Of a stretch of 64,000 nucleotides of DNA, positions 1-64,000 are shown one piece after another (positions within the stretch are counted from its first letter, which is position 1; each line of letters starts with the position of its first letter). The notes under the pieces are model-generated. The model did no database searches. It was not told the DNA's origin and worked only from the letters and a program-made list of their open reading frames with translations. The stretch lies in the IMG/VR virus record IMGVR_UViG_3300034117_001294, positions 1 through 64,000 of that record; one strand, given 5' to 3'. Position numbers and translations under genes: made by a program.

Positions 1-1
1 T

Positions 2-379
2 GTAGGTGATGCTAATCTAGCATATGGACTAGGTGTTGATGCTGACCGTACCATGCGATTTGGTAATGCCGACGGATCAAGTCCATGGAGTATACAAAAT
101 CCAGGCAACAATGCTGATTGGGCATATCTAACAGCAACTAACTATTACTTAAACGGTACTGTTATTCCAGGAGCAGGGAATTTAGTCACAGGTTGGAATA
201 TACTAGGAGCCGCCAGAACCAATCAATCATGGGGATCTACTCCTTATGTATGGGGGAAAGGTTACATCAGTAGAGGATTCAAAGGCAAACTTGCTGTTAT
301 CCTACTTTACAATAGAGTGCTAACTGAAGCAGAACAACTACAGAACTATGCGGCTCTACGGGCAAGGTTCGGACTATGA
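2..379 (+). CDS. C-terminal part of LamG/concanavalin A-like virion protein (5' truncated by window)
   Basis: Frame is open from nt 2; ends ...KGKLAVILLYNRVLTEAEQLQNY, a typical LamG-like tail-protein C-terminus. Confidence 0.6.
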   Translation, partial: VGDANLAYGLGVDADRTMRFGNADGSSPWSIQNPGNNADWAYLTATNYYLNGTVIPGAGNLVTGWNILGAARTNQSWGSTPYVWGKGYISRGFKGKLAVILLYNRVLTEAEQLQNYAALRARFGL

Positions 380-384
380 TAGGG

Positions 385-390
385 TAAATA
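385..390 (+). promoter_or_regulatory. T4-like late promoter core TAAATA (first of more than 20 copies in window)
   Basis: TAAATA 6 nt before ATG 397; same motif at 5037, 6244, 6624, 11719, 12077, 12570 (full TATAAATA 12568-12575), 14632, 19052, 21147, 29090, 31226, 31452, 36550, 43128, 47805, 60739, and on - strand at 4988, 10667, 11292, 11635, 17110, 19014, 35156, 43116. Confidence 0.7.
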
Positions 391-396
391 CACATT

Positions 397-1539
397 ATGA
401 CAGCAATAACATTTCCAACAACTGCCACAGTGGGCCAAAGTTATGTGGCTACCAACGCGGTAACCTATGTATGGACCGGCAATCGTTGGTCTTCTAGTCA
501 GGCAATCACTAACAATCAAGCAAAATACTATGTAGAAGGTGGCGATTCATCTTTTTCATATAACGAAAACCTTGATGGTTTGTTAGACGGTGGCTTTTCC
601 GACGGTGGAATGGGAGTTTTGTTAACTATAGTATCATCTTTCTTAACCATAGGCGGCTACGGTAATAACGACGGAACTGTTACATACAATATTGACAGCA
701 CTGGGGCAACGGCAGCAGGCATTATTATTAATGGAATAACTGTAAATCATACACAGACAATTACCGGAACTTTTGCCCAAGGCAACAACACAGTAAGTTG
801 GAGTGGCTACGATATAGATAATCCACTATGGGGACAGATGGCATCTGTCACAGCCTATGTTGTGGACAGCAATGGCTATACATTCTACGCACTAGTTGAA
901 GACCTGTGGGATATTCCATATGGTCCATGTCTAATAGCAGGCACAATGATGTCCTTGGCCAACGGCACACAAAAGAAAATTGAAGACATTACCTATGATG
1001 ATGTATTAACAGTATGGAACTTTGATCTCGGTGAACTATCAGAAGCACGACCACTATGGGTCAAGCGTAAGCAAACATCATCAGCATATACTTTATTAAA
1101 GTTCAGCGACGGTACAGAATTACGTACTGTTGGACATCACATATTCAACAAACAAGCAGGCCAGTTTACCAAGATTATCACAGATGACACACCAGTGGGC
1201 ACAGTCACAGTCAACGAGCAAGGTCAAGAGATTACCATAGTCAGCAAAGAACTGGTAAAAGATGTTGTGGACTATTACAACATTTGGACACAGTATCACT
1301 TGAATGCCTATGCCAACGGAGTATTAACTGGTAACAGATACTGTAACATCTACCCTGTGGTAGATATGAAGTATGTAAAGGATGATAGAGCACTGCGTTC
1401 TGTAGAAGAATTTGCGGGCATTGACAGCAAGTATATCTCGGGTATGAGATTACAAGAACAGGTATTCGATCTAGCGTTTATACAAACAATGGTAGATAGA
1501 ATAGAAACATTAGACAGCCATGCTGTCACAACAGCATAA
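397..1539 (+). CDS. Tail-fibre-like virion protein with C-terminal Hint (intein-like) domain
   Basis: N-terminal FP...G..Y...N..TY.W.G.RW module; Hint motifs CLIAGTMMSLANG (928) and YYNIWTQYHLNAYANGVLTGN (to 1335). Confidence 0.7.
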   Translation: MTAITFPTTATVGQSYVATNAVTYVWTGNRWSSSQAITNNQAKYYVEGGDSSFSYNENLDGLLDGGFSDGGMGVLLTIVSSFLTIGGYGNNDGTVTYNIDSTGATAAGIIINGITVNHTQTITGTFAQGNNTVSWSGYDIDNPLWGQMASVTAYVVDSNGYTFYALVEDLWDIPYGPCLIAGTMMSLANGTQKKIEDITYDDVLTVWNFDLGELSEARPLWVKRKQTSSAYTLLKFSDGTELRTVGHHIFNKQAGQFTKIITDDTPVGTVTVNEQGQEITIVSKELVKDVVDYYNIWTQYHLNAYANGVLTGNRYCNIYPVVDMKYVKDDRALRSVEEFAGIDSKYISGMRLQEQVFDLAFIQTMVDRIETLDSHAVTTA

Positions 1540-1552
1540 TCGGAGCAGATAA

Positions 1553-3949
1553 ATGACAACAAGAATCAAACTACGTAGAGATACAGCCGCTAATTGGACT
1601 ACTAACGATCCAGTATTGGCCTTGGGTGAAGCAGGCTATGACACTACCAATAATGAACTGAGAGTAGGTGACGGTACTACGGTATGGAGCGGATTAGAAT
1701 CTATTGGCGGCACTGGTGATAAAATAACAGCAGAGAAAACTTATTCAGACAATTACAATGACGGTAGTGAACACACTTTCGCCTATACCACTGGATCTAT
1801 TGCTGTACAGATGGGGAATGATAACGGACTGTATCTCAATGATCTGTTGTCAAGATGGGTGGAGTATTTTGATGGCAATCTTGCCTTTCCCTATAATTAC
1901 AGCAACATCAACCTAGTGATAAATCCCGGCACTGATGATCTCGCATCAACAGTGACCAATGTAATCTCTAGTGGTAATCCACCATTGTACACCATAACAC
2001 TGGGCACAGCACACCCAGAGCCTATAACAATAGATGACATTGATTTTAATTACACCTACGTTAACACCATTGGGTTGGACATAGTTAACGGTGATGGTGA
2101 AAGTAACAGTTACTTTGGCATGGCTACCGGTGACGATGATATAACTATTCGTTCAGGAAGAGATATTACGTTAGACGCCGCAGACGATGTTTACATATCA
2201 GGAGGCAATGAATTTCAGTTAACACTTGTAAACCAAGATGACATGAGTGCCAGTAGCGGAATTGATATTCGCACAGAGACCACATCAACTGACTACACAT
2301 GGACATTTAGGTTTGATGGCAGTCTAGAACTACCGGAAGGCTTGACTCTGCCAACTAAAAATAACAAGGGCTATGATGTCACTACCAACCTTAACGCACC
2401 AACACTACAGTTAAGCAACGACAGTCAAAACCAAGTTATCGTCACAGGACCAACAGCTACAGAAAACAACACCAATGCTCAACGTATTGTGATCCAAGGC
2501 CAGCGTGGCTACGGCTCAACCAGCACCACAGGTGAAGGCGGCGATGTTTATATCTGGGGAGGAGTTGGCGGTGAAACCAACAGTAACAGTAATGGATGGG
2601 GCCAAGGTGGCGGCAGTGGTGGTGATATTAAACTACGCGGTGGCGAAGGCCTTAACGACACAGGTGGTTATGTTAGGATTGAAGGTGGCAATGTTGCTCA
2701 CTTTAACACTTCTACCACAGGCAATCCTGGATTTGTGGAAATCACCGGCGGTGATGTAGTCATTGAGAATGCCGCAGGCAGTAGTTATGGTGGCGATGTT
2801 AGAATCACAGGCGGTCGTGCTTACACAGCAACCACACAGTCTGGAGTTGTACAGGTAATCACAGGCGGCTACGCCAATGGTGATGTTCTTGGTGCCAATA
2901 CTTGGACGTTTGCTAACGATGGTACTCTAACAGTACCGGGCGATATCCTTGACAGTGAAGGCGTTAGTGTATATATCGACACAGCGGATAGTCAATGGAT
3001 TGTCGACCCAACTAATACGGGCACATACACCGCTGATGGCAGTTTACACAAACCTTTCAAAACTATCGCGTCGGCATTGGCCTATATTGAAGCAAGGATT
3101 GCTGATACTAGTTTAGTAATTGACATAAACGGTTCTATCGTTGATAACCCACAGTTTATTTTCCTAATGAGTTCTATCACAGAGGATGTGGCGTTGACTC
3201 GTGGAAATATTTTTATCCGTAGCGAAACTCCCGATGCTGGCCATGTACCTATTTGGATTGAGGGACATGTTACTATTACTCCGGCAAACACCGGCACAAA
3301 CGCTATAAACGTTAATAGATTTGGCCTATTTAATATTGCCGTACGTACAACCAGTTCGAATCACGGTATCGAGTTAACTGGATCTAATCCAGCAAAACTT
3401 TACCTAGACGATGTATACTGTTATCAAAACGATGCCACCAAGAGTTGTGTTTATGCGGATAACACTGGCACAGGTAGCAGAGTGGAAATGAATGATTGTC
3501 ACATGGCTAGAGCCGGTGGCTCTGTATATCTAATAGATATCCAACGTGGATTTTGTATTATAAACAATCTCGAAACTAACGGTACGGGACAAGTACTTAA
3601 CCAAGCAAACGATTCATTAGGAACTATGCTGAGAAGTTCATTGGATGCCAACACTGGCTCCGTTATTACCCTAAGTGGTTCAGTACAATGGGGTATGGGT
3701 GAAGTTATTCTTAACAACACTGGAGCAGGGGCCGATACTCACGGTGTTACTATGAGTGACTCGGCAACCATGCAGTTTGGTGTGTGTACATTTAACATAC
3801 CAGTTGGAGATGGTTCAAATCGTGCTATCAACGGTACTGGTACAAACACGGTACTGTATGCTGATCCAATATTCCAATATGGTTCAACTAACAAGATATC
3901 AACTGAGATTACATTAGTTCCGTTGACTAAAACGTTTACAGCGGTATAA
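1553..3949 (+). CDS. Tail fibre / receptor-binding protein with Mtd_N-like N-terminus
   Basis: N-terminus RIKLRRDTAANWTTNDPVLALGEAGYDTTNNELRVGDG; Gly-rich middle; beta-helix-like C-terminus. Confidence 0.75.
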   Translation: MTTRIKLRRDTAANWTTNDPVLALGEAGYDTTNNELRVGDGTTVWSGLESIGGTGDKITAEKTYSDNYNDGSEHTFAYTTGSIAVQMGNDNGLYLNDLLSRWVEYFDGNLAFPYNYSNINLVINPGTDDLASTVTNVISSGNPPLYTITLGTAHPEPITIDDIDFNYTYVNTIGLDIVNGDGESNSYFGMATGDDDITIRSGRDITLDAADDVYISGGNEFQLTLVNQDDMSASSGIDIRTETTSTDYTWTFRFDGSLELPEGLTLPTKNNKGYDVTTNLNAPTLQLSNDSQNQVIVTGPTATENNTNAQRIVIQGQRGYGSTSTTGEGGDVYIWGGVGGETNSNSNGWGQGGGSGGDIKLRGGEGLNDTGGYVRIEGGNVAHFNTSTTGNPGFVEITGGDVVIENAAGSSYGGDVRITGGRAYTATTQSGVVQVITGGYANGDVLGANTWTFANDGTLTVPGDILDSEGVSVYIDTADSQWIVDPTNTGTYTADGSLHKPFKTIASALAYIEARIADTSLVIDINGSIVDNPQFIFLMSSITEDVALTRGNIFIRSETPDAGHVPIWIEGHVTITPANTGTNAINVNRFGLFNIAVRTTSSNHGIELTGSNPAKLYLDDVYCYQNDATKSCVYADNTGTGSRVEMNDCHMARAGGSVYLIDIQRGFCIINNLETNGTGQVLNQANDSLGTMLRSSLDANTGSVITLSGSVQWGMGEVILNNTGAGADTHGVTMSDSATMQFGVCTFNIPVGDGSNRAINGTGTNTVLYADPIFQYGSTNKISTEITLVPLTKTFTAV

Positions 3950-3951
3950 GT

Positions 3952-4542
3952 TTAACGTATACCCTGCTCACGCAGTTTCACACAAGTATCGCACTTTCCA
4001 CAAGGTGCGATATTTTTTTCACTATACACTGGACGCCGGCACGACCAAAACATGTTACGCAAACCTTCTGGTAACATATCATATATCTCACGCTTGGTCA
4101 TTTCAAGCACAGGATATATTTTCTCCACAGGAGTAAATGCCGCAAGTATAGCATTGGCCCGTTTGCGACGGTCTTCTAATGCGTGGTTATGATCATTGGC
4201 CTGCATACCCATGGCGACTCGTACAATGCGGGGATTAACACTGCAAATATAGCCAGCAAAGAAGTTGATGCTGTCTGTGTCATACATGAACTGCCCATTG
4301 TAGGGCTGTGAACCTATTTCGCTTTCACTGTAGATAAAACTGTGGCCCATGCTTTCTAATTCTTTAAGCACACGATCAACAACTACGGCTTCGGCACGAT
4401 CTCTGTGTTCTACATTGTGATGGTGTATGTGATGTATGTGTAGCACATAGTCTTTATACTCAGGATCTGTGAGTAACTTATATATCATACCCAGGCTGTC
4501 TAGGCCACCTGAATACATGGCTAGGATTATCGGTTGTTCCAT
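3952..4542 (-). CDS. queC: QueC-like (7-cyano-7-deazaguanine synthase family) PP-loop ATPase
   Basis: SGGLDS PP-loop and C-terminal WSC...PCGKCDTC Zn site. Confidence 0.65.
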   Translation of the reverse strand: MEQPIILAMYSGGLDSLGMIYKLLTDPEYKDYVLHIHHIHHHNVEHRDRAEAVVVDRVLKELESMGHSFIYSESEIGSQPYNGQFMYDTDSINFFAGYICSVNPRIVRVAMGMQANDHNHALEDRRKRANAILAAFTPVEKIYPVLEMTKREIYDMLPEGLRNMFWSCRRPVYSEKNIAPCGKCDTCVKLREQGIR

Positions 4543-4982
4543 ATGTAAAATGTATAAACTTTGTTGATGGGGTGTTCTTGTGGAACAGGTGTTAGTTCGT
4601 GTGCTCTAGGGAAATATTGAGCATACTTCGTGGGCCAGTTGGGATTAAGAAAACTACGAGCGATAAAACGATCACAATTTGGTAAAACTTTTGATATCAA
4701 TTGGGCACAAGTTTCTTTATCAAATATAGTTAACCCGCCATCTATGATGACAGTATCCCAATGCTGATCTAGCGTAAACCAATCTCTGGACTGGATTTTA
4801 GGGTCATCATATACTGGATTTACATCCCACGCTTCTGTACACAACGGCAATAGTAACTTAGTGCTACCCAACAGTAATACACGGCCCGTACAATAGTTAG
4901 AAAATACAGAATAATCGTCTTGATTTGGTGCCGCCGGCCACGTTAATCCAGTCCAATATTCTTTATCTGCGTGTATATTCAT
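4527..4982 (-). CDS. Hypothetical protein, possibly degenerate methyltransferase fold
   Basis: 151 aa ORF overlapping the queC-like start; own TAAATA at 4988-4993; VLLLG..., EAWDVNP and TVIIDGG segments. Confidence 0.4.
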   Translation of the reverse strand: MNIHADKEYWTGLTWPAAPNQDDYSVFSNYCTGRVLLLGSTKLLLPLCTEAWDVNPVYDDPKIQSRDWFTLDQHWDTVIIDGGLTIFDKETCAQLISKVLPNCDRFIARSFLNPNWPTKYAQYFPRAHELTPVPQEHPINKVYTFYIWNNR

Positions 4983-5064
4983 GTGAATATTTAACAGCCC
5001 ACAGCCGATTGAGAAATAATTCTGTTTGAGTTAAGGTAAATATAGCTAAACAGGATATTTCACT

Positions 5065-6246
5065 ATGGCTTTAAGTTTTCCACCAGATCCAGAACCGGGC
5101 GACACTTATGTAGCACCTAACGGCTACACCTACACCTGGGACGGCACCAAATGGTACGTCAGCAGCAGCGGCACGAGTGCCGGCGGCACAAGCCCTATTA
5201 CCATTAAAGACGAAGGAGTAGCAGTCAACACACAGACTACTACCATTAACTTTATCGGTGCTGCTATCACAGCAACTACTACTGGTAGCCAAGTTAACAT
5301 CACTGTTTCTGCACAAGAATTAACCACTGCTACAACTAGTACATTGGGCGGAGTTAAGATTGGTTCAGGAATTAATATTACCAGTAGCGGAACTATCAGT
5401 GTTCGTGAAGGACTACAATATTGGACAGAAAGTAAAACTGTAGTAGACAGCAGTCAAACAGCAGTGGTCAGCCTAATTGTAACCGGTACACAGACCAACA
5501 TTGATGCAGTGCTAAAAGCACAGGGATTAGGTGCTGTTGCCAACGATGATGCAGGAAATAAGCGTGGTGAATACGCAGTTGACTGGCAACGAATTAGAAG
5601 TACTACAGATCAAGTAGCCAGTGGTAACTACTCTGTTATCGCGGGTGGCAGCTTTAATCAGGCCACGGGATTACACAGTGTAGTTACTGGAGGTAATAAT
5701 AACACTGCTGATGCAGACTATGCATTGGTATTAGGTGGTGTTAACGGTAATGCTAGAGGCATCAAAGGTGCTGTGATTGTTCCGCATTATGCCACAGGTG
5801 GACAGAGCAATTCAAGTGGCAAAATTCAAACAGGGCATTACCTACTAGGTGGTGATACTGTACTCAGTGCTAGTCCTGTGGATTTGACCACAGACAGTTC
5901 GGGTAACATAGATGCAACTAATCAGATTACTTTAGTTGACAATTCGGCAATTTACTTTTCAGGCACAGTTATTGCAAAAGAACTGTATCCTACAGCAAAT
6001 CCAGAAATTGTAGTTTGGGACCTAAAAGGCACAGTGTATAGAAATACAGGTAACAGCACTACTAACTTACTGTCAATTGTGAACCCAACAATTATTAGTG
6101 GCAATACTTCAACTACTTGGCAACTCAGTGTGTCCACTGAAAACAATATTGGATGCCTACTGGTACAGGTACAAGGCCCTAGCGATAAACAAATTCGTTG
6201 GGTAGCTAAGATAGAAACTATTGAAGTAGCCGACTCAGGGATGTAA
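5065..6246 (+). CDS. Tail fibre-like protein
   Basis: Same N-terminal module as 397 ORF, ATTSTLGGVKIGSG motif, short S-V-x-x-GG-x-x-N beta-roll repeats. Confidence 0.65.
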   Translation: MALSFPPDPEPGDTYVAPNGYTYTWDGTKWYVSSSGTSAGGTSPITIKDEGVAVNTQTTTINFIGAAITATTTGSQVNITVSAQELTTATTSTLGGVKIGSGINITSSGTISVREGLQYWTESKTVVDSSQTAVVSLIVTGTQTNIDAVLKAQGLGAVANDDAGNKRGEYAVDWQRIRSTTDQVASGNYSVIAGGSFNQATGLHSVVTGGNNNTADADYALVLGGVNGNARGIKGAVIVPHYATGGQSNSSGKIQTGHYLLGGDTVLSASPVDLTTDSSGNIDATNQITLVDNSAIYFSGTVIAKELYPTANPEIVVWDLKGTVYRNTGNSTTNLLSIVNPTIISGNTSTTWQLSVSTENNIGCLLVQVQGPSDKQIRWVAKIETIEVADSGM

Positions 6247-6254
6247 ATAACGTT

Positions 6255-6626
6255 ATGGAATTCTTAAAATCTCTAACTAAAAAACCTGTTAAGGAAAGTA
6301 TCAGCTATGAAGATGCTCTGCTAGCACGTTTGGAAAAAGAAGCTGATCGTGCAGCCAACATAGACAAAATTGACACTGTGACTTTAGATGTTCCTTTGTT
6401 AATCCGTGTGTTTGAACTAGTGCGAGAAGATGTAAAAACAGATATGGATCTACATAATCTTGTTGAACGTATGCTCAGTATCAAAGACAAAGGTGTGTTG
6501 ACCATGGACGATTATGAAACTATCAGTTCAGCACAGGCCAGTGCAGATACTGGACAGCAGCCCAAACCTACAGATGAAAATATAGATGTTAGCATGATTC
6601 GTATGCTAGCAGGACTAAAGAAATAA
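6255..6626 (+). CDS. Hypothetical late protein
   Basis: ORF directly after TAAATA; contains TVTLDVPLLIRVFE. Confidence 0.6.
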   Translation: MEFLKSLTKKPVKESISYEDALLARLEKEADRAANIDKIDTVTLDVPLLIRVFELVREDVKTDMDLHNLVERMLSIKDKGVLTMDDYETISSAQASADTGQQPKPTDENIDVSMIRMLAGLKK

Positions 6627-6669
6627 ATACCAAGTCTAAGAACAATACAGGTCTTAGCAAAAGGAAAAT

Positions 6670-6978
6670 ATGTTATCAAAACCAACCGGAAACACAGGGT
6701 TATATCCCCTAACAACAAGCACAGGAACTGTTAATGTTGCTACATTATTATCAGGACCAGAATACACATCGGCTAAATTGCCAGCAACTAAAGTACGTGT
6801 AGCAGTAACACAACCAGCAGTAATTAATTTTGGAACTAATGTAGCTGATAACAACAGCGATATTCTAGTACCAGCAGGACACGTAGAACATTTCGCTATG
6901 CAGGCAACTACTACAGTAACTTATGTTCTGTTATCTGGAGCTAGTGCAGGTTATATTTCAATTACTCCAGTCGCATAA
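6670..6978 (+). CDS. Small putative virion protein
   Basis: Thr/Val/Ala-rich 102 aa ORF with AGGA RBS. Confidence 0.55.
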   Translation: MLSKPTGNTGLYPLTTSTGTVNVATLLSGPEYTSAKLPATKVRVAVTQPAVINFGTNVADNNSDILVPAGHVEHFAMQATTTVTYVLLSGASAGYISITPVA

Positions 6979-6989
6979 GGAACAACAAC

Positions 6990-7292
6990 ATGAAAGCAAG
7001 TGAAATTTTAAGAGGTCTAGCTGATCTTATTGACAAGGCCAGTGCTACAAGTACTGATCAAACTAGTTCCCAAATCATGCCTATTCAAGAGCCAACTACT
7101 GCTGGGCAAACACCTACAATGGTTCCTCCACTACAGGCCAAATTAGAAATTCTAAAGAAAAGTGTGGGACTAGATAATCATTACGATAATGAGTGCGGTG
7201 AGCCAGACGAAGTAGAGCAACTAAAGAAACACGCAGGTATCAACATTGTAGCACAGCAAGAAGCTGGTGAAGACAACGATTTCTTAGGATAA
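6990..7292 (+). CDS. Hypothetical protein
   Basis: AAGGA RBS; N-terminus MKASEIL. Confidence 0.6.
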   Translation: MKASEILRGLADLIDKASATSTDQTSSQIMPIQEPTTAGQTPTMVPPLQAKLEILKKSVGLDNHYDNECGEPDEVEQLKKHAGINIVAQQEAGEDNDFLG

Positions 7293-7296
7293 GCAG

Positions 7297-8847
7297 ATGG
7301 CTATCTATGATTTCTTCCTAAGCCGCAACAATGGTCCCACAGTTGCCAACTATGTTGGTCATGCTGGCAAATTGTTCTATGACTCTTCTGAACGAGTATT
7401 GAGAATTAGCGATGGCACTACTACTGGCGGTGAAGTGCTTAATGGGCTAATCACTGTTAACACAGTTGAACCTACTAATAACTTTCAAGGACAAGTTTGG
7501 CTTAATCCGCAAACATTTGAACTAAGCATTTATCACAGCGGCAACTTTATCCCTACAATTGACACAGCTACATCAACTAAAATAGGTGGTGTTAAACTAG
7601 GGCCAGGCGTTACTACTAACGAAAGCGGCCAGATTATTATTGACAGCACTGGATTAGATTTCTCGTTTGGCGACCTTGCTTCTACAATAGAAACTTACAC
7701 TGATAATAATGATTACGCTGTTCTACAAACAATCAATCTTAATGAAGATTTAATTCTAGCTTCAAATGGCACAGGCGGCATACACGTTGTTGGTGAGTTT
7801 AGAGTCCACGCAACTAACGGAGCACTTCTAGAAACATTAGAAAGTATTCCAGCGTTTGAAATCAAAGCAGACGGACAGGTTAAGATGTTGGTGCCAACGA
7901 TTGACAGCCAAGAAGGTGCTGTGAGTATTGTAGGTAGTTCAACTGGCGAATTTATCTCGCCTGTTAACACAGGTATTATGCTACATGTCACAGGACAGTA
8001 TGCTGTACCAGGTATCCCATCAAGAATATATAATGACGCACAGGGATCATTTGCGGCATTTGTCGCTCGCCGATACAACGGCACAGTGGCAAGTCCCACA
8101 GCAGTATTGGCCAATGAAGAGATCATGCGTCTCAGCGGCACAGCACACAACGGCACGTCAATTCCAGCCGCAGCCAATCAGCGTATTATCTATGTGGCCC
8201 GAGGCAATCAAACAACCAGCAACCAAGGTGGTGCTATAGAGTTTTGGGCTACGCCTATAAACACTACTACCATTGCTAAAGTGGCTAGTGTAGACAGCAC
8301 AGGTATCGCACTTGAATCTGGCAAGGTGTTGACAGGCAATGTTACTGGCAATGTCACAGGCAATGTTACAGGTGATGTCACTGGTAACGCTGGATCAGTA
8401 GCAGCCGCTAACATCACAGGTACAACACTAGCCGCAACCGTGGTCACAAGCAGTTTGACTAGTGTGGGCACATTGGGTAGCCTCTCAGTCACAAACCTAG
8501 TCACTGCTAAAAACTATAGTGGGCAGGTTCGCAACCTTGGAACTATCACTGCCGGTGCTGGTACGGAGATTACCATAGACTTTGCCACTGACCATATGGT
8601 TCGCTTTAACTATACCACTGAACCAGTACAGGTAGCATTTACCAACTATTCAGCAGGCAAGACAGTGACTTTGATTGCTGTTAATACCAATGCGGCCAAT
8701 CGTCAACTTGAAATAGGTATCGCAGCCGCAAACGCACAAGGAGTATCAACATTAGATGTTGATGGTAACGAAACTGCTATCGTGACTTACTACTGTACAG
8801 GTGCCACTGTTAACGATGTATTTGCCAGCACGGTATATACTATATAA
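7297..8847 (+). CDS. Tail fibre-like protein
   Basis: TGNV repeats, ATSTKIGGVKLGPG motif, Thr/Gly-rich composition. Confidence 0.7.
   Translation: MAIYDFFLSRNNGPTVANYVGHAGKLFYDSSERVLRISDGTTTGGEVLNGLITVNTVEPTNNFQGQVWLNPQTFELSIYHSGNFIPTIDTATSTKIGGVKLGPGVTTNESGQIIIDSTGLDFSFGDLASTIETYTDNNDYAVLQTINLNEDLILASNGTGGIHVVGEFRVHATNGALLETLESIPAFEIKADGQVKMLVPTIDSQEGAVSIVGSSTGEFISPVNTGIMLHVTGQYAVPGIPSRIYNDAQGSFAAFVARRYNGTVASPTAVLANEEIMRLSGTAHNGTSIPAAANQRIIYVARGNQTTSNQGGAIEFWATPINTTTIAKVASVDSTGIALESGKVLTGNVTGNVTGNVTGDVTGNAGSVAAANITGTTLAATVVTSSLTSVGTLGSLSVTNLVTAKNYSGQVRNLGTITAGAGTEITIDFATDHMVRFNYTTEPVQVAFTNYSAGKTVTLIAVNTNAANRQLEIGIAAANAQGVSTLDVDGNETAIVTYYCTGATVNDVFASTVYTI
8332..8390 (+). repeat. In-frame TGNV/TGDV tetrapeptide tandem repeat
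   Basis: acaggcaatgtt actggcaatgtc acaggcaatgtt acaggtgatgtc actggtaac. Confidence 0.8.
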
Positions 8848-8860
8848 GATAAGTAACATT

Positions 8861-9313
8861 ATGAAAAAACTATTATTAACCCTATTATTAGCAGCCGCAG
8901 CAGTACCTGCTCTGGCACAAAAAACACCACAAGGTGTTACCTATGACGCACAGATTCTGCGTATTACTGATGGCGACACAGTTGTTATTGCAGCACCGTT
9001 CCTACCTAAACCACTAAAACCCGAGTTGGCTATTCGTGTGTTTGGTGTAGACACTCCAGAGAAAGGCTTCCGTGCTCAATGTCCTCAAGAAGCACAGCGT
9101 GGAGAAGCAGCCTCTGCATTTACCAAAAATGCCATTGCACAGGCGGCAGCACAAGGCGGCAAGTTCCAAGTTACTATGTATGGTTGGGACAAGTTTGGCG
9201 GTCGTGTGCTAGGAGACATTCTAGTCAACGGACAGAGCCTACGTGCTGCTCTGATCGCCAACGGTTTCGCCCGTGAGTACTACGGCGAAGCTAAACAAAG
9301 CTGGTGCCAGTAA
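8861..9313 (+). CDS. Staphylococcal nuclease (thermonuclease) homolog with signal peptide
   Basis: MKKLLLTLLLAAAAVPALA signal; DGDT, IRVFGVDTPE, DKFGGRVLG, LIANGFA motifs; start reassigned from 8801 to 8861. Confidence 0.85.
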   Translation: MKKLLLTLLLAAAAVPALAQKTPQGVTYDAQILRITDGDTVVIAAPFLPKPLKPELAIRVFGVDTPEKGFRAQCPQEAQRGEAASAFTKNAIAQAAAQGGKFQVTMYGWDKFGGRVLGDILVNGQSLRAALIANGFAREYYGEAKQSWCQ

Positions 9314-9541
9314 TGAGATATTTCCTTGATTGTATGATTGAGGGACTAGCAAGATTTGGTTGTGGAATGGCTGGCCTAGCTTATCCACATGACTATGAAG
9401 AACCCACCTTAGGGCCCGTTGATCGTAACGGTTAGGAGCTTGCTCCAGGCGTCCGGATGAATAAGACTGTACCCCGTCAGTGTACGCTGGAGAAAGTAAC
9501 CAGCAATAATACTTTAATTTTGATTGTGAGATAACTACACT

Positions 9542-10285
9542 ATGTTCACATTAACTAGAAACTCACTGATAGTATTCCAAATACTAGCACATCTTTCATT
9601 CTTTGTACTGCTTTATTACGGCACACTTGCACAATGGGCCATTACCGCAGGACTGTATCTTTTCTTTGCCACTATCGGTGGTACAGTAACTTATCACAGA
9701 TTACTGACTCACAGATCCTTTAAAGCACCCAAGTGGTTTGAATATTTTGGAACCGTTGTGGGATCAATTGGTGGTGGTGGTTCTAGCCTAGGTTGGGTAG
9801 CTGTGCATAGAGAACATCACAAGTTTACTGATCTCGAGAAGGATCCCCACAGTCCCTGGTTTAAAGGTTTCTTTAGAGTACAATTTTTAAGTATGTTTGA
9901 AGTACCTAATATTCGTTACGTACCGGACCTGTTGCGTTCTAAATTTCATATGTGGATGCATCATTACTACTGGCTAGTAAATTTAATTTATATCACAATC
10001 ATCTGCCTAATCGATCCGTTTGCAATTTTCTATGCATACTTTGTTCCTACCTTATTTGTATGGCATGCCGGCAGTTTTACCAATACAGTAAATCATTCTC
10101 TAGGATATCAAAATTTTGACACCGGTGATCGTAGCACTAATAATCTAATCACAGGATATCTAATTGCCGGAGAAGGATGGCACAATAATCATCATTCTCG
10201 TGCTAGCGATCCGCAATTTGGTAAGAAGTGGTGGGAGTTTGATCTAGGTTGGCAAGTAATTAAGCTCGTGAAAAAGGACTCCTAG
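9542..10285 (+). CDS. Delta-9-type fatty acid desaturase
   Basis: His boxes HRLLTHR, HREHH, WHNNHH plus transmembrane segments. Confidence 0.9.
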   Translation: MFTLTRNSLIVFQILAHLSFFVLLYYGTLAQWAITAGLYLFFATIGGTVTYHRLLTHRSFKAPKWFEYFGTVVGSIGGGGSSLGWVAVHREHHKFTDLEKDPHSPWFKGFFRVQFLSMFEVPNIRYVPDLLRSKFHMWMHHYYWLVNLIYITIICLIDPFAIFYAYFVPTLFVWHAGSFTNTVNHSLGYQNFDTGDRSTNNLITGYLIAGEGWHNNHHSRASDPQFGKKWWEFDLGWQVIKLVKKDS

Positions 10286-10296
10286 GAGTCCTTTTT
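10271..10296. terminator. Bidirectional terminator (perfect 26-bp palindrome)
   Basis: aaaaaggactcct|aggagtccttttt between convergent genes. Confidence 0.8.
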
Positions 10297-10331
10297 ACAT
10301 CTAACAGTATTTTTGGCTATGCCTTATTATA

Positions 10332-10610
10332 TTATTTTTTATTAGATGCACCAGCATTGACAAAACTATACATTTTTTCCGCTGTCTCAAGAACCTTTTC
10401 TAGTCCTGGAAACTCTGGCATACCAACTTTGGTAACGATCTGACCAGTCTTCTCGTCACGAGTAGCAGTCATTTCCCAACCTTGGAATTTAGAATGAAAT
10501 TCTTCGCTTACTAGTCCCTTTGCCATATCTAGGATATCTGTACGGATTTCGTATCCGTTTTTATTGAATTTAACTTCTGGCAATTTTGGGGTTTCAAATT
10601 TTGTTGACAT
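10332..10610 (-). CDS. Hypothetical protein
   Basis: AAGGAG RBS; 92 aa; upstream TAAATA on - strand. Confidence 0.7.
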   Translation of the reverse strand: MSTKFETPKLPEVKFNKNGYEIRTDILDMAKGLVSEEFHSKFQGWEMTATRDEKTGQIVTKVGMPEFPGLEKVLETAEKMYSFVNAGASNKK

Positions 10611-10710
10611 ATTATTCTCCTTGTGTGTAATGTCTGTGTAAACAGCAACTAATTTTGCTGTCTAAGTATTTATTATACAGTGTTACAAACTGTGTGTAAA
10701 GCTGAATGAC

Positions 10711-11286
10711 TTATTTTTTAAACTTGTTTACTCTTTCTTTAACAAGTTTAATAACCACATCACTCAGCACAACTTCATAGTGGTTGCAGTCCACCTCCAC
10801 TAGTTCCATATCTTCGTGATGTTTCTGGCTGGCAATAGTTACTACTCCATCATTGGGCTCGTGCATAAAAGGACTTTGCCCCTTGACTGTGACAATGTTA
10901 GTCCAGGGATGTTGTATCTTAATGTTTCTGGCCTGCTTCATAACCCAACTGCTGGGACCGATGTCACGCATCAGTCTGCTGAATGGTAAGAAGTACTGTG
11001 CATAGTCTGCTACTTCAGCACCACCATATGGTGTACTCAGTGTCACAGCACCTTTAACAGCACCGGGCATTGAATTAGCCAAATGTAGGCTGTAAATGCC
11101 GCCTAGACTATGTGCAACAAACACTAGGTCCTTACGGTCCTGAAGTGTTGACTGCATGTCTATTAGGTTATTTTCAAACCCATTGCGACTGTCATAGTTA
11201 ATGTCTAGGCCAGTGCCCAGTTTACTTTTAATATAGTTGAAGCTTTCGCTGGTGGCATTGGCACCGTGTATATACACTAAGTTCAT
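10711..11286 (-). CDS. Alpha/beta hydrolase (lipase/esterase-like)
   Basis: IHGANA oxyanion motif, AHSLGG nucleophile elbow, NDGVV, NHYE. Confidence 0.85.
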   Translation of the reverse strand: MNLVYIHGANATSESFNYIKSKLGTGLDINYDSRNGFENNLIDMQSTLQDRKDLVFVAHSLGGIYSLHLANSMPGAVKGAVTLSTPYGGAEVADYAQYFLPFSRLMRDIGPSSWVMKQARNIKIQHPWTNIVTVKGQSPFMHEPNDGVVTIASQKHHEDMELVEVDCNHYEVVLSDVVIKLVKERVNKFKK

Positions 11287-11297
11287 GCCAATATTTA

Positions 11298-11417
11298 TTA
11301 GTTTCTATATACAGCTTTGGCTTCTTCTATACGGCCTTGACGAGCAAGAATAGATGCAGCACGGGCTTCGCCAAATGCTTCTAAAAATGACCAGATTGAG
11401 TTTAAGATTGTTTTCAT
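11298..11417 (-). CDS. Small protein, 39 aa (not in ORF track)
   Basis: MKTILNSIWSFLEAFGEARAASILARQGRIEEAKAVYRN; ATGA overlap with upstream ORF and AAGGA RBS. Confidence 0.55.
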   Translation of the reverse strand: MKTILNSIWSFLEAFGEARAASILARQGRIEEAKAVYRN

Positions 11418-11590
11418 AGATAAGTTTCCTTTTGAGAATTGAATTGTCGGATATAGTTTTCCAACTGTGCGGCATCGGTAATGCCTTTAGTACTTAGATA
11501 AGCATCTAGACTTGATTGATAACTGCTACCTGGAAACATTTCGCTTAGACGTTCCATAATAGCTAGCATTTTTTCTGATATGTATTTCAT
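11414..11590 (-). CDS. Small protein, 58 aa, loosely DUF3563-like (not in ORF track)
   Basis: MKYISEKMLAIMERLSEMFPGSSYQSSLDAYLSTKGITDAAQLENYIRQFNSQKETYL; CAGGA RBS. Confidence 0.55.
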   Translation of the reverse strand: MKYISEKMLAIMERLSEMFPGSSYQSSLDAYLSTKGITDAAQLENYIRQFNSQKETYL

Positions 11591-11743
11591 ATTTTCCTGT
11601 GTGTTAATGTGTAGTACTCATGGTTTCTACTGAGTATTTAGCTAGTATATGCTGCGACCGCACAAATTACAAGGTTTTAATATACCAATAAGTGTGCTAT
11701 ACTTGTTAACACTTACGCTAAATATTAAAAAGGATTTACCACT

Positions 11744-12040
11744 GTGAAGAGAAATACTCGTAGTCTACTAGAAGAACTAAACGATATTGCAGTTAAAAAA
11801 GACACTGAAGCAGTTATCGAAAGTCGTGCCACACATGTGATAGACAGTGCTATCAATTTGATTCAGTCTATCAAAGAAAACTTTGATCCTGAAACTGCAT
11901 ACGAACTAGAGCGTAGACTATTAAACAGTATCAAAGCAGCAGATCCTTCCAAATTTACACGCGGTATACGCAAATTACGTGACAGCAAAGAAACAGCCAA
12001 GACTCTGAAGCTGGTCGAAGGCGATGTCAAAGATGACTGA
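11744..12040 (+). CDS. Hypothetical protein
   Basis: GTG start with AAGGA RBS after TAAATA. Confidence 0.65.
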   Translation: MKRNTRSLLEELNDIAVKKDTEAVIESRATHVIDSAINLIQSIKENFDPETAYELERRLLNSIKAADPSKFTRGIRKLRDSKETAKTLKLVEGDVKDD

Positions 12041-12133
12041 TTTTTGGGCATATCAGGCGTTTTTTTTAAATCGGACTAAATAAAATTACAATGCTCCGGA
12101 GCGGGGCTTGGCATTACGATTAAGGAGATTATT

Positions 12134-12517
12134 ATGCCTGGTATTAATAGAATTCACGGTGGAGTTACAGCAGAATTTTTGCTAAGTGCTTACCAACAAA
12201 CTTTCATCAAGATCACTGGTACTAACATTGGTACAGCTGACTCTGTAAACGGTACAACTGGTGCTATCACTGACGGTAACTTTTCTAAGTCCATCCGTGC
12301 TATCCAAACTATCGCTACAACTAGCTACATTGGTCCACGTCACAATGATGGTTTCATCATTATGGTTGACGGTGCTACTGCACAACCAACTGGCCCAGCT
12401 TATGACACAGATGCAACACCAACATTTGCTGAACGTCTAGCAGCAGTGCTAGATGCAGCTACTGGCGTAACAACTACTGTTGCTGTTCCAAGTATGTTAG
12501 CAGCTAACGTATCTTAA
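12134..12517 (+). CDS. Putative abundant virion protein
   Basis: Strong TAAGGAG RBS, late motif at 12077, apparently biased codons (act/gct/ggt), own terminator. Confidence 0.6.
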   Translation: MPGINRIHGGVTAEFLLSAYQQTFIKITGTNIGTADSVNGTTGAITDGNFSKSIRAIQTIATTSYIGPRHNDGFIIMVDGATAQPTGPAYDTDATPTFAERLAAVLDAATGVTTTVAVPSMLAANVS

Positions 12518-12537
12518 TTCGTTAAGTTACACAGGAC

Positions 12538-12564
12538 AAGGGAGTTTTTACTCCCTTTTCTTTT
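12538..12564 (+). terminator. Intrinsic terminator
   Basis: aagggag-ttttta-ctccctt-ttctttt. Confidence 0.8.
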
Positions 12565-12596
12565 GACTATAAATATCTACATAAAGTAGGTACATA

Positions 12597-13019
12597 ATGC
12601 AAGTAATTGAAATAAAAACTCTAATCGATATCACAGATACAGGAGTACGCAGACCTAGTCAAGGAACACAGCAACAGCTTGATCAATTTAAAAATTGGAT
12701 CACATTAAAACAGTGTGTGGAACTACGCAGTGTGGTAGAGTATGATTATGCCCCCACTGTTGACAGTGTGGACATCAAGGGACTAGGGTTTGGCAGAGTA
12801 TATAAAGGCAAGCATTCTGTATGGACATGGAGACTACGCCCGGACCGTGACGGCATTTATGCAGATTCAACTGGACCAATTAGCAGCTTGCTTGGTGATA
12901 TTGATCAGGTTCCGATTATTCAAAAGTTAACTGAAACTATAAATATAGACAAGCCGGTTTTTGATTTAACAGATCCGGAGTTTAAAAATACAACTATCAA
13001 ATTGCTAGGTAGTGATTAA
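12597..13019 (+). CDS. Hypothetical protein
   Basis: ORF after TATAAATA. Confidence 0.6.
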   Translation: MQVIEIKTLIDITDTGVRRPSQGTQQQLDQFKNWITLKQCVELRSVVEYDYAPTVDSVDIKGLGFGRVYKGKHSVWTWRLRPDRDGIYADSTGPISSLLGDIDQVPIIQKLTETINIDKPVFDLTDPEFKNTTIKLLGSD

Positions 13020-13045
13020 AAACAATTTAGATAGGATAAACTAAT

Positions 13046-13423
13046 ATGGGGAAAGTTATTAAGATGCCTACTCAAGCAGAACGACTGGGTATAGTCGAAA
13101 CCAAAGTAGAAAATTTAGACAGCAAGATCGATGATCTAAAATCAGATGTCAAAGAAATGCACGATTGTCTAGACAAAACACGTGACCTGCTAGCAGACAA
13201 GCTAGAAAAAATGCAAGAAGAATATCGTGCTAACAGCGGCAAGTTCTTCGATCATGCTGAAAAACTACATGCAGAAGATGTTGAATCACATGGCAAATTG
13301 TCTAATCGCATTGGCGAGCTAGAACAACTTAAAAATAAATGGATATTTATGATCTTAGGCGGTACAGCAGTACTGGGCTGGGTCACAGGACATATTGACC
13401 TAATTGCGGGCTTTCTAAAATGA
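13046..13423 (+). CDS. Coiled-coil protein with C-terminal transmembrane helix
   Basis: Heptad-rich N-terminus; KWIFMILGGTAVLGWVTG. Confidence 0.6.
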   Translation: MGKVIKMPTQAERLGIVETKVENLDSKIDDLKSDVKEMHDCLDKTRDLLADKLEKMQEEYRANSGKFFDHAEKLHAEDVESHGKLSNRIGELEQLKNKWIFMILGGTAVLGWVTGHIDLIAGFLK

Positions 13424-13986
13424 GAGCCAGAGAATTCCTACTCAGAGAAGCAGAGCCCACATTGGCAGACGCACTAAGAGCAGCCGCTGCACAACAGCAG
13501 GCAGCACAACAGCCTAAAATAGGTCAGCCTACAGATCCTAATGCTGTTAAACAAGGAGTAGGAGCACAAGCTGCACAGGGTTCTGCTAGCCCTACTCAGG
13601 TCACACCAGGCGGAACACAACCTGCTGCAAAGAAACCAATGGGTATCGGACAGTCATTTATTTCTGGACTGACCAAAGGCAAAGCTGATAGTCTAGGCGG
13701 AATGGCCGGCATGGCCAAGCAGGGTATTAAAAATATGGCTGCAAACCAGTTAGGTATGCAGAACACTGTTTCTGCAATGGGAGGTAAGCCAGTTGATGCA
13801 CCCTTACAAAAACCAGAAGACATAGGAATGGCATTAAAGCCTGGTCAAACTATTGATCTTCCTAATGTGGGCAAAATCAAAGTAACTAAAAGTGGTCCTC
13901 AGGGTATTGAATTAGATACTAGTCAAGCAGCTAGTATTGGAGTACCTAAGCTAACATTGAATCCCAAGGATCTATTGCAAAAATGA
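13420..13986 (+). CDS. Ala/Gln/Gly-rich putative internal virion protein
   Basis: MRAREFLLRE N-terminus; low complexity; ATGA overlap. Confidence 0.55.
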   Translation: MRAREFLLREAEPTLADALRAAAAQQQAAQQPKIGQPTDPNAVKQGVGAQAAQGSASPTQVTPGGTQPAAKKPMGIGQSFISGLTKGKADSLGGMAGMAKQGIKNMAANQLGMQNTVSAMGGKPVDAPLQKPEDIGMALKPGQTIDLPNVGKIKVTKSGPQGIELDTSQAASIGVPKLTLNPKDLLQK

Positions 13987-14189
13987 AAATAGTCCAATTA
14001 TTAGATGTTGCTATGCCGCTCACTAACGAAGAACACAATTTCTTCAAACATCATACAGGCAAAATTAGAATTACCGGTCTAACAGAACGTGATCAAGTCG
14101 TTGCCAGAAACCTAGTGCGTAAAGGAATTTACGAAATAAGTAACGATAATGAACACATTTTCAAAACGACAAATGAAAAAAATTCCTGA
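13983..14189 (+). CDS. Hypothetical protein
   Basis: ATGA-coupled ORF. Confidence 0.55.
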   Translation: MKIVQLLDVAMPLTNEEHNFFKHHTGKIRITGLTERDQVVARNLVRKGIYEISNDNEHIFKTTNEKNS

Positions 14190-14634
14190 TAGAGTATTCA
14201 GCAAATTTGAAACTCTGGCCAAACGTGTACTACACGATCTCAAAGCCAAAGGACATATTATACCAATACAACAGGCTGACGGCTCTATTAAATTTGAAAA
14301 ATTTCTTGTTACTAAAAACGCAGACGGTCTGTATTCTGTATCTGGCAGTAGTATTGTTTACAGAGAAAATCTTAATCTTCCGCAATCTGCCGCACTGATC
14401 GCTAACGATCTAGCATTAGGTAGAATACAGGATACAAAGATTATAGAACTAGACAGAGATTACGGATTTAAACTGTTTGAAGAACAGCTATACCTACAGG
14501 CCAGCAAACGTAAAAAGAATACACTAGATCAGTCAATTTTTTACGAAACTCGATGCAGTATTGCAAAAACACAAAAAGATGCACTAAAAACCCGCATCTT
14601 AAGATCCTTTAAGAAATTAATTGATATCACATAA
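14173..14634 (+). CDS. Hypothetical protein
   Basis: Start reassigned to MKKIPDRV. Confidence 0.55.
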   Translation: MKKIPDRVFSKFETLAKRVLHDLKAKGHIIPIQQADGSIKFEKFLVTKNADGLYSVSGSSIVYRENLNLPQSAALIANDLALGRIQDTKIIELDRDYGFKLFEEQLYLQASKRKKNTLDQSIFYETRCSIAKTQKDALKTRILRSFKKLIDIT

Positions 14635-14663
14635 ATAATAGATATAACTTTTTTGGAAATGCC

Positions 14664-16214
14664 ATGAAGACAACCGATTTTAATCAACACACCAGTTCTC
14701 ATAAATTGAATGAGAACCTATACAAGAAGTTTGGCGTAAAAGTCGACTTTAACAAGTATAGCAGAGAGCAGCTAGAAGATGCTCGTAACAAAATTCGCAC
14801 TGAAATTCATCAGGTAGAAGCTAGAAGCAATTTTAATGATCTTCTGACTAATGAAACTTATCAGAAGAACAAACAACTAGTGGGACTGCTAAACACTCGT
14901 ATCAAAGAAATGCTAGGCGAGAGTATCGCTGTTATGGAACGTAAGTTGTCTGAAGCTGAAAAGAAAACAAACGGCTTTGACCCATTGAAGCATGTTAAGA
15001 ATCCTACCAAAGGTGAGAAGACTGCGGCCAAAGACGTTAAGCGTGGTAGCTATGCAGATCGTGCAGCCATGTTGAAATCAGCAGAAGCTGACGGCAGATT
15101 AAAAGAAGGCGAAAAAACTGAAGGCAATGCTTTTGGTGCAGCAGTTCGTAAAGCCAAGTCAGACGGTATCCAAAAAGGTGAAAAAGTTAAAGTGGGCGGA
15201 AAAGAATACGCAGTTAAAGAAGCCGACAAACAAACAATGAGTCGTGCAGCCAAGGGTCATGAAAAATATGGCAAAGCTGGTATGCAGGCATTGGCCAAAG
15301 CAGGTAAGGACGGCAAGGACCTTGATCCTATTAGAAAAAAATACGACAAGTATGACGAGACAGTTGAAGAAGGTTTCCCTACAGTAGCCGATGCTAAAGC
15401 TCGTGCAGAAAAAGAAAAGACTACTGGCAAGTTTGACAAGAAAGAAATTAAACCAGGTGTAACACAATACACACGCAAATCTAATACATTTACCGACGGC
15501 GGCGATGACAGCGATGTAAAGAAAGCTAAAAAGACTGCAAAGGTCAAAGAAGCTACTAAGAACCTTCCAGGTAATCAAGAAAAGATTGATGCTGATCATG
15601 ACGGTAAGATCGAAAAGAGTGATTTTGCAAAACTACGTGCAGGAAAGAAAAAGATGAAAGAAAGTCAACATAGAAAAAATGTCAAGTTAGTTAACGAAAG
15701 TATTCGTAGATTAATGAACGAAGACGAAGAAGGCAAGGCCAAATCCATTACTGCCGGTACAGACATGGTCAACGACTTCACTAGCTGGATGACTCGTGTT
15801 GGGCAATATCAAACAAAGAGTATGATCGAACTAGCAGATGCTATCCGTGCTAACTTTGGTCAAGAGCAAGCTGAAACATTTAAAGGTGCAGTTGCTCCTG
15901 CATTAGAAACAGCCCTAAACACATTAACACAAGCACGTGAGCAGTTGAGCAACGCTGTTGCTGTGTTAGCAGGTGAATCAAGCCCAATGGATACAATGGG
16001 TGCTGATATGGGTGCTGATATGGGTGGAGCAGAAGCAGGCATGGATAGTATGAATGCCGGTAACGAAGAAGTTCCGATGGATGACGAATTCGGTGCAGCA
16101 GATGCAGCCGCAGGCGGTGCAGAAATGGCCGGACGTGAAATGCGTGAAAGCCGTAAATTATTTTCCGCTAAACTAAACGAAGCTCATAGCATTATCGCAA
16201 GACTATCTAAATGA
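14664..16214 (+). CDS. Large charged putative prohead core/internal protein
   Basis: Lys/Glu-rich modules, EF-hand-like DADHDGKIEKSD, MGADMGADMGG repeat. Confidence 0.55.
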   Translation: MKTTDFNQHTSSHKLNENLYKKFGVKVDFNKYSREQLEDARNKIRTEIHQVEARSNFNDLLTNETYQKNKQLVGLLNTRIKEMLGESIAVMERKLSEAEKKTNGFDPLKHVKNPTKGEKTAAKDVKRGSYADRAAMLKSAEADGRLKEGEKTEGNAFGAAVRKAKSDGIQKGEKVKVGGKEYAVKEADKQTMSRAAKGHEKYGKAGMQALAKAGKDGKDLDPIRKKYDKYDETVEEGFPTVADAKARAEKEKTTGKFDKKEIKPGVTQYTRKSNTFTDGGDDSDVKKAKKTAKVKEATKNLPGNQEKIDADHDGKIEKSDFAKLRAGKKKMKESQHRKNVKLVNESIRRLMNEDEEGKAKSITAGTDMVNDFTSWMTRVGQYQTKSMIELADAIRANFGQEQAETFKGAVAPALETALNTLTQAREQLSNAVAVLAGESSPMDTMGADMGADMGGAEAGMDSMNAGNEEVPMDDEFGAADAAAGGAEMAGREMRESRKLFSAKLNEAHSIIARLSK

Positions 16215-16573
16215 GATTGTTTGAAGTCGCAGACTCGTTTCCTGCTGATCTAGAAATGGTCTTAAGGAATCAAATGGGGCGTAGTAATTCAAAGAATTCT
16301 ACGTTGAAACTTACTTGGCCTGCTCTATCAAACATGATGAAGAATATGGGCTACGGTGCTATTGATTCAAAAGGATTCCAAAAAATGTTTGACGGTAATC
16401 CTTCACTACAGGCCATTGTTCGCAACTTTGATGAAAAGGGAATTATCGTATCAACTGAAGTTGACGACCCTGATAAAGAAGCCTCTGGTGCAGCCCCTGC
16501 ACCTGGCGGCCAATCAGTTGATCAAATGGCTGGCTCGGCTGCTGACCAGTTCCTTAACAGTCCGCTTTCTTAA
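16211..16573 (+). CDS. Hypothetical protein
   Basis: MRLFEV N-terminus; ATGA overlap. Confidence 0.55.
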   Translation: MRLFEVADSFPADLEMVLRNQMGRSNSKNSTLKLTWPALSNMMKNMGYGAIDSKGFQKMFDGNPSLQAIVRNFDEKGIIVSTEVDDPDKEASGAAPAPGGQSVDQMAGSAADQFLNSPLS

Positions 16574-17102
16574 TCAACAAACTGTCTAACACAGTTTGAT
16601 AATCATGATTAAGCCATTGATAAGAAAAAAACTTTCTAATCTTTAATTTCGGTTTATGCACACTATGCGGCTTACTTACATTTAATAAGTAAGCCGTATT
16701 CTTTTCTGCACTAAATCTACATCGCTCTGTAAGTTGATCTAGATGGAATACATTTTCTCCTTGTTCTTTGATATTGCTGAGATGCTGTGTTTCGGCAGTT
16801 TCGTCAAAGAACACAGTTGACGAGTCGTCAGTTTGAAAATACCAATTTAGATTACAACCCACTCCTAGATCTGTGTGAGGTTGTAAATATCCTCTACCGA
16901 CTATTTCAGAATAGAAAACTCTGTTAGGCGGAATGCTGGATATAGGATTGTAATGCAGGCTTTTGAATAGCTCTATATCGTTAATTTGGTGAAGGAAAAT
17001 AATCACATCCGGGTAGCCGTATTGAAATACTAGCGGGCCTTTTAACTGCTCGTATTCAAATGGTTTAAGTTCGAAATCGAATTTTTGAAAATATTGTTGC
17101 AT
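16554..17102 (-). CDS. 2OG-Fe(II) oxygenase/cupin-like protein
   Basis: PHTD...LNW and LLNVSKPHSV (HxD...H); start reassigned to MQQYF, 7 nt after TAAATA. Confidence 0.5.
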   Translation of the reverse strand: MQQYFQKFDFELKPFEYEQLKGPLVFQYGYPDVIIFLHQINDIELFKSLHYNPISSIPPNRVFYSEIVGRGYLQPHTDLGVGCNLNWYFQTDDSSTVFFDETAETQHLSNIKEQGENVFHLDQLTERCRFSAEKNTAYLLNVSKPHSVHKPKLKIRKFFSYQWLNHDYQTVLDSLLIKKADC

Positions 17103-17162
17103 TGGCAAATATTTATAGTCCTTTATTTGCGTTATGATAAAAACTTTAGTATAATTATTACT

Positions 17163-17861
17163 ATGATTTATACTCCACCACCTTTTGTAGAACACATACA
17201 ATATAAGCCCTGCCAACAAATAAACGATCCCATAACTCGTAAAAGAGTTTATCTAACTCCGGACGGAGAAAAGACTCCTAGCGTTACTACCATCCTTGGC
17301 TCAACTAAAGACCAAACTCACTTAATCGAATGGCGTAAGCGAGTAGGTGAAGAAAACGCTGCACAGATAACTAAAGAAGCTTCTGGTGTCGGTACTGCAA
17401 TGCACAACAACCTAGAAAGATTCATAGCCGGACTGGAGCGTCAGCCGGGCAATAACCTAGTTCATGTGCAGGCTAACAAAATGGCCAATGTTATTATCGA
17501 GCAGGGTCTAAAGGATGTTAACGAAGTTTGGGCAATGGAGCAAAGCCTATACTTTCCCGGACTGTATTCGGGTACCACTGACCTTGTGGCAGTGTACAAA
17601 GGCAATCCCAGTGTGTGCGATTATAAACAGACTAACAAGCCTAAGAAAGCAGAATGGGTTGAAGACTACTTCTTACAGCTAATGGCTTACATACTGGCAC
17701 ATAACGAAGTGTACGGGACAGAAATTCGTGAAGGTCATGTGTTCATGTGCAGTAGAGATCTGCAATATCAACAGTTTGATCTAACTCCGGATAACTTTAA
17801 CAAGTATCAAGACATGTGGCTTGCTAAAGTTGAAGACTATTACTTGAATTATCACAAGTGA
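17163..17861 (+). CDS. PD-(D/E)XK exonuclease (RecB/Cas4/MGME1-like)
   Basis: PSVTTIL, GTAMH, EQSLY, GTTDL, DYK, QLMAY motifs. Confidence 0.8.
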   Translation: MIYTPPPFVEHIQYKPCQQINDPITRKRVYLTPDGEKTPSVTTILGSTKDQTHLIEWRKRVGEENAAQITKEASGVGTAMHNNLERFIAGLERQPGNNLVHVQANKMANVIIEQGLKDVNEVWAMEQSLYFPGLYSGTTDLVAVYKGNPSVCDYKQTNKPKKAEWVEDYFLQLMAYILAHNEVYGTEIREGHVFMCSRDLQYQQFDLTPDNFNKYQDMWLAKVEDYYLNYHK

Positions 17862-18583
17862 AAGCTGAAGACGTTATCTACACACCGTTAGATTTGCCCT
17901 GTTGTCCACAAATAGACTTAGACAAACTAACAGCGTGGATGGCCAAAGTTTACCCGCAGAAGAATCTACTGCAACAAACTGGAAACTATCTCATTGCAGG
18001 TATAAATGAAAAAGATGCATTTCCTTGGGAAGTAGTGTGGGCCAAAGCATTAGACTGGCAATCTAATTTTAATAAAGAGTTTCCAGAGTTAGTAAATTAC
18101 ATTGTCAACGATTGGGGAATACCCGAGAATGAAATAGTTGCAATAACTCTGTTGCCAAAACGTGCAAGTGCTATATCAAAAGACTTTTGGCATAGTGATC
18201 TTGACAAGCTAGGACTGCGATTCTATATAAGTTTTGAAAACAGAGAACAGGACAAGTTATTGTTTAAAAAAACATTGACTAGCGAATGTAAAGAAAACAA
18301 CTTATTTAGAACGTTTCAAACAGATACAGGACTTGAACACACTGTACACACTGCTCATATACTAGGTGATCGACAACCTTATTATTTGAATAATTATCTA
18401 GCAGCACACAATGTAAAAAATACTAGTTTAGATCGTCGTATTGCAGTGATTGTTGCAACTTCGTACGAAGTTAACCAACAGAGCAAATTAAAAGATCGAA
18501 TAGATAACCTAATAGTATCTAGTGCTCAAAAATATCATAAACAGGCTATCTTTTGGCACGATTGGTCCGACGCAATTTCTTGA
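17858..18583 (+). CDS. Hypothetical protein, possibly oxygenase-like
   Basis: WHSD and AAHNV motifs only. Confidence 0.4.
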   Translation: MKAEDVIYTPLDLPCCPQIDLDKLTAWMAKVYPQKNLLQQTGNYLIAGINEKDAFPWEVVWAKALDWQSNFNKEFPELVNYIVNDWGIPENEIVAITLLPKRASAISKDFWHSDLDKLGLRFYISFENREQDKLLFKKTLTSECKENNLFRTFQTDTGLEHTVHTAHILGDRQPYYLNNYLAAHNVKNTSLDRRIAVIVATSYEVNQQSKLKDRIDNLIVSSAQKYHKQAIFWHDWSDAIS

Positions 18584-19005
18584 CCGTCTTGCCATAATTT
18601 TTTTACCTTGATAAAGTCTAAGTCTGTGTCCACGCAGTCACGCACTCGAAGACTATCAACCTTCCAATCCATAATATCAGAACAGGTTACTAGTTGATCA
18701 GATAGTTCTCGATATTCTTTGGTACAGATAATCTTCTCTAAGAACTCGTATATGTCACTAGAGCCTACACACACAAAACCTTCTAGAGATTGGTCGTTTT
18801 CCACAAAAAACGTCATGGGAAAGACCTCGTTTTCACTAAAATTCGTCAAAATTCTATACCTAATCTGTTGACTAATCGTTAGGTAGTTGTGCAGTAAACT
18901 TTGTTCAGCAGCAGTCAACGATAGTTCTAGAAATTTCGTGGGATTCCTGAAATAACTAGAATTCACCTTGGGACTAAACTTGATTCGGCGTATAAAGTAA
19001 AACAT
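18535..19005 (-). CDS. Hypothetical protein
   Basis: AT-rich antisense ORF with own TAAATA at 19014-19019. Confidence 0.45.
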   Translation of the reverse strand: MFYFIRRIKFSPKVNSSYFRNPTKFLELSLTAAEQSLLHNYLTISQQIRYRILTNFSENEVFPMTFFVENDQSLEGFVCVGSSDIYEFLEKIICTKEYRELSDQLVTCSDIMDWKVDSLRVRDCVDTDLDFIKVKKLWQDGQEIASDQSCQKIACL

Positions 19006-19079
19006 TATCATAGTATTTATTTTCCAGGACAGTCAAACCTAAACGACATGATAAATACCCTTATACTAGGAATGTTACC

Positions 19080-20711
19080 ATGGCTGTTATTCAGATTTCA
19101 AAAATTCAATTACGTAGAGGGCAAACTGCTGATCAAGGGATGCCACAGTTAGCCAGCGGAGAAATGGGCTGGTCAGTTGATGAGCAAAGGCTGTTTATTG
19201 GCAACGGCAGTGTTGCAGAAGGTGCTCCTGCGGTGGGCAATACTGAAGTTCTTACTGAAGAAAGAATGTTTGATCTGTTGAGCACGGGCAAGTTTACAGC
19301 AACTAACTATACCTATATCGGCCACACTATTACTGCAACTATTACGGGAGTGTTAGGTGCAAACTTTCCAGTAGTGCGTACACTACAAGAAAAACTAGAC
19401 GACTCTGTTAGTATGTTTGACTTTGGCATATCAGACAACACTGATTGCACAGCCAAGTTCCAAAAAGCAATTGATGAAATCTATTTAAGATCCTTTGACA
19501 AGACATTGCCAAAGAGTCGTGTTCCTGTTAGTGTTCCTGCTGGCACTTACTACGTAACTGGTACAGTATACTTGCCACCATATGTAACTCTAGTAGGTGC
19601 AGGTATTGATAAAACTGTGATCCGTTCAATAGGCACAGGCAACACAACTATTTTTGAAACTATTGGAGGCAACAGTACTCCAAGTGTGCGAGTTACAGGA
19701 ACAAATATTGTTTCTCCTACTAATCCGAGACAAATTAAAATTTCCGGAATGACTTTGGAACACACTGGCACCATGTTGACTACCCAGACAACACCTATGA
19801 TTGTGTTAAACTATGCAGCGGACACCACAATCTCTGATATCAAGTTCTTAGGTACATATGTGTCCGGTGCTACTGCAACCACAGTTAATTCTGCAATTGA
19901 ATTAGGATACCTTAGCAGCGACCTGACTATTGAACACTGCCATTTTGAAGATTTATCCTACCCTGTTGTTTCTAATTGGAATGTGAGTGATGTTAAGATT
20001 GTGAACAATACTTTTGATACACTATATCAAGGTATTACATTGGCCAATGCGTTAACTACTTCTAGTGGAAAGAACATTGGACCAATTCGTGTAGATATTC
20101 AAGAAAACAAGTTTATCAACATCGAACGTCAAGGCATCTTTGCAGGTGCAAATACTTCGACTAACAATCAGATCAACAGTGAGAATAATCACTTTATCAA
20201 CGTTGGTAATAATGGCAACGGTGATGCTGACCCTGCACACCCAATCATTACTTTTGCCAGCCACGGCAACAGTTCAACTAATGACAATTTTGAGCGTCTG
20301 TGGTACATGCAGACCACAGTATTGGATACTCCTCAATATGAGATTATTGAGGGTACTGCCCAGGTTAGATTAAAGTTCACAGACAGACAATCTTTACCGG
20401 AAAGTACCAGTACTCAAACTTTATTGAAGATTCCTTACAACTCCACAGTTACCAGTGTGACTATCGATTACACACTGGAAAAAGCTGGATTGGCAAGAAA
20501 AGGCACATTGAGCGTAGTAGCCAGCGATGTGGGCGTTTCTTATAAAGACTCATATGCTGTAGCGGGCAGCAGTGATGGTGATGTGGTATTCTCCGCTGCC
20601 TTTTTGGATCACGGACCGGTTGATCGCAACGATACATTGACTGTACAATATACTAATCCTGTTGCTGCTGGCACAGGTACTATAATTTTTAACGTAGCGT
20701 ATTACCGATAA
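19080..20711 (+). CDS. Tail/baseplate protein with Mtd_N-like N-terminus and pectate-lyase-like beta helix
   Basis: KIQLRRG...LASGEMGWSVDEQRLFIGNG; FGISDNTDCTAKFQKAID; VPAGTYYV. Confidence 0.7.
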   Translation: MAVIQISKIQLRRGQTADQGMPQLASGEMGWSVDEQRLFIGNGSVAEGAPAVGNTEVLTEERMFDLLSTGKFTATNYTYIGHTITATITGVLGANFPVVRTLQEKLDDSVSMFDFGISDNTDCTAKFQKAIDEIYLRSFDKTLPKSRVPVSVPAGTYYVTGTVYLPPYVTLVGAGIDKTVIRSIGTGNTTIFETIGGNSTPSVRVTGTNIVSPTNPRQIKISGMTLEHTGTMLTTQTTPMIVLNYAADTTISDIKFLGTYVSGATATTVNSAIELGYLSSDLTIEHCHFEDLSYPVVSNWNVSDVKIVNNTFDTLYQGITLANALTTSSGKNIGPIRVDIQENKFINIERQGIFAGANTSTNNQINSENNHFINVGNNGNGDADPAHPIITFASHGNSSTNDNFERLWYMQTTVLDTPQYEIIEGTAQVRLKFTDRQSLPESTSTQTLLKIPYNSTVTSVTIDYTLEKAGLARKGTLSVVASDVGVSYKDSYAVAGSSDGDVVFSAAFLDHGPVDRNDTLTVQYTNPVAAGTGTIIFNVAYYR

Positions 20712-20714
20712 TTT

Positions 20715-21149
20715 ATGTTTAACCTATCTCCGGATGAGAGATTGAGTGCCTGGGCCGATCACAGGCATAGTCTCGACTCTTCTGAAAATCCTTTAGAAAC
20801 ACTAATCGAGTTTTGGGATCACCCTCCATATGTTCCATTCAACAGGAACGTAGATCCTTACAATCAAAGAAGCTGGCCTACACCTTGGGAAATCATTATT
20901 GAAAACAAATACGATGATTTTACCAAAGTATTAATGATAGCCTGGACATTAAAGTTAACTGCCACGTTTAAAGACAGTAAGGTAGAGATAAAAACATATA
21001 CAGATGCACACAGATCTAGACAATATAATCTAGTGTTCATCGATGATGAGTTTGTTATTAACTACACAGATAATGATATAAACAAACCTAGCGATATTCC
21101 TGAGTCATTTCAACTAGAAAATCTAATTGAAGTACAGAGGCCTAGGTAA
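20715..21149 (+). CDS. Hypothetical protein
   Basis: 144 aa ORF; WPTPWEII motif. Confidence 0.6.
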   Translation: MFNLSPDERLSAWADHRHSLDSSENPLETLIEFWDHPPYVPFNRNVDPYNQRSWPTPWEIIIENKYDDFTKVLMIAWTLKLTATFKDSKVEIKTYTDAHRSRQYNLVFIDDEFVINYTDNDINKPSDIPESFQLENLIEVQRPR

Positions 21150-21217
21150 ATATCACTCTAAGTAGTAAAAAGAAAAAGCGGGCTCCCGGGCCACAAAATA
21201 AAAAGAACAGGTGGACA

Positions 21218-23563
21218 ATGACTATTCAAGTAGTTAAACGTAGTGGACAACGAGTTCCACTAGATATTTCAAAAATACAAAGACAAGTAGCATTTAGCTG
21301 CCACGGAATAGACGGAGTTAGTCCGTCTATGATCGAGATCAAAGCACAGTTAGAATTTCATGATGGCATGACCACTAATACTATCGACGAATTGCTGTTA
21401 AAGGCAATGGTTGATCTAATTGACGAAGAAGAAAATCCCGAGATTAATAATGTTAACTATCAGTACGTAGCAGGCCGCCAACGTCTAAGTATGTTGCGTA
21501 AAGAAGTATACGGAGCATACGAGCCGCCTAAACTATTCAGCATTGTTAAGAAGAATGTTGAACTAGGCATGTACACTAGCGAACTGCTAGACTGGTACAC
21601 AGAAGACGAATGGAACATTATTGACCTATTCATCGATCATGCAAGAGACGAGCAATATACATTTGCTGCTATTGCACAGCTAGCAGAAAAGTATCTAGTA
21701 CAGAATCGTGCCACTAATACAATATACGAAACTCCGCAGGTACGTTATGCAGTTGCAGCCGCTACGGCATTTCATGCAGAGTCTAAAGATGCTAGACTAA
21801 AGTGGGTAAAAGAATACTACGAGTGTGCTCGAGACGGACACTTTACACTGGCCACTCCTGTTCTCGCCGGTCTAGGTACGACCACCAAACAATTTAGCAG
21901 TTGTGTGCTGATCAGCACTGACGATACACTGGACAGTATCTTTGCAAGCGGCGAAATGATGGCCAAATATGCTTCAAAACGAGCCGGTATCGGTCTAGAA
22001 ATTGGCAGAATCAGACCTTTAGGTGCCCCAATTCGTAACGGTGAGATCAAGCATACAGGAATGATTCCTTTCTTGAAGAAATGGTTCGCAGACCTCCGCA
22101 GTTGCAGCCAGGGTGGTATCCGTAATGCATCATGCACAGTAACATATCCTATTTGGCACGCTCAGTTCGAAGATCTTATTGTGCTAAAGAACAATCAAGG
22201 TACTGAAGAAAATCGTGTACGACAAATGGATTACTCAGTTGTGGTTAACAAGATGTTTTGGAATCGTTATAAGAATGGTGAAATGATGACATTGTTTGAT
22301 CCAGCAGAAGTTCCGGATCTTTACGAAGCATACTATCGCAACTCGGCAGAGTTTGAAACATTGTATTTGAAATACGAGCAAGACAAGACAAAGAAAAAGA
22401 AAGTTGTATCGGCAGATGCGATATTCAAAGCTGGAATACTTAAAGAGCGTACTGATACTGGTCGTATCTATCTTGTTAACATTGACAACGTTATCAACCA
22501 AGGCTCGTTTGATACAACAGTTGATCCAATTTATCAATCCAATCTATGCCAAGAGATACTTTTACCTACCCGTCCTTTCCAGAGAATTGAAGATCCAGAG
22601 GGACGAATTGCTCTTTGCACTCTTGGCAGCATCAACTGGGGAGCATTCCGTAACCCACAAGAGATGAAAAAAGCCTGTCGTGTGTTAGTACGTAGCCTAA
22701 GTAATTTGTTGAACTATCAAGACTTCTTAAGCATACAGAGCAAGCTGGCTAACACAGACTTTGAACCGTTAGGTGTTGGCATTACTAACTTGGCCTATTG
22801 GCATGCCCGTAAAGGATACAAGTACGGTGAAGCAGAAGCACTTGCAGAAGTTAAACGTTGGATGGAACACCAGGCATACTACCTTACCGAAACTAGTGTC
22901 GAGCTTGCCCAAGAACGTGGGCCATGCGGACGTAGTCAGCACACTTATTACGGTAAGGGAGTATTTCCTTGGGAACGCCGCAATCCCGGAGTTAACGAAC
23001 TAACAGATTTCACTCCTAGCCTAGATTGGGAACCATTGCGAGCACGTATGATCAAATACGGTATTCGTAATGCTACACTAATGGCAGTGGCACCAGTTGA
23101 GTCTAGTTCAGTAGTATTAAACAGTACTAATGGAATTGAGATGCCAATGGAATTAATTTCTGTTAAAGAATCTAAAGCTGGATCGTTTGTACAGGTAGTA
23201 CCAGAATATCGTCGCCTAAAGAATCGTTATCAGATGATGTGGGATCAGACCAACTGCGTTGATTATCTGAAGACAGCCGCAGTATTAGCAGCTTACATTG
23301 ATCAATCATTGAGTACTAACACATTCTATAATCCTGCACACTTTGCTAACGGTAAGGTACCTGCTACACTAATTGCCAAGAACTTGATGTTGGCATACAG
23401 GTGGGGCATTAAGACCATTTATTATAGCCTAATTAACAAGGTAGGTGCTAAGACTAACGTCACTGCAACTACACAGGTTAATGGTATAAACGGATTTGCA
23501 ATTAATGCGGCAGACAACGTGATCATTTATGATGACGCCGATTGCGAGGCATGTAAGTTATAA
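21218..23563 (+). CDS. nrdA: Ribonucleotide reductase class Ia alpha subunit with ATP cone
   Basis: VVKRSG ATP cone, FSSCVL, SNLCQEI, CTLGSIN, APVESSS, KTIYY, C-terminal CEAC. Confidence 0.97.
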
Positions 23564-23892
23564 TGGATCAAGTAACAATATCAGAATCGGCTGTTATTAA
23601 AATCACAGACCTACTAGCAGAGGAGAATAATCCTAAGTTAAAACTTAGGACATTTGTCCAAGGTGGCGGATGTTCTGGATTTCAGTACGGATTTACATTT
23701 GACGAAGAACAACACGAAGACGATTTTGTTGTAGAAAAACAAGGTGTAAAAATATTGATTGATGCAATGAGTATGCAGTATCTTAGTGGTGCTGTAATTG
23801 ATTACAAAGAAGATTTGCAAGGTAGTCAATTCAGTATTCAAAATCCTAATGCACAATCAACCTGTGGTTGTGGGAGCAGTTTTTCAGTATGA
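23563..23892 (+). CDS. erpA: A-type Fe-S carrier ErpA/IscA
   Basis: [11 protein letters not shown] and TCGCGSSF. Confidence 0.93.
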
Positions 23893-24437
23893 CCTATAGT
23901 TTTATTAGACATGTTCTACAAGAAGGCAAACCAGAAAAGTTGGAAATTATAAATCTACCTTATGATACCAATGACCTTGAACCTGTGATCTCAGAAGACA
24001 CCATCAATTACCATTATGGCAAATTAGCAAAAATTTATGCTGAACGGTACAACAAAAATGAAGGTGATTCAGTTTTTAATGAAGCTGGTGTATTCTTACA
24101 CAACATTTTGTTTCAGCAGTATCAAGCACCAACTAACTCCAATAAACCTATTGGTAGTATCTTAGAATTTATTATCAAACATTATAAAGACTTTGACAAA
24201 TTTAAAGAATCCTTTGCTAATGAGGCAATGGCTATTCAAGGCAGTGGTTGGGTCTATCTTGCCAAAGACGGTAAAATTAAAACTATCGTCAATCACCAAA
24301 TTAAAAAAGATATTGTGTTGTTAATTGATTGGTGGGAACATGCGTGGGCATTGGACTACAAACATGACAAAAAGAAATACTTAGATAATCAGTGGAAGAT
24401 TATCAACTGGGAGAAAATAAATGGCATACTCAGATAA
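23889..24437 (+). CDS. sod: Fe/Mn superoxide dismutase
   Basis: [30 protein letters not shown]. Confidence 0.9.
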
Positions 24438-24795
24438 AGTTGTTGATCATTACGAAAACCCACGTAATGTAGGTAAGTTTGAAATTGACGACACAGTTGG
24501 CACAGGTATGGTCGGAGCACCTGCTTGTGGAGATGTGATGAAGTTACAGATAAAGGTAGATGAAGATGGTATTATTAGAGATGCTCGTTTCAAGACATAT
24601 GGATGCGGTTCAGCAATCGCCAGTTCGTCGTTGGTTACAGAGTGGGTTAAGGGTATGCATATTGATGATGCTGTTAACCTTAAAAACTCCCAAATCGCCG
24701 AAGAACTAGCACTACCGCCTGTCAAGATACATTGCTCAATTCTAGCAGAAGATGCTATCAAAGCCGCAGTAGAAGATTATAGAAAGAAACATTAA
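24421..24795 (+). CDS. iscU: Fe-S scaffold IscU
   Basis: DHYENPRNVG, GAPACGDVM, GCGSAIASSS, LPPVKIHCS. Confidence 0.96.
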   Translation: MAYSDKVVDHYENPRNVGKFEIDDTVGTGMVGAPACGDVMKLQIKVDEDGIIRDARFKTYGCGSAIASSSLVTEWVKGMHIDDAVNLKNSQIAEELALPPVKIHCSILAEDAIKAAVEDYRKKH

Positions 24796-25445
24796 TGTTA
24801 GAAACAATCTGTGACATAATGGTAGACGCTTATAAGCGTAACTGGATTACTAGCCGAGATGGTAACGTGAGTATTCGTCATCACGACCGTGATCACTTTT
24901 ACATCACACCAAGCGGTGTACGTAAACAAACACTACAACCTGACCAGTTCAAGAAGATTGGCATTGAGAAAGGATTCTGGGATCAGCCTCCTCGACTGTA
25001 TCATGCAACTAAAGAGTTAGACTATACTGAAATTAGTGCTAACCTGAAGCCTAGTGGGGAACTACCATTGCACTTTGGTTTGCAAAAAGAAATGGGACAA
25101 CACACAGGCGACGTTCGTGTAGTTGTACACGTTCACCCAACTTATTGCATTGCGGCAATGCATGCCGGTATTGATTTGAGTACTGTGAGTGCAGCCTTTC
25201 CAGAACTCAATCGTTATACCAAGGTAGCACCTAATGTAGGCGATGTGCCTCCTATTAGCCAAGAACTTGCTGACCAGTGCCATAAGATGTTACAATTAGA
25301 CGACGCTGGAAATATTGCCTACGACATCGTGGGTATAAAAGGACATGGAGTAGTAGCTATTGATACAACACCGTGGCGTGCCTATGAGCACATAGAAAGA
25401 TTAGAACATATTTGCAAGATCGTACTTGCATCAGGAAAATATTAA
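24795..25445 (+). CDS. Class II aldolase/adducin family protein
   Basis: GNVS, ITPSG, PSGELPLH, HVHPTY, GHGVV. Confidence 0.85.
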   Translation: MLETICDIMVDAYKRNWITSRDGNVSIRHHDRDHFYITPSGVRKQTLQPDQFKKIGIEKGFWDQPPRLYHATKELDYTEISANLKPSGELPLHFGLQKEMGQHTGDVRVVVHVHPTYCIAAMHAGIDLSTVSAAFPELNRYTKVAPNVGDVPPISQELADQCHKMLQLDDAGNIAYDIVGIKGHGVVAIDTTPWRAYEHIERLEHICKIVLASGKY

Positions 25446-26545
25446 TGAGCAAAGAACAATACAACTTATCAAAACAAACAAACTATCTAAAACGTACAAT
25501 GTTTTTGGATCCTGCCGGTCCGGTAACAGTACAGCGTTTCGAAGAAGTCAAATATCCTAAGATTGCTAAGTATGAAGAACTGGCACGTGGATTCTTTTGG
25601 GTACCAGAAGAAATCAGTCTTACCAAAGACAAGATAGATCACAAGGAAGCTAGTGATGCAGTCAAGCATATCTTTACCAGCAACTTGTTAAGACAAACGG
25701 CATTGGACAGTATTCAAGGTCGTGCTCCTAATCAAGTATTCCAACCCGTAATTAGCTTGCCTGAACTCGAAGCACTTGTGAGTAACTGGAGTTTCTTTGA
25801 AACTAACATTCACAGTAAGAGCTACAGTCATATTATTAGGAACGTATATGGAGTACCTAAAGAAGAGTTTAACAAGATTCACGACACGGCTGAAATTGTT
25901 GGTATGGCTGCTAACATTGGTCGTTACTATGAGGATCTACATCAGCTTAACTGTCGTAAAGAGTTGGGAGAAGTCGTTGATACAATGCTTCACAAGCGAG
26001 CCATTTGGATGGCATTACACGCAAGCTATGCATTGGAGGCTCTACGTTTCATGGTGAGCTTTGCTACCAGTCTGGCCATGGTCGAAAACAAGATCTATAT
26101 CGGCAACGGCAATATTATCAGCTTGATCCTGCAAGACGAGTTGTTACACACAGAATGGACTGCTTGGCTTATCAACAATGTAACCAAAGATGATCCAGAC
26201 TTTGTTAAACTAGAAGAAGAATGTGCAGACGAAGTATATTCACTATACGTAGAAGTTATTCGCGAAGAAAAGGAATGGGCTGAGTTCTTATTTAAGAAAG
26301 GTGTAGTTATCGGATTGAACGCCAACATATTGAAAGACTTTGTAGATTTTACAGCGTTTACTAGACTAAAAGAAATTGGAATCAAGTACCTAGGAGAGCA
26401 TCCTAAATTTAGTCCTATCCCTTGGTTTAACAAACATGTAAACATCAACAAGAAGCAGACTGCACTACAGGAAAATGAATCAACTAACTATGTCATCGGC
26501 GTGATGTCAGACACAGTTGAGTACGAAGAACTACCTGATCTTTAA
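25445..26545 (+). CDS. nrdB: Ribonucleotide reductase beta subunit
   Basis: FFWVPEEI, LDSIQGR, ETNIHSKSY, LEALRFMVSF, DELLH, QENESTNY. Confidence 0.96.
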   Translation: MSKEQYNLSKQTNYLKRTMFLDPAGPVTVQRFEEVKYPKIAKYEELARGFFWVPEEISLTKDKIDHKEASDAVKHIFTSNLLRQTALDSIQGRAPNQVFQPVISLPELEALVSNWSFFETNIHSKSYSHIIRNVYGVPKEEFNKIHDTAEIVGMAANIGRYYEDLHQLNCRKELGEVVDTMLHKRAIWMALHASYALEALRFMVSFATSLAMVENKIYIGNGNIISLILQDELLHTEWTAWLINNVTKDDPDFVKLEEECADEVYSLYVEVIREEKEWAEFLFKKGVVIGLNANILKDFVDFTAFTRLKEIGIKYLGEHPKFSPIPWFNKHVNINKKQTALQENESTNYVIGVMSDTVEYEELPDL

Positions 26546-26560
26546 TTTCACCAAAACACA

Positions 26561-26587
26561 AAAAGGCCTTGCTATGAGGCCTTTTTT
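26561..26587 (+). terminator. Intrinsic terminator
   Basis: aaaaggcct-tgctatg-aggcctttttt. Confidence 0.8.
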
Positions 26588-26618
26588 CGTCTAAACTTAA
26601 CACAAAGGAATTATAACT

Positions 26619-26861
26619 ATGAAAGTAACCGTATGGAGTAAAACACCCTGTCCGATTTGTGATCAAGCTAAAGCTCTGTTAAAGCAGCGTGGCATTGACT
26701 ATGAAGAACGCAACATCACTGAAGGCACATGGACCAAAGAACAGCTATTAGAAGCTGTGCCCAATGCTAGAACAGTTCCACAGATTTTTATCAATGAACA
26801 ATTAGTAGGCGGATTTAATGAGCTCAGAAATCATTTCCAAAATCAAGCCAGTGGAGTATGA
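26619..26861 (+). CDS. grxC: Glutaredoxin
   Basis: CPIC, RTVPQIF, VGGF. Confidence 0.92.
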   Translation: MKVTVWSKTPCPICDQAKALLKQRGIDYEERNITEGTWTKEQLLEAVPNARTVPQIFINEQLVGGFNELRNHFQNQASGV

Positions 26862-27294
26862 GTGGAAAGAGGATGATCTAACAATGAATGTTGGATTCTC
26901 AGCACAAGAAATAGATGATCTCTTAAAAACGTCCATGTCAAGTTATACCACAGGGGCTCAAGGATCGAGTCAAAATTCTTATACTATATCTACAGGTGCT
27001 GGTGCTAACGGCTCGTGGAATTCTAGTCCCTATGTTTTTACTACTAACAATACAAACATAGGAACTATTTCAAATGCAGGACTACATGTTACTAGCGATG
27101 CGGAGTTCGATGGAGACATCAAATGGAAAGGTCGTAGTCTAGGAGACCTGCTAACTACTATTGAAAAGAGGTTAGCCATCCTAACTCCGGATCCTGCTAA
27201 GTTAGCACACTACGAGTCATTACAAAAAGCATATCAACACTACAAGACATTAGAAGCATTGTGTGAAACACCGTCAAAGAAAGAAGATAAATGA
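26818..27294 (+). CDS. Hypothetical protein
   Basis: 158 aa ORF; start uncertain, overlaps grx. Confidence 0.55.
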   Translation: MSSEIISKIKPVEYEWKEDDLTMNVGFSAQEIDDLLKTSMSSYTTGAQGSSQNSYTISTGAGANGSWNSSPYVFTTNNTNIGTISNAGLHVTSDAEFDGDIKWKGRSLGDLLTTIEKRLAILTPDPAKLAHYESLQKAYQHYKTLEALCETPSKKEDK

Positions 27295-27962
27295 AAGTTA
27301 AATTAATTTCGTCAAGCAAGCCCAGTCGCGAAATGTACGACGAAGGTCTGATGGATGCACAAGAGCTGATTGCGTTCTGTGCTCGGGTTAGTAACCCCTC
27401 TAACCAATTCAACATGGATACTGCTGACAAGCTGATCCGTTATTTGATCAAGCATAAACATTGGTCGCCACTTGAAATGGTATCAGCCTGTTTAGAAATC
27501 GAAACTACCCGTGACATTGCTCGACAGATCCTGCGTCACCGTAGTTTCAGCTTCCAGGAGTTTAGTCAACGCTATGCAGATCCAACCAAAGACCTTGACT
27601 TTGTTATCCGTGAAGCACGACTACAGGATACAAAGAATCGCCAGAACAGTGTTACCACTGATGATCATGAATTAATGGCTGAATGGAATCGCAGACAACA
27701 TCAGGTTATCAACCTTGTCAAAGAAAATTATGCATGGGCCATTGAAAACGGCATTGCTAAAGAGCAGGCCCGTGCTATTCTACCAGAAGGCAACACAGTC
27801 AGTCGCTTGTATATGAACGGCACACTACGCTCATGGATTCACTTTATTGATCTACGTAGCGGCAATGGTACCCAGCTAGAGCACATGGAAGTTGCACGTG
27901 AGTGTGCTCGAGTAATTGCTGAAATCTTTCCAATGGCTACTGAGTATGTCCAGCCCCAGTGA
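27291..27962 (+). CDS. thyX: Flavin-dependent thymidylate synthase
   Basis: HWSPLE, RHRSFSFQEFSQRY signature. Confidence 0.95.
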   Translation: MKVKLISSSKPSREMYDEGLMDAQELIAFCARVSNPSNQFNMDTADKLIRYLIKHKHWSPLEMVSACLEIETTRDIARQILRHRSFSFQEFSQRYADPTKDLDFVIREARLQDTKNRQNSVTTDDHELMAEWNRRQHQVINLVKENYAWAIENGIAKEQARAILPEGNTVSRLYMNGTLRSWIHFIDLRSGNGTQLEHMEVARECARVIAEIFPMATEYVQPQ

Positions 27963-28338
27963 TACGCTGAAAAAGTTTGCGGCTGAACACAATGTTCGAG
28001 TCATTGACTCAAATAAACGTGCCTACAAACATACTCGGGCTAATGTAAATCTATTTCATTATGAGACTGACTATAACAAGTTTCTTCAAGAGCATATAAC
28101 TTTTGAAACTGAAACTCTTTACACAGTTGAGATCAGTGAAAGTGAATTAGAACGCATTGCCGAGTTTGAAAGTCAGGTGTTCAACCATATGAAAAGTAAG
28201 GGTCATTATAATATGTTCGAAACCCTTATGGAACAAAAAGAACGTGAGCGAGCACTGCGTGATACATATCCAGCAGTTCGTAAAGCGTACGAACAATATA
28301 GTCTAATGTTAAAATTAGCTCAGTCTGGAGAACTATGA
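27946..28338 (+). CDS. Hypothetical protein
   Basis: ORF in operon; start reassigned. Confidence 0.55.
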   Translation: MSSPSDTLKKFAAEHNVRVIDSNKRAYKHTRANVNLFHYETDYNKFLQEHITFETETLYTVEISESELERIAEFESQVFNHMKSKGHYNMFETLMEQKERERALRDTYPAVRKAYEQYSLMLKLAQSGEL

Positions 28339-28805
28339 GTAATGTATCTAAGGGAAGAAATAGTTTTGATTCGACATCAACTGACATAACTATTGCTTTC
28401 ATTAATAGGAACATTACTCCGTATCCTACAGAAGCAGGTGGTCCTAAATTTGATCTTGTTCCAGTAACTAAACATAAAGATATTATGCTCAATAACGCTA
28501 GGCATTTTGCCCAGCAAGAGTATAACAGAATTATGGAATTAGTTACTGTGCTACAAAAGCAAGCAAACGAGATTAAACGAAGATTAGAAGTTACTGATGC
28601 TGTTCATGCAGCTGAATATCAGTTTCAACTAAGTATAGGTCAATGTTATTGGTTAGTGTGGGATACAAGAAAACAAAAAACACTGTTGGTTCATTTAGGA
28701 CCTACAGAATGGAGCACAGGAAAACCTGACGATTACGAATATGTAACTCAGGTCAAGTTTATGGGAGACCATACTTGGATAGAAATTAATCAAAAGGAAA
28801 CATAA
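28335..28805 (+). CDS. Hypothetical protein
   Basis: TPYPTEAGGPKF motif; ATGA overlap. Confidence 0.6.
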   Translation: MSNVSKGRNSFDSTSTDITIAFINRNITPYPTEAGGPKFDLVPVTKHKDIMLNNARHFAQQEYNRIMELVTVLQKQANEIKRRLEVTDAVHAAEYQFQLSIGQCYWLVWDTRKQKTLLVHLGPTEWSTGKPDDYEYVTQVKFMGDHTWIEINQKET

Positions 28806-29092
28806 TGTTAATCGAAAAACCAATGTCCGAAGGGGACGTAGTCAGTATCAAGTTAATCAACGGTGATGAACTAATTGCACGTTTAGAAAAAGATGACCAG
28901 CACGGTTATACCATTAATAGACCGCTTGCACTCACAATGAGTGGCGGCGGCCTAGGTATGATTCCTTGGGTATTTCTTGGTGCAAAAGAAACAATGACTT
29001 TGAAAAAAGAACATGTGTTTATTGTGATGGCAGCTAAGAAAGAAGCAGCAGATCAGTATATGCAAGGCACCACTGGCATTGCATTGATGTAA
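28805..29092 (+). CDS. Hypothetical protein (Sm-like fold possible)
   Basis: VSIKLINGDELIAR motif. Confidence 0.55.
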   Translation: MLIEKPMSEGDVVSIKLINGDELIARLEKDDQHGYTINRPLALTMSGGGLGMIPWVFLGAKETMTLKKEHVFIVMAAKKEAADQYMQGTTGIALM

Positions 29093-29113
29093 ATACTAGT
29101 TTAGGATATTATT

Positions 29114-29392
29114 ATGGAGCCAACAATCGTTTCTACAAGCACGGGAAGTATATCAATCGCATATGACTACAGTCCGTACCTTGAAAGAATTGCATCATCA
29201 TTAGAAAGAATTGCAACAGCATCTACTACCACTGGCATACGTCATGTCGGCCCGTACGATTGGGTGGCCCCTACAGAAATTTATGATTGGTATAGGCAAG
29301 ATTTAAGTTCGTTGATTTCTTCAACTGCAACTATTAATACATTATTTGCAAATATTAGTACTATAACAAATAATTTGCCTAGATTTTTATAA
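29114..29392 (+). CDS. Hypothetical late protein
   Basis: TAAATA plus AGGA upstream. Confidence 0.5.
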   Translation: MEPTIVSTSTGSISIAYDYSPYLERIASSLERIATASTTTGIRHVGPYDWVAPTEIYDWYRQDLSSLISSTATINTLFANISTITNNLPRFL

Positions 29393-29401
29393 GGAATTGA
29401 A

Positions 29402-30223
29402 ATGCCATACGTACAAGGTGCAAGAGTTCACGGAGTAGTACACATTGCTGATGTGTATCGTAGCCCCAATGTTTTTACAAATAATGTTGCAACAGCATTA
29501 TGGTTAGAAGCTGGAACCAGTGCTGGCTTTGTTGGTATTGCTATTAATGCACCGCCATCGTTAGATCCAGCAGAGGCTGCTGCGGCAGTTGACCTTACCA
29601 CTGCCTATACCAGCAATCCTGATAGTTTTTATAATCCAGCGGCTGCGACTGACGGTGTAAAAGCTAACTTTCCCGGTACTCCTGAAGATACTACTACGTC
29701 AACTGGTATTACAGATGTTGCTACTGCTTCAGGTATTGTTCCTTTCTTAGCAGCTACTCTAGAAGAAGCAGGTCGAGGTATGTGGAGAGAAAGTGGCCAG
29801 GCTGGCGGGACCAGTAATAAAAATATCTTAAAGATATGGACAGCACTGGGGTTCTCTGGCAGTCCCTGGAATACCGACCAAACTGCATGGTGTATGGGAT
29901 TTGTTAACTTTGCATTAAAATGCTCAGGTAAACAATATGTGCAAACAGCCAGTGCAAAAGCTATTAAGCAAAATCCAGAGAGATGGGGTGCTACACAAGT
30001 TACACCTGCAACAGCACAGCCGGGTGACATTGTACTTTGGAAGTATAGTCATGTGAACTTTATCTATACCTTGAATGGTGGCAAAGCTACATTTGTTGGT
30101 GGCAATCAAACTCCTACGTCCGGCAAGAATAATAACCCCAGTGACGGAGATGTTACCATCAGTTACGCTGGTGGATCGCCATTAACTAATAACAACATTG
30201 ACAGTATCTGGCGAGTAGCCTAA
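29402..30223 (+). CDS. TIGR02594/CHAP-like putative peptidoglycan hydrolase
   Basis: DQTAWCMGFVNFAL, AQPGDIVLW, HVNFI, VGGNQ. Confidence 0.7.
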   Translation: MPYVQGARVHGVVHIADVYRSPNVFTNNVATALWLEAGTSAGFVGIAINAPPSLDPAEAAAAVDLTTAYTSNPDSFYNPAAATDGVKANFPGTPEDTTTSTGITDVATASGIVPFLAATLEEAGRGMWRESGQAGGTSNKNILKIWTALGFSGSPWNTDQTAWCMGFVNFALKCSGKQYVQTASAKAIKQNPERWGATQVTPATAQPGDIVLWKYSHVNFIYTLNGGKATFVGGNQTPTSGKNNNPSDGDVTISYAGGSPLTNNNIDSIWRVA

Positions 30224-30759
30224 TGAAACAAAAATTTATCGATATGTATATGGATTGGGCAGAACGCACTGCTCAACTAAGCCACGCTCGTAGACTACAA
30301 GTCGGTGCTGTGATTGTTAAAGACGATAGTGTTATCAGCTACGGCTATAACGGCATGCCTTCTGGGTGGGACAACGATTGTGAAGACAAAGACTATATGA
30401 GTCGCGATGCGGGTGGCTGGTTAGACCCTGAAGAAATTTACGAAAGATGGCCTTTTGAAGAAACAGTAGTAGTCGCAAACGACAATGAAAGTTTTGAAAC
30501 ATCTATGCGTTATCGACTTAAAACTAAACCAGAGGTCCTTCATGCTGAATCCAATGCAATTGCTAAGTTGGCCAAGTCTATCAACAGTGGTAACGGTGCT
30601 GGTATTTTCATTACTCATGCTCCGTGTATCGATTGTGCAAAACTCATATATCAAAGCGGTATCAGTAGTGTATACTATCGCAGTAGCTATCGTGATATTT
30701 CGGGGATCGAGTTTTTAGAAAAATCCGGAGTAAAAGTAGAACAGGTTGATAATAAATAA
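30223..30759 (+). CDS. dCMP deaminase
   Basis: GYNGMP, HAESNAI, THAPCIDC. Confidence 0.93.
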   Translation: MKQKFIDMYMDWAERTAQLSHARRLQVGAVIVKDDSVISYGYNGMPSGWDNDCEDKDYMSRDAGGWLDPEEIYERWPFEETVVVANDNESFETSMRYRLKTKPEVLHAESNAIAKLAKSINSGNGAGIFITHAPCIDCAKLIYQSGISSVYYRSSYRDISGIEFLEKSGVKVEQVDNK

Positions 30760-30814
30760 TTTGCCTGTCAAGCATCTGGACATAGTCCAGTTAGACATGT
30801 TGGGCGAGGACTTC

Positions 30815-30843
30815 TTGACAGCCTCGTCAAAATGTAGTATAAT
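30815..30843 (+). promoter_or_regulatory. Consensus sigma70 promoter for tmRNA
   Basis: TTGACA-17 nt-TATAAT. Confidence 0.85.
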
Positions 30844-30850
30844 TTAAGTT

Positions 30851-31195
30851 AAGACTGTATGAAGTAGACAGAAAAGGATTCAAGACGCGGGGGCAGTGCC
30901 CGCCAGGTCCACCATAAAACACATTAGCCTGACTGAAACGGGCATCGAGTACGTGGAACGTGGAAGAAGGTTCGATTCCTTCATACTCAATTTCAGTAGT
31001 GTGTTTTATAATGGGCCTGACACAGGATCGATTGGGTCACAAGTATTGAAATGGACAGTCCGGCAATGTAGAAGCCGTTAGGATTGGGGTGACCCGGTCG
31101 CAGAAGCAAAACAAAGTAACCGCAAACGACTCACAGTTCGCATTAGCTGCCTAAACTCAGCTTAGGGTAGTTATACCTCGTAACAGAAAATAACA
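30851..31195 (+). ncRNA. ssrA: Circularly permuted (two-piece) tmRNA; acceptor piece about 30851-30914, coding piece from 31013, tag ANDSQFALAA at 31122-31154
   Basis: T-arm GCGGG-GGCAGTG-CCCGC plus CAGGTCC-A-CCA precedes the 5' strand GGGCCTG; 7-bp acceptor stem with G3.U70; tag gca aac gac tca cag ttc gca tta gct gcc taa; outer boundaries approximate. Confidence 0.92.
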
Positions 31196-31222
31196 GAAAG
31201 CACCTTCGGGTGCTTTTCTTTT
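31195..31222 (+). terminator. Intrinsic terminator after tmRNA
   Basis: gaaagcacc-ttcg-ggtgctttt-ctttt. Confidence 0.85.
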
Positions 31223-31251
31223 GACTAAATATTTGTCAGGAGGACACAACC

Positions 31252-31410
31252 ATGAAACAGAGAAAGCTAGTAGCTAAACTGTACAGGGCTTGCGTCGACC
31301 ACGATGCCGAGAAACAATACGAACTTCGTTTAAAAGAGTTCGCCAAAATCTTGAAACACAAGGCCGAAGGCAAACCGTTTACACACAAATGGACTTTGGT
31401 AAGGATTTAA
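31252..31410 (+). CDS. Small basic protein, 52 aa (not in ORF track)
   Basis: AGGAGG RBS, TAAATA at 31226; MKQRKLVAKLYRACVDHDAEKQY... Confidence 0.6.
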   Translation: MKQRKLVAKLYRACVDHDAEKQYELRLKEFAKILKHKAEGKPFTHKWTLVRI

Positions 31411-31462
31411 GATTGTAATACAACTGTAATCTTTTAAACATAATACTACGATAAATATTGCT

Positions 31463-32347
31463 ATGCAAAAAACTTATCGTAGTATTTTTGTGAGTGATGT
31501 CCATTTAGGTACAAAAGACTGTAAGGCGGAACAGCTCAATAATTTTCTCAAGCATAATAGTTGTGATACACTATATCTTGTAGGCGATATCATCGACGCT
31601 TGGAAAATACAACAAAACAAATGGCGTTGGAAACAGAGCCACACTAATGTGGTACGCAGAGTACTAGGACACGCCAAGCGTGGCACCCGTGTTGTATTCA
31701 TAGCAGGCAATCACGATGAATTCTTAAGACCAATGATACCCTATGGTTTCAACTTTGGTCTAGTAGAAATACACAATCAAATAGAACATATAGGTGCAGA
31801 CGGCAAACACTATCTAGTCACTCATGGAGATCTGTTTGACGGCATTACCCGTCTTGCACCATGGATAGCATTCCTGGGAGACAAAGCCTATGACGTTGTT
31901 CTTACACTCAACAATAAGTTTAATTGGATTCGTCGCCGTATGGGTTTTGGGTACTTTAGCCTTAGCCAGTATCTTAAGTACAAGGTTAAAAAAGCAGTAG
32001 ACTTCGTGTTCAAATTTGAAGAGAACTTGGCCAACTATTGCAAGAAGCGTGGCTTCGACGGAGTTATCTGCGGACACATACATCACGCAGAGATAAAAGA
32101 AATCAACGGTGTCACATACATGAATGACGGTGATTGGGTCGAGTCATGCACAGCACTTGTAGAACATTGGGACGGACGTTGGGAAATAGTTACTTGGACC
32201 AAGGAGAAAGATGATGTGGATAATGTTATTGTTAGCGATACATTCAAAAAATCCAAACGACATCCCGGGAAGAATAACATTAATGTTTCCGGATCAGACA
32301 TCGTGCGAATCGATCCTGAAGACAATGTCGTATCAACTAAAGTTTGA
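31463..32347 (+). CDS. plcP: PlcP-type metallophosphoesterase (LpxH-like family)
   Basis: SIFVSDVHLG, LYLVGDIID.W, GNHDEFLR, HGDLFD, CGHIHH, YMNDGDWVES; GNHD rather than LpxH GNRD. Confidence 0.75.
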   Translation: MQKTYRSIFVSDVHLGTKDCKAEQLNNFLKHNSCDTLYLVGDIIDAWKIQQNKWRWKQSHTNVVRRVLGHAKRGTRVVFIAGNHDEFLRPMIPYGFNFGLVEIHNQIEHIGADGKHYLVTHGDLFDGITRLAPWIAFLGDKAYDVVLTLNNKFNWIRRRMGFGYFSLSQYLKYKVKKAVDFVFKFEENLANYCKKRGFDGVICGHIHHAEIKEINGVTYMNDGDWVESCTALVEHWDGRWEIVTWTKEKDDVDNVIVSDTFKKSKRHPGKNNINVSGSDIVRIDPEDNVVSTKV

Positions 32348-32368
32348 AAATTTTAAGGTAGTAGGCGA

Positions 32369-33091
32369 ATGCAAGAAACAATGAAATTCAGTGATAAAAT
32401 TACTATTGTAATTCCTTGTAAGAATGAGGAAAATTACATTCCGTATCTATTAACGCACTTACGTAATCAAATGATAGGTAGTACCAGAATCATTATTGCA
32501 GATTGTTCAACGGACAACACTCGTGAAGTTATTCAAGTATCCAAGGGAAATCTCAATGTTGAAGTTATTGAAGGCGGCCCTGTTTCTACTGCCAAGAACA
32601 ACGGAGCACGGCTAGTTACTACTCCATATATTTTATTCATTGATGCTGATGTACGTTTCTTTAAGGATACGGTTATCCGGGATGCTGTTGCTGAAATAGA
32701 GTCAAAGAACTTAGATCTTATCGGACTAAACCTCAAATGCTATGATCAAGACATTCGAGCAAAGATCGGATTTACACTTTTTAACGTTATAAACAATATT
32801 CTAAAATATTTCTCACCGTTTGCTATTGGTGCATTTATGCTAACTCGTAGAGATCGTTTTGAAGAACTAGGTGGGTTTCCTGAAAAAACAGTAACATCTG
32901 AGGACTATTTTTTATCTAGGCAGTATAGCCCTAAAAAATTCAAAATATTAAATCATTATTTTGGACAAGATAGTCGAAGGTTTAAGAAGATGGGATATTT
33001 TGGAATGGGATGGTATCTCATTAAAAACTTTATCAATCGTAATAATCAAGAATATTGGGACCGGTTAGATTCGTCAAAGTACTGGAACTAA
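32369..33091 (+). CDS. Glycosyltransferase family 2
   Basis: IVIPCKNEE, DCSTDNT, FIDAD, SED, DSRRF. Confidence 0.9.
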   Translation: MQETMKFSDKITIVIPCKNEENYIPYLLTHLRNQMIGSTRIIIADCSTDNTREVIQVSKGNLNVEVIEGGPVSTAKNNGARLVTTPYILFIDADVRFFKDTVIRDAVAEIESKNLDLIGLNLKCYDQDIRAKIGFTLFNVINNILKYFSPFAIGAFMLTRRDRFEELGGFPEKTVTSEDYFLSRQYSPKKFKILNHYFGQDSRRFKKMGYFGMGWYLIKNFINRNNQEYWDRLDSSKYWN

Positions 33092-33140
33092 TAAGATACT
33101 CGCCTGCTGACGGCGTACAATGTGATAAGTAGTCAGCAGT

Positions 33141-33166
33141 AAACCCGCTTTGGCGGGTTTTCTTTT
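33141..33166 (+). terminator. Intrinsic terminator
   Basis: aaacccgc-tttg-gcgggttt-tctttt. Confidence 0.85.
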
Positions 33167-33189
33167 GGCAACATTAGACTCAGATTTAG

Positions 33190-33219
33190 TTGACATCGGT
33201 GCTAATACTGATATATAAT
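33190..33219 (+). promoter_or_regulatory. sigma70 promoter
   Basis: TTGACA-18-TATAAT. Confidence 0.65.
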
Positions 33220-33261
33220 AGTAGATGATGAATTAATCATCTATTTTAAAGGAAATTAAAA

Positions 33262-33711
33262 ATGAAGAAAATCGCAATCGCATCTCTAATCGCAATGGCA
33301 GCAATGTCTGCATCCGCATTAGAAGTTGGTGTAACAGCCGCACGTGAGTACACAGGTACAAACACAGACGGTATGGGTATTACACTAGGTCAGAAGTTTG
33401 GCAAAGTTGGTGTCACTGCTGGATTTGAGCGTTTCACTAAGGAAGTCAACGACCAAGATCGATTGAGCCTAACAGCTGGTTACGATGTTGCAAAATTTGG
33501 TCCTGTAACAGTTACTCCAAAAGTCGGGGTTGCTCATCTCAGAAACTCTGCCGCAGTTGACGGCTATGCTCTAACACTCGGTGTTGGTGCAAGTGTTCCG
33601 TTAAACAAAACTGTTGACCTCACAGTTGATGCTCGTCGCCAATACGGTCAAGACCGTGTTAACGCATTTGACGGTAACACAGTTACCGCCGGACTAAAAG
33701 TTAAGTTCTGA
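33262..33711 (+). CDS. Outer-membrane beta-barrel protein (8-strand OmpA/Ail-like)
   Basis: Signal peptide, amphipathic strands, C-terminal AGLKVKF. Confidence 0.8.
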   Translation: MKKIAIASLIAMAAMSASALEVGVTAAREYTGTNTDGMGITLGQKFGKVGVTAGFERFTKEVNDQDRLSLTAGYDVAKFGPVTVTPKVGVAHLRNSAAVDGYALTLGVGASVPLNKTVDLTVDARRQYGQDRVNAFDGNTVTAGLKVKF

Positions 33712-33728
33712 TCTTAACTTTAGTAACC

Positions 33729-33755
33729 AAAAGGCTACTCTGGTAGCCTTTTTTT
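33729..33755 (+). terminator. Intrinsic terminator
   Basis: aaaaggctac-tctg-gtagccttttttt. Confidence 0.85.
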
Positions 33756-33770
33756 ATGTTATAATATTTT

Positions 33771-34076
33771 ATGATTGGTATAGATATTACAAGAATATCT
33801 AGGTTTGAAAAAATGTCAAACTTAGAACAGTTTATCAAACGATTCAATGTGGACGGTACTACTGCTCTAGCGGCCGCAAAGACCTGGGCTTGTCTTGAAG
33901 CAGTTTACAAAGCAGAAGGCGGCAATGTTAACAGTGAGCAAATCAGAGTGCTGTTTCCAAAAAATTCTGCACCCAAGATTGTGGATGTTGATAACACCTT
34001 AAAGTATAACTACACAATGACACTTAGCCATGAAGACGATCTAGTGGTAGCAGTAGCATTCGGAACAAAGGAATAA
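33771..34076 (+). CDS. acpS: Holo-ACP synthase (phosphopantetheinyl transferase)
   Basis: GIDI..ISRF, WACLEAVYKA, TLSHEDDLVVAVA. Confidence 0.75.
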   Translation: MIGIDITRISRFEKMSNLEQFIKRFNVDGTTALAAAKTWACLEAVYKAEGGNVNSEQIRVLFPKNSAPKIVDVDNTLKYNYTMTLSHEDDLVVAVAFGTKE

Positions 34077-34077
34077 T

Positions 34078-34323
34078 ATGGGTCACGGTGGTAAGGGCGA
34101 TAGACAACGCCCTACAGATTTAAAAGCATTTAGCACAAACTATGATGCAATTTTTAGGAAGAAAGATATGCAGGTAAGAGTTAAAGAAGATGAAAGTAAA
34201 ATTGGGCAATGCGGTTGTGGTCGTAGTCCAACAGGTAAGTGCATTGGGTGGCATGGACTGAATGAAGAACAATTAAAAGCTGCACAAGAAAAATATGCAG
34301 CCGAAGGAAAAACAAATGGCTAA
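34078..34323 (+). CDS. Small protein with CDGSH-like Cys3His motif
   Basis: CGCGRSPTGKCIGWH. Confidence 0.55.
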   Translation: MGHGGKGDRQRPTDLKAFSTNYDAIFRKKDMQVRVKEDESKIGQCGCGRSPTGKCIGWHGLNEEQLKAAQEKYAAEGKTNG

Positions 34324-34477
34324 AATTCAAGAAACTATTTTTGTTATTAAACTAAGTCAATTGGTTAGAGATCGAGGTGGCGACGGCAATACATTTGCTG
34401 ACTTGCCTGCAACAATAGAACAGGTCATTCAAGAGCTAGTGCCCGGCGATGTTGTTGTTGAAGTAGAACAAGCATAA
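34316..34477 (+). CDS. Small hypothetical protein
   Basis: MAKIQETIFVIKLSQLV; AAGGA RBS. Confidence 0.55.
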   Translation: MAKIQETIFVIKLSQLVRDRGGDGNTFADLPATIEQVIQELVPGDVVVEVEQA

Positions 34478-35151
34478 TTAGGTACAGTATATTTTGTTAG
34501 TGTTTCTTCGGAAACACTAAAATTATGTTTGTAATGTGCTATCCTAAATTTTTGTTTAACGCTGAGATGCACTATTGCAACCGGATATAATCTGTCAACC
34601 AGTGGATGTCCTAATAGATATTTTTCTATAGATGCTACTAGACAGTCAGTGGGATGTACTATTTTATGTAGTAGCCAATAAGTTCTGTTTTCTTCACCGG
34701 AGTTAGTTTCGTGTGAATTAATGAGGCGGCATAAAGGAAGATAAGCAGTTATCTTAACACTCATAAAAATATCAAATACATTTAAACTTTCTCCAATCAT
34801 CACACCCAATGTTAATAATGCAACTGCACCAGTGTTCCTACTTTCGGGTATAGAATTATCAGTTGGCAGCGTTCCGGCTAGCATTAGAAATCCAAACTGA
34901 CTAGAGTTCGGAAACGAATAGATAGAAAATGAAATTAAAACATTAGTAGATAAATCTTCAACAGCCAAGACACGGTATTCTGAATTTTTATCTAACAACA
35001 TGTCTATAAGTATCCTTTCGAAATCCTCGTCAGATTTGATATTTTTAAGAGAACCTTGTATATGTGATTTGGATCGATAGATAGATAAAATACTTTCGCA
35101 GTCCAAAAGAGAACATTGAAAAGCTCGAAAGTTACCATATACTAGTTCCAT
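34429..35151 (-). CDS. Hypothetical AT-rich antisense insert
   Basis: 240 aa; own TAAATA 4 nt upstream. Confidence 0.5.
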   Translation of the reverse strand: MELVYGNFRAFQCSLLDCESILSIYRSKSHIQGSLKNIKSDEDFERILIDMLLDKNSEYRVLAVEDLSTNVLISFSIYSFPNSSQFGFLMLAGTLPTDNSIPESRNTGAVALLTLGVMIGESLNVFDIFMSVKITAYLPLCRLINSHETNSGEENRTYWLLHKIVHPTDCLVASIEKYLLGHPLVDRLYPVAIVHLSVKQKFRIAHYKHNFSVSEETLTKYTVPNYACSTSTTTSPGTSS

Positions 35152-35232
35152 AATAATATTTACTGTTTGGTAAAATCAATGGTTGCACTATTGGTTATAC
35201 CGAGTGTATACTATGTCTATAGGAGGTTCATA

Positions 35233-35562
35233 ATGAACGCTGAATACACACTTACACAATTGAAACTATGGTGCATTAACCAATCTAAAGATGAACAGAT
35301 TTGGTTTAATAAAGATACTACATATCAATGGACTAGGGGCAAAGACACTGCTACTGGATTGATTAATGGTGTAGTACGAAAGTTAGCAGGCATTGATCCT
35401 GCTGGCAAACAAATTTGGGTAGTAGCAGGATCTCTCAAAATTGCACCTAACGGTCAAGTACTGAGATTTACTGGCATTCCTAGCAAGGTCCAAAAGTCAT
35501 TTGAACCACACGCATCGAACACTGCTAATCCTATTGACTTTCCCCAAACTGAGTTAGCATAA
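35233..35562 (+). CDS. Hypothetical early protein
   Basis: TTGCAC-18-TATACT promoter (35183-35212) and AGGAGG RBS. Confidence 0.65.
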   Translation: MNAEYTLTQLKLWCINQSKDEQIWFNKDTTYQWTRGKDTATGLINGVVRKLAGIDPAGKQIWVVAGSLKIAPNGQVLRFTGIPSKVQKSFEPHASNTANPIDFPQTELA

Positions 35563-35954
35563 TGTCAATGCATCTACATCACCCTAGCCTTAGTCTCAAT
35601 GGCAAGAAGAAGGGCAAAGTTAAATTTCGTAATGCAGACGAGGCTCGTAAAGCACGTGACCTCGACGAGTCTTGGAAAGAACTTCAAAAGAAATGGGCAG
35701 TAGAAGCCGAGGACAAAAAACGTAAGCGGGCACTGTCAGCTGAACCGTTGTCCTACAAATTATCTGCACCACCGGGCAGAGAAAACACATCACGAGCCCC
35801 TAGTCGGGGTGACGGAATGGGCAGTGCAACTCTTGCACCTCCTAAAGTATATACAGGCACAAAAGTCAAGGGCATTGCAACAATGCACAAGTCTAATGCT
35901 GTTCCGGTTTTCTCAGATGAGGAAGCAGTTGCAATTTCTAACATGAGGAGATAA
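35562..35954 (+). CDS. Conserved-type T4-like phage hypothetical protein
   Basis: KVYTGTKVKGIATMHKSNAVPVFS motif. Confidence 0.65.
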   Translation: MSMHLHHPSLSLNGKKKGKVKFRNADEARKARDLDESWKELQKKWAVEAEDKKRKRALSAEPLSYKLSAPPGRENTSRAPSRGDGMGSATLAPPKVYTGTKVKGIATMHKSNAVPVFSDEEAVAISNMRR

Positions 35955-35955
35955 T

Positions 35956-36549
35956 ATGACATTTTTTGAAAAATACGGCATGCCTAGATCTAGCGAAGAA
36001 TTACGTGAAGAATATCTACTACAGAAAGAACAAGCAAGGATTAATCCCGCGGCAGAAAACGTTGATCATTACTCAGATCTAGGTTTTAAAAAAGTATGCT
36101 CAGTTAGAAGTACTCGAGTGGGCAATTACTGGGAATATACTCATATTGATGAATCAGTAATGTATGACTCACATAGAAGTTGGGTATACGTTATTACTCA
36201 ACATGGTCGTATTGTCAAGATAGGAGAAACAGGTAATCCGTTAGGAATAAAAATGTCAGATGGACAACCTAAGCTAGGCACACAGTGCCGTCTCGGTCGA
36301 TATAGGAAAGGCGGCGGCACCGATGAGGATATTCGAGATATCCTAAGGATAGAAACACAAAATAAATTTCACATTCATGCTATTGAAATATATGCTATGA
36401 AATGTCCTGAGATTGATTTTCCTATTAAGATCTGTAATGAAGAAAAAATTATCAAATCTCAAATTCACAAAGAATTAGAAAAGGCTTTGTTAGACTATTT
36501 TAAAGCTAATATAGGTAAGTATCCTGATTGTAATGCAGGACGCTGTTAA
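35956..36549 (+). CDS. Putative GIY-YIG-like protein
   Basis: WVYVI....IVKIGET motif. Confidence 0.4.
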   Translation: MTFFEKYGMPRSSEELREEYLLQKEQARINPAAENVDHYSDLGFKKVCSVRSTRVGNYWEYTHIDESVMYDSHRSWVYVITQHGRIVKIGETGNPLGIKMSDGQPKLGTQCRLGRYRKGGGTDEDIRDILRIETQNKFHIHAIEIYAMKCPEIDFPIKICNEEKIIKSQIHKELEKALLDYFKANIGKYPDCNAGRC

Positions 36550-36561
36550 TAAATATCTCTT

Positions 36562-37950
36562 ATGAAACCAACATTAAATGAAAAATTTCTCGCCTACCTA
36601 GCATTACTAAGCGGTATAACTCTTTCGATTGTAGCAGAGTACTACAGTATTCTCGGCCTGACTGCAATTTTCTCAGCCGCAGTTATCCCTGTTGTTATAA
36701 TGGGTATTGCTTTAGGCATAGGAAAAGTCACTGCTACATTATGGCTAAAACAAAATTGGAACATTGCACCCTGGAGTATTCGAACTTACTTGCTGGCTGC
36801 AATCGCAGTATTGATGCTGATCACATCAATGGGTATTTTTGGATTCTTATCTAAAGCACACTCAGATCAAAGCCTAGTATCGGGTGATGTACAAAGCAAG
36901 ATTGCTATCTATGACGAAAAGATTAAAACAGCCAAGGACAATATAGATGCGAACCGTAAGGCTCTTAAACAGATGGATGAGGCTGTGGACCAAGTCATGG
37001 CAAGAAGCAGTTCAGAAACGGGTGCCGACAAAGCTGTTGGGATTAGACGCTCACAACAAAAAGAACGTGCCCGCCTTCAGTCTGAGATCCAAGCCGAACA
37101 GAAAACTGTTGCCGCTATTAGCCAAGAACGTGCTCCAATCGCGGCAGAGGTACGAAAGGTTGAAGCCGAAGTAGGGCCAATCAAATACATTGCGGCATTT
37201 GTCTATGGCGAAACAGATGAAACAATTTTAGAAAAAGCAGTTACCTGGGTAATTGTTATTTTAATCATAGTGTTTGATCCGCTGGCTGTTATTTTATTAT
37301 TATCCAGCCAAATTAGCTTTCAAAAATTCCGTGAATATGAAGAAGGTGATTTCTTATTACACAATACAGTTCCTGCGTTTGTTGCAGATGTCAGTGAACC
37401 GCCTACTAAAGAAAAAATCAAGGACGACCTGTTTCCGACATTTGAAGAAATTACGGAGGGTGACAGCCCACCAGGACCGGTTGTTGACATAGTCTCCCCA
37501 GAATCCACTGTCACAACATCTATACTAGAACAACATCCTTATCTTAATAATGGCTTTACACATTTTGAAGGCTTAGAGCCTATGGTGTATACACCCGAGC
37601 CAGTGGTTGAAAAGCCAAAAGAATATGTTGTAGAGGCTGCATTAATTGATGCACTAGAAGGCACAGTTAATCGACTGCAACAAGAAAACGACGACTTAAA
37701 AAATCAGTTAGAAGACTTGCAAAAGGCAGACTTTGAAGCTAAACTATCTAATGCACAGAAAACTGAAATACAAAGTTTGTATAGCAAAATACATCAATTA
37801 GAAACTAAGCTAACAGGATCTAGTGAATATGTGCAGAACGAAGAACAATCTAAAAGTGGATTGTGGAGAGCTATTAATTCGAAGATCAGTGAAGAAGAAT
37901 ACATAGACAAAATACGTAAGCAGAATGATAACACTGATAACGCCGCCTGA
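36562..37950 (+). CDS. Membrane-anchored coiled-coil protein
   Basis: 3 N-terminal TM helices, long coiled coil, internal TM FDPLAV. Confidence 0.7.
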   Translation: MKPTLNEKFLAYLALLSGITLSIVAEYYSILGLTAIFSAAVIPVVIMGIALGIGKVTATLWLKQNWNIAPWSIRTYLLAAIAVLMLITSMGIFGFLSKAHSDQSLVSGDVQSKIAIYDEKIKTAKDNIDANRKALKQMDEAVDQVMARSSSETGADKAVGIRRSQQKERARLQSEIQAEQKTVAAISQERAPIAAEVRKVEAEVGPIKYIAAFVYGETDETILEKAVTWVIVILIIVFDPLAVILLLSSQISFQKFREYEEGDFLLHNTVPAFVADVSEPPTKEKIKDDLFPTFEEITEGDSPPGPVVDIVSPESTVTTSILEQHPYLNNGFTHFEGLEPMVYTPEPVVEKPKEYVVEAALIDALEGTVNRLQQENDDLKNQLEDLQKADFEAKLSNAQKTEIQSLYSKIHQLETKLTGSSEYVQNEEQSKSGLWRAINSKISEEEYIDKIRKQNDNTDNAA

Positions 37951-38305
37951 TATATTTGAAAACGAGAACGACAGTATTCTCTTTATGAATATATCAGACC
38001 AAGAGCAAGAAGATGCAAGCAAATGGTTCTCGGATCACTTGTTAGAGAAACCTATCAACCTATATTACTATCAAGGCGAGACTGATATAGGTTGGTTGTT
38101 TCATGCAATTTCAAAATCCAAAGCAGTGTACATCAACTGTAACAATGACAGCGATGTTACTAAATGGATAACTAGTTACGTACTCGGCAAGCCGCATGTT
38201 TTTTATTCGGCTGCTGATGAGAATTTCAAAGCGTTGATGAGTTATATTAACCAACAACTCGTTAACAATATTACTAAATTTCTAGAGGTTAATTTTGGCA
38301 AATAA
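37925..38305 (+). CDS. Hypothetical protein
   Basis: MITLITPPD ORF in operon. Confidence 0.55.
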   Translation: MITLITPPDIFENENDSILFMNISDQEQEDASKWFSDHLLEKPINLYYYQGETDIGWLFHAISKSKAVYINCNNDSDVTKWITSYVLGKPHVFYSAADENFKALMSYINQQLVNNITKFLEVNFGK

Positions 38306-39533
38306 AGATCACACTCCCAGTTGCAGTTTCTGCGGTAAGAGTAAAGAAGAAGTTGAAAAACTAATTGTTGGCGGTGACAACATTGCAATTTGTAATGAAT
38401 GCGTTGACCTGTGTCTTGACATTCTCAAAGACGACAAGGTTAAAAAATTCCCTACAGATTCTGCTCAGTTGCTTAATCCAGTTCGAGTTAAAGAATATCT
38501 CGATGAATACGTGATCGGACAAGCTGATGCTAAAATGGCACTGGCGGTAGCAGTATGTCAGCACTTCAAACGTATTGCTAAAAATAATCGTAACATTGAA
38601 ATTGACAAGACTAATGTGCTGATGATGGGTCCAACTGGCTGCGGCAAAACCATGCTGGTTAAAAAACTAGCCGAGTACTTAGATGTACCATTTGCAATCT
38701 GTGATGCTACTGGACTTACTGAAGCAGGATACGTTGGAGACGATGTCGAAAGTGTTCTTGTACGTCTAGTTGGCAATGCTGATGGTGATATCAAGAAAGC
38801 AGAGCACGGCATTATATATATTGATGAAATTGACAAGATTAGCCGCAAAGGTGAAAGTGCCAGTATCACTCGTGACGTATCAGGCGAAGGCGTCCAACAA
38901 GGGCTGTTGAAAATGATTGAAGGCAGTGTGGTTAGACTGCCAGCAGGTGAAAAACGCAAACATCCACGCGGTGAGATGAACGAAATTGATACTCAAAATA
39001 TTCTGTTCATTTGCGGCGGTGCATTTGTGGGACTGGATAAAATTGTAGCACGTAGAACCACTACTAGCTCAGTAGGTTTTGGCAGCAAACTAAAAGGCAA
39101 AGATGAAAAGAAAGATCTTTTCAAAGAAGTTACTACTAAAGACCTAATCAGCTTTGGATTAATCCCAGAATTTGTAGGTCGTTTTGGTACAGCTACATCA
39201 GTTGATGAGCTAACAACTGAACAATTAGTGCAAATCCTTAAAGAGCCAAAAAACAGTCTATTACAACAATATCAGTATATCTTTGAACTAGACGGAGTTG
39301 AACTTCAAATTGAAGATAGTGCATTAGGTGCAATCGCCGAACAGGCAAAGTTAATGGAGACTAACGCACGTGGTCTCAAGAATATTTTGGAAAAAATACT
39401 TTTACGTTATCAATTCGAAGCCATGGATCTTGTAGCCCGTGGTTTAACCAAAATTGTGATAAGTAAAGAAACAGTCGAAGGAAAGCCGGCTGTGCTAATT
39501 TTTGACAAAAAAGAAAATGAAAAGAAACAATAA
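38295..39533 (+). CDS. clpX: ClpX AAA+ unfoldase
   Basis: CSFCGK...ICNEC Zn domain, [40 protein letters not shown]. Confidence 0.96.
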
Positions 39534-39747
39534 TAAAGGTCTTAGTGTTGAAGTTAAGGATGACAATGTTAACGTTGCCCTTAGAAAATTCAAAAAGAAA
39601 GTAGAAGACTCTGGAAAACTAATTGATGTAGTTAAACGTCAACACTTTGAAAAACCCACCACTGAGAAGAAACGTAAAAAAGGAGCCGCTCGAGCTCGCT
39701 GGCTTAAAAAGCTCAGAGATGAAAGTCTTCCTAAAAAAATGTATTGA
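39517..39747 (+). CDS. rpsU: 30S ribosomal protein bS21
   Basis: VEVKDDNVNVALRKFKKKV...RQHFEKPTTEKKRKK.AA.AR. Confidence 0.88.
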   Translation: MKRNNNKGLSVEVKDDNVNVALRKFKKKVEDSGKLIDVVKRQHFEKPTTEKKRKKGAARARWLKKLRDESLPKKMY

Positions 39748-39772
39748 CACCTTCGTTATTATCTGCTACAAT
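39744..39772 (+). promoter_or_regulatory. sigma70 promoter (ATG only 6 nt downstream)
   Basis: TTGACA-17-TACAAT. Confidence 0.75.
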
Positions 39773-39778
39773 ATATAC

Positions 39779-40015
39779 ATGAGCAAAAAACTTGAAATCA
39801 AATTTGCCCCTGGATGTTTTGATAACTTCTCAGGATCCCAAGATGAGCTCGACGAGCTGATGGCCGAAATCCAAAAAATGGCAGAAACCGGAGAGCTTTT
39901 CGAACAATCGAAACCTTTAGATATTGATGAACTGATTGACGAGGATCCAGAATTTGCAGAAGCACTTCTGCGTCAGATCAACGATGTTCCGTCAGAACCA
40001 AGAAAGTTACAATAA
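39779..40015 (+). CDS. Acidic hypothetical protein
   Basis: MSKKLEIKFAPGCFD; start reassigned. Confidence 0.6.
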   Translation: MSKKLEIKFAPGCFDNFSGSQDELDELMAEIQKMAETGELFEQSKPLDIDELIDEDPEFAEALLRQINDVPSEPRKLQ

Positions 40016-40546
40016 ATGCCAAAACACCTAATGGTCGATATGGAGACCATGGCGGTCTCACCTAATGCAGTTGTCTTAAGTCTAGGTGCTGTACACTTTA
40101 ATCCACACGGCAATGGTTACGGTGATAAACTTTACTTTAAGATTAACTTAGATGATCAAGATGCATTGGGCAGAGAAATTGATCCTAACACCTTAGATTG
40201 GTGGTCTAAACAAGATCCAGTTATTATGGAAGAAGCGTTTAGTCCAGATAATCGAATTAGTCTAGTAGATGCAATGGACCAGTTTCATAAATTTGCTTGG
40301 GGCTGCGATGCATTTTGGTCACACGGTGCAACCTTTGACTTGGTTATTATTGAAAACTTGTATCGTTCATTGAACAAACCGTTGCCTTGGAACTTTTGGC
40401 AATTACGTGATACTCGTACACTGTTTGATCTAGGTGTAGACCCGGACATGCCTAAAGGCAGCAAGCACGATGCATTGCAAGATGCTATTCGTCAATCAGT
40501 GGGTGTGCAAAACTGCTATGCTAAACTAAAAATTCGTCCAAAATGA
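40016..40546 (+). CDS. DEDDh 3'-5' exoribonuclease
   Basis: VDMET, HGATFD, RDTRT, HDALQDA. Confidence 0.85.
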   Translation: MPKHLMVDMETMAVSPNAVVLSLGAVHFNPHGNGYGDKLYFKINLDDQDALGREIDPNTLDWWSKQDPVIMEEAFSPDNRISLVDAMDQFHKFAWGCDAFWSHGATFDLVIIENLYRSLNKPLPWNFWQLRDTRTLFDLGVDPDMPKGSKHDALQDAIRQSVGVQNCYAKLKIRPK

Positions 40547-41316
40547 ACTGCAATATTGATCGCCTGCGGGCACGTATCTTCCATGGCTTAAAAAGTCTGC
40601 TCAGTGACGGTGACACATTGCCTCCTCGATTCCTTGAAGTAGCAATTTGTGAGAGCTTTGGATTAGAACACGTAGGCGACGGTAACTTTTATGCTGACGG
40701 CGTTAAAGACAAGATGCAGGCTAGTATCAAAACTCGCATGATGAATCCTCACTTGTTAAAGCGTAAACAAGGACGAGACTTTCAAACAGACCCTGCTATG
40801 TTTCTTGGTCCTAAACAAAACAAAAAACATAAAAAGTTTTGGGCAGGATTGGAAATTGTACAGCGTCGACAAGCATTGCCGTTTAAAGATGCTACAGCGG
40901 CAGCAGTTAAAATTGGAACTGCAACTCTCGAAGCTTTTCAAACTAACATTAAAGAAAGTTTTGAAAAGTTTGATACTGATAAGAGTTATGAGATTGTAGG
41001 TGTACACGGGTATTCAATTGAAGGCGATTACATTGTCAGCCTTTACTGGCACGAATATGCTCCTATTGATCCAGCTACTATCAAGTGGACTAAAGAAGGT
41101 TACGGAGTAACTGGCTATGCAAAAGTAGGTGATCAAAGCATGGTGGTCTGTGAGCGTATTAACGGCAATGCCAAACGCGAAGCTACTTGTTATAAAGAAT
41201 ACAAAAATTTAACCAAGCTGCCTAACAGTATTCACATCAAAGTTCCATTGCCAACTCCGTGGTCTTTTAACGAGGCAGAAATTCTTAAAGAATTAAACAG
41301 TGTCAGTAATTGTTAA
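40543..41316 (+). CDS. Hypothetical protein
   Basis: 257 aa ORF; ATGA overlap. Confidence 0.55.
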   Translation: MNCNIDRLRARIFHGLKSLLSDGDTLPPRFLEVAICESFGLEHVGDGNFYADGVKDKMQASIKTRMMNPHLLKRKQGRDFQTDPAMFLGPKQNKKHKKFWAGLEIVQRRQALPFKDATAAAVKIGTATLEAFQTNIKESFEKFDTDKSYEIVGVHGYSIEGDYIVSLYWHEYAPIDPATIKWTKEGYGVTGYAKVGDQSMVVCERINGNAKREATCYKEYKNLTKLPNSIHIKVPLPTPWSFNEAEILKELNSVSNC

Positions 41317-41530
41317 AATTCATTGGTCTCGTGAATTTGAAAACGAGAAGATGTGGAACGAAGTATGTATATGGGCAATTGAGTACTTTGGTTTGCCCGG
41401 AGATCGATTTGAAACCCGGGCAAACGTCAATTACATGGAATTCATTTTTAAGAGCCGTAAAGATGCACTCCTTATGTCTCTTAGGTGGAACGCAGAGTTA
41501 CTTGAACCAGCCGACTTTGAGACCGTTTGA
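41300..41530 (+). CDS. Small protein, distant member of LRW cassette family
   Basis: W...FG..G.RF...F.F....DALLMSLRW. Confidence 0.55.
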   Translation: MSVIVKIHWSREFENEKMWNEVCIWAIEYFGLPGDRFETRANVNYMEFIFKSRKDALLMSLRWNAELLEPADFETV

Positions 41531-41917
41531 TATACGGTGTTGCCATTCTTCAACGCTGCCTGGATAACGCCAAGCCCACACAGCACACAGCATCATAAAC
41601 AATCCTGTGCCTGCTACCGCTTTCCAATTATAGGTAGTAAACCAAATAATTAGTAAGCTACAATCCATAGTAATGAACATGGCCCATTTGGCCTTAGTGG
41701 GGAACACACGCTTCTCGCCCCAGTTGCTCAAGAACGGTCCAAATAACTTGTGATTCATAATCCAGTTGTGCATACGTTCGCTTCCTCTAGCAAAACAGAA
41801 TGCGGCAATCACTGTGGGAGTCGACCACGGGATACCCGGAGTTACGATTCCGATGTAGGCAATGCCTAGGAATATAAATCCCAGTGTTACCCAAAATGCT
41901 TTTTTAATTTTATTCAT
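41498..41917 (-). CDS. ybaN: YbaN/DUF454 membrane protein
   Basis: LGIAYIGIVTPGIPWSTPTVIAAFCFARGSER.HNW...H..FGP.L.NW. Confidence 0.8.
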   Translation of the reverse strand: MNKIKKAFWVTLGFIFLGIAYIGIVTPGIPWSTPTVIAAFCFARGSERMHNWIMNHKLFGPFLSNWGEKRVFPTKAKWAMFITMDCSLLIIWFTTYNWKAVAGTGLFMMLCAVWAWRYPGSVEEWQHRISNGLKVGWFK

Positions 41918-43107
41918 AATATTTCCTTTAAACTTCGTGTTAGATAATCAATGTCTGCTTCTGTGTGATTAGGAGTTGGAGTTGCACGAAGTCGTTCTGC
42001 ACCCCAAGGTACCGTTGGATAGTTGATGGGCTGAAGATATATAGCACGTTCTTCTAATAGCCAGTCACTGATATGTTTGCATTTTCTAGCATCGCGAATC
42101 ATAATAGGAACAATGTGCGTATCACCTGGCATCACGTCGATATCGTTTGACAATAAATGTTCTTTAGTTTGTTGTGCTACATTAAAAATTCGTGTTCTAA
42201 GTTCAGGATGATCTGCAACGTACTTAACACTGGCCAATGCCCCGGCACATAGTACCGGGCTCATGGATGTGCTAAAGATAAAGCCTTGTGCATAACTGCG
42301 TACCATATCAATTAAGTCACGCCCGGCGGCAATATAGCCTCCTTGAACTCCGTAGGCTTTGGCCAGTGTTCCTTGAAACACGTCAACACCTTCTACGCAT
42401 CTCTGCTCTTCGGCAACTCCGGCACCGCGACTGCCATATAGTCCTACAGCATGTACTTCGTCAACATAAACCATTGCACCGTATAATCGAGCAATATCAC
42501 AAACATCACTAATCAGTCCTTTATCTCCGTCCATAGAATATACACCTTCCATTGTAATGATAGGTTGTGCGTCAATAGACATAGTCTGTAGTATTTCTTT
42601 TAAGTGTGCAAGATCATTGTGTCGCCAAACTGTAACAGGTGCTTGACTGCTTTTCATTCCTACAATCATACTGTTATGATTATTACTATCACTAATGTAA
42701 TGTGCTCCGGGTATCATGCGACCCATAACACTCAATGCAGCTTGATTGGCCACATATCCGCTAGTGAACAATAACGCACTGGTCTTGTCATGCAGCTTGG
42801 CTAACTCCCATTCAAGTGCTACATGATAATGTGTAGTTCCTGAAATGTTTCGTGTGCCTCCCGAACCTGCACCTGCTGTATCTAATGCTGTGTGCATTGC
42901 GTCCAATACTACTTTGTGCTGGCCCATGCCCAAGTAGTCATTTGAGCACCAGTTGGTTATGTGTTTGATATTGTATTTGCCATAGTAAACCGCTTTCGGA
43001 AATTCTCCTCGTTCACGAAGGATATCAGTGAATACTCGATAATTTCCTTCAGTCTTGAGTTTTTCCAAACTCTGTCCTATAGCGTCTTGTGTTTTTGGCT
43101 TTATCAT
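41914..43107 (-). CDS. hemA: 5-aminolevulinate synthase (Shemin/C4 pathway)
   Basis: WCSNDYLGM, GAGSGGTRNISGT, FTSGYVAN, VYSMDGD, DEVHAVGLYG, GTLAKAYG, FIFSTS, INYPTV. Confidence 0.9.
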   Translation of the reverse strand: MIKPKTQDAIGQSLEKLKTEGNYRVFTDILRERGEFPKAVYYGKYNIKHITNWCSNDYLGMGQHKVVLDAMHTALDTAGAGSGGTRNISGTTHYHVALEWELAKLHDKTSALLFTSGYVANQAALSVMGRMIPGAHYISDSNNHNSMIVGMKSSQAPVTVWRHNDLAHLKEILQTMSIDAQPIITMEGVYSMDGDKGLISDVCDIARLYGAMVYVDEVHAVGLYGSRGAGVAEEQRCVEGVDVFQGTLAKAYGVQGGYIAAGRDLIDMVRSYAQGFIFSTSMSPVLCAGALASVKYVADHPELRTRIFNVAQQTKEHLLSNDIDVMPGDTHIVPIMIRDARKCKHISDWLLEERAIYLQPINYPTVPWGAERLRATPTPNHTEADIDYLTRSLKEIL

Positions 43108-43148
43108 AATGTTAGTATTTAACCATATAAATATTCAAAAGGTAAGCA

Positions 43149-44177
43149 ATGGCTAAAACAACTGAAATTGAATTTGACGGTAAAGACATAGTGCTGTTAG
43201 ACGACGATTTAAACTACACTACGCATACAGTAGAATCTGTATTAAGTAAAGATCTGTCATTTTGGAAGGGCTGGCATTGTGCAATTGGCCTTCGATCGCT
43301 CTATATTGATTATGAAGGAAATGTAGTACGAGGAACCTGCAGGGAAGGTGGGGTAGTTGCTAACGTATACAAGAAATCCATTCCGTTAGACATTGCAATA
43401 GGTAATAAATGGACAGTTTGCGGAAAGCAGATATGTTCTTGCGGTGCAGATATGGCTGTGCCTAAGGTAAAGCATCAAGAAAGCATACTGAGATTTTTTG
43501 ATTCTAATAAAATTAGAGAATTCGATCTTAACTACAAATTGCCCAAAGTAGACGCAGAAGTTGTATATTCAACCAACTACAATTATAAAACCATAACATG
43601 GGCCATAGGCCGTAGATGTAACTTTGACTGCTGGTATTGTCCAGAAAGCGATCACAATAACTTTGAAGCACACAAAGATTACGACACTTTGATGTCTGCT
43701 TACAATATATTATCAACTCAATGGATCAAAGGTGAACCTACTAAGTTCAGTATGCTAGGCGGAGAACTGACTGTATATAAAGACTATCTGCCATTTGTTA
43801 AAACCTTAAGAAAAGACGGTCATGGATCTATCACTACAACAAACGGTAGTAGAGATGCTGCCTATTATGCAGAGCTGGCACAGGTTAGCGATCTATGCTT
43901 TAGTTTACATTTGAATTACTTAAAAACTTTAGGGATTGAAAAGTTTGTAAAAAGTATAGATGCTGCTATTCGAAATAAGGCTGAGAATTTTATTCGAATC
44001 CGCTTAATGGTAGACCCGGGTAATTTGGAATATGCTAAAGAAGTACACGAAATACTATTAGAAAAGTTTAATGGTCGTTGCCTAATCGCTATCAAACCTG
44101 TCCATGACACACAAGGTAAATTATTTCCATACGAGCCAAAAGAGATCATTTGGATACAAAACCCTATTGACAAATAG
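43149..44177 (+). CDS. Radical SAM protein with N-terminal Cys-rich SPASM/twitch-like domain
   Basis: CNFDCWYC and MLGGE in C-terminal half; GWHCAIG..IDYEGNV..C..C....CSC in N-terminal half. Confidence 0.75.
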   Translation: MAKTTEIEFDGKDIVLLDDDLNYTTHTVESVLSKDLSFWKGWHCAIGLRSLYIDYEGNVVRGTCREGGVVANVYKKSIPLDIAIGNKWTVCGKQICSCGADMAVPKVKHQESILRFFDSNKIREFDLNYKLPKVDAEVVYSTNYNYKTITWAIGRRCNFDCWYCPESDHNNFEAHKDYDTLMSAYNILSTQWIKGEPTKFSMLGGELTVYKDYLPFVKTLRKDGHGSITTTNGSRDAAYYAELAQVSDLCFSLHLNYLKTLGIEKFVKSIDAAIRNKAENFIRIRLMVDPGNLEYAKEVHEILLEKFNGRCLIAIKPVHDTQGKLFPYEPKEIIWIQNPIDK

Positions 44178-44195
44178 CATTCTTAATGCTATACT
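44167..44195 (+). promoter_or_regulatory. sigma70 promoter
   Basis: TTGACA-17-TATACT. Confidence 0.8.
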
Positions 44196-44219
44196 TGTTT
44201 ATCAACATAGGAGAATTCC

Positions 44220-44780
44220 GTGAACAGTGAAATTATGCAACGTTGGATGGAAATGGTTCAGTTTCGAATCACTGAAGGCAGTGATTACGGTTGGCAGTGT
44301 TTTGGTTATAATGCCTATACACTATCATCATGGGATGGCGATCAAGCTGGCACTAGTTTTAATATTACCTTTGACACAAAGGATCAAACAGTTTTTATGA
44401 TAGAAGCTCACGACTTCTCAAATGATCGTGCCTATCGTTGGATTGATCCTACTCATCAATCTCAGTTTACGCAAGAAGTTTCAAATCGCGGCATAACTGA
44501 TGAGGCTTGGGAAGATGTTCAATATGTAGATCTCGAAGTAGTTGACGACTGGTTTGAAAAAGCCACTGCTATATATAACGGAGAGCCGTATGATCAACGA
44601 GTCCAGATGCCAGTTGACTTTAGTGACGAAGAGTTGTTAAAGTATATGAAGCTGGCACACGAACGTGATATGACTTTCAACCAGTTTGTAGAAGAAGCTC
44701 TGCGAGCTGCCATTGAAGATTACAATCGTGACCCGGAGGGTACGAAGCAACGGGCAAAGGATTTTGTACGTGGCAAATGA
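44220..44780 (+). CDS. Hypothetical protein with C-terminal ribbon-helix-helix-like segment
   Basis: AGGAG RBS, GTG start; LMKLAHERDMTFNQFVEEALR-like end. Confidence 0.6.
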   Translation: MNSEIMQRWMEMVQFRITEGSDYGWQCFGYNAYTLSSWDGDQAGTSFNITFDTKDQTVFMIEAHDFSNDRAYRWIDPTHQSQFTQEVSNRGITDEAWEDVQYVDLEVVDDWFEKATAIYNGEPYDQRVQMPVDFSDEELLKYMKLAHERDMTFNQFVEEALRAAIEDYNRDPEGTKQRAKDFVRGK

Positions 44781-45087
44781 ACTGGCAAAATATCTAAACA
44801 GTCGCCGACGACATAAGGACGAGTCTGCTATTAAAAAACAGACCAAGATTGCTAAACAGCACAGAGTAAGCGAATACAATCCTGGTGAAGTTAAGCAACC
44901 ACATCGTTTCAATAAACGGCATGCAATGGACTGTGGTAACCCAGAATGCTTTATGTGCGGTAATCCACGCAAAACGCACAAAGACAAATTAACTACACAA
45001 GAAAAGCGTCTATTCCAAGATGTGGAAAAGACTTCCGATCGACACAGTAACGGATTGCCTCCAGATGACAAAGAAGATATACTATGA
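44770..45087 (+). CDS. Basic protein with CxxxxCxxC motif
   Basis: DCGNPECFMCGNPR; start uncertain. Confidence 0.5.
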   Translation: MANELAKYLNSRRRHKDESAIKKQTKIAKQHRVSEYNPGEVKQPHRFNKRHAMDCGNPECFMCGNPRKTHKDKLTTQEKRLFQDVEKTSDRHSNGLPPDDKEDIL

Positions 45088-45529
45088 GAAAGTTGGCCGC
45101 CGGTATATTCCAGTAGCCGAATATGATAACATGTTGCTAGACAGTTTCCCGAAAGGTGACCACCTAGTTATGTGTTACCCTGGTGGATCTAGCCGCAGAT
45201 TCAACATCGATCCACACTATGCACCTATGATTGCGGCTGGCCGTGTTGCTGAAGATGCTATCAGTAAAGCAGTGGTCAAAGCCAGCGAGATGCGTCCCCA
45301 CCGTACACCCATTACTGAGAAGCAACGTAAGGCTTGGGAATCTCTGGCCAAAGCATTTGACAATGATCGCTACTACATTGAAATCCCTAGTGCAAGAGAA
45401 ATTGCCGAAGCGGGAGTTAAAGCAATGATTGATGAAGCCGACAAACTAATGGAGCACGAAAGTGTACGCAAAGCCTACGATCATTTCCAACTAATGTGTA
45501 AATTGGTTAAAGAAAACGAACGTGAATGA
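45065..45529 (+). CDS. Hypothetical protein
   Basis: MTKKIYYEKVGRRY; start reassigned. Confidence 0.55.
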   Translation: MTKKIYYEKVGRRYIPVAEYDNMLLDSFPKGDHLVMCYPGGSSRRFNIDPHYAPMIAAGRVAEDAISKAVVKASEMRPHRTPITEKQRKAWESLAKAFDNDRYYIEIPSAREIAEAGVKAMIDEADKLMEHESVRKAYDHFQLMCKLVKENERE

Positions 45530-46302
45530 CTCGCTTTTTATTATTGATGCTAGTTTGCGGATCTGTTTGGGCTAAACCGTTACCTCAAAGTGTGTTGCTG
45601 TACAACGATACTACCGGACACCACCTAATTCAATCTAATGCAGACACTGTTCGTCCTATTGCCAGTATTACTAAACTAATGACTGCTATGGTTACGTTAG
45701 ATTATGACAAAGACCTTACCCGCACATTAAAATCTGCAGGCAAAGTCGGAGGAATACTGCCTCGAGGTACGTGGACACGAGGAGAGGTGATGCACGCCAT
45801 GTTGATTCGCAGTGACAACGATGCTGCCGAAACATTAGCAGCAGATTACCCCGGAGGTCGCAGTGCCTTTTTGGCAGCTATGAACGCTAAGGCTATATTA
45901 CTCAATATGCCTAACGCTAATTTTGGAGATCCGAGTGGACTCGATTCTAAGAATGTTACAACATTGCTCGGAGTTAAACGCTTACTGTTGGCAAGTTCAG
46001 AGTATCCTATTATCCGAGAAATTAGTGTAAAGAAACAGGCATTGTTTGATCATCGATTTAAAAAGAAAATACGTAAGATCGAATTACCAAATACCAACAA
46101 AGAATTATTATTTGAGTTTGACAATATTGTTGTGACTAAAACAGGACTAACTAATCCTGCAGGTTGGTGTTTAGGTATGGTTGTAGAACAGGGTGGACAA
46201 AAATATGTCATAGTAATTTTAGGTGCTAGAAATAAATTAGAGCGACTTAAAATTGCCAAAGAAATCATGTACAATAACATAACAGATACGGATTTGCGAT
46301 GA
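45526..46302 (+). CDS. Peptidase S11 (PBP7/DacA-like D-Ala-D-Ala peptidase) with signal peptide
   Basis: SITK (SxxK), SDN (SxN), KTG. Confidence 0.88.
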   Translation: MTRFLLLMLVCGSVWAKPLPQSVLLYNDTTGHHLIQSNADTVRPIASITKLMTAMVTLDYDKDLTRTLKSAGKVGGILPRGTWTRGEVMHAMLIRSDNDAAETLAADYPGGRSAFLAAMNAKAILLNMPNANFGDPSGLDSKNVTTLLGVKRLLLASSEYPIIREISVKKQALFDHRFKKKIRKIELPNTNKELLFEFDNIVVTKTGLTNPAGWCLGMVVEQGGQKYVIVILGARNKLERLKIAKEIMYNNITDTDLR

Positions 46303-47521
46303 TATTAGTTGATCACGAGTATCATGTTGTTGAGTTACACACATTTAAGATACCACCTGCAGAAATGTTTGAGTGGCTACAACTTAAATTCGGTCCGGGT
46401 GACGGTTACCGTTGGATGTACAAGCATCCTAAAATTTATTTTGCAGATCCAAAAGATCACATGATGTTTTTGTTGAGGTGGTCATGAATCGTACTCACTT
46501 GGATTATGAAGTATTTCTAGACTCCGGACTACACAATAAGGCAGGACGATGGTGTGCCCAACAGTTCGGACAGCGTTGGGAAGTAATAGGTTTTCAATCC
46601 GGGCGTTGGTCAATGTTTTGGGGCGGAAGAGATAGCCCGGGCAAGTATAGATTTTGTTTTGCCCATGAGCAAGACAAGCTGATGTTTATGTTGAGGTGGT
46701 CATGAATATTGAACAAAGTGTAATTAACGAAGCAGCTCGCCAAATGGCTAAAGCTATTGACGATGAGTTACTAATGACCACAATGGGGTGGCACAAACTA
46801 GAACTAAGCGAAGGTACTGTTTACGGTTCTCGATATCTAACTGTACATCCTAACAACGGCTGGCACTGGAATGAAATGATGGATTGGACAGTAAAGACAT
46901 TTGGACCCACAGCACACGACGGAGTCTGGACACCTAACATGCGTTGGTATGCTAACAATGCTAAATTTTGGTTCCGAAATGAAAAGGATCGTACAATGTT
47001 TATTCTGAGGTGGGCATAATGGCCAGTATTAATACTATTATTGGCAGTGCTGAAACAGAGCCCGAAATCCAGCCAATGCAAACTGGCAAGGCCAAAGGTT
47101 GGATTGGTGAGTATCATTGGGTTAGTCTTCCTGTTACTGATCAAAACAAATACGAAAACACAACTGAGTTAGCCACTGAATGGTGTCGAGATCAGTTTGG
47201 TAAGAGTGGTGCTCGTTGGTTTGAAAAAGAACGTAAATTCTATTTCAAAAGTGAGAAGGACATGACTATGTTTATTCTGAGGTGGTCGTGAGTGATACAG
47301 CAAGCTGGATTACATTTGGTAAAGAACGGTATTGGCAACATCCAGACATGGAACAATGGTGCCACGAACATGTAGGAACCGGTGGTTGGTCCTATCAGAC
47401 TCCTGAAACTTGGGAAGGCATGAATGGTAAGATTTGGGTCATGCATAGTATGTTTGGTAATACTACATTTGCCTTCAAGGATGCTAAACATTTAACAATG
47501 TTTTTATTAAGGTGGTTATAA
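46299..47521 (+). CDS. Tandem array of five small paralogs ending in MF(L/M/I)LRWx (46299-46487, 46484-46705, 46702-47019, 47019-47291, 47288-47521)
   Basis: Shared W..W...FG...RW...F.F...D..MF.LRW pattern; each stop overlaps the next start. Confidence 0.75.
46464..47521 (+). repeat. Five 24-nt junction repeats ATGTTTWTNYTRAGGTGGKYRTRA
   Basis: Copies at 46464, 46682, 46996, 47268, 47498. Confidence 0.8.
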
Positions 47522-47585
47522 TGGAGTTGACAAAATTAAAAAAATTTGTTAAAGTATTAGATAAACATACAGAAAGAATTTTATC

Positions 47586-47804
47586 ATGACTATGGATCAA
47601 GCAGCGACCTGGTTAGCAGGCAGTATTTTAACAATGTTAGGTTTTATTGTAGTAATTGGTGCAGTATTGGTAATCAACAATCTACTGCATAAGTATTGGA
47701 AACCAGTGCAATTCTTTAAATGGGCAGAACATCCTTCTACTCGTTTTATGACGGAAGAAGAAACTACAAAGATTGCACCAGTAATAGACCAACAGAATAA
47801 ATGA
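47586..47804 (+). CDS. Small membrane protein
   Basis: One TM helix. Confidence 0.55.
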   Translation: MTMDQAATWLAGSILTMLGFIVVIGAVLVINNLLHKYWKPVQFFKWAEHPSTRFMTEEETTKIAPVIDQQNK

Positions 47805-47814
47805 TAAATACTTG

Positions 47815-48063
47815 ATGCAGATTTCCGAATTGCTTTTTGAACTAGACTTTCAGGGTAGCCCCTGCACTAAAGATTGTAGTGGGCACAGTGCTGGATATGC
47901 ATGGTCCATGAAACACGCTAACAAAAATTGCGATTCAAAAAACGCCAGCTTTAACAATGGCTGCAACATTGCAAAAAAGCAGATTGCCAGCAAGAATATT
48001 AAAAAGCCAGTGGTGTCACAAACTACAAAACCTAGTGATCAGCCTGCAGAGGAGCCAGTATGA
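47815..48063 (+). CDS. Small Cys-containing late protein
   Basis: MQISELLFE; CTKDCSGHSAGYAW; TAAATA 4 nt upstream. Confidence 0.55.
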   Translation: MQISELLFELDFQGSPCTKDCSGHSAGYAWSMKHANKNCDSKNASFNNGCNIAKKQIASKNIKKPVVSQTTKPSDQPAEEPV

Positions 48064-48275
48064 AATTTGCAGTAATTCTTGCATTGATGCTAACAGGATG
48101 TGCTTCAAATCTAGATTTAGAAAAAAGCATCAGCAGAGATCGAACAATGGGCGATATGGCAAAAACTGCATTGATCAACGAAATGCTTAATAGTCCGGAT
48201 CCAGCAGTAAGACTAGAAGGATCAAGAATAGCCAAAGAGTTCATTGTTCCAAAAAAACGTCTATTTGATTTCTAA
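48060..48275 (+). CDS. Putative lipoprotein
   Basis: Lipobox LTGC. Confidence 0.65.
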   Translation: MKFAVILALMLTGCASNLDLEKSISRDRTMGDMAKTALINEMLNSPDPAVRLEGSRIAKEFIVPKKRLFDF

Positions 48276-48292
48276 ATTGGTAAAATAATCAC

Positions 48293-48326
48293 TTTACAAC
48301 AGGAAAGAAAACCTGTATAATAAATA
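48293..48326 (+). promoter_or_regulatory. Overlapping sigma70 and late promoters
   Basis: TTTACA-17-TATAAT with TAAATA starting at 48321. Confidence 0.65.
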
Positions 48327-48377
48327 CATACAGCAAAGAGATAGACTCGTTGCGTACATTATTCAAAGGATTTTTGA

Positions 48378-49400
48378 ATGTCAAAAAAATATGATACCCT
48401 TGTCCTCATCGGACGTTTTCAACCGCTTCACTCAGCTCACTTAGAGATTATCAAGCGAGCCACAGCACTAACTGATCAACTTGTGATCATCTGCGGTAGT
48501 GCTAAACAACCCCGAACTTATAAAAACCCATTTACATTCGATGAACGTGCTCGAATGATCAAGTCAGCAACTGCTGGACTTGCTATGCAGATCTATGTTG
48601 AGCCAAATATTGACACTATCTATAACGATCAGGCATGGGCTGTTCGTGTCCAAGGTATTGTTTCTAAATACCGTGTACTAGGTGGTGCCGGAGTGGGCAT
48701 TATCGGTCATAAAAAAGATGACAGCTCATTCTACTTGGATATGTTCCCACAGTGGGGCTATGAAGATGTTGAATTAGTAGAATTCCTCAGTGCTGTAAAC
48801 ATTCGCGATCTCTACTTCAAGCGTGATGTCAATATGAAGTTCATTAAAGGTGTAGTGCCAGAGTCTACTTTAGACTTTTTGGAGCAGTTCCGCACCACAG
48901 ATCAATACGAACAGATCATCCGCGAACGTGAGTTCATCATAGAACACAATAAACAATATGCTGGATTGAAGTATCCTCCGATCTTCTCAACTGCTGATGC
49001 TGTGGTTATCTGCTCAGGACATGTATTAATGATTCGTCGTCGTGCTGAACCCGGTAAAGGATTGTGGGCATTGCCAGGCGGCTATGTTAACGCCAATACG
49101 GATAAAAGCGTAGAGGATGCAGCCATTCGTGAACTGCGTGAAGAAACACTAATTAAAGTTCCTGCTCCGGTGTTGCGTGGTAGTATTAAACGTAGTAAGG
49201 TCTTTGATGCAGTTGACCGTAGTCCGCGAGGTCGTATTATCACTCACGCATTCCACATTGAACTGCCTGACGGCGAGCTGCCAAAGGTAAAAGGCGGCGA
49301 TGATGCTGAAAAAGCACGTTGGGTTCCTATTGCCGAAGTTCGCAGTGAAGAATGTTTCGAAGACCACTACGAAATCATACAACACTTCTTGGGAGCATAA
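48378..49400 (+). CDS. nadM: Bifunctional NMN adenylyltransferase / ADP-ribose pyrophosphatase (NadM-Nudix)
   Basis: IGRFQPLHSAH, NPFTFDER, GHKKD.SS.YL, LPGG, Nudix box AIRELREET, DDAEKA.W. Confidence 0.93.
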   Translation: MSKKYDTLVLIGRFQPLHSAHLEIIKRATALTDQLVIICGSAKQPRTYKNPFTFDERARMIKSATAGLAMQIYVEPNIDTIYNDQAWAVRVQGIVSKYRVLGGAGVGIIGHKKDDSSFYLDMFPQWGYEDVELVEFLSAVNIRDLYFKRDVNMKFIKGVVPESTLDFLEQFRTTDQYEQIIREREFIIEHNKQYAGLKYPPIFSTADAVVICSGHVLMIRRRAEPGKGLWALPGGYVNANTDKSVEDAAIRELREETLIKVPAPVLRGSIKRSKVFDAVDRSPRGRIITHAFHIELPDGELPKVKGGDDAEKARWVPIAEVRSEECFEDHYEIIQHFLGA

Positions 49401-49401
49401 T

Positions 49402-49578
49402 ATGAACGAACGAATTAAAGAACTTGCCGAACAGTGCCACCATCGGTATAGTGAACATAACATTGATTTGGAAAAGTTCGCCGAGTTGATTGTTCGGGAA
49501 TGTGCTAATGTTGCCGCTGATCATGATGCCTTGGACATTTACGAAGAGATTAGAGAACATTTTGGAGTTGAAGAATGA
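49402..49578 (+). CDS. Small NERI...EKFAELIVREC...HFGVEE cassette protein, copy 1
   Basis: Paralog of 49808 ORF. Confidence 0.7.
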   Translation: MNERIKELAEQCHHRYSEHNIDLEKFAELIVRECANVAADHDALDIYEEIREHFGVEE

Positions 49579-49811
49579 ATGGTACACCGGCAGACAAAAG
49601 CCCGGGCATAACGGGCTTTATTGAAATCTTTGAGGGCAGGCTTAACAAAATGAAGCTACACCTTAAAGAAGAATTGAGCAAGGCCAAACACGATAGAGAC
49701 CGTAAGTGGATTAAACATCAGCTGGCCGATGCTCGTAAACTCAACAAGACACTGAAAGAAATGCGTAATGCTTCAGCAAAGAAGTGTCCGCATTGTGGAG
49801 AGAAACTATGA
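49575..49811 (+). CDS. Small protein with C-terminal CPHC zinc ribbon
   Basis: KKCPHCGEKL; ATGA overlaps. Confidence 0.6.
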   Translation: MNGTPADKSPGITGFIEIFEGRLNKMKLHLKEELSKAKHDRDRKWIKHQLADARKLNKTLKEMRNASAKKCPHCGEKL

Positions 49812-50041
49812 ACGAACGAATTAGAGAACTTGCTGAACAGGCTGGAGTGGGCTTTATGTTTGATCCTGATGCAGTTGTATTAGCTTTTAAGATGGAAAAG
49901 TTCGCTGAACTGATTGTGAGAGAATGTATTAAAAAATGTAAGGACCATCCATCCATAATTTTTAAGAATGAATGGGATGCTGATGTTGTGGCTCCGGACA
50001 TTGTCAGCAGATTAGAATCACATTTCGGAGTTGAAGAATGA
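49808..50041 (+). CDS. Small NERI...EKFAELIVREC...HFGVEE cassette protein, copy 2
   Basis: Paralog of 49402 ORF. Confidence 0.7.
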   Translation: MNERIRELAEQAGVGFMFDPDAVVLAFKMEKFAELIVRECIKKCKDHPSIIFKNEWDADVVAPDIVSRLESHFGVEE

Positions 50042-50511
50042 CATTAAAACATACTAAAGGTAATCTACTCGACCTAGCAGAAGCAGGTGAGTTCGATGTT
50101 GTGGTACAAGGCTGTAATTGCTTTAACACAATGGGCGGCGGCATTGCCCGAGAGATCCGTGAACGATTTCCAATGTGTGCAGAGATCGATAATCTAACTG
50201 CCAAAGGCGATCATATGAAACTAGGTAACTGGACAGAATTTGACCAAGGTACTTTTATTATCATCAATGCCTACACTCAGTACAATATGAGTCAAGGTAC
50301 TGATGTGTTTGAGTACACTGCATTTCAATTGATACTTGAGAAATTAACATTTATGTACGGTAACAAACGTATTGGATTGCCTTACATTGGATGCGGACTT
50401 GCCGGTGGCGACCAGGAAACTATTTTGGATATGATCGAACGGTTTGCCGCCCAGATTGCTAAACGAAGTGGTCAGGTTACACTCGTTGAATTTAGCCAAA
50501 GAATTAGTTGA
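50038..50511 (+). CDS. Macro domain (ADP-ribose binding/hydrolase) protein
   Basis: KGNLLD, VVQGCNC.NTMGGGIA, IINAYTQ, PYIGCGLAGG. Confidence 0.85.
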   Translation: MTLKHTKGNLLDLAEAGEFDVVVQGCNCFNTMGGGIAREIRERFPMCAEIDNLTAKGDHMKLGNWTEFDQGTFIIINAYTQYNMSQGTDVFEYTAFQLILEKLTFMYGNKRIGLPYIGCGLAGGDQETILDMIERFAAQIAKRSGQVTLVEFSQRIS

Positions 50512-50536
50512 CGCAGAAATAGGTCTGTGTTATACT
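50508..50536 (+). promoter_or_regulatory. sigma70 promoter for NAMPT
   Basis: TTGACG-17-TATACT. Confidence 0.7.
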
Positions 50537-50589
50537 ATAAACAAGTCCAAGCGATAGACGCCTGGCATAACAAGTAAAGGAACTTTACA

Positions 50590-52029
50590 ATGAAACTCGC
50601 AAAAAATCTTATCCTGAACACAGACTCGTACAAAGTCTCGATGTTCAAACAATACCCAGCAGGAACCACAGGTGTATATTCATATATTGAATCACGCGGT
50701 GGGCGTTACGATAGAACTGTATTCTTCGGACTACAGGCTTTTATCAAGGAATACCTACTTGCACCCATCACACAAGCAGATATTGACATTGCTGAAGAAA
50801 TTCTTACCCTACACGGTGAACCCTTTAACAGAGAAGGATGGCAGTATATTCTTGACCAGCACCAAGGATTCTTGCCCGTTGTTATCCGAGCAGTCCCTGA
50901 AGGAACTATTGTCCCTGTCAAAAACGTACTCGCTACCATTGAGAATACCGATCCAAAATGTTATTGGTTGACCACTTGGTTGGAAACTGCTCTGCTTCGT
51001 GCAGTGTGGTACGGTACTACTGTGGCAACACAAAGCTGGAAAATTAAACAAGTCATTCTTGACTACTTGGAGCGTACAGGTGACCCTACTACTATTGATT
51101 TTAAACTGCACGACTTTGGTGCTCGCGGTGTATCTAGCCTCGAAAGTGCTGGGATCGGTTCTGCGGCTCACCTCGTTAACTTTATGGGAACGGATACCAT
51201 TACTGGTATTCTTTACGCTCGTGAGTATTATGGAGCTGGCATTGCTGGGTTTTCTATTCCTGCTGCCGAACATAGCACAATCACTTCTTGGGGTCGCGAC
51301 GGTGAAGTAGATGCTTACAGAAATATGCTTACTCAGTTCGCTCGTCCCGGTACTATCCTCGCTGTTGTTAGTGATAGTTACGATATCTACAACGCAGCCT
51401 CTAAGCTCTGGGGCGAAGAACTTCGCCAACAAGTTATCGATAGTGGTGCTACTGTTGTCATTCGCCCTGATAGCGGCGATCCTGTTGAAGTCAACCGTAA
51501 GCTAGTTGAGATCCTTGGATCCAAGTTCGGATACACTACTAACAGCAAAGGCTTCAAAGTCCTGAACAACGTCAGACTGATCCAAGGTGACGGTATTAAC
51601 GAACTTACTGTTCGCAGTATCCTCGGTGCGTTCATGGCCATGGGCTGGAGTGCCGATAACATTGCTTTTGGTATGGGCGGTGCTCTGTTACAGATTGTAG
51701 ATCGTGATACTCAACAATTTGCAATGAAGTGCTCTGCAATGAGCCGTACTGTTAGAGTTGAAGATGGTGATCTCGGATCTGGTTTTAAAACTGAATGGTT
51801 TGATGTGATCAAAGACCCAGTCACTGATCCTGGCAAGAAGTCTAAGGCAGGCCGTGTTACACTGTGGACTAACAGTGGTGGCGAGTTTGCATCAGGGGTA
51901 ACTGAACCTACTGGTTGGACTGATCGGGGAATCGGCGGGTGGACCAACGCACTGGTTCCAGTTTACTGGAACGGCAACCTGCACAAAGATTACACCTTTG
52001 AGGAAGTTCGAGCTAACGCTCGCAAATAA
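50590..52029 (+). CDS. nadV: Nicotinamide phosphoribosyltransferase
   Basis: TDSYKVS, FFGLQ, LHDFGARG, PAAEHS, VSDSYD, IRPDSG, IQGDG, FGMGG. Confidence 0.95.
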   Translation: MKLAKNLILNTDSYKVSMFKQYPAGTTGVYSYIESRGGRYDRTVFFGLQAFIKEYLLAPITQADIDIAEEILTLHGEPFNREGWQYILDQHQGFLPVVIRAVPEGTIVPVKNVLATIENTDPKCYWLTTWLETALLRAVWYGTTVATQSWKIKQVILDYLERTGDPTTIDFKLHDFGARGVSSLESAGIGSAAHLVNFMGTDTITGILYAREYYGAGIAGFSIPAAEHSTITSWGRDGEVDAYRNMLTQFARPGTILAVVSDSYDIYNAASKLWGEELRQQVIDSGATVVIRPDSGDPVEVNRKLVEILGSKFGYTTNSKGFKVLNNVRLIQGDGINELTVRSILGAFMAMGWSADNIAFGMGGALLQIVDRDTQQFAMKCSAMSRTVRVEDGDLGSGFKTEWFDVIKDPVTDPGKKSKAGRVTLWTNSGGEFASGVTEPTGWTDRGIGGWTNALVPVYWNGNLHKDYTFEEVRANARK

Positions 52030-52035
52030 AAATTA

Positions 52036-52073
52036 ACAAGGGGCTTTACAACCCCTTGTTTTTATTGTATAAT
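52036..52073 (+). terminator. Terminator hairpin fused to sigma70 promoter
   Basis: aacaagggg-c TTTACA a-ccccttgtt-ttt; TATAAT at 52068. Confidence 0.75.
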
Positions 52074-52107
52074 TTACACATAGCAACAAACACACTGAAA
52101 GAATGCG

Positions 52108-53199
52108 ATGTCATATTTTCTAAAGTCAGGTAATACATTCCGGGTTTCTTCAAAAGAAGCTATGGATCTTCACGATACATTACCAGCAGGTAACTACGTG
52201 GTTAAAGAGATGCCCATGGATGGTCCCCTTTACCTTGAACATATTGAATCATTTGAAATCAAAGGAAAGCGTTATGGCGACTTGGACAAGAACACTAATC
52301 GTATTCTAAATACATTCATGGATCGCTCTGCATCTACTGGTGTTATGCTGGCAGGCGAAAAAGGTTCCGGCAAATCACTGTTGGCTAAGAATTTGGCCAT
52401 CGAAGCAGCCAAGCGTTTGAGCATTCCTACTATTGTTATCAATGCACCATGGGTCGGGGACAAGTTTAATGCATTCATGCAGATGATTGAACAGCCTTGC
52501 GTAGTCTTGTTTGACGAGTTTGAAAAAGTTTATGATTCAGATGACCAAGAGAAGGCACTGACTTTGCTTGATGGTGTATTCCCAAGCAAGAAGCTGTTCA
52601 TTCTGACTTGTAACGACAAGTGGCGTATTGATCAAAACATGCGAAACCGCCCAGGCCGCCTGTACTACATGTTGGACTACAAAGGCCTTGATGCTAACTT
52701 CATTATGGAGTATTGTGCAGACAACTTGAAATCAGAGCTTCAGCATCACGCTGAAAAGCTATGTCAAATTGCCAGCTTGTTTAATCAGTTCAACTTTGAC
52801 ATGTTAAAAGCGGCTGTTGAAGAAATGAATCGATACGACGAAGAACCGCAAGATGCTCTGCGTATGTTGAACGTTAAGCCAGAATTTGACTCGGGCAACG
52901 CTTTCACTATGAAAGTTATCAAGGACGGAGAAGAAGTCAAAACATCGGACATGGAAACTTTTGAATGGAAAGGTAATCCACTTCAAGGACAGGTCAGTAT
53001 TCATGTCAAAGAGTACGAGGAAGAAAAGGACGAAGACGGCGACTTTGATTGGAATTGGAAAAGCATTAAATTTGATCCTAGCCATATTACAAAAATTGAC
53101 AGCCAATCTGGTAAGTTTGTTTTTGCCAATTCGGAAGGCGTACAGTTGGTTTTGAGCAGGATCAAAGACCGTAGCTATAACTATATGGACGCATTCTAA
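52108..53199 (+). CDS. AAA ATPase
   Basis: GEKGSGKS, LFDEFEK, NRPGR. Confidence 0.85.
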   Translation: MSYFLKSGNTFRVSSKEAMDLHDTLPAGNYVVKEMPMDGPLYLEHIESFEIKGKRYGDLDKNTNRILNTFMDRSASTGVMLAGEKGSGKSLLAKNLAIEAAKRLSIPTIVINAPWVGDKFNAFMQMIEQPCVVLFDEFEKVYDSDDQEKALTLLDGVFPSKKLFILTCNDKWRIDQNMRNRPGRLYYMLDYKGLDANFIMEYCADNLKSELQHHAEKLCQIASLFNQFNFDMLKAAVEEMNRYDEEPQDALRMLNVKPEFDSGNAFTMKVIKDGEEVKTSDMETFEWKGNPLQGQVSIHVKEYEEEKDEDGDFDWNWKSIKFDPSHITKIDSQSGKFVFANSEGVQLVLSRIKDRSYNYMDAF

Positions 53200-53221
53200 A
53201 TAGTTTTGGACTAAATTGGAC

Positions 53222-53260
53222 AAACCAGTTCTTGACAGGACTGGTTTTTCCTTGTATAAT
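53222..53260 (+). terminator. Terminator hairpin fused to sigma70 promoter
   Basis: aaaccagtt-c TTGACA g-gactggttt-tt; TATAAT at 53255. Confidence 0.75.
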
Positions 53261-53298
53261 ATATACATAGACAGCAACACACTACTGAAAGGTTCCAA

Positions 53299-55476
53299 AT
53301 GATTCTTAACAATGCTCCACAACACGAAGCCATTGTTTCTAACGTGTCAGAAATTGGCGAGTTCCGTATTCGAAACAGTGCCAAAGCATTCTCTATTTTG
53401 AGTTCGGGCTTGTATGCTAACAAGGTCCGTGCTATTATCCGTGAATTGAGTTGTAATGCGGTGGACAGCCATGCAGCCGCAGGTTGCAAAGATACTCCCT
53501 TTGATGTGCATCTTCCAAATGCCTTGGAACCGCACTTTGCTATTCGCGACTACGGAACAGGACTATCACATGAACAAGTTACACAAATCTACACCACTTA
53601 CTTCGAAAGTACCAAAACAAACTCCAACGAGTTTATCGGAGCTCTTGGATTGGGATCTAAAAGCCCGTTTAGCTACACTGACAATTTTACAGTCACCGCT
53701 ATCCAAGCCGGACGCAAAGGCATTTACTCGGCCTTTATCAACGCACAAGGGGTTCCGAGTATTGCCCTGATGATGATGGAAGTTACTGACGAGCCAGCAG
53801 GTGTTGAAGTTAAGTTCTCTGTTAATGAACGTTATGACTTTGACAAGTTCCGTCAAGAGGCTCGAGTTGTCTACAAACACTTTGCTCTGCGTCCGGTTGT
53901 TTCGGGCAGTGCTGATTTCCAGTTTGTTGATGCTGAATACGAAAGCCGCGACATTGTTCCGGGTGTGCATAGTTTCAAGAACGGCAATCACAGTGCAGCC
54001 ATTATGGGCAATATTGCTTACCCTATCGAAGTGCCTAACGCTGACAGTTCTATTCCGCCCGAGTTGAAGCAGTTGTTGGGTTGCGGTTTGGAAATGCACT
54101 TTGGTATTGGCGAACTGGACTTCCAAGCCAGCCGTGAAGGATTGAGTTACATTCCATCAACTGTTGCGGCTATCAAGGCCAAACTGGAACAGGTCAATGC
54201 GGCATTAGCAGTTGTGATTGCCAAAGAAGCAGATGCTATTGAGAACCTGTGGGACCGTGCTGTGTTTCTGTACAAGAAGAAAGAGCACCGTTTGTGGACT
54301 GCGGCTGTGAGCAAGTATGCACAGGATACCAAACTGCCTACTTACGATGAACTGCAATACAACCGTTTGAAGAAGTTCAATTTTAAAGTTGAAGACCTTG
54401 CTACAAACTGGAACATTCAGATCCGTCAACTGCAACAAGTTCGTCATAACAAGACTGTGAGCAATGGTAAGAGTGTTACTGAGTATGCAGACAATCGTGC
54501 TAAAAATGCCAACGGGCATTACATCACTTGGCAAGAATGGCAGATCCCTGTAGATGACACTTGCCACTTTGTTGTCAACGACTTGAAGACCGGTGCAGGC
54601 GAACGTGCTCGTTACCACTACAAAGAAACTGGTTGCGATGTGTACAGCCGTGCTATCTGGATCTTGGAAAAGGTAGACAAGACCAAGGCAATGAATACTC
54701 AAGCATTCTTTGCCGCAATCCAAGAACCTCCTACTGCTCGCCGCTTTGCCGCAAGTACCTTGAAGCAACGTGAGCGTGAGAACATGGGACGGAACGTTAC
54801 CATCCTCAAGTTAGAACGTCGAGGAGGCGGTGGCCATCGTCGTGATGAGCAGGATATGGTTTGGCGTGCCGCTGGTGATACTAGCAAGTTTGTTAGTACA
54901 GAGACCTACTACTATGTGCCATTGAGCGGCTTCACAATGCTGAGTGCCAAAGGCTACACTAGTGGTAAGGAATTGCACGACGATGTTAAGAGCCTGTCCG
55001 GTTTGTACCACGGTGAGATCTATGGTGTTCGTAAGAGCGACATCGAAGAGATCAAGAAGAAAGCAAACTGGAAGAACTTTGAAGACTATGTTGTGGACCA
55101 GCTGAACGCCAATGACAATTCCAAACTGTTGATGAGTTTGGTTAAGAGCGGGTTGGAAAAGGCTGATGTTATCAACGGTATCCACAATAAGGATGTTTTG
55201 GCAAAAATTGATGCCAATAGTCCTTACGCAAAACTGGTCACAGTGTTTGAAAAGGTTGACAAGTTTCAAGGAAACCGCTACAATATAGATAGACTGTTCC
55301 GTAAGTTTGCTCCTAGTGCCACCCTTAGCCCAGAATCACTTGTGATCAAGTATCAGAAAGAAGTTGACGAAGTGAACAGTCGTTATCCGTTGTTAAGTAA
55401 GTTGAGCACTTACCGCGTAGAGGCAAGCGATATTGCCGAATATGTTAATTTAATCGACCAAAAGAAAGGCATTTAA
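53299..55476 (+). CDS. rIIA: rIIA-like protein
   Basis: FSILSSGLYANK.RAIIRELSCNA.D GHKL N-terminus, RDYGTGL, STK..SN..IG.LGLGSKSPF.YT. Confidence 0.85.
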   Translation: MILNNAPQHEAIVSNVSEIGEFRIRNSAKAFSILSSGLYANKVRAIIRELSCNAVDSHAAAGCKDTPFDVHLPNALEPHFAIRDYGTGLSHEQVTQIYTTYFESTKTNSNEFIGALGLGSKSPFSYTDNFTVTAIQAGRKGIYSAFINAQGVPSIALMMMEVTDEPAGVEVKFSVNERYDFDKFRQEARVVYKHFALRPVVSGSADFQFVDAEYESRDIVPGVHSFKNGNHSAAIMGNIAYPIEVPNADSSIPPELKQLLGCGLEMHFGIGELDFQASREGLSYIPSTVAAIKAKLEQVNAALAVVIAKEADAIENLWDRAVFLYKKKEHRLWTAAVSKYAQDTKLPTYDELQYNRLKKFNFKVEDLATNWNIQIRQLQQVRHNKTVSNGKSVTEYADNRAKNANGHYITWQEWQIPVDDTCHFVVNDLKTGAGERARYHYKETGCDVYSRAIWILEKVDKTKAMNTQAFFAAIQEPPTARRFAASTLKQRERENMGRNVTILKLERRGGGGHRRDEQDMVWRAAGDTSKFVSTETYYYVPLSGFTMLSAKGYTSGKELHDDVKSLSGLYHGEIYGVRKSDIEEIKKKANWKNFEDYVVDQLNANDNSKLLMSLVKSGLEKADVINGIHNKDVLAKIDANSPYAKLVTVFEKVDKFQGNRYNIDRLFRKFAPSATLSPESLVIKYQKEVDEVNSRYPLLSKLSTYRVEASDIAEYVNLIDQKKGI

Positions 55477-55477
55477 A

Positions 55478-56566
55478 ATGAGTTATCCATTCCTGATCCA
55501 AGGATCAAACATTGTTGTTGTAATTGGAAATAAGTCACATACTGTTTCCAAAACCCATATTACCTATCAAAAGGTACTAGATGCCATTAAGGCCAGTGAC
55601 TGGGACACAGTTAAAGACATCATCGAACCTAAAAAGGTTGTGTTGAACTACGGTGCTGGCAATGTTACTATCCAGGGTGAGACTCTGTACTGGAAGGGCG
55701 AAGTGCTTAACACTGGTCTTGCTCGACGCATGATTGAAATGTTGCAGGAAGGCTTTCCAATTGAGCCAATGGTTAACTTTATGGAGAACTTGTATGCTAA
55801 CCCTAGCAAACGAGCCGTGACCGAACTGTATGGCTTCTTGGAAAAGAACAACTTGCCAATCACTCCGGATGGCCACTTCCTTGCTTACAAGAAAGTTCGC
55901 GACACATTCATGGACGTACACAGCAACACCATGTTGAACGCACCTGGTTGTGTTGTGGAAATGGAACGTAATGCAGTTGACGACAACAAGGATCAAACCT
56001 GTTCCACTGGCCTGCACTTCTGCGGTATGAGTTACCTGAGTCACTTTGGTGGCGAGCGTACTGTGATTGTTAAGATCAACCCACGCGATGTTGTCAGCAT
56101 TCCAAGTGACTACAACGATGCCAAAGGTCGTGCTTGCCGCTATGAAGTTATTGGCGAGTTGAACGTTGATCCAGACAAGGCTTTTGATCGATCAGTTCAA
56201 AGCGGTGCTAATGGTACTGCTGGTACACGCCAACCTATCTCAGCATTGACTCCGGAAAGTGTTCCTGCAATGGCTGCTCCGGACGTGCGAGTAGGCGACA
56301 GTGCCTTCAAGAAAGGTTACAGCGATGGTTTTATGAATTTGGACTATCACAATCGTCGTGTTGGCAAGGACTACAACAACTACGACAACGGCTACAATTT
56401 GGGCTGTGAAGATCGTGATGACGGTGCTCCAGAACGTTGGCGTTATCAGGCCAAGGCACCAACTGCTCCGACAGGTTGGATGTTTGCCGACGGTAAGGTA
56501 AGTCCTCCTCCAGGAACTACCTTCACTGCTCAATCCGCACAGTGGCCCTTCCCAACTAAGGACTAA
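55478..56566 (+). CDS. rIIB: rIIB-like protein
   Basis: NFMENLYANPS..AV.ELYGFL, ITPDGHFLAYK, CSTGLH, V.INPRDVVSIP.DYN..KGRACRY. Confidence 0.85.
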   Translation: MSYPFLIQGSNIVVVIGNKSHTVSKTHITYQKVLDAIKASDWDTVKDIIEPKKVVLNYGAGNVTIQGETLYWKGEVLNTGLARRMIEMLQEGFPIEPMVNFMENLYANPSKRAVTELYGFLEKNNLPITPDGHFLAYKKVRDTFMDVHSNTMLNAPGCVVEMERNAVDDNKDQTCSTGLHFCGMSYLSHFGGERTVIVKINPRDVVSIPSDYNDAKGRACRYEVIGELNVDPDKAFDRSVQSGANGTAGTRQPISALTPESVPAMAAPDVRVGDSAFKKGYSDGFMNLDYHNRRVGKDYNNYDNGYNLGCEDRDDGAPERWRYQAKAPTAPTGWMFADGKVSPPPGTTFTAQSAQWPFPTKD

Positions 56567-56568
56567 AA

Positions 56569-56745
56569 ATGATTGGAGTAATTTTACTCTTTTTGGTCCT
56601 CGCAGTGCTGATATTTTTTGGCATTCGAGGAGTCCAAAAGATGACAGGGAGTCAGGCATTGTTCTTGACGAAAGCAGGAATGTATGCTATAATTAGTGCA
56701 ACAATAGCAATGTTGCTAATGTTTGGAATTGTAATTATTTTTTAA
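56569..56745 (+). CDS. Small two-TM membrane protein, 58 aa (not in ORF track)
   Basis: MIGVILLFLVLAVLIFFG...MYAIISATIAMLLMFGIVIIF. Confidence 0.55.
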   Translation: MIGVILLFLVLAVLIFFGIRGVQKMTGSQALFLTKAGMYAIISATIAMLLMFGIVIIF

Positions 56746-56841
56746 GGACTTATATGATTAATGATGTGTTGCTTCGGCCACTTTATTTTGTTCTTGGGTT
56801 TAGTGTTTGTTTCTTTCTTTTTACTACTGGAGTTATTTAAA

Positions 56842-57645
56842 ATGAATCGTTTGATTAAATTGGGTTTTGTTATCGCCGCAGTTGCATTGACTTCTGCATG
56901 TACTCGAATTGAGACTGGTGAGGTCGGTGTTCGAGTTGGTTTCGACAAGCAGGTACAGGCAGGCGAACTGTTGCCAGGTAGCTTTAACCAAAGTCTAATT
57001 GGTACTATCTTGACGTTCCCTATCAAGGACGTCAATGTCACACTCAATGACATGACCCCTGTGGCCAAAGACAACTCAACAATGAAAGACTTTGATGCTG
57101 TGGTTGTGTATAACATCAACCCTGCTCAGGTAGCAGAGTTGTACTCAACGAAGAACAAGAGTTTCCATGCTGATTTCAAAGGCGACACTTATGTGATGTA
57201 TAACTATATTGTTCAAAATGCTCGTAATGCTATCTACAAGGCAGCACGTAAGTACGAAGCATTGGACATGGCAGACAATCGTGGTGAAATGGAAAACTTT
57301 ATCAAAGAAGAAGTTATTCGTAATTTGACAGAAGAAAAGTTGGATGGTTCTATCACCATTAGTCAAGTGCTGATTCGTAACGTAGTACCTGCTGACAGTG
57401 TTGTTGCCAGTGCTAATGAATTAGTCAAATCCAAGAACGAATTGAAGCAGAAGGAAATTGAAGTTAAGACCGCCGAAGCTGAATCGCGTCGTATGGCAGC
57501 ATTGGCTAATAACTCAACTAGTTCCATTGCGTTTATGCGGGCACAGGCTGAACTTAATATCTCCGAAGGTATTAAAAACGGCAAGGTACAGACTATTGTT
57601 GTTCCAAGCAATATGACTGCTCTAGGTAACATTAGCGGTCGCTGA
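56842..57645 (+). CDS. SPFH/band-7 (prohibitin-like) lipoprotein
   Basis: Lipobox-like TSAC, IETGEVGVRV, coiled-coil C-terminus; start reassigned. Confidence 0.8.
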   Translation: MNRLIKLGFVIAAVALTSACTRIETGEVGVRVGFDKQVQAGELLPGSFNQSLIGTILTFPIKDVNVTLNDMTPVAKDNSTMKDFDAVVVYNINPAQVAELYSTKNKSFHADFKGDTYVMYNYIVQNARNAIYKAARKYEALDMADNRGEMENFIKEEVIRNLTEEKLDGSITISQVLIRNVVPADSVVASANELVKSKNELKQKEIEVKTAEAESRRMAALANNSTSSIAFMRAQAELNISEGIKNGKVQTIVVPSNMTALGNISGR

Positions 57646-57663
57646 TTAGATAAAAAGAAGAAT

Positions 57664-57699
57664 AAGGGCCTTGACGGCCCTTTTCTTTTGTGCTACAAT
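57664..57699 (+). terminator. Terminator hairpin fused to sigma70 promoter
   Basis: aagggcc-TTGAC-ggccctt-ttctttt; TACAAT at 57694 (17-nt spacer from TTGACG). Confidence 0.75.
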
Positions 57700-57732
57700 A
57701 TATTTTCATACACTGCTTGAAAGATTTATAAA

Positions 57733-58035
57733 ATGTTTGATTGGTTTAAAAATATTGGTCGTCGTGAATATCCTACTGATAGTCGAACTGACATGGAAAA
57801 GATTGGCAACGACATGAGCAAGGTTATTCCATTTCCGGAACTAAAATCAGTACCGCTTGCACCTCCTGAGGAAGAAAAGCCTGCTGTTACATATTACCGG
57901 CTGGGAATGACCAATAACAACAGAGTTAGTTTTGCAATGGGCTATAGTGAAATTACCTTGAACGCAGGCGGCATTGATAATCTAATTAAACAATTGGAAG
58001 TATTCCGCGACCAACTGCAAGAGGAAGACGAATGA
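57733..58035 (+). CDS. Hypothetical protein
   Basis: ORF after promoter. Confidence 0.55.
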   Translation: MFDWFKNIGRREYPTDSRTDMEKIGNDMSKVIPFPELKSVPLAPPEEEKPAVTYYRLGMTNNNRVSFAMGYSEITLNAGGIDNLIKQLEVFRDQLQEEDE

Positions 58036-58340
58036 TCAGTTTAAATTTTAACATTCGAAATCCCTGGAGTAACACATTTAAGAATTTGTGGTGTACAAGT
58101 TTTGTCACTCTCTTTAAGAACAAATTTATTGAACTAGAAGTTACTAGAGATTCCACCCTAGTGTCTTTTATGTTTAATTGGACCATTAGGCAAAGTCACG
58201 CAGGCTTAGATTTAGAAGTCGGCCTGTTTGGATATAATGTACATTTTCAGTTATATGACAATCGCCACTGGAATACAGAAACAGGATGTTGGGTAATGTA
58301 TGACGAAATATCCGGAGAGTCAAATGGGCAATCAAACTGA
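58032..58340 (+). CDS. Hypothetical protein
   Basis: ATGA overlap. Confidence 0.5.
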   Translation: MISLNFNIRNPWSNTFKNLWCTSFVTLFKNKFIELEVTRDSTLVSFMFNWTIRQSHAGLDLEVGLFGYNVHFQLYDNRHWNTETGCWVMYDEISGESNGQSN

Positions 58341-58569
58341 TTACTTTAATAAAATTGGATATAAACACACTTATGACATCGGTGATCGTGTCATAGGTAA
58401 ATGGCATAAGATTCCATTTGTAGGAACTGTGGGTAACGACCGCTTGATTAATCATATTACTGGTCCAGAAGTAACTATACACTTAGATCTACCCTTTAAA
58501 TATCAAGACAAAATTTATAATTTTATCATTGTAAAGCATAAAGATATTAGGCGGCTTAAAGAGCTATGA
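58324..58569 (+). CDS. Hypothetical SH3-like small protein
   Basis: YDIGDRVIGKW..IPFVGTV. Confidence 0.5.
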   Translation: MGNQTDYFNKIGYKHTYDIGDRVIGKWHKIPFVGTVGNDRLINHITGPEVTIHLDLPFKYQDKIYNFIIVKHKDIRRLKEL

Positions 58570-59261
58570 CATATGAATGGAATGATATATTAATTGTAGG
58601 GGATAGTTTTTGTGCAGACCGCACTGAGAAAAGTGACTGGCCAAATATATTTACATCTTCCCTTACAGGTCAGCTATTTCATCCTACTCTACAAGTTAGG
58701 GGTGAAGGATTCAAGGGTGCAAGCTGGTGGTCGGCTAGGAAAAAACTATTAGTAGAACTAAAACACAGACCTGTAAAAGTTTTGGTTGTTTGTCATACAG
58801 AACCTTACAGAATTCCAAACGATCGAGGACTGGGTATTAATACATTAAGTGTCGAAACTAAGAATATAACAACTCCTCCCGGTGTTGAGAAACCTTCTGA
58901 AAATTTTATCAAAGCAGCCCTTGGGTATTACGAATATATTATATCCGAAAAATATCATCTTTGGGCATACCAACAATGGTTTAATGAAATAGATAAAATT
59001 GCCGTCGACAATAACATAGAAAAAGTTATACACTTCTTTTGTTTTCGGGGAGACTATAATAATCATACTTTTGCCAGAGGAGTTACTATAGAAACTCCGT
59101 TAATCGATCTGCAACAATATTCAGCATTGTGGAAAAAGAACGATACTAGGAATCACTTTCCACCCTTACAAAATTCAGAGTTCGGTGATAAGTTAGCAGG
59201 TATAATAAAAAACTATCCCGGAGACGGTGTAAGATTAAATATCAAGTTAATAGGAAAATGA
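58566..59261 (+). CDS. Hypothetical SGNH-like protein
   Basis: IVGDSFC N-terminus; RNHF..LQN C-terminus. Confidence 0.45.
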   Translation: MTYEWNDILIVGDSFCADRTEKSDWPNIFTSSLTGQLFHPTLQVRGEGFKGASWWSARKKLLVELKHRPVKVLVVCHTEPYRIPNDRGLGINTLSVETKNITTPPGVEKPSENFIKAALGYYEYIISEKYHLWAYQQWFNEIDKIAVDNNIEKVIHFFCFRGDYNNHTFARGVTIETPLIDLQQYSALWKKNDTRNHFPPLQNSEFGDKLAGIIKNYPGDGVRLNIKLIGK

Positions 59262-59262
59262 A

Positions 59263-59622
59263 ATGACACAACTTAAAGGACTGGTTCCAAAAGGTTGGGG
59301 CTCGGAATTTATCTGGGCCACAAACGACAAGTATTGCGGCAAGTTTATGAACTTTAACGCGGGTGCAAAGTTCAGTATGCACTTCCATAAAGACAAAGAA
59401 GAAACTTGGTATATACAAAGTGGCAAGTTTCTTGTTCGATGGATTGATACTAAGACTGCTGAATTATACGAAAAAGAATTGCGTGATGGTGCAGTATGGC
59501 ACAATACACCCTGTATGCCACATCAACTAGAGTGTATCGAAGCCGGAACTGTTATCGAAGTATCCACACCAGACAGCGTGGAAGACAACTACCGTGTAGG
59601 CAAAGGCGACAGTCAAAAATGA
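59263..59622 (+). CDS. Cupin (sugar isomerase-like)
   Basis: KGWGSEFIW, SMHFH.DKEETW, PHQL. Confidence 0.75.
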   Translation: MTQLKGLVPKGWGSEFIWATNDKYCGKFMNFNAGAKFSMHFHKDKEETWYIQSGKFLVRWIDTKTAELYEKELRDGAVWHNTPCMPHQLECIEAGTVIEVSTPDSVEDNYRVGKGDSQK

Positions 59623-60017
59623 CTCGAGTCATGGTAAATGGTACGTTTGATATTCTGCATCGCGGCCACCTCGAATTATTAAACTTTGCCAGAAGCAAAG
59701 GAGACACTCTACTAGTTGCTATTGATACTGATCGAAGAGTGAAAGAATTAAAAGGCGATGCTCGTCCCATTAACAATCAAGAAGATCGTAAATTTCATTT
59801 AGAAAATCTAAAGGCTGTTGATGGGGTAATGTTATTTGACAGCAAAGAAGAACTAATTGAGATTATGAAGGGTTGGGAGCCTGACATTTATGTAAAGGGC
59901 AGTGACTGGAAATCTAACTCTGGAACTGCACACCAATATTCAAAAGAAGTAATTTATTATGACAGAGTCGGCGAATACTCAACAACCAATATCATACAAC
60001 GTATTGCTGATCGGTGA
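59619..60017 (+). CDS. rfaE2: Cytidylyltransferase-family enzyme, RfaE domain II-like
   Basis: NGTFDILHRGH, LKG..RPIN, VKGSDW, YSTT. Confidence 0.8.
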   Translation: MTRVMVNGTFDILHRGHLELLNFARSKGDTLLVAIDTDRRVKELKGDARPINNQEDRKFHLENLKAVDGVMLFDSKEELIEIMKGWEPDIYVKGSDWKSNSGTAHQYSKEVIYYDRVGEYSTTNIIQRIADR

Positions 60018-60741
60018 TAGTTGTACTGATATCTATAATATAGGTACAGTAGATAGATTGAGCCCGGAGGCTCCTGTACCTGTTGTTAAAATTGTAGAAA
60101 CATTTTCACTGCCTGGTATGAGTGCAAATGTCCATAGTAATTTAGTACATCTAAATATTGAACCAGATTTTATACACAACGAAACTTCTATTACCAAAAC
60201 TAGATTCATAGATAAAAGGTCAGGTCAACATCTGCTTAGAGTTGACGATGAAGATGATGTTGTTCAATGGTCTGGCAGAACTACTGAGCCACTAGAGTCA
60301 TATGATGCTATTGTGATCTCAGATTACAATAAAGGATTCTTAACCTATGAGCACATTGAAAGAATTATAGGGTCGGTAAAATGTCCAGTGTTTATAGATA
60401 CAAAGAAACAAGACTTGTCAAGATTTAGGGCAGATCATTGCTATGTTAAAATTAACGAAACTGAATACAAAAATAGATTCAGTGTTCCAAAAAATTTAAT
60501 TGTTACATTAGGGGATCGCGGAGCACAATATAAAGATCAATTGTATCCAACTCAGTCAGTTGAAGTCATGGATGTGTGCGGTTGTGGGGATACATTTTTA
60601 GCCGCACTAACTGCTGAATATCTATACACAAAAGATATAGAAAAAGCTATAATATATGCAAACAAGGCGGCTAGTATTACTGTGCAACATCGCGGAAATT
60701 ATTCACCCACTTGTGAAGAAATCTCGAAAATCTCGGGATAA
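59959..60741 (+). CDS. rfaE1: PfkB-family kinase, RfaE domain I-like
   Basis: RLSPEAPVPV, KTRF, SDYNKG, DVCGCGDTF, N.AA.I.V. Confidence 0.8.
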   Translation: MTESANTQQPISYNVLLIGDSCTDIYNIGTVDRLSPEAPVPVVKIVETFSLPGMSANVHSNLVHLNIEPDFIHNETSITKTRFIDKRSGQHLLRVDDEDDVVQWSGRTTEPLESYDAIVISDYNKGFLTYEHIERIIGSVKCPVFIDTKKQDLSRFRADHCYVKINETEYKNRFSVPKNLIVTLGDRGAQYKDQLYPTQSVEVMDVCGCGDTFLAALTAEYLYTKDIEKAIIYANKAASITVQHRGNYSPTCEEISKISG

Positions 60742-60822
60742 ATAAATTTGTAGGACGCCGTTAGGGTTCTACAAATGGGGAATAGTTCCCCACAATGTTC
60801 TTGCTTATTAAGGAGAAAAACA

Positions 60823-61254
60823 ATGAACGCACTTTCACGCTTTGACACAACAGCTCTACAACATCTGAATAGAGCACTTATCGGATTCAATCGTATTTCA
60901 AACGATTTCGAAAACCGACACGTAAATTCCACAACAAACTATCCGCCTTATAATGTCATTCAACGTGACGAAAATAACTTTGAAATCGAAATCGCAGTAG
61001 CAGGTTTTGACAAAGAAGATATTACAGTTGCAGTTGACCAGGATCAATTAATCATCAAAGGTAACCGTACTAAAGATGAAGATTCGGAAAAGTACATTCA
61101 CCGCGGACTGGCTGCTCGTGATTTTGAACGGGCGTTTACGCTTGTAGATCACGTAGAAGTGGGCGATGCTGAGTTGACAAACGGCATTCTTCGTGTTAAA
61201 CTTACACGAGTAGTACCTGAAGCACTCAAGCCTCGTTTGATTGCCATCAAGTAA
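60823..61254 (+). CDS. Small heat shock protein Hsp20/IbpA
   Basis: NYPPYNV, IEIAVAGF, YIHRGLA.R.FER.F, L.NGIL.V; AAGGAG RBS. Confidence 0.92.
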   Translation: MNALSRFDTTALQHLNRALIGFNRISNDFENRHVNSTTNYPPYNVIQRDENNFEIEIAVAGFDKEDITVAVDQDQLIIKGNRTKDEDSEKYIHRGLAARDFERAFTLVDHVEVGDAELTNGILRVKLTRVVPEALKPRLIAIK

Positions 61255-61258
61255 GTTC

Positions 61259-61278
61259 AGGGGCTCCGGCCCCTTTTT
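61259..61278 (+). terminator. Intrinsic terminator
   Basis: agggg-ctccgg-cccct-tttt. Confidence 0.65.
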
Positions 61279-61289
61279 AGAAAGTCTAT

Positions 61290-61598
61290 ATGGCAAATAC
61301 CAAAACTAAAGATATTGTTGATATTGAAGAAGATTTTGACATTGTAACACCCGGCATGTACAAAGTGATTGTACTAAATGATGATCACACCCCAATGGAT
61401 TTTGTCATTGCATTATTGATGCATGTGTTTAAGCACAACGAATCTAGTGCAAAAGAAATAACAATGCGAGTACATGAACAGGGTGCAGGTGTTGCCGGTG
61501 TTTATACTTACGAAGTTGCAGAACAAAAAGGTGTAGAAAGCACAATGCTTGCTAGACAAAATGGTTGGCCACTAGCTGTTAGAATCGAAGAAGAATGA
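61290..61598 (+). CDS. clpS: N-end-rule adaptor ClpS
   Basis: YKVIVLNDDHTPMDFV, VHEQG.G, EVAEQK, PL. Confidence 0.93.
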   Translation: MANTKTKDIVDIEEDFDIVTPGMYKVIVLNDDHTPMDFVIALLMHVFKHNESSAKEITMRVHEQGAGVAGVYTYEVAEQKGVESTMLARQNGWPLAVRIEEE

Positions 61599-62821
61599 AA
61601 CAATACGCCGTTACTGGAATAGGAATCATTAATGGGCTAGGTGCAAGTGTTCAAGAAAACTGGAAAAATCTGTTAGCAGGAGAAACTGCAATTAAACAGA
61701 TCAAATGGCCTGAAGATAATCCGACAAAATTTCCAAGAACACATAAATCTTTAATTGTCTCTTCTGGAGCACCGTGTCCGTTACCTGCGTTTGAAGAAGC
61801 AGAATTTGGAGGGCATCACCAGTATTGGGATCCGTGTGTTAAAATATCAATGCACACTGCTAGAGATGCTATCAGAGACAGCAATCTTACTAGCAAAAAT
61901 GTTTCAGTAGTGTTTAGTACCACTGGTGGAAGTTTACATAGTAGAGCATACATGATGCGACAACTAGAAGATGGCCGCGAAAGAGTTTCACCAAGGCAGG
62001 TAATACAAGCAACTGCGGATTACATTAGCGGATTGATTGCTAGGATATACGAATGCAACGGTGGTTCAACTTCGATGCACTCTGCATGTTCAACTGGACT
62101 AACTGGTATTGATTATGCTATTAAGCAACTAGAATTTAATGACGATCTCGATGCTGTCATTGTGGGAGGTGCCGACGTACCCATTGAAGGCTTCCAAGTA
62201 TACTACTTTCAAAATCTCGGTGCATTAAGTTTACAACCAGCAGAAATTGCCAGTAGACCTTTTGACAAAGATAGATCAGGATTTGTAGCAGGAGAAGCTG
62301 CTGGCACACTAATTATCGAACCGTTAGATAAAGCCAAAGCACGGGGTGCAAAGATTTACGGAATAATCAAGTCTGTGGGAATTGCCACAGCTGGTAATAA
62401 TGATACTGCCCCAGATAAAAACGGTGACGCTGCAAAGTTAGCAGTAACCAGAGCAATAAAACAAGCAGGCATACAGTTAGCCGATGTCGGATATATTAAT
62501 GCACACGCTACCGGAACTAAAGTCGGAGATGACATTGAATTTTATGCCATGCGTGAGTTGTTGCCAGGCACAACAATGACGGCAAATAAAGGACAAATTG
62601 GACACACGTTGGCTGCAAGCGGAATTGTTGAAACTATCTACACTGTGTTAGCACTACGAGATCAAATATCACCCCCTACTGTAAATTTAACTAACCCAAT
62701 TGATGTAGGAATCAATATTCCTACCAAGGCCACGGTGATTGCAACTAAGTATGCAATAAAGAACAATTTTGCATTCGGCGGCAGGGCTGCTTGTGCAGTA
62801 TTAGAACGTTACGAGGATTAA
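61595..62821 (+). CDS. fabF: Beta-ketoacyl-ACP synthase II
   Basis: Cys-His-His triad SACSTG, INAHATGT, GHTLAASG; RPFDKDRSGF, NNFAFGG. Confidence 0.9.
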   Translation: MKQYAVTGIGIINGLGASVQENWKNLLAGETAIKQIKWPEDNPTKFPRTHKSLIVSSGAPCPLPAFEEAEFGGHHQYWDPCVKISMHTARDAIRDSNLTSKNVSVVFSTTGGSLHSRAYMMRQLEDGRERVSPRQVIQATADYISGLIARIYECNGGSTSMHSACSTGLTGIDYAIKQLEFNDDLDAVIVGGADVPIEGFQVYYFQNLGALSLQPAEIASRPFDKDRSGFVAGEAAGTLIIEPLDKAKARGAKIYGIIKSVGIATAGNNDTAPDKNGDAAKLAVTRAIKQAGIQLADVGYINAHATGTKVGDDIEFYAMRELLPGTTMTANKGQIGHTLAASGIVETIYTVLALRDQISPPTVNLTNPIDVGINIPTKATVIATKYAIKNNFAFGGRAACAVLERYED

Positions 62822-63373
62822 ATGAGTCTTAAAGAATTAACAGCAGAAAATCACGATCGTGCAGAACACACACCTTTTATGAAGGCAGTGTTTGCAAAGA
62901 CATTACCCAGAGAAATATGGACAGACTGGACTTTACAAAAGTCCTTATTTTACGGTGCAATCGAAGGTGCAGCCGGTGCTAACAGATTACTAGGCGACTT
63001 GCCCGATCTGCGTAGAGAATTTTATCTAAACATGGACTACAATGAGATGAACGGGCAAAATCCTCGTCACTCATATCGCCCATTGGTTATTGATTATTAC
63101 AACTATATATTAAGCATCAGTCAAGATCCTAATAAGGTTATGGCACATTTATATGTGTGGCATATGGGAGATATGTTCGGCGGACAAATGATTAAGAAGA
63201 TTGTTCCGGGTCCGCATCGCAATTTAGAATTTGAAGATGCTAACACATTAAAAACTAACATTCGTGCTAAGTTAGATGACAGCATGGGCGACGAAGCCAA
63301 TGTAGCTTTTGAATGGGCTATCAAAATTATGGAGTCATATAACAATGAGCTTGGTCTGGAACAGTCTAATTGA
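62822..63373 (+). CDS. hemO: Heme oxygenase (HemO-like)
   Basis: LKELTAENH..AE (proximal His), AHLYVWHMGDMFGGQ, EANVAF. Confidence 0.85.
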   Translation: MSLKELTAENHDRAEHTPFMKAVFAKTLPREIWTDWTLQKSLFYGAIEGAAGANRLLGDLPDLRREFYLNMDYNEMNGQNPRHSYRPLVIDYYNYILSISQDPNKVMAHLYVWHMGDMFGGQMIKKIVPGPHRNLEFEDANTLKTNIRAKLDDSMGDEANVAFEWAIKIMESYNNELGLEQSN

Positions 63374-64000
63374 TATACAAACTGAGTTTGAAAGACAATT
63401 CAATCTCAGTGGTACAGAAGTACAAGAGCCGGGCTTAGAAAGATTCAGTTGGTACAACAAAGTCTGGACCAGTAGCTTATATCGCAGAGCACACATCGAT
63501 GTAGTAGATGCTAGAGAAACCAAGGGCCTATGGATGATGCATTGCTGTGTGTTTCCGCATACTCATAATCCTGCACCTATCTTTGGATTTGATGTAGTAG
63601 CTGGCAAAAACAAAGTAACAGGTGCGTTTCACGACTTTAGTCCTGCTGGTGATCCAGAGCATCCGATGCTAGATTATTTTGCAGACGAAGCACAAAAATT
63701 AGAGTGGAACAAAGTTAGACGTTTGCCCGACTGGGCAGAGCGTATCTTTACTCCTAGCATGATCAGTGCGGGAAACGTTAACGATCCAACTGAGCTTCAA
63801 CAACTGTATTTTACTGCTATTAATAACTTAAAGCATTTCATTAACACAGTAGGCGAGACAAACGGAACTGCATTAGACACTGGTCCTGCACAGGATTACT
63901 ATTGTGAAAATCAAAGACAGAATCCCCATACTCCTAAAGTAATGACTGCATTGGGTTTGAATCCAGAAGACGTTCGTGTGTTTATACAGGACTGCCTGTT
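63345..64000 (+). CDS. pcyX: Ferredoxin-dependent bilin reductase, PcyA/PcyX-like (3' truncated by window; absent from ORF track)
   Basis: Stop-free frame from ATG 63345: YRRAH, WMMHCCVFP, PIFGFDVV, FHDFSP, LPDWA.IF, YCENQRQNPHT.KVM. Confidence 0.85.
   Translation, partial: MSLVWNSLIDIQTEFERQFNLSGTEVQEPGLERFSWYNKVWTSSLYRRAHIDVVDARETKGLWMMHCCVFPHTHNPAPIFGFDVVAGKNKVTGAFHDFSPAGDPEHPMLDYFADEAQKLEWNKVRRLPDWAERIFTPSMISAGNVNDPTELQQLYFTAINNLKHFINTVGETNGTALDTGPAQDYYCENQRQNPHTPKVMTALGLNPEDVRVFIQDCL

What the first reader, a model, noticed from the sequence alone, without database searches (positions are those of the whole stretch)
385..47815. Late promoter TAAATA sits 4-8 nt before ATG: a class of leaderless late mRNAs
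Seen: at least 13 genes have TAAATA (or the TAAGTA/TAACTA variants) ending 4-8 nt before the start codon, with no Shine-Dalgarno in the gap. These are 397, 4982(-), 6255, 8861, 9542, 11286(-), 17102(-), 19005(-), 31463, 35151(-), 36562, 43107(-) and 47815. Other late genes (12134, 19080, 60823) have longer SD-led leaders. Two sigma70 promoters (33760, 39767) also end 5-6 nt before ATG. Established: T4 gp55 recognises TATAAATA and initiates a few nt downstream. Inference: many lone accessory genes (ALAS, desaturase, PlcP, QueC-like) are plug-in units made of a 6-bp promoter plus ATG, needing no RBS.
Basis: partly seen in the sequence, partly recalled or inferred. Interest (0 to 1): 0.6.

Follow-up and report, generated by a model that had tools for sequence, protein, structure and literature searches.

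The report
Phage promoters fused directly to start codons
In this uncultured jumbo phage and its many relatives, a six-base T4-type late promoter core (TAAATA) sits 4-6 bases before the ATG of about one gene in fourteen, so those messages most likely begin at the start codon and need no ribosome-binding site; no transcript start has been mapped.

Summary
The window is the first 64 kb of a 229-kb fragment of an uncultured jumbo phage of about 350 kb. TAAATA is the commonest hexamer ending 4-8 nt before called starts: 21 genes against 2.4±1.6 in shuffles. Yet it is the rarest of the 15 A4T2 hexamers genome-wide. Without gene calls, TAAATA-N4/5-ATG occurs 24 times and 20 of these open long ORFs. 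T4, PA5oct and EJP2 show no such peak.

A related 353-kb genome repeats the pattern. The arrangement is kept across two gene families down to about 50% protein identity.

Several facts point to a promoter rather than a translation signal. The same hexamer lies 15-60 nt upstream of SD-led genes and 6-8 nt before four tRNA genes. It lies between strong terminators and ATGs, and at the head of 12 of 16 minus-strand gene runs. Both near-complete relatives encode a gp55-like late sigma; this fragment lacks that region.

Sigma70-type promoters fused to ATG show a sharp 6-nt gap. Both geometries place +1 on the A of ATG.

Not shown: transcript starts and late timing. The TAAGTA and TAACTA variants and "QueC-like" are unsupported. 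The "accessory plug-in" idea is only partly right.

The parts
385..399 (+). TAAATA (385-390), 6-nt gap, ATG 397. A 380-aa gene that leads into the tail-fibre gene 1553-3949.
4980..4993 (-). TAAATA (4988-4993), 5-nt gap, ATG 4982. Head of a minus-strand gene run, divergent from 5065(+).
6244..6257 (+). TAAATA (6244-6249), 5-nt gap, ATG 6255. Its TAA is the stop codon of gene 5065-6246.
11284..11297 (-). TAAATA (11292-11297), 5-nt gap, ATG 11286. Alpha/beta hydrolase; the Pfam match starts at residue 4.
17100..17115 (-). TAAATA (17110-17115, part of TATAAATA), 7-nt gap, ATG 17102. A 182-aa ORF, divergent from 17163(+).
19003..19019 (-). TAAATA (19014-19019), 8 nt before ATG 19005 or 2 nt before ATG 19011. 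Weak ORF; doubtful member.
31452..31465 (+). TAAATA (31452-31457), 5-nt gap, ATG 31463. Metallophosphoesterase; the domain starts at residue 7.
35149..35162 (-). TAAATA (35157-35162), 5-nt gap, ATG 35151. A 240-aa protein of unknown function at the head of a minus-strand run.
36550..36564 (+). TAAATA (36550-36555), 6-nt gap, ATG 36562. A 462-aa conserved gene; the arrangement is kept in about 53 of 62 distinct orthologous loci.
43105..43121 (-). TAAATA (43116-43121), 8-nt gap, ATG 43107. 5-aminolevulinate synthase (TIGR01821, 533 bits).
47805..47817 (+). TAAATA (47805-47810), 4-nt gap, ATG 47815. An 82-aa ORF; the G002 orthologue has the identical TAAATActtgATG.
8850..8863 (+). TAAGTA variant, 5-nt gap, ATG 8861 (SNase-like). 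Not supported as a member of the class.
9532..9544 (+). TAACTA variant, 4-nt gap, ATG 9542 (fatty-acid desaturase). Not supported as a member of the class.
5037..5067 (+). Same TAAATA with a 22-nt gap holding AGGA, then ATG 5065. SD-led class.
12077..12136 (+). TAAATA with a 51-nt gap holding AAGGAG, then ATG 12134. SD-led class.
12570..12599 (+). TATAAATA/TAAATA with a 21-nt gap, then ATG 12597. SD-led class.
14632..14666 (+). TAAATA with a 26-nt gap, then ATG 14664. Virion structural protein (phrog_14154).
19052..19082 (+). TAAATA with a 22-nt gap holding AGGAA, then ATG 19080. Tail-spike-like protein (Mtd_N plus pectate-lyase fold).
43128..43151 (+). TATAAATA/TAAATA with a 15-nt gap, then ATG 43149. 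Back to back with the minus-strand site at 43116-43121.
60739..60825 (+). TAAATA, then a long leader with AAGGAG, then ATG 60823 (HSP20).
39744..39781 (+). Sigma70-type promoter TTGACA-N17-TACAAT, 6-nt gap, ATG 39779 (78-aa ORF). This geometry puts +1 on the A of ATG.
33757..33773 (+). Extended -10 (TGTTATAAT), 5-nt gap, ATG 33771, directly after an intrinsic terminator.
17150..17165 (+). TATAAT, 7-nt gap, ATG 17163. The G002 orthologue has TTGACA-N18-TAAAAT-N6-ATG.
53232..53301 (+). Contrast case: sigma70-type promoter with a 38-nt SD-bearing leader before rIIA (ATG 53299).

Best explanation
TAAATA is the conserved six-base core (-11 to -6) of a T4-type late promoter. It is read by host RNA polymerase carrying a phage gp55-like sigma. 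It has no -35 element, and the two upstream bases of T4's TATAAATA are free here.

The phage uses it in two layouts. In the ordinary layout, also T4's, it lies 15-60 nt before the ATG and the short leader carries an AGGA/GGAG Shine-Dalgarno. In the second layout it lies 4-6 nt (rarely 7-8) before the ATG. Transcription beginning about 6 nt past the hexamer then starts on the A of ATG or 1-3 nt before it. The message is leaderless and must be translated by direct recognition of a 5'-terminal AUG, without an SD.

Shown:
- The motif, its spacing and its enrichment.
- Its conservation in relatives.
- Its use before tRNA genes and after terminators.
- The presence of gp55 in complete relatives.

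Inferred:
- The exact transcript start.
- Late timing.
- The translation mode.

One likely consequence, also inferred: read-through transcripts from upstream promoters carry these ORFs without an SD. Translation of these genes would then be tied to firing of their own promoter.
For: 1. Enrichment and avoidance. 21 genes observed against 2.4 expected. TAAATA is the top hexamer before starts yet the rarest A4T2 hexamer, at about half its Markov expectation. 65 of 139 copies lie in the 5.6% of the record that is intergenic, and 50 of those point at a same-strand start within 60 nt.

2. The same strict hexamer serves two spacing classes. Both avoid G just downstream. One-mismatch variants are not enriched.

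3. Replication in G002 (353 kb, 99% complete). The spacing is bimodal at 4-5 and 15-30 nt. The T4 control, run with the same caller, gives 13-34 nt only.

4. Conservation. About 53 of 62 distinct loci of the 462-aa family keep the arrangement, as do most PDF orthologues down to 52% identity, while the gap letters and the upstream gene vary.

5. Contexts where translation cannot be the reason.
- TAAATA lies 6-8 nt before four tRNA genes in two genomes.
- Strong terminators end 12-14 nt before the ATG with only TAAATA in between, at G000 104489 and G002 66366, 298862 and 303671.
- 12 of 16 minus-strand gene runs start with TAAATA, and none starts with a sigma70-like promoter.

6. Geometry. The T4 element spans -13 to -6 (PMC2988020), so a 5-nt gap puts +1 on the A. 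Independently, strict sigma70-type promoters fused to ATG show a sharp 6-nt gap: 7 in G002 and 2 in G000, with none at 7-16 nt. That is the canonical +1 distance for a -10 hexamer.

7. A gp55-like sigma is present in both near-complete relatives (E 1e-24 and 1e-25; 34% identity to the T4 core). It is found in more than 596 IMG/VR contigs. No Sigma70_r2 domain or T7-type RNA polymerase was found.

8. Organisation like T4. Sigma70-like promoters are 30 of 31 on one strand, while TAAATA sites are on both (PMC2988020). Homologues of T4 terminase, sheath, portal, protease and capsid genes all have TAAATA as their nearest upstream promoter.

9. All 43 short-class starts in the two genomes are ATG.
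Against: - No transcript 5' end was mapped. The only RNA run held short contigs of relatives.
- The window's own record has no gp55 gene. Its presence in this phage is inferred from synteny with G002.
- A T4-type clamp (phrog_223) was not found even in the complete relatives. gp33 was not searched.
- A 4-nt gap is one base shorter than T4 geometry predicts. Gaps of 7-8 nt imply 2-3-nt leaders.
- TAAATA is also the nearest promoter for some replication-gene homologues in G002, so 'late only' is not established.
- TAAATA and an SD replace one another at the same position in some orthologue pairs, which a translation signal would also explain.
- The host, and hence its ability to translate leaderless mRNA, is unknown.
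Confidence: 0.72

Rival explanations
1. TAAATA is an mRNA element that replaces the Shine-Dalgarno sequence, such as an A/U-rich ribosome or S1 landing site. The genes would be translated from ordinary longer transcripts.
For: It occupies the place an SD would occupy. In orthologue pairs TAAATA and AAGGA/GAGGA swap at the same position: 184622 against G002 203024, 84652 against G002 116380, and the distant PDF orthologues.
Against: - The same hexamer stands 15-60 nt upstream of genes that have their own SD.
- It lies 6-8 nt before four tRNA genes.
- It lies directly after strong terminators.
- It is strict to the base, and one-mismatch variants are not enriched. That fits protein-DNA recognition, not general A/U richness.
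- It cannot pair with the anti-SD.
- It is avoided genome-wide on both strands.
- Sigma70 promoters show the matching fused geometry.
Confidence: 0.08
2. TAAATA is a promoter fused to the ATG, but it is not read by gp55 or is not late. A host sigma or an unrecognised phage factor reads it, and the genes may be expressed throughout infection.
For: - No gp55 in the window's own record.
- No T4-type clamp in the relatives.
- TAAATA is the nearest promoter for some replication-gene homologues.
- It is embedded in the spacer of 6 of 31 sigma70-like promoters.
Against: - gp55-like genes are present in both complete relatives and in hundreds of related contigs.
- No other sigma or single-subunit RNA polymerase was found.
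- The hexamer equals the last six bases of the T4 late element, whose first two bases are known to vary in relatives (PMC2988020).
- The strand pattern matches T4's early/late organisation.
- Structural-gene homologues depend on it.
Confidence: 0.13
3. The pattern is a by-product of tight gene packing. TAA is the stop codon of the upstream gene, and the downstream ATG is reached by termination-reinitiation.
For: In many orthologues of the 462-aa and PDF families the TAA of TAAATA is the upstream gene's stop (..CGA TAA ATA..). The same holds at 6244 in the window.
Against: - The ATA and the spacing are conserved as well.
- The motif persists where the upstream gene differs.
- Five minus-strand runs begin with it, with no upstream gene on that strand.
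- It occurs after terminators and before tRNA genes.
- T4, PA5oct and EJP2, which are equally compact, show no such peak.
Confidence: 0.04
4. The start codons are mis-called. True starts lie downstream with normal SDs, and TAAATA then has an ordinary leader.
For: All gene calls here are my own heuristic. The ORFs at 19005 and 47815 are short or weak.
Against: - In 9 of 13 sites the ATG is the first start of the ORF, and only one site (43107) has even a weak later SD-led candidate, AGGA before a TTG at codon 14.
- Domain matches begin at residues 2-9.
- Orthologue alignments start at residue 1, and N-termini are conserved (MKPT.., MLxI..PDP).
- The Melnitz cyclase orthologue has the same length.
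Confidence: 0.03

Closest known systems
Bacteriophage T4 late promoters (TATAAATA, read by gp55 with gp33 and the gp45 clamp)
   Same: - An A/T-rich -10-type element with no -35. The last six bases are identical.
- A gp55 homologue is encoded in the clade.
- Late-type sites occur on both strands, while sigma70-type promoters keep one polarity.
- The SD-led class has the same 13-34-nt spacing as T4.
   Different: - Only six bases are conserved.
- About 40% of promoter-like sites near a start in G000 (20 of the 50 intergenic copies that point at a start within 60 nt) are fused to the ATG at 4-6 nt, a layout absent from T4.
- The gp55 homologue is 305 aa, with an insert of about 130 aa.
- No phrog_223 clamp was detected.
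Thermus phage phiYS40 leaderless middle/late mRNAs
   Same: A phage in which most middle/late transcripts lack a leader, the promoter -10 element abuts the ORF, and translation must proceed without an SD (review PMC3594737).
   Different: - phiYS40 infects Thermus, where leaderless expression is a common host mode (PMC12340547).
- Its promoters are read by the host sigma, not by a gp55-type factor.
- Here only a subset of genes is leaderless, and the rest use strong SDs.
Deinococcus-Thermus '-10 region adjacent to ORF' expression mode, and single cases such as lambda cI from PRM
   Same: The -10 element is placed so that +1 falls on the A of ATG. The sigma70-type sites here (TTGACA-N17-TAnAAT-N6-ATG) are exactly of this kind.
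   Different: Those are host or temperate-phage sigma70 promoters. The main class here uses a phage late-type element with a 1-nt shorter modal gap.
Methylophilales phage Melnitz (cultured marine T4-like phage, Kyanoviridae)
   Same: It encodes gp55. It has 3-4 TAAATA-N5-ATG genes, including the orthologue (51% identity) of the cyclase-domain gene at 73478, which is leaderless-class in both phages.
   Different: Only a handful of sites, with no clear genome-wide peak. It belongs to a different phage family, with a genome of 141 kb.

Membership tests
T4-type (gp55-dependent) late promoter | A TATAAATA-like element at the -10 position with no conserved -35 | tested here: met
   An invariant TAAATA core with no conserved upstream positions in logos of both spacing classes and both genomes. 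The T4 positions -13/-12 are not conserved, as in Aeh1 according to PMC2988020.
T4-type (gp55-dependent) late promoter | The phage encodes a gp55 late sigma | tested here: inconclusive
   Absent from the window's own 229-kb record, which is about 65% complete. Present in both near-complete relatives, with 34% identity to the T4 gp55 core. The gene lies in the G002 region that has no counterpart in this fragment.
T4-type (gp55-dependent) late promoter | A gp45-type sliding clamp and the gp33 co-activator | tested here: inconclusive
   phrog_223 was not found in G000, G001 or G002. Only one clamp family was searched, and gp33 was not searched.
T4-type (gp55-dependent) late promoter | Transcription starts about 6 nt downstream of the element | not testable with these tools
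   Only contigs of one metatranscriptome run were on hand. The geometry is inferred from the ATG, tRNA and terminator spacing.
T4-type (gp55-dependent) late promoter | Drives late (structural) genes; either polarity, while early promoters keep one polarity | tested here: met
   The polarity pattern is met. Homologues of tail fibre, tail spike, virion protein, terminase, sheath, portal and capsid genes lie behind TAAATA. Timing itself was not measured.
Leaderless mRNA | The 5' end lies at or within a few nt of the start codon | not testable with these tools
   Inferred from promoter-to-ATG gaps of 4-6 nt for TAAATA and exactly 6 nt for sigma70 -10 hexamers.
Leaderless mRNA | No Shine-Dalgarno sequence before the start | tested here: met
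   The gap of 4-8 nt holds no GGAG/AGGA. SD hexamers are otherwise the commonest upstream words.
Leaderless mRNA | An AUG start codon (GUG and UUG are poorly used without a leader) | tested here: met
   21 of 21 short-class genes in G000 and all 22 in G002 start with ATG, against 81% of all called starts.

The most novel reading that the evidence does not exclude
A widespread clade of uncultured jumbo phages (more than 590 contigs in IMG/VR) has fused promoter to start codon as a regular expression mode, for both late (gp55-type) and early (sigma70-type) genes. Because these ORFs have no SD, only transcripts that begin at their own promoter can be translated. Promoter choice would then gate translation as well as transcription. 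The 14-base unit TAAATA-N5-ATG could travel with a gene between gp55-encoding phages; the cyclase gene shared with Melnitz is a possible example. The phage-encoded ribosomal protein bS21, which lies next to one such promoter, may help tune host ribosomes towards SD-independent initiation.
Probability: 0.3. Interest if true: 0.75.

Novelty: new variant of a known kind. Interest (0 to 1): 0.6.

Why it matters
- T4-type late transcription is a textbook system, and its promoters have always been described with SD-bearing leaders. A large environmental clade that fuses the same element to the start codon would show that gp55-type promoters can deliver leaderless messages.
- Leaderless translation would then be used systematically by phages of hosts that also use strong SDs. 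It would not be confined to Thermus, actinobacterial or archaeal systems.
- Gene finders that demand an RBS, and promoter scans that demand TATAAATA plus a leader, will mis-start or miss these genes.
- A 14-base promoter-plus-start unit is a very compact expression cassette.
- The finding gives a simple, testable rule (TAAATA-N4/5-ATG; TAnAAT-N6-ATG) for annotating hundreds of uncultured jumbo-phage genomes.

Tried and rejected
- RNA evidence. One metatranscriptome run held 9% of the words of 31000-38000. Laid on 31150-37149, it gave 18 short contigs at 90-99% identity, from relatives, with no start or strand information. This is no support either way.
- Close cultured relatives. There is no nucleotide match in the phage collection, and the 543-aa tail-spike-like protein at 19080-20711 has no protein match either. 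The rIIA protein matches at best 29% (PA5oct).
- Full TATAAATA. Only 4 copies in the window, no more than chance. The eight-base T4 consensus is the wrong search word here.
- gp55, an alternative late-sigma PHROG and the gp45 clamp were not found in the own record. The clamp was not found in the complete relatives either.
- Cultured long-gp55 jumbo phages show no excess of TAAATA-N5-ATG: PA5oct 15 against 12 in the control, EJP2 3 against 13. The layout is therefore not a general trait of that sigma type.
- Class conservation between G000 and G002 by reciprocal best hits was thin: only 5 short-class pairs, 2 conserved, plus 47815 found by hand. The gene-family approach was more informative.
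- The 'nearest upstream promoter' test for lateness is biased by the scarcity of strict sigma70 matches. I treat it as consistent, not as proof.
- Literature. No open paper links leaderless mRNA with T4-type late promoters. The primary phiYS40 paper could not be opened, so I cite a review.
- The big protein searches, structure prediction and complex prediction were not used, because the question did not need them. No other genetic code was used.

Full report
**What the window is**

The window is the first 64 kb of a single 228,849-bp IMG/VR virus record. The record is linear and CheckV rates it about 65% complete. GC content is about 41%.

It encodes rIIA, NrdA, NAMPT and tail-fibre proteins and a T4-type DNA polymerase. 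It carries 39 tRNA genes. It has no close cultured relative.

Related contigs of 349 and 353 kb exist (G001 at 97% and G002 at 99% complete). The phage is therefore an uncultured jumbo phage of about 350 kb.

All 13 listed sites are present. Eleven carry exact TAAATA, with gaps of 4-8 nt to an ATG that opens a long ORF.

I called 289 genes in the record with a dicodon model. The results:
- The distance from TAAATA to the first start codon peaks at 5 nt (11 genes), 4 nt (5) and 6 nt (3). The background is about one per position.
- TAAATA is the commonest of all 4096 hexamers ending 4-8 nt before starts (21 genes), ahead of every Shine-Dalgarno word.
- It is also the rarest of the 15 A4T2 permutations (139 copies against 169-495) and at about half its Markov expectation.
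- Dinucleotide shuffles of the upstream regions give 2.4±1.6, with a maximum of 9 in 500.
- Without any gene calls, TAAATA-Nk-ATG has 9 and 15 sites at k=4 and 5, and 20 of these open ORFs of at least 80 codons. Other k values give 0-3.
- Exact TAAATA is 57-fold enriched at gaps of 4-7 nt. One-mismatch variants are not enriched.

The claimed TAAGTA (8861) and TAACTA (9542) sites are therefore unsupported. Their G002 orthologues carry no such motif.

**Are the start codons right?**

- In 9 of the 13 sites the ATG is the first start of the ORF. Only one site (43107) has any later start candidate with an SD-like match, a weak AGGA before a TTG at codon 14.
- Domain matches begin almost at the first residue: PDF at residue 2, SDR at 3, alpha/beta hydrolase at 4, metallophosphoesterase at 7 and ALAS at 9.
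- Orthologue alignments start at residue 1 with conserved N-termini.
- The cyclase-domain protein (684 aa) matches its Melnitz orthologue (683 aa) in length.
- The minus-strand ORF at 17102 does not overlap its neighbour once that gene is started at ATG 17163.
- The ORF at 19005 remains doubtful.

**Promoter or translation signal?**

Several lines favour a promoter.

1. 65 of the 139 TAAATA copies lie in the 5.6% of the record that is intergenic. Of those, 50 point at a same-strand start within 60 nt: 20 at 9 nt or less and 30 at 10-60 nt. Most of the latter have AGGA or GGAG in between. Both classes share the strict hexamer and avoid G just after it.
2. Strong intrinsic terminators end 12-14 nt before the ATG with only TAAATA in between. 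This occurs at 104489 in this genome and at 66366, 298862 and 303671 in G002.
3. TAAATA lies 7-8 nt before tRNA-Gly (94082) and tRNA-Thr (126430). In G002 it lies 8 and 6 nt before tRNA-Ser and tRNA-Arg, with none at 9-39 nt.
4. 12 of the 16 minus-strand gene runs begin with TAAATA (5 fused to the ATG, 7 with a leader). None begins with a sigma70-like promoter.
5. The T4 control, run with the same gene caller, gives TATAAATA-to-ATG gaps of 13-34 nt and none at 4-8 nt. The fused class is therefore not an artefact of my method.

**Who reads it?**

The T4 late element spans -13 to -6, has no -35, and varies at -13/-12 in relatives (PMC2988020). TAAATA equals its last six bases.

- The own record has no gp55 gene. 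Both near-complete relatives encode one (E 1e-24 and 1e-25).
- The G002 protein has 305 aa. It aligns with the T4 gp55 N-terminus and core at 34% identity, carries an insert of about 130 aa, and has its own TTGACC-N18-TACAAT promoter.
- The gene lies at 244 kb in G002. That is inside the 235-350-kb stretch that has no counterpart in this fragment.
- Relatives of this sigma occur in more than 596 IMG/VR contigs at 74-81% identity. Two of them come from the sample that also holds a 100%-identical copy of window genes.
- The long form is shared with PA5oct and Asteriusvirus.
- No Sigma70_r2 domain and no T7-type RNA polymerase were found in G000-G002.
- A T4-type clamp was not detected.

**Geometry**

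With the element ending at -6, a 5-nt gap puts +1 on the A of ATG.

An independent internal check comes from sigma70-type promoters. Thirty-one TTGAC-N17-20-TAnAAT promoters exist in the record, 30 of them on the plus strand, and most have 17-60-nt leaders; rIIA is one example. For the 30 with an N17-19 spacer (85 in G002), I measured the gap from the -10 hexamer to the first long-ORF ATG. It is bimodal: exactly 6 nt for 7 promoters in G002 and 2 here (39779 and 164849), with nothing at 7-16 nt. Six nt is the canonical distance that puts +1 on the A.

The window has three such sites:
- 39744-39779.
- 33760-33771, directly after a terminator.
- 17150-17163, whose G002 orthologue has TTGACA-N18-TAAAAT-N6-ATG.

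The 1-nt shorter modal gap for TAAATA matches the 1-nt difference between the two element positions.

**Conservation**

- The 462-aa gene at 36562 has more than 590 relatives. In about 53 of 62 distinct loci (50-100% protein identity) TAAATA lies 4-9 nt before the ATG. The gap letters and the upstream gene vary. Often the TAA is the stop codon of the upstream gene.
- The PDF gene (175204) keeps TAAATA-N4/5-ATG in most orthologues down to 52% identity. More distant orthologues (about 44%) have GAGGA instead.
- G002 repeats the genome-wide pattern: 19 genes against 4.7±2.0, with bimodal gaps.
- PA5oct and EJP2 show no excess. Melnitz has 3-4 sites.

**Which genes?**

The fused class includes ALAS (TIGR01821, 533 bits), a metallophosphoesterase, an alpha/beta hydrolase, a desaturase (110312), a radical-SAM protein, an SDR-like protein, PDF, the cyclase-domain protein and many proteins of unknown function.

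Only 4 of 21 have a reciprocal best hit in G002, against 126 of 268 other genes (p=0.02). An accessory bias is therefore real.

The class also includes core genes. Examples are the 462-aa family, operon leaders such as 397, which precedes the tail-fibre gene, and in G002 the large terminase. No motif gene is QueC-like.

**Timing**

'Late' rests on analogy:
- The element and the sigma are of the T4 late type.
- The strand pattern matches T4.
- Genes for tail fibre, tail spike and a virion protein, and homologues of T4 terminase, sheath, portal and capsid genes, lie behind TAAATA.

Some replication-gene homologues do so too, so exclusivity is not shown.

**Known parallels**

- Thermus phage phiYS40 makes most middle/late mRNAs without leaders (PMC3594737).
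- Deinococcus-Thermus bacteria place -10 elements next to ORFs (PMC12340547).
- phiKZ early transcripts include no leaderless ones (PMC8244752).
- I found no open paper that joins leaderless mRNA with T4-type late promoters.

I therefore rate this a new variant of a known kind.

**Limits**

- No transcript start, timing or translation mode was measured.
- The one RNA run gave only contigs of relatives.
- The host is unknown. The ALAS gene is closest to alphaproteobacterial genes, at 47-49% identity.

Noticed in passing
window 39517-39747 (+): The phage encodes ribosomal protein bS21 (TIGR00030 at 49.6 bits, above its cut-off; PF01165). It sits just after a ClpX-like gene (38295-39533), and its 3' end overlaps the sigma70-type promoter fused to ATG 39779. 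G001 has it in the same neighbourhood. A link to SD-independent initiation is possible but untested.
   Followed up: partly
window 39744-39781, 33757-33773 and 17150-17165; G000 164849; G002 29836, 55422, 143715, 185183(-), 211584(-), 217363(-), 346658(-): Sigma70-type promoters are fused to start codons, with the -10 hexamer ending exactly 6 nt before the ATG. No promoters have gaps of 7-16 nt. The fusion at 17163 is conserved in the G002 orthologue.
   Followed up: yes
G000 85558-85760, 92507, 141329, 196581 (outside the window): TAAATA lies inside the 17-bp spacer of 6 of the 31 sigma70-like promoters, where about 0.1 would be expected. Three are tandem copies just upstream of the tRNA array. 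These may be overlapping early and late promoters.
   Followed up: partly
G000 86566-102398 and 126430-126505: There is an array of 39 tRNA genes, all on the plus strand, with small protein genes of the fused class interspersed on both strands (88809-, 89712-, 90826+, 92400-). TAAATA lies 7-8 nt before tRNA-Gly 94082 and tRNA-Thr 126430, which implies almost leaderless tRNA precursors.
   Followed up: partly
window 52307-52320 (+): TAAATA-N5-ATG lies in frame inside gene 52108-53199, at codon 71. It could give a 293-aa N-terminally shortened isoform from an internal promoter.
   Followed up: no
G000 68705-75532; Melnitz L011: The cyclase-domain gene (73478) has its closest cultured match in Methylophilales phage Melnitz (51% identity), where it follows a curli-like CsgG/curlin/FecR cluster. 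Pelagibacter phage HTVC008M also has a homologue. Both the G000 and the Melnitz copies carry TAAATA-N4/5-ATG. Whether G000 shares the curli-like cluster was not checked.
   Followed up: partly
window 43105-43151: Two TAAATA elements lie back to back in the 41-bp space between ALAS (minus strand, 8-nt gap) and gene 43149 (plus strand, 15-nt gap with an SD). This is a compact divergent promoter pair.
   Followed up: no
L092 1006-1923 (G002); L211 (PA5oct); L212 (EJP2): The clade's gp55 homologue has 305 aa against 185 aa in T4. It carries an insert of about 130 aa between the N-terminal segment and the sigma-2-like core. This long form is shared with PA5oct, Asteriusvirus, Erwinia phage Hallingskeid and Sinorhizobium phage Phosso.
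   Followed up: partly
G000 216256-228768 (-): A 4170-aa ORF runs almost to the end of the record. ORFs of 2161 aa (144791) and 1602 aa (179542) are also present.
   Followed up: no
window 9542-10285, 41914-43107, 50590-52029, 60823-61254; G000 110312(-), 175204: The phage carries a rich set of host-like metabolic genes: two fatty-acid desaturases, 5-aminolevulinate synthase, NAMPT, HSP20 and peptide deformylase. The ALAS gene is closest to alphaproteobacterial genes (Xanthobacteraceae, 49%), which is a weak hint at the host.
   Followed up: partly

What the first reader, a model, noticed from the sequence alone, without database searches (positions are those of the whole stretch)
30815..31222. 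Phage-encoded permuted two-piece tmRNA with alphaproteobacterial-type T-loop
Seen: the acceptor piece ending CCA (30914) lies upstream of the coding piece (31013). It has a perfect 7-bp alanine acceptor stem with G3.U70, T-loop GGCAGUG instead of UUCRA, tag ANDSQFALAA, a consensus sigma70 promoter and a terminator. Established: permuted ssrA occurs in alphaproteobacteria (GGCRGUA-type T-loop), some cyanobacteria and some betaproteobacteria. Inference: an early-expressed phage ribosome-rescue RNA, useful as a host marker and possibly able to replace a host tmRNA that is attacked by defence nucleases.
Basis: partly seen in the sequence, partly recalled or inferred. Interest (0 to 1): 0.7.

Follow-up and report, generated by a model that had tools for sequence, protein, structure and literature searches.

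The report
Lake jumbo-phage two-piece tmRNA gene
A large lake-water phage carries its own complete, expressed, split ("two-piece") ribosome-rescue RNA of the alphaproteobacterial type, a kind already known from other phages, though its spacer between the two pieces is unusually long, structured and tRNA-like.

Summary
Window 30851-~31195 (+) is a circularly permuted tmRNA gene. Rfam scores: tmRNA_permuted 101 bits (cut-off 47), alpha_tmRNA 71 (cut-off 50); beta (61/84) and cyano (14/70) fail. It has a 7-bp acceptor stem with G3.U70, ACCA at 30911-30914, T-loop GGCAGUG, tag ANDSQFALAA, a 12/12 sigma70-type promoter and a terminator. At least 119 IMG/VR contigs carry the same tRNA-like core. Covariation supports the helices joining the two pieces, and the tag frame stays open with an LAA/MAA end. 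Lake metatranscriptomes show zero depth on flanking genes, low depth on the spacer and up to thousands on the coding piece.

The host is the 229-kb part of an uncultured lake jumbo phage (39 tRNAs, no SmpB found).

Phage two-piece tmRNAs are already published (Melnitz, pelagimyophages), so the kind is known. The "host marker" idea is weak: the scaffold is alpha-type, but the 10-residue AND..FALAA tag occurs in bacteria with one-piece tmRNA. The defence-nuclease idea is untested.

New here is the spacer. A covarying 9-13-bp closing helix occurs in 91% of phage copies (11% of bacterial). The window has a tRNA-like T-arm module; relatives have real protein genes (DUF2061).

The parts
30815..30843 (+). 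Sigma70-type promoter, TTGACA (30815-30820), 17-nt spacer, TATAAT (30838-30843). The start is predicted near A30851.
   Evidence: 12 of 12 matches; 30 of 76 distinct family upstream regions have at least 10 of 12 matches at the same distance. RNA contigs begin at 30852 and 30854.
30851..30914 (+). Acceptor piece, about 64 nt. It holds the 5' strands of the inter-piece helices (30853-30858; 30877-30879 plus 30881-30883), the T arm (30887-30903, loop GGCAGUG 30892-30898), the acceptor 3' strand (30904-30910), A30911 and CCA (30912-30914).
   Evidence: One search shows covariation in both inter-piece helices. RNA depth is 6-35.
30915..31012 (+). Intervening sequence, 98 nt, expected to be absent from the mature RNA. 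Its parts are a closing helix (30915-30926 with 30997-31008), the spacer UAAU (31009-31012), a hairpin (30927-30931 with 30939-30943) and an inner stem (30947-30951 with 30984-30988). The inner stem encloses a canonical T-arm-like hairpin GAAGG/UUCGAUU/CCUUC at 30966-30982.
   Evidence: fold with z-score -2.8; closing helix in 91% of phage copies. T-arm analysis; low RNA depth (0-7); no Rfam tRNA match.
31013..31195 (+). Coding piece.
- Acceptor 5' strand: 31013-31019.
- D-loop analogue ACACAGGAUCGA: 31020-31031.
- 3' strands of the inter-piece helices: 31032-31038 and 31055-31060.
- Hairpins: 31061-31077 and 31082-31099.
- Tag frame: 31122-31154.
- Stop-codon hairpin: 31145-31162.
- Conserved CCUCGUAACAGAA: 31176-31188, inside a helix formed by 31170-31174 with 31190-31194.
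- The abundant RNA seems to end near 31175-31190.
   Evidence: pair counts. RNA depth up to 19,923, falling to about 0 after 31193.
31122..31154 (+). Tag reading frame: resume codon GCA, ten codons (ANDSQFALAA) and stop UAA.
   Evidence: the same tag occurs in 17 family members, and 45 different tags in the family keep an open frame, nearly all ending LAA or MAA.
31196..31222 (+). Intrinsic terminator: a 9-bp stem, a UUCG loop and a T run.
   Evidence: RNA depth is about 0 here.

Best explanation
This is a working phage copy of a two-piece (circularly permuted) tmRNA of the alphaproteobacterial type.

1. Host RNA polymerase transcribes one precursor, about 370 nt, from the sigma70-type promoter to the terminator.
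2. In the precursor the acceptor stem, the ACCA/UAAU junction and a 12-bp closing helix form one long stem, and the 98-nt intervening sequence sits on it as a loop.
3. Host tRNA-processing enzymes remove that loop. RNase P cuts before G31013. An endonuclease followed by 3' trimming exposes CCA at 30914.
4. This leaves a roughly 64-nt acceptor piece and a roughly 170-nt coding piece, held together by the acceptor stem and two further helices.
5. Host AlaRS charges the RNA through G3.U70.
6. With host SmpB and EF-Tu it enters stalled ribosomes, and translation resumes at GCA 31122.
7. The stalled peptide receives the tag ANDSQFALAA, is degraded by host proteases, and the ribosome is freed.

For a jumbo phage with 39 tRNAs, this probably adds rescue capacity while host mRNA is being destroyed and phage translation is heavy.

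**Shown:** the gene's anatomy, family-wide covariation, conserved tag frames, and strong accumulation of the coding piece but not the spacer in lake RNA.

**Inferred:** the processing enzymes, charging, tagging, timing, and the benefit to the phage.
For: - Rfam RF04321 scores 101.1 bits and RF01849 70.9 bits, both over their cut-offs. Beta and cyano models fall below theirs.
- ARAGORN -ps gives the same domains and tag.
- At least 119 viral contigs share the T arm. In 80 distinct sequences G1-C72, G2-C71 and G3.U70 are invariant, while pairs 4-7 covary with 2-4 pair types each.
- The inter-piece helices pair in 65-80 of about 80 sequences with up to 6 pair types. Hairpin 31082-31099 pairs in 48-50 of 50.
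- 45 different tags keep an open frame, and nearly all end LAA or MAA.
- A closing helix of at least 8 bp occurs in 91% of phage spacers, against 0.6% of shuffles.
- RNA runs show 0 depth on the flanks, 0-7 on the spacer and up to 4,571 (at 97% likeness or more) or 19,923 (at 90% or more) on the coding piece. A DNA run is flat at about 8.
- The best bacterial relative is only 72% identical, against 91-97% for phage copies. This points to long residence in phages.
Against: - There is no direct test of charging, SmpB binding or tagging.
- The RNA data are assembled contigs, so true ends are not mapped. Depth on the conserved coding piece also sums close relatives.
- No convincing pseudoknot 1 was found upstream of the tag, only two tandem hairpins.
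- The one candidate long-range pairing (31034-31040 with 31089-31095) does not covary.
- No SmpB was found in the 229 kb held, so function depends on a compatible host SmpB, and the host is unknown.
- ARAGORN's default threshold rejects the gene.
Confidence: 0.8

Rival explanations
1. Decoy or inhibitor. The RNA binds host SmpB, AlaRS or ribosomes but does not tag. It shuts down host trans-translation, as reported for the tag-less tmRNA-like RNA of mycobacteriophage DS6A.
For: PMC11915505 cites the DS6A form as inhibiting endogenous tmRNA in E. coli. The phage lacks its own SmpB. No clear pseudoknot 1 was found.
Against: The tag frame is intact. Across the family it varies internally while keeping the frame, the stop codon and the LAA/MAA degron. 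That pattern would not be maintained in a pure decoy.
Confidence: 0.07
2. Counter-defence spare part. The phage copy replaces a host tmRNA that is cleaved by a defence or toxin nuclease during infection.
For: Only circumstantial. The phage also carries 39 tRNAs, which in other phages are proposed to offset tRNA-targeting defences (my own knowledge). The phage tmRNA differs from bacterial ones by at least 28%.
Against: No nuclease, repair enzyme or target site was identified here. No CCA-adding enzyme was found. RtcB and RNA ligase were not searched. A simple capacity boost explains the same data.
Confidence: 0.1
3. Selective tagging for takeover. The phage tmRNA mainly tags truncated host proteins early in infection, to recycle amino acids. 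This was suggested for phage Melnitz.
For: PMC9004378 proposes this for a phage two-piece tmRNA behind an early promoter. The window's gene has a perfect sigma70-type promoter.
Against: Nothing in tmRNA gives selectivity for host over phage messages. Relatives place the gene behind other upstream motifs or behind tRNAs, so early timing is not universal.
Confidence: 0.1
4. Passenger or relic. The gene is a recently captured host gene, or a leftover of integration into ssrA, with no function for the phage.
For: tmRNA genes are common integration sites, and prophages can carry ssrA fragments (PMC9004378).
Against: The gene is complete, with its own promoter and terminator. It belongs to a large phage-only lineage only 72% identical to the nearest bacterial gene. 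Its helices covary and it is highly expressed.
Confidence: 0.03

Closest known systems
Alphaproteobacterial two-piece tmRNA (Rfam RF01849; Caulobacter ssrA, Keiler et al. 2000 as cited in PMC9004378)
   Same: The gene order is permuted, with the CCA-ending acceptor piece first. The T-loop is of the GGCRGU type, the D-loop analogue contains AGGAUCGA, and the tag begins AND and ends LAA. The 3' motif AACAGAA is conserved. The score passes the family cut-off.
   Different: - The acceptor stem is GGGCCUG rather than GGGGGCG.
- The tag is 10 residues, AND-S-Q-FALAA, rather than ANDN... of 11-14 residues.
- The intervening sequence is 98 nt with a closing helix, against a median of 31 nt without one.
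- The 5' hairpin of the Rfam model is absent.
- Sequence identity is 72% at most.
Phage-encoded two-piece tmRNAs of Methylophilales phage Melnitz, pelagimyophages and cyanophages (PMC9004378)
   Same: A permuted, alpha-type ssrA sits in a large aquatic myovirus-like phage behind a sigma70-type promoter, and the phage has no SmpB. The tmRNA type need not match the host class.
   Different: - blastn found no similarity to any of 50,697 GenBank phage records.
- This is a freshwater jumbo phage, not a marine T4-like phage.
- Rfam found no glutamine riboswitch.
- The long structured intervening sequence was not described for those phages.
Permuted tmRNA with an intact tRNA-Ala inside its intervening sequence (one case, called unique in PMC11915505)
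   Same: tRNA-type structure lies in the spacer between the two tmRNA pieces.
   Different: Here there is only a T arm plus a 5-bp stem. It gives no tRNA model hit and is not a copy of any of the phage's tRNAs.
Betaproteobacterial and cyanobacterial two-piece tmRNAs (RF01850, RF01851)
   Same: Permuted gene order and two-piece architecture. The tag resembles tags of the beta/gamma type.
   Different: Both score below their family cut-offs: 61 against 84 bits, and 14 against 70 bits. Those models have a canonical UUCGA-type T-loop, whereas this gene has GGCAGUG.

Membership tests
Permuted (two-piece) tmRNA, alpha type (RF04321 / RF01849) | Score at or above the curated Rfam gathering score | tested here: met
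   RF04321 scores 101.1 bits against a cut-off of 47. RF01849 scores 70.9 against 50.
Permuted (two-piece) tmRNA, alpha type (RF04321 / RF01849) | Circular permutation: the 3' tRNA-like half ending in CCA lies upstream of the 5' half and the tag frame, in one transcription unit | tested here: met
   CCA is at 30912-30914 and G1 at 31013. A single promoter and a single terminator flank both pieces. RNA contigs span the junctions at low depth.
Permuted (two-piece) tmRNA, alpha type (RF04321 / RF01849) | 7-bp acceptor stem with the alanine identity pair G3.U70, discriminator A and encoded CCA | tested here: met
   Read from the sequence. G3.U70 is invariant in 80 of 80 distinct family sequences, while pairs 4-7 covary.
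Permuted (two-piece) tmRNA, alpha type (RF04321 / RF01849) | Non-canonical T-loop of the GGCRGUA type, and a D-loop analogue containing AGGAUCGA | tested here: met
   The T-loop is GGCAGUG, whose last base is G rather than A. The exact T arm occurs in at least 120 bacterial species, almost all Alphaproteobacteria. The D-loop analogue is ACACAGGAUCGA.
Permuted (two-piece) tmRNA, alpha type (RF04321 / RF01849) | Helices that hold the two pieces together, supported by compensatory changes | tested here: met
   30877-30883 pairs with 31032-31038, and 30853-30858 with 31055-31060. Pairing holds in 65-80 of about 80 sequences, with 2-6 pair types per position.
Permuted (two-piece) tmRNA, alpha type (RF04321 / RF01849) | Tag reading frame: a resume codon for Ala, a C-terminal LAA-type degron, and a stop codon in a hairpin loop | tested here: met
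   The tag is ANDSQFALAA plus UAA. The frame is conserved with 45 tag variants. The stop hairpin 31145-31162 is partly supported.
Permuted (two-piece) tmRNA, alpha type (RF04321 / RF01849) | Pseudoknot 1 between the tRNA-like domain and the resume codon | tested here: inconclusive
   Two tandem hairpins are present, 31061-31077 and 31082-99, and the second is well supported. No covarying pseudoknot pairing was found, and some relatives have a single hairpin there.
Permuted (two-piece) tmRNA, alpha type (RF04321 / RF01849) | Processing into two separate RNAs with loss of the intervening sequence | tested here: inconclusive
   In RNA runs the coding piece reaches depths of hundreds to thousands, the spacer 0-7 and the flanks 0. 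A DNA run is flat. These are assembled contigs that also sum relatives, so exact ends are not mapped.
Permuted (two-piece) tmRNA, alpha type (RF04321 / RF01849) | Alanylation, SmpB binding and trans-translation activity | not testable with these tools
   This needs biochemistry or genetics. No phage SmpB was found in the 229 kb held.
Betaproteobacterial two-piece tmRNA (RF01850) | Score at or above the gathering score | tested here: not met
   61 bits against a cut-off of 84.
Cyanobacterial two-piece tmRNA (RF01851) | Score at or above the gathering score | tested here: not met
   14.3 bits against a cut-off of 70. That match covers only the T-arm-like hairpin of the spacer.
tRNA gene inside the intervening sequence | Cloverleaf recognised by ARAGORN or the Rfam tRNA model | tested here: not met
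   ARAGORN finds no tRNA even at lowered thresholds, apart from implausible intron-containing calls. Rfam gives no tRNA hit on 30915-31012.

The most novel reading that the evidence does not exclude
In this phage lineage the spacer between the two tmRNA pieces may be a maintained slot that delivers a second product, not just junk to be discarded. A conserved closing helix starts right after CCA and ends 4 nt before G1. It frames interchangeable inserts that tRNA-processing enzymes would release together with the tmRNA pieces. In the window the insert is a tRNA-like T-arm minihelix, which could be a processing handle for RNase P or RNase Z, or a small RNA in its own right. In relatives the insert is a real protein gene. 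Those genes take their ribosome-binding site from the closing helix and their stop codon from the UGA of the UGAU spacer. The invariant tRNA-like halves on each side would serve as recombination arms for swapping inserts.
Probability: 0.3. Interest if true: 0.7.

Novelty: new variant of a known kind. Interest (0 to 1): 0.45.

Why it matters
- **Abundance.** A large, apparently uncultured family of freshwater phages carries and strongly expresses its own ribosome-rescue RNA. ARAGORN misses the gene at its default threshold, so it is probably under-annotated.
- **Host prediction.** The family combines an alphaproteobacterial scaffold with tags typical of bacteria that have one-piece tmRNA. This is a warning against using tmRNA type to predict phage hosts.
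- **Precursor processing.** The conserved closing helix gives a concrete, testable model for how permuted tmRNA precursors are cut.
- **Nested genes.** The inserts (a tRNA-like module here, protein genes in relatives) would be an unusual case of a gene nested in the discarded part of a stable RNA precursor.

Tried and rejected
- **ARAGORN at default settings** found no tRNA or tmRNA in the window. Only the relaxed -ps setting finds the gene.
- **Cultured relatives.** megablast and blastn against 50,697 GenBank phages found no homologous tmRNA. RIIA gave only matches of about 29% identity to PA5oct-like Pseudomonas jumbo phages, so no host inference was possible.
- **Pseudoknot 1.** The 7-bp complementarity between 31034-31040 and 31089-31095 was rejected, because relatives do not keep it.
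- **Origin of the spacer T arm.** It is not a copy of one of the phage's 39 tRNAs. It is unique in the genome, and only the generic loop motif recurs.
- **Spacer as a tRNA.** There was no Rfam hit.
- **Phage-encoded helpers.** SmpB, CCA-adding enzyme and RNase III were not found in the 229 kb held, which CheckV rates 65% complete.
- **Tags in the literature.** The tags were not found in papers or in the tmRNA database supplements.
- **Naming the bacteria with the ANDEQFALAA tag.** I could only show that those genomes are about 2 Mb, locally 37-39% GC, and have standard tmRNA. The Janthinobacterium-labelled MAG was unusable as a betaproteobacterial anchor.
- **My first coordinates** for the stop hairpin and the 3' helix were off by one. 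They were corrected.

Full report
**1.

The sequence shows the following features.
- An acceptor 3' strand CAGGUCC (30904-30910), then A and CCA (30911-30914).
- 98 nt later, the complementary 5' strand GGGCCUG (31013-31019). This gives seven pairs, the third being G.U.
- The T arm GCGGG/GGCAGUG/CCCGC (30887-30903).
- The frame GCA AAC GAC UCA CAG UUC GCA UUA GCU GCC UAA (31122-31154), which reads ANDSQFALAA.

A 12/12 sigma70-type promoter lies at 30815-30843, and a terminator hairpin with a T run at 31196-31222.

Rfam places the locus in tmRNA_permuted (101.1 bits, cut-off 47, E 1.6e-18) and alpha_tmRNA (70.9 bits, cut-off 50). Scored separately, beta_tmRNA reaches 61 bits against a cut-off of 84, and cyano_tmRNA 14.3 against 70. 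ARAGORN at default thresholds reports nothing in the window. With relaxed thresholds it calls a permuted tmRNA with the same domains and the same tag. Routine annotation would therefore probably miss this gene.

**2. Where it sits.**

The window is the first 64 kb of a 228,849-bp IMG/VR virus record that CheckV rates 65% complete. GC content is about 40%.
- The rest of the record carries 39 tRNA genes, mostly at 86-102 kb.
- The neighbours are on the same strand: ThyX, a DUF2452 protein, a CHAP-like protein and dCMP deaminase upstream, then a metallophosphatase and a family-2 glycosyltransferase downstream.
- The window also encodes NrdA, NAMPT, RIIA and tail-fibre-like proteins.
- RIIA's best cultured matches are PA5oct-like Pseudomonas jumbo phages at about 29% identity, so the phage has no close cultured relative.
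- Fourteen lake-water metagenomes hold the locus almost completely, so this is a freshwater phage.
- SmpB, a CCA-adding enzyme and RNase III were not found in the 229 kb held.

**3. It belongs to a large phage lineage.**

Of these loci plus the window, 104 allowed full extraction. Most share the window's acceptor stem and D-loop analogue.

In 80 distinct sequences:
- G1-C72, G2-C71 and G3.U70 never vary, while pairs 4-7 show two to four pair types each.
- Both helices that join the two pieces covary. These are 30877-30883 with 31032-31038, and 30853-30858 with 31055-31060.
- A hairpin at 31082-31099 is paired in 48-50 of 50 sequences, with compensatory changes.

The stop-codon hairpin and a 3' helix around the conserved CCUCGUAACAGAA are partly supported. 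I could not establish a pseudoknot upstream of the tag. There are two tandem hairpins, and the one tempting long-range pairing in the window does not covary.

The family encodes 45 different tags, all in open frames and nearly all ending LAA or MAA. ANDSQFALAA is the commonest (17 copies), followed by ANDEQFALAA (10). Variable interiors with a fixed frame and a fixed degron are what a functioning tag template predicts.

**4. It is made as RNA.**

Four freshwater metatranscriptomes were laid on the locus as assembled contigs. The depths were as follows (at 90% likeness or more).

| Region | Depth |
|---|---|
| Upstream gene | 0 |
| Acceptor piece | 2-35 |
| Intervening sequence | 0-7 |
| Coding piece | up to 2,824 in one run and 19,923 in another |
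| From 31194 onward | about 0 |

At 97% likeness or more the pattern holds, with up to 4,571 on the coding piece. A DNA run from lake water is flat at about 8 across the whole 1.2 kb.
- Low-depth RNA contigs cross the CCA/spacer/G1 junctions, as a precursor would.
- Adapter-joined contig ends suggest that the abundant RNA ends near 31175-31190, before the terminator.

There are two caveats. Contigs do not give true RNA ends, and depth on the conserved coding piece includes close relatives.

**5. How it most likely works.**

The steps below are established for tmRNA in general. Steps 3-5 are inferred here.
1. One precursor is transcribed from the promoter. Its start near 30851 agrees with RNA contigs that begin at 30852 and 30854.
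2. In the precursor, the acceptor stem continues through ACCA opposite UAAU (UGAU in most relatives, which pairs at three of four positions). It then runs into a closing helix that begins at the first spacer nucleotide and ends exactly 4 nt before G1.
3. RNase P would cut before G1. The U at position -1 fits its known preference (my own knowledge).
4. An endonuclease plus 3' exonucleases would trim back to CCA. The roughly 22-24-bp composite stem could also be an RNase III substrate.
5. The two pieces stay paired, AlaRS charges the RNA through G3.U70, and host SmpB and EF-Tu deliver it to stalled ribosomes. Translation resumes at GCA 31122 and ends at UAA 31152.

**6. Comparison with what is known.**

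Phage-encoded two-piece tmRNAs are already described. PMC9004378 reports them in Methylophilales phage Melnitz, pelagimyophages and cyanophages. It counts 53 two-piece forms among 133 distinct phage tmRNAs, mostly aquatic. PMC11915505 lists 79 phage tmRNAs. The kind is therefore known.

This lineage has no blastn-detectable relative among 50,697 GenBank phage records. Its nearest bacterial relative in my sample is 72% identical (an uncultured alphaproteobacterial MAG, L228), against 91-97% for phage copies.

**7. The host-marker claim.**

Bacterial genomes with the identical T arm are almost all Alphaproteobacteria: Acetobacteraceae, Rhodospirillales, Hyphomonadaceae and Kordiimonadales.

Those 115 bacterial genes, however, have GGGGGCG-type acceptor stems and ANDN... 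tags of 11-14 residues. None has a 10-residue AND-x-x-FALAA tag.

In a sample of 401 Pseudomonadota genomes, 21 carry such a tag.
- All five loci I checked are standard one-piece tmRNAs.
- Two of those five are the loci that encode ANDEQFALAA (genomes of about 2 Mb, locally 37-39% GC).

Together with the Melnitz precedent, an alpha-type ssrA in a phage of a non-alpha host, this means the tmRNA type cannot be read as the host's class. The host remains unknown.

**8. What is unusual: the intervening sequence.**

- Bacterial alpha-type genes in my sample have a median spacer of 31 nt. The phage lineage has a median of 87 nt, ranging from 10 to 382.
- A closing helix of at least 8 bp, anchored at the two ends of the spacer, occurs in 91% of 75 distinct phage spacers. 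The figure is 11% for 89 bacterial ones and 0.6% for shuffles.
- There are 55 distinct 9-mers at the spacer start among those 75 phage spacers, and many compensatory changes. The 4-nt spacer is UGAU (54) or UAAU (16).

In the window, the helix encloses a 5-bp hairpin and a second stem (30947-30951 with 30984-30988). That second stem carries a canonical T-arm hairpin, GAAGG/UUCGAUU/CCUUC.
- Such T arms occur in 4 of 76 distinct phage spacers, against 0.46 expected from shuffles, and in 0 of 113 bacterial spacers.
- A dedicated scan found only three lineages with them. In two (L015, L076/L277) the T arm directly abuts the 3' strand of the closing helix, as in a tRNA.
- The window's module is not a tRNA by ARAGORN or Rfam, and it is not copied from a phage tRNA.
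- PMC11915505 mentions one permuted tmRNA with an intact tRNA-Ala in its spacer and calls it unique.
- Whether the module helps processing, is a separate small RNA, or is debris cannot be decided here.

**9. Side finding in relatives.**

Longer spacers hold open reading frames of 23-123 codons.
- They start 10-16 nt after CCA.
- They use the AAGGA of the closing helix as a ribosome-binding site.
- Most of them stop at the UGA of the UGAU spacer, 1 nt before G1.

At least seven unrelated proteins occupy this slot.
- Two (L029, L050) are full-length matches to the membrane-protein family DUF2061, with E about 1e-20.
- Pairs show coding-type substitution: pN/pS is 0.22, with 33 of 50 differences at third positions, and 0.15 for a second pair.
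- One RNA contig joins an acceptor piece to a spacer that opens with such a ribosome-binding site and an AUG.

The window's exact 98-nt spacer and tRNA-like core occur in other contigs (L018, L275, L278) whose outer tmRNA parts are only 83-85% identical. This suggests that inserts are exchanged by recombination between the invariant tRNA-like halves.

**10. Verdict.**

The ribosome-rescue function is well supported by comparative and expression evidence, but it has not been demonstrated biochemically.

The host-marker inference is unsafe, and the defence-nuclease idea is untested. The kind of element is already known. The phage-lineage spacer architecture is the part that may be new.

Noticed in passing
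L029:3292-3501 (-), L050:6984-7193 (+), L061:4627-4941 (+), L031:2886-3248 (+), L080:1854-2225 (-), L083:964-1173 (-), L011:3053-3271 (-), L030:7467-7625 (+): Protein genes of 52-123 codons lie inside the intervening sequence of related phage tmRNA genes. They start 10-13 nt after CCA, and their Shine-Dalgarno site lies in the closing helix. Most stop at the UGA of the UGAU spacer. L029 and L050 match DUF2061 (E about 1e-20), and pN/pS is 0.15-0.22. At least seven unrelated proteins occupy the same slot.
   Followed up: partly
L015 (spacer of 76 nt), L076 and L277 (spacer of 96 nt): Other spacers carry canonical T arms (UUCGAAU, UUCAAUU) that directly abut the 3' strand of the closing helix. 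In L076 the spacer folds as a four-hairpin, cloverleaf-like junction.
   Followed up: partly
L018, L275, L278 compared with window 30843-31202: These contigs share a 100% identical spacer and tRNA-like core with the window, but the outer parts of both tmRNA pieces are only 83-85% identical. This is a mosaic pattern that suggests recombination between tmRNA backbones.
   Followed up: partly
G000:C1:86566-126505 (outside the window): 39 tRNA genes lie mostly in arrays at 86.5-94.6 kb and 101.3-102.4 kb. One has an unassigned anticodon and one is an Ile-tRNA(UAU)-like gene.
   Followed up: no
Upstream regions of L006, L015, L019, L021, L033, L038, L041; also L018, L027, L038: Many relatives lack the sigma70-type promoter. 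Some have a TAAATAAAAG-like motif just upstream of the acceptor piece, possibly a phage-specific promoter. Others have the 3' end of a tRNA gene directly upstream, so the tmRNA sits in a tRNA array.
   Followed up: no
L218, L186, L174, L161 (genome contigs): MAGs labelled Bacteroidota, Saccharibacteria and Gracilibacteria hold short contigs with the T-arm pattern. L218 and L186 carry phage-type tmRNA genes, and L218 has the same spacer as viral L014. These are probably phage contigs that were binned wrongly. The Janthinobacterium-labelled MAG contig (72% GC) carries an Acetobacteraceae-like tmRNA.
   Followed up: no
Family tags (e.g. ANYIIANDDYYDYALAA, ANKVNANDSQFALAA, ANFITANDELYSIAA): Several relatives appear to have tags with a five-residue AN-x-x-x extension before a second AND. 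Either these are real longer tags, or my tag finder picked an upstream in-frame GCN-AAY and the true resume codon is the second one.
   Followed up: no
window 31252-31410 (+): A 52-codon ORF with a strong Shine-Dalgarno site (GGAGGA) lies directly after the tmRNA terminator. It has no Pfam match. Two RNA runs show low coverage there.
   Followed up: no
G133:C4 and G217:C6 (L272, L271): Two unnamed Pseudomonadota genomes of about 2 Mb, locally 37-39% GC, have standard tmRNAs that encode ANDEQFALAA. This is the second commonest tag of the phage family, so they may point to the host group.
   Followed up: partly

What the first reader, a model, noticed from the sequence alone, without database searches (positions are those of the whole stretch)
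30914..31012. tRNA-like minihelix hidden in the tmRNA intervening segment
Seen: the 98-nt spacer folds as a long stem (30914-30923 with 31000-31009, and 30932-30938 with 30991-30997). It is capped by gagta(30947)...gaagg-TTCGATT-ccttc-a-tactc(30988), a canonical T-arm stacked on a 5-bp acceptor-like stem, with no D or anticodon arm and no CCA. The tmRNA itself lacks a canonical T-loop while its spacer has one. Inference: either an RNase P/Z processing signal or a separately released tRNA-mimic, for example a decoy for anticodon nucleases or T-loop readers, or an integration relic of a tRNA.
Basis: partly seen in the sequence, partly recalled or inferred. Interest (0 to 1): 0.6.

Follow-up and report, generated by a model that had tools for sequence, protein, structure and literature searches.

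The report
tRNA-mimic RNA riding in phage tmRNA spacer
The spacer that is cut out of this lake phage's two-piece tmRNA holds one copy of a conserved, previously uncatalogued tRNA-like small RNA that related phages keep between their tRNA genes, so it looks like a passenger RNA using the tRNA-processing machinery, not a part of tmRNA.

Summary
Window 30853-31197 is a permuted (two-piece) tmRNA gene of a 229-kb lake-water jumbo phage.

The element is not special to this tmRNA. The same ~71-nt core, closed by a variable co-varying stem, occurs in at least 20 distinct versions in viral contigs. Most lie directly after the CCA of a tRNA gene inside phage tRNA arrays.

Across these copies the acceptor-like stem and the T stem co-vary (92.5% paired against 75.7% in shuffles). 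A 19-nt hairpin platform and a 3' AUUUCAG are invariant. It matches no Rfam family.

In 175 related phage tmRNA genes the spacer is a conserved 13-bp stem, a "slot", holding 59 unrelated inserts. Four slots are empty hairpins, so the T arm is not needed for tmRNA maturation. T arms occur in 6 of 59 insert classes, against 0.016 expected by chance.

Best reading: a tRNA top-half mimic expressed as a passenger and freed by tRNA-type processing. Its target is unknown. The ideas of a compensating T loop, an anticodon-nuclease decoy and an integration relic are not supported.

The parts
30815..30843 (+). Sigma-70-type promoter of the tmRNA gene: TTGACA 30815-30820, 17-nt spacer, TATAAT 30838-30843
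   Evidence: Read from the sequence. No RNA-library contig lies upstream of 30844.
30853..30914 (+). tmRNA acceptor piece. T stem 30887-91/30899-903 with the non-canonical loop GGCAGTG; acceptor 3' strand 30904-10; A73 at 30911; CCA at 30912-14
   Evidence: Rfam RF04321 101.1 bits and RF01849 70.9 bits.
30915..31012 (+). Intervening segment (98 nt) that is removed from the mature two-piece tmRNA. It equals the 'slot' stem plus its cargo
   Evidence: It is an insertion relative to both Rfam models. An equivalent segment is present in 175 phage tmRNA loci.
30914..30926 (+). P1 5' strand of the 13-bp closing ('slot') stem. It pairs with 30997-31009 and starts at A76 of the CCA
   Evidence: Pairs 6-13, which my search pattern did not fix, are paired in 816 of 824 cells across 103 distinct spacers, with covariation. 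Pairing falls to about 37% beyond pair 14.
30927..30943 (+). P2 hairpin platform: GCCTG, loop ACTGAAA, CGGGC. With AT 30944-45 it forms the invariant 19-nt block. The loop is complementary to 30991-30997 (alternative helix or pseudoknot)
   Evidence: Invariant in 20 distinct copies, though 14 of the 19 nt were imposed by the search pattern. RNAalifold predicts this hairpin.
30944..30951 (+). P3 acceptor-like stem, 5' strand (AT, mismatched C, GAGTA). It pairs with 30984-30991
   Evidence: 5 of 8 pairs show changes on both sides in relatives, e.g. GAGGA/TCCTC and AGACTTG/CAAGTCT.
30952..30965 (+). Linker CGTGGAA CGTGGAA that replaces the D and anticodon arms. It holds the GG found in nearly all copies and may mimic D-loop G18-G19
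   Evidence: The alignment shows TGG or AGG a few nt after P3 in almost all versions. The elbow contact itself is inferred.
30966..30982 (+). T arm: GAAGG, TTCGATT, CCTTC
   Evidence: Rfam tmRNA models match only this 17-mer. The T stem co-varies: AU/GC/UA/CG at two pairs.
30984..30991 (+). P3 3' strand (TACTC, A, AT)
   Evidence: As for the P3 5' strand.
30990..30996 (+). Invariant 3' motif ATTTCAG
   Evidence: Identical in all 20 distinct copies and not part of the search pattern.
30997..31009 (+). P1 3' strand. It is followed by AAT 31010-12, the 3-nt leader before G1
31013..31197 (+). tmRNA coding piece. G1 is at 31013 and the acceptor 5' strand is GGGCCTG (G3:U70 with 30908). The tag reading frame 31122-31154 encodes ANDSQFALAA then stop
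   Evidence: Rfam alignments. RNA-library contigs cover 31012-31200.
31200..31222 (+). Intrinsic terminator: GCACC, TTCG, GGTGC, then a T run
   Evidence: Read from the sequence. RNA contigs almost stop at about 31203.

Best explanation
The flagged segment is one copy of a conserved, phage-specific structured RNA of about 95 nt.

Anatomy:
- A closing stem that begins at an encoded CCA.
- An invariant 19-nt hairpin platform (GCCUG ACUGAAA CGGGC AU).
- A tRNA 'top half': a 7-8-layer acceptor-like stem, a short GG-containing linker in place of the D and anticodon arms, and a canonical T arm. Together they stack to about 12-13 layers, as in tRNA.
- An invariant AUUUCAG at the 3' side.

Related lake phages keep the same RNA directly behind a tRNA gene inside their tRNA arrays. 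In this phage it occupies the excised spacer of the two-piece tmRNA gene. In this phage group that spacer is a 13-bp hairpin 'slot' that accepts many unrelated inserts.

Shown here: the structure, its covariation, its contexts, and the slot-and-cargo pattern.

Inferred:
- It is co-transcribed from the tmRNA promoter.
- It is set free as a stem-closed RNA of about 98 nt by the same cuts that mature the tmRNA: RNase P at G31013, and an endonuclease cut plus 3' trimming back to CCA30914.
- It then acts in trans by presenting a tRNA elbow and T loop to some tRNA-binding factor of the host or the phage.

It is a passenger of the tmRNA gene, not a working part of it.
For: 1. An exact scan for its T arm plus 3' strand found the same 71-nt core outside tmRNA genes. 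It lies between tRNA-Lys(UUU) and tRNA-His (L113), after other tRNAs (L117, L126, L135, L137, L139), and behind a promoter of its own (L114/L120).

2. A looser scan gave 22 variants, and the covariance model gave 35 hits of 70-102 bits.

3. Covariation. RNAalifold on a plain MAFFT alignment predicts P2, P3 and the T stem, with 7 of 14 pairs compensatory. Pair counts are 89.8% against 77.4% (shuffled) and 36-44% (slid). On the model-fitted alignment they are 92.5% against 75.7%, with covariation score 0.457 against 0.153 and 0 of 500 shuffles as high.

4. Cargo behaviour.
- The spacer is 0/98 different in L011/L062/L101, although their acceptor piece differs at 12/62, the coding piece at 17/108, and the flanking genes are unrelated.
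- L004 has the window's acceptor piece (0/62) with a different insert.
- An RNA-library contig has identical flanks, with 43 other letters in place of the 86-nt insert.

5. Slot. 175 tmRNA loci hold 59 insert classes and 4 empty hairpins. In the whole 229-kb record the same stem type occurs only 3 times, each directly after a CCA.

6. There is one copy in this record. L036 and L129 carry it in the tRNA region while their tmRNA spacer holds another insert.

7. T arms occur in 6 of 59 insert classes against 0.016 expected.

8. RNA-library contigs span the acceptor piece plus the spacer, so it is at least present in RNA preparations.
Against: - No experiment or read-level data show the released RNA, its ends or its stability. 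The RNA data here are contigs only and may include DNA carry-over.
- The trans-acting role and the partner are inferred from shape alone.
- No Ro60, RtcB, SmpB or CCA-adding enzyme gene was found in the record, which is only 65% complete. No candidate partner is therefore encoded nearby.
- The near-identity of the core in unrelated contexts could reflect recent spread of a selfish element and not function.
- One low-depth RNA contig carries T30950A, which would break a P3 pair.
- Part of the platform's invariance was imposed by my search patterns.
Confidence: 0.6

Rival explanations
1. Cis-acting processing handle. The T arm and acceptor-like stack recruit RNase P (or RNase Z) to cut inside the spacer. 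This shortens the 3' trailer on the preceding CCA end, or helps separate the two tmRNA pieces and neighbouring tRNAs.
For: - The element always lies where tRNA-type processing happens, nearly always directly after a CCA.
- The stack from the T loop to the base of P3 is 12-13 layers, the length RNase P measures in tRNA (established knowledge of RNase P substrates).
Against: - 53 of 59 insert classes in the same slot have no T arm, and 4 loci have an empty hairpin.
- Many tRNAs in the same arrays are only 3-10 nt apart with no such element.
- There is one copy in this record, and L036 and L129 hold it away from their tmRNA spacer.
- It lacks a 3' NCCA, and the candidate cleavage site is base-paired.
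Confidence: 0.17
2. Selfish or neutral DNA. It is a small tRNA-derived mobile or recombining sequence that spreads among hairpin slots behind CCA ends, with no function of its RNA.
For: - The 71-nt core is identical or nearly so in contexts whose flanks are unrelated.
- Inserts are exchanged between identical flanks.
- Phage tRNA arrays supply many tRNA sequences as raw material.
Against: - Diverged copies keep P3 and the T stem through compensatory changes, and keep the platform and AUUUCAG unchanged.
- There is a single copy in the one whole record searched, which is unlike a spreading repeat.
- One context has its own promoter.
Confidence: 0.12
3. Mimic of the tmRNA tRNA-like domain. Acceptor stem, a D-loop-like UGG linker and a T arm without a D stem resemble the tmRNA tRNA-like domain. 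The RNA would bind SmpB, or another trans-translation factor, as a modulator. The coding-less mini-tmRNA of mycobacteriophage DS6A is reported to inhibit host tmRNA.
For: - The linker has no D stem and carries TGG or AGG, as the tmRNA D-loop analogue does.
- PMC11915505 cites the DS6A case.
- In this phage it sits inside a tmRNA gene.
Against: - There is no 3' CCA and no conserved G3:U70 in P3.
- Rfam tmRNA models match only the T arm.
- Most copies are in tRNA arrays, not tmRNA genes.
- No SmpB gene was found in the record.
Confidence: 0.07
4. Relic of a tRNA gene, or of an element that integrated into a tRNA: a decaying fragment with no present role.
For: - Other insert classes look like a decay series. 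L076 is a near-complete cloverleaf with a canonical D arm and T arm but a 14-nt anticodon loop. L005-type and L059-type inserts are weaker.
- A tRNA-Ala inside a permuted tmRNA spacer has been reported once (PMC11915505).
Against: - Covariation and invariant blocks in 20 versions.
- The spacer is 0/98 different where the mature tmRNA differs by about 17%. At that rate the chance of no change is about 1e-8.
Confidence: 0.04

Closest known systems
tRNA gene inside the intervening sequence of a permuted tmRNA gene (single case, tRNA-Ala, in MAG GCA-2688965; PMC11915505)
   Same: A tRNA-type structure sits between the CCA of the acceptor piece and G1 of the coding piece. tRNA-processing enzymes would excise it.
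   Different: [quoted passage not shown] Here the insert is not a tRNA (no D or anticodon arm, no CCA). It is a separate conserved RNA family that also lives in tRNA arrays, and it is one of 59 insert classes in a conserved hairpin slot.
YrlA / bacterial Y RNAs (RF02553; PMC4201824)
   Same: A small RNA closed by a long stem formed from its two ends, carrying a tRNA-like module with a canonical T arm. Some are RNase P substrates, and they also occur in phages.
   Different: YrlA has T arm, acceptor-like hairpin and D arm in that order, a GNCGAA motif and a neighbouring Ro60 gene. The window element has no D arm, a different order of parts, no Rfam YrlA match, and no TROVE gene in the record. 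A separate, weak YrlA-like RNA does exist in this phage's tRNA array.
Stable 'species 1' and 'species 2' RNAs of the phage T4 tRNA gene cluster (recalled from the literature, not checked here)
   Same: Non-tRNA small RNAs encoded among phage tRNA genes, co-transcribed with them and released by tRNA-processing enzymes. Their function is still unclear.
   Different: No sequence or structural relationship was tested. The T4 RNAs are longer and are not known to sit in exchangeable hairpin slots or in a tmRNA gene.
mascRNA of MALAT1 and the tRNA-like units of gammaherpesvirus 68 (recalled; RF01684 is in Rfam)
   Same: A tRNA-like fold embedded in a longer transcript is used as a handle for RNase P or RNase Z, and yields a small tRNA-like by-product.
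   Different: These are eukaryotic or viral nuclear systems with full cloverleaf-like folds. There is no similarity by Rfam.
GOLLD and ROOL RNAs (PMC5737381)
   Same: Structured non-coding RNAs of unknown function that are often next to tRNA genes in phages and prophages, possibly co-transcribed. GOLLD was first seen in lake metagenomes.
   Different: They are 500-800 nt ornate RNAs without a tRNA top-half architecture. There was no Rfam match in any locus examined.

Membership tests
Permuted (two-piece) tmRNA gene (RF04321 / RF01849 / RF01850), the host gene | Score above the Rfam gathering threshold over the full model | tested here: met
   RF04321 101.1 bits (threshold 47); RF01849 70.9 bits (threshold 50).
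Permuted (two-piece) tmRNA gene (RF04321 / RF01849 / RF01850), the host gene | Acceptor piece ending in an encoded CCA lies upstream of a coding piece starting with the acceptor 5' strand; G3:U70 pair; tag frame ending in hydrophobic residues plus stop | tested here: met
   CCA at 30912-14. GGGCCTG at 31013-19 pairs with CAGGTCC at 30904-10, with G31015 opposite T30908. The tag is ANDSQFALAA then stop, 31122-31154.
tRNA (RF00005) | Cloverleaf with D arm and anticodon arm, detectable by tRNA finders | tested here: not met
   ARAGORN finds nothing at default, 90% or 80% thresholds for the window class. cmscan of the spacer alone at E up to 10 gives no tRNA match.
tRNA acceptor/T-arm minihelix (model substrate of RNase P, CCA-adding enzyme, synthetases) | T arm with a canonical T loop, coaxial with an acceptor stem, about 12 bp in all | tested here: met
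   T stem of 4-5 bp plus P3 of 7-8 layers in 20 versions, both co-varying.
tRNA acceptor/T-arm minihelix (model substrate of RNase P, CCA-adding enzyme, synthetases) | Free single-stranded 3' end NCCA next to the acceptor stem | tested here: not met
   The 3' strand continues as the invariant AUUUCAG into the closing stem. No CCA is present.
tRNA acceptor/T-arm minihelix (model substrate of RNase P, CCA-adding enzyme, synthetases) | Actual cleavage by RNase P | not testable with these tools
   This needs an in vitro or in vivo assay.
YrlA / Y RNA-like (RF02553) | Rfam match; order T arm, acceptor-like hairpin, D arm; a Ro60 (TROVE) gene nearby | tested here: not met
   No YrlA match on the spacer at E up to 10. 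There is no D arm. There is no TROVE domain in the 229-kb record.
Coding-less mini-tmRNA (tRNA-like domain only, DS6A type) | Acceptor stem with G3:U70 and a 3' CCA, so that it can be alanylated | tested here: not met
   P3 has no conserved G:U at the third pair and no CCA. tmRNA models match the T arm only.
Known self-cleaving ribozymes and riboswitches in Rfam 15 | Match to any of the 4227 covariance models | tested here: not met
   On the spacer alone there are only chance-level partial matches (best E 0.09, to the T arm). No additional family was found in 26 related loci at gathering score.

The most novel reading that the evidence does not exclude
Lake-water jumbo phages may have a modular 'slot and cargo' system. 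Conserved hairpin stems that start at the CCA end of tRNA and tmRNA genes would serve as docking slots. Dozens of unrelated small structured RNAs (tRNA top-half mimics, a YrlA-like RNA, a pseudoknot-like RNA and others) are exchanged among these slots between phages. They would be expressed and released by the host's tRNA-processing enzymes. Under this reading the window's T-arm RNA is one such cargo, with a trans-acting role, for example titrating a host factor that reads the tRNA elbow.
Probability: 0.4. Interest if true: 0.8.

Novelty: new variant of a known kind. Interest (0 to 1): 0.62.

Why it matters
tRNA-like small RNAs that borrow the tRNA-processing machinery are known (Y RNAs, mascRNA, the T4 stable RNAs). 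This family has no match among the 4227 Rfam 15 models, and none of my four literature searches turned up a description of it. It also has two unusual properties:

- It is found both in tRNA arrays and in the discarded spacer of a two-piece tmRNA.
- It is one of many interchangeable inserts in a conserved hairpin slot.

If the inserts are functional, phage tRNA arrays and tmRNA genes are also expression platforms for a hidden set of small RNAs. That would bear on why large phages carry such arrays.

There is a practical consequence too. Long spacers make ARAGORN miss these tmRNA genes, so surveys of phage tmRNAs that rely on it undercount them.

Tried and rejected
- **Cultured phages.** blastn of the tmRNA region against 50,697 records found no match.
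- **Bacterial or archaeal origin.** Exact scans of 185,579 species genomes found nothing, either for the platform plus AUUUCAG or for the spacer stem.
- **Metagenome scan for more window-class spacers.** It gave only one extra locus, L112.
- **Copy of one of the phage's own 39 tRNAs.** No tRNA shares its T arm plus 3' strand.
- **Y RNA idea.** No Rfam YrlA match on the spacer and no Ro60 or RtcB gene.
- **Phage-encoded partner.** No SmpB and no CCA-adding enzyme in the record.
- **CRISPR-repeat mimic.** The only hint is a 10.4-bit match at E 9.2, so I rejected it as chance.
- **Known ribozymes.** None matched.
- **Compensation for the odd tmRNA T loop.** Rejected by the 2x2 count.
- **Weak covariance-model hits (17-24 bits).** These were ordinary tRNAs, apart from a copy of another T-arm insert class at G000 86317-86404.
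- **RNA evidence.** Only assembled contigs were available, so no ends, strand or abundance could be read.
- **P2 hairpin against the 7-bp helix.** This cannot be settled, because both are invariant.

Full report
**What is in the window**

The window is the first 64 kb of a 228,849-bp IMG/VR virus record (CheckV completeness 65%, GC about 41%). Neighbouring genes are typical of a large phage: ribonucleotide reductase small chain, ThyX and dCMP deaminase. The whole record carries 39 tRNA genes at 86.5-126.5 kb, nearly all with an encoded CCA. Fourteen lake-water DNA runs, each from a different study, hold the stretch.

Rfam finds a permuted tmRNA at 30853-31154 (RF04321, 101 bits) and 30811-31197 (RF01849, 70.9 bits). 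ARAGORN misses it.
- The acceptor piece ends with CCA at 30912-14.
- The coding piece starts with G31013.
- The 98 nt between them are an insertion relative to both models.
- A TTGACA-17-TATAAT promoter (30815-43) and a terminator (31200-22) frame the gene.
- Contigs from four RNA libraries lie only between about 30849 and about 31203.

**Checking the observation**

The spacer folds better than shuffles (z = -3.15). No tRNA finder or Rfam model sees more than the 17-nt T arm.

**The spacer in related tmRNA genes**

Pattern scans of viral contigs anchored on the ends of the spacer returned 175 phage tmRNA loci, with 103 distinct spacers of 38-98 nt. All those I checked are permuted tmRNAs of the beta or alpha type.

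The spacer always starts and ends with a 13-bp stem.
- In pairs 6-13, which my patterns did not fix, 816 of 824 cells are paired, with several pair types per position.
- Pairing drops to about 37% beyond pair 14.

Inside the stem the sequences fall into 59 unrelated classes. Four loci have nothing but an 8-nt loop.

The same acceptor-piece sequence is combined with many insert classes. One insert class, which looks like a pseudoknot, sits in tmRNAs with five different T arms.

So the stem is the conserved, tmRNA-linked feature. What it encloses behaves as an exchangeable insert.

A T arm (G53-C61, at least 4 bp, loop TTYRANN) occurs in 6 of the 59 classes, against 0.016 expected from shuffles and none on the opposite strand. 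One of these, L076, is a near-complete cloverleaf.

T-arm inserts are not linked to tmRNAs with an odd T loop: 3 of 22 against 13 of 48.

**The window's insert is a family of its own**

Within its class the 98-nt spacer is unchanged (0/98) in L011, L062 and L101. Yet their acceptor piece differs at 12/62, their coding piece at 17/108, and their flanking genes are unrelated. In L033 and L112 it differs at 2/98.

An exact scan for the T arm plus its 3' strand then found the same 71-nt core outside tmRNA genes:
- between tRNA-Lys(UUU) and tRNA-His in a 27-tRNA array (L113);
- after other tRNAs (L117, L126, L135, L137, L139);
- behind a TTGACA/TACAAT promoter within an array (L114, L120).

A looser scan gave 22 variants. 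A covariance model (R1) gave 35 hits of 70-102 bits, including one that the patterns had missed (L036).

In 16 of 18 non-tmRNA contexts the element starts at or within a few nt of a CCA. Two types of closing stem are used.

**Structure**

RNAalifold on a plain MAFFT alignment of 19 distinct copies predicts three helices, with 7 of 14 pairs compensatory:
- the hairpin 30927-31/30939-43;
- the acceptor-like stem 30947-51/30984-88;
- the T stem.

Pair counts for my full model:

| Alignment | Paired | Shuffled | Slid by 1-3 | Covariation score (shuffled) |
|---|---|---|---|---|
| MAFFT (A1) | 89.8% | 77.4% | 36-44% | 0.327 (0.128) |
| Model-fitted (A3) | 92.5% | 75.7% | 36-46% | 0.457 (0.153), 0 of 500 shuffles as high |

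The model-fitted alignment leans towards the model by construction.

- The acceptor-like stem changes as GAGTA/TACTC, GAGGA/TCCTC, GAGGGT/ACTCTC, AGACTTG/CAAGTCT and ATGGAATG/CATTCTAT.
- The T stem changes as GAAGG/CCTTC, GTGG/CCAC, GCGG/CCGC and GGGG/CCCC.
- The hairpin platform and the 3' ATTTCAG never change. ATTTCAG was not part of any search pattern.
- The linker that replaces the D and anticodon arms is 13-30 nt and nearly always holds TGG or AGG. I read this as a possible stand-in for D-loop G18-G19. That is inference only.
- The T stem plus the acceptor-like stem make 12-13 layers, as in tRNA.

**Slots elsewhere in this phage**

In the whole 229-kb record the same stem type occurs three times, each time directly after a CCA:
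- the tmRNA spacer;
- after tRNA-Lys(UUU), 87895-87974;
- after tRNA-Leu(UAG), 92676-92790.

By my reading of the two sequences, with no alignment run, the insert after tRNA-Lys matches the L095 tmRNA-spacer insert closely. Another T-arm insert class (L058/L069) also occurs outside tmRNA genes, including at 86331-86393 of this record.

The window-class element itself occurs once in the record. The L036 and L129 contigs carry it in the tRNA region while their tmRNA spacers hold other inserts.

An RNA-library contig shows the window's flanks with no differences (30849-30918 and 31005-31086) around 43 unrelated letters. That is a further insert swap.

**Interpretation**

Shown:
- a conserved structured RNA with a tRNA top-half architecture;
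- its position behind CCA ends in tRNA-type transcription units;
- the slot-and-cargo pattern;
- the T arm being dispensable for this tmRNA clade.

Inferred from established knowledge of tmRNA and tRNA maturation: RNase P cuts at G31013 and the 3' end is trimmed to CCA30914. This would free the spacer as a stem-closed RNA of about 98 nt.

Inferred from shape alone: it acts in trans by offering a tRNA elbow to some factor.

I found no partner gene. The 65%-complete record has no Ro60, RtcB, SmpB or CCA-adding enzyme. The RNA data are contigs only. They show contigs that span the acceptor piece and the spacer (X15 30867-31019, X18 30854-31004), but no ends and no usable depth.

**Comparison with what is known**

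- The 2025 tmRNA database paper reports, as unique, one permuted tmRNA with an intact tRNA-Ala in its spacer. It states that tRNA-processing enzymes cut the precursor, and it holds only 79 phage tmRNAs (PMC11915505).
- YrlA Y RNAs share the closed stem and T arm but fail the membership test here (PMC4201824).
- GOLLD and ROOL share the neighbourhood of phage tRNAs (PMC5737381).
- None of the 4227 Rfam 15 models matches the element.
- Cultured-phage records gave no blastn match to the tmRNA region that contains it.
- Exact-pattern scans of 185,579 prokaryote genomes found neither the element's platform with AUUUCAG nor the tmRNA spacer stem.

I therefore rate it a new variant of a known kind: a tRNA-like small RNA released by tRNA processing. 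The slot-and-cargo organisation is the more novel reading, and it is not yet proven.

**Limits**

- The sets of loci come from exact-pattern scans, so they are biased towards the anchors used.
- Spacers longer than 98 nt were not sampled.
- Sequences in a class are related, so shuffle controls overstate significance.
- The choice between the hairpin and the 7-bp helix is open.

Noticed in passing
L125:5026-5142 (G000 90525-90641, between tRNA-Trp and tRNA-Cys): A stem-closed spacer holding, in order, a T arm, an acceptor-like hairpin, a canonical D arm and an anticodon-like arm. This is the order of a permuted tRNA or a YrlA Y RNA. Rfam YrlA matches it over the full model, but only at 25.9 bits (gathering score 69, E 0.081). 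No Ro60 gene is in the record.
   Followed up: partly
G000 87895-87974 and 92676-92790 (L125:2396-2475 and 7177-7291): Two more hairpin slots of the same stem type as the tmRNA spacer, directly after tRNA-Lys(UUU) and tRNA-Leu(UAG), each with a different insert. By my reading of the sequences, the first insert matches the one in the L095 tmRNA spacer.
   Followed up: partly
L020, L009, L039, L052, L078 (tmRNA spacers): The commonest spacer insert (18 loci) has interleaved complementary blocks (GGGGC, CTTCC, GCCCC, GGGAAG), which suggests an H-type pseudoknot. It is kept in tmRNAs with five different T arms and acceptor stems. It has no Rfam match at gathering score.
   Followed up: partly
window 30853-31197: ARAGORN does not call this tmRNA gene, presumably because of the 98-nt spacer. 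Surveys of phage tmRNAs that rely on ARAGORN, as in PMC7162821, would miss this clade.
   Followed up: partly
window 30802-30826: An inverted repeat (GGCGAGG, 11 nt, CCTCGTC) overlaps the -35 box of the tmRNA promoter. The same arrangement is present upstream of the tmRNA in L006, whose tmRNA and spacer insert both differ from the window's. It may be the terminator of the dCMP deaminase gene fused to the promoter, or a portable promoter-hairpin unit.
   Followed up: no
L125:973-1057 and L125:4352-4439 (G000 86472-86556, 89851-89938): Two long tRNA-like genes that ARAGORN did not call. They match the tRNA-Sec model weakly (30.7 and 35.6 bits, gathering score 47). ARAGORN also reports a tRNA with a 2-nt anticodon at 91361-91446 and 90-92-nt tRNA-Ile(UAU) genes.
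   Followed up: no
L117:2080-2150 (minus strand), downstream of the element: A second slot stem (CCATATAAAAACACACTA...) follows the element directly, so slots can be tandem.
   Followed up: no
window 33262-33711: A 149-aa phage ORF with weak Pfam matches to outer-membrane beta-barrel or porin families (Porin_4, E 3.9e-7).
   Followed up: no
L141-L144 (tmRNA spacers): Four phage tmRNA genes have an 'empty' 38-nt spacer: a 14-bp hairpin with an 8-nt loop. They are a natural control for experiments on the inserts.
   Followed up: partly
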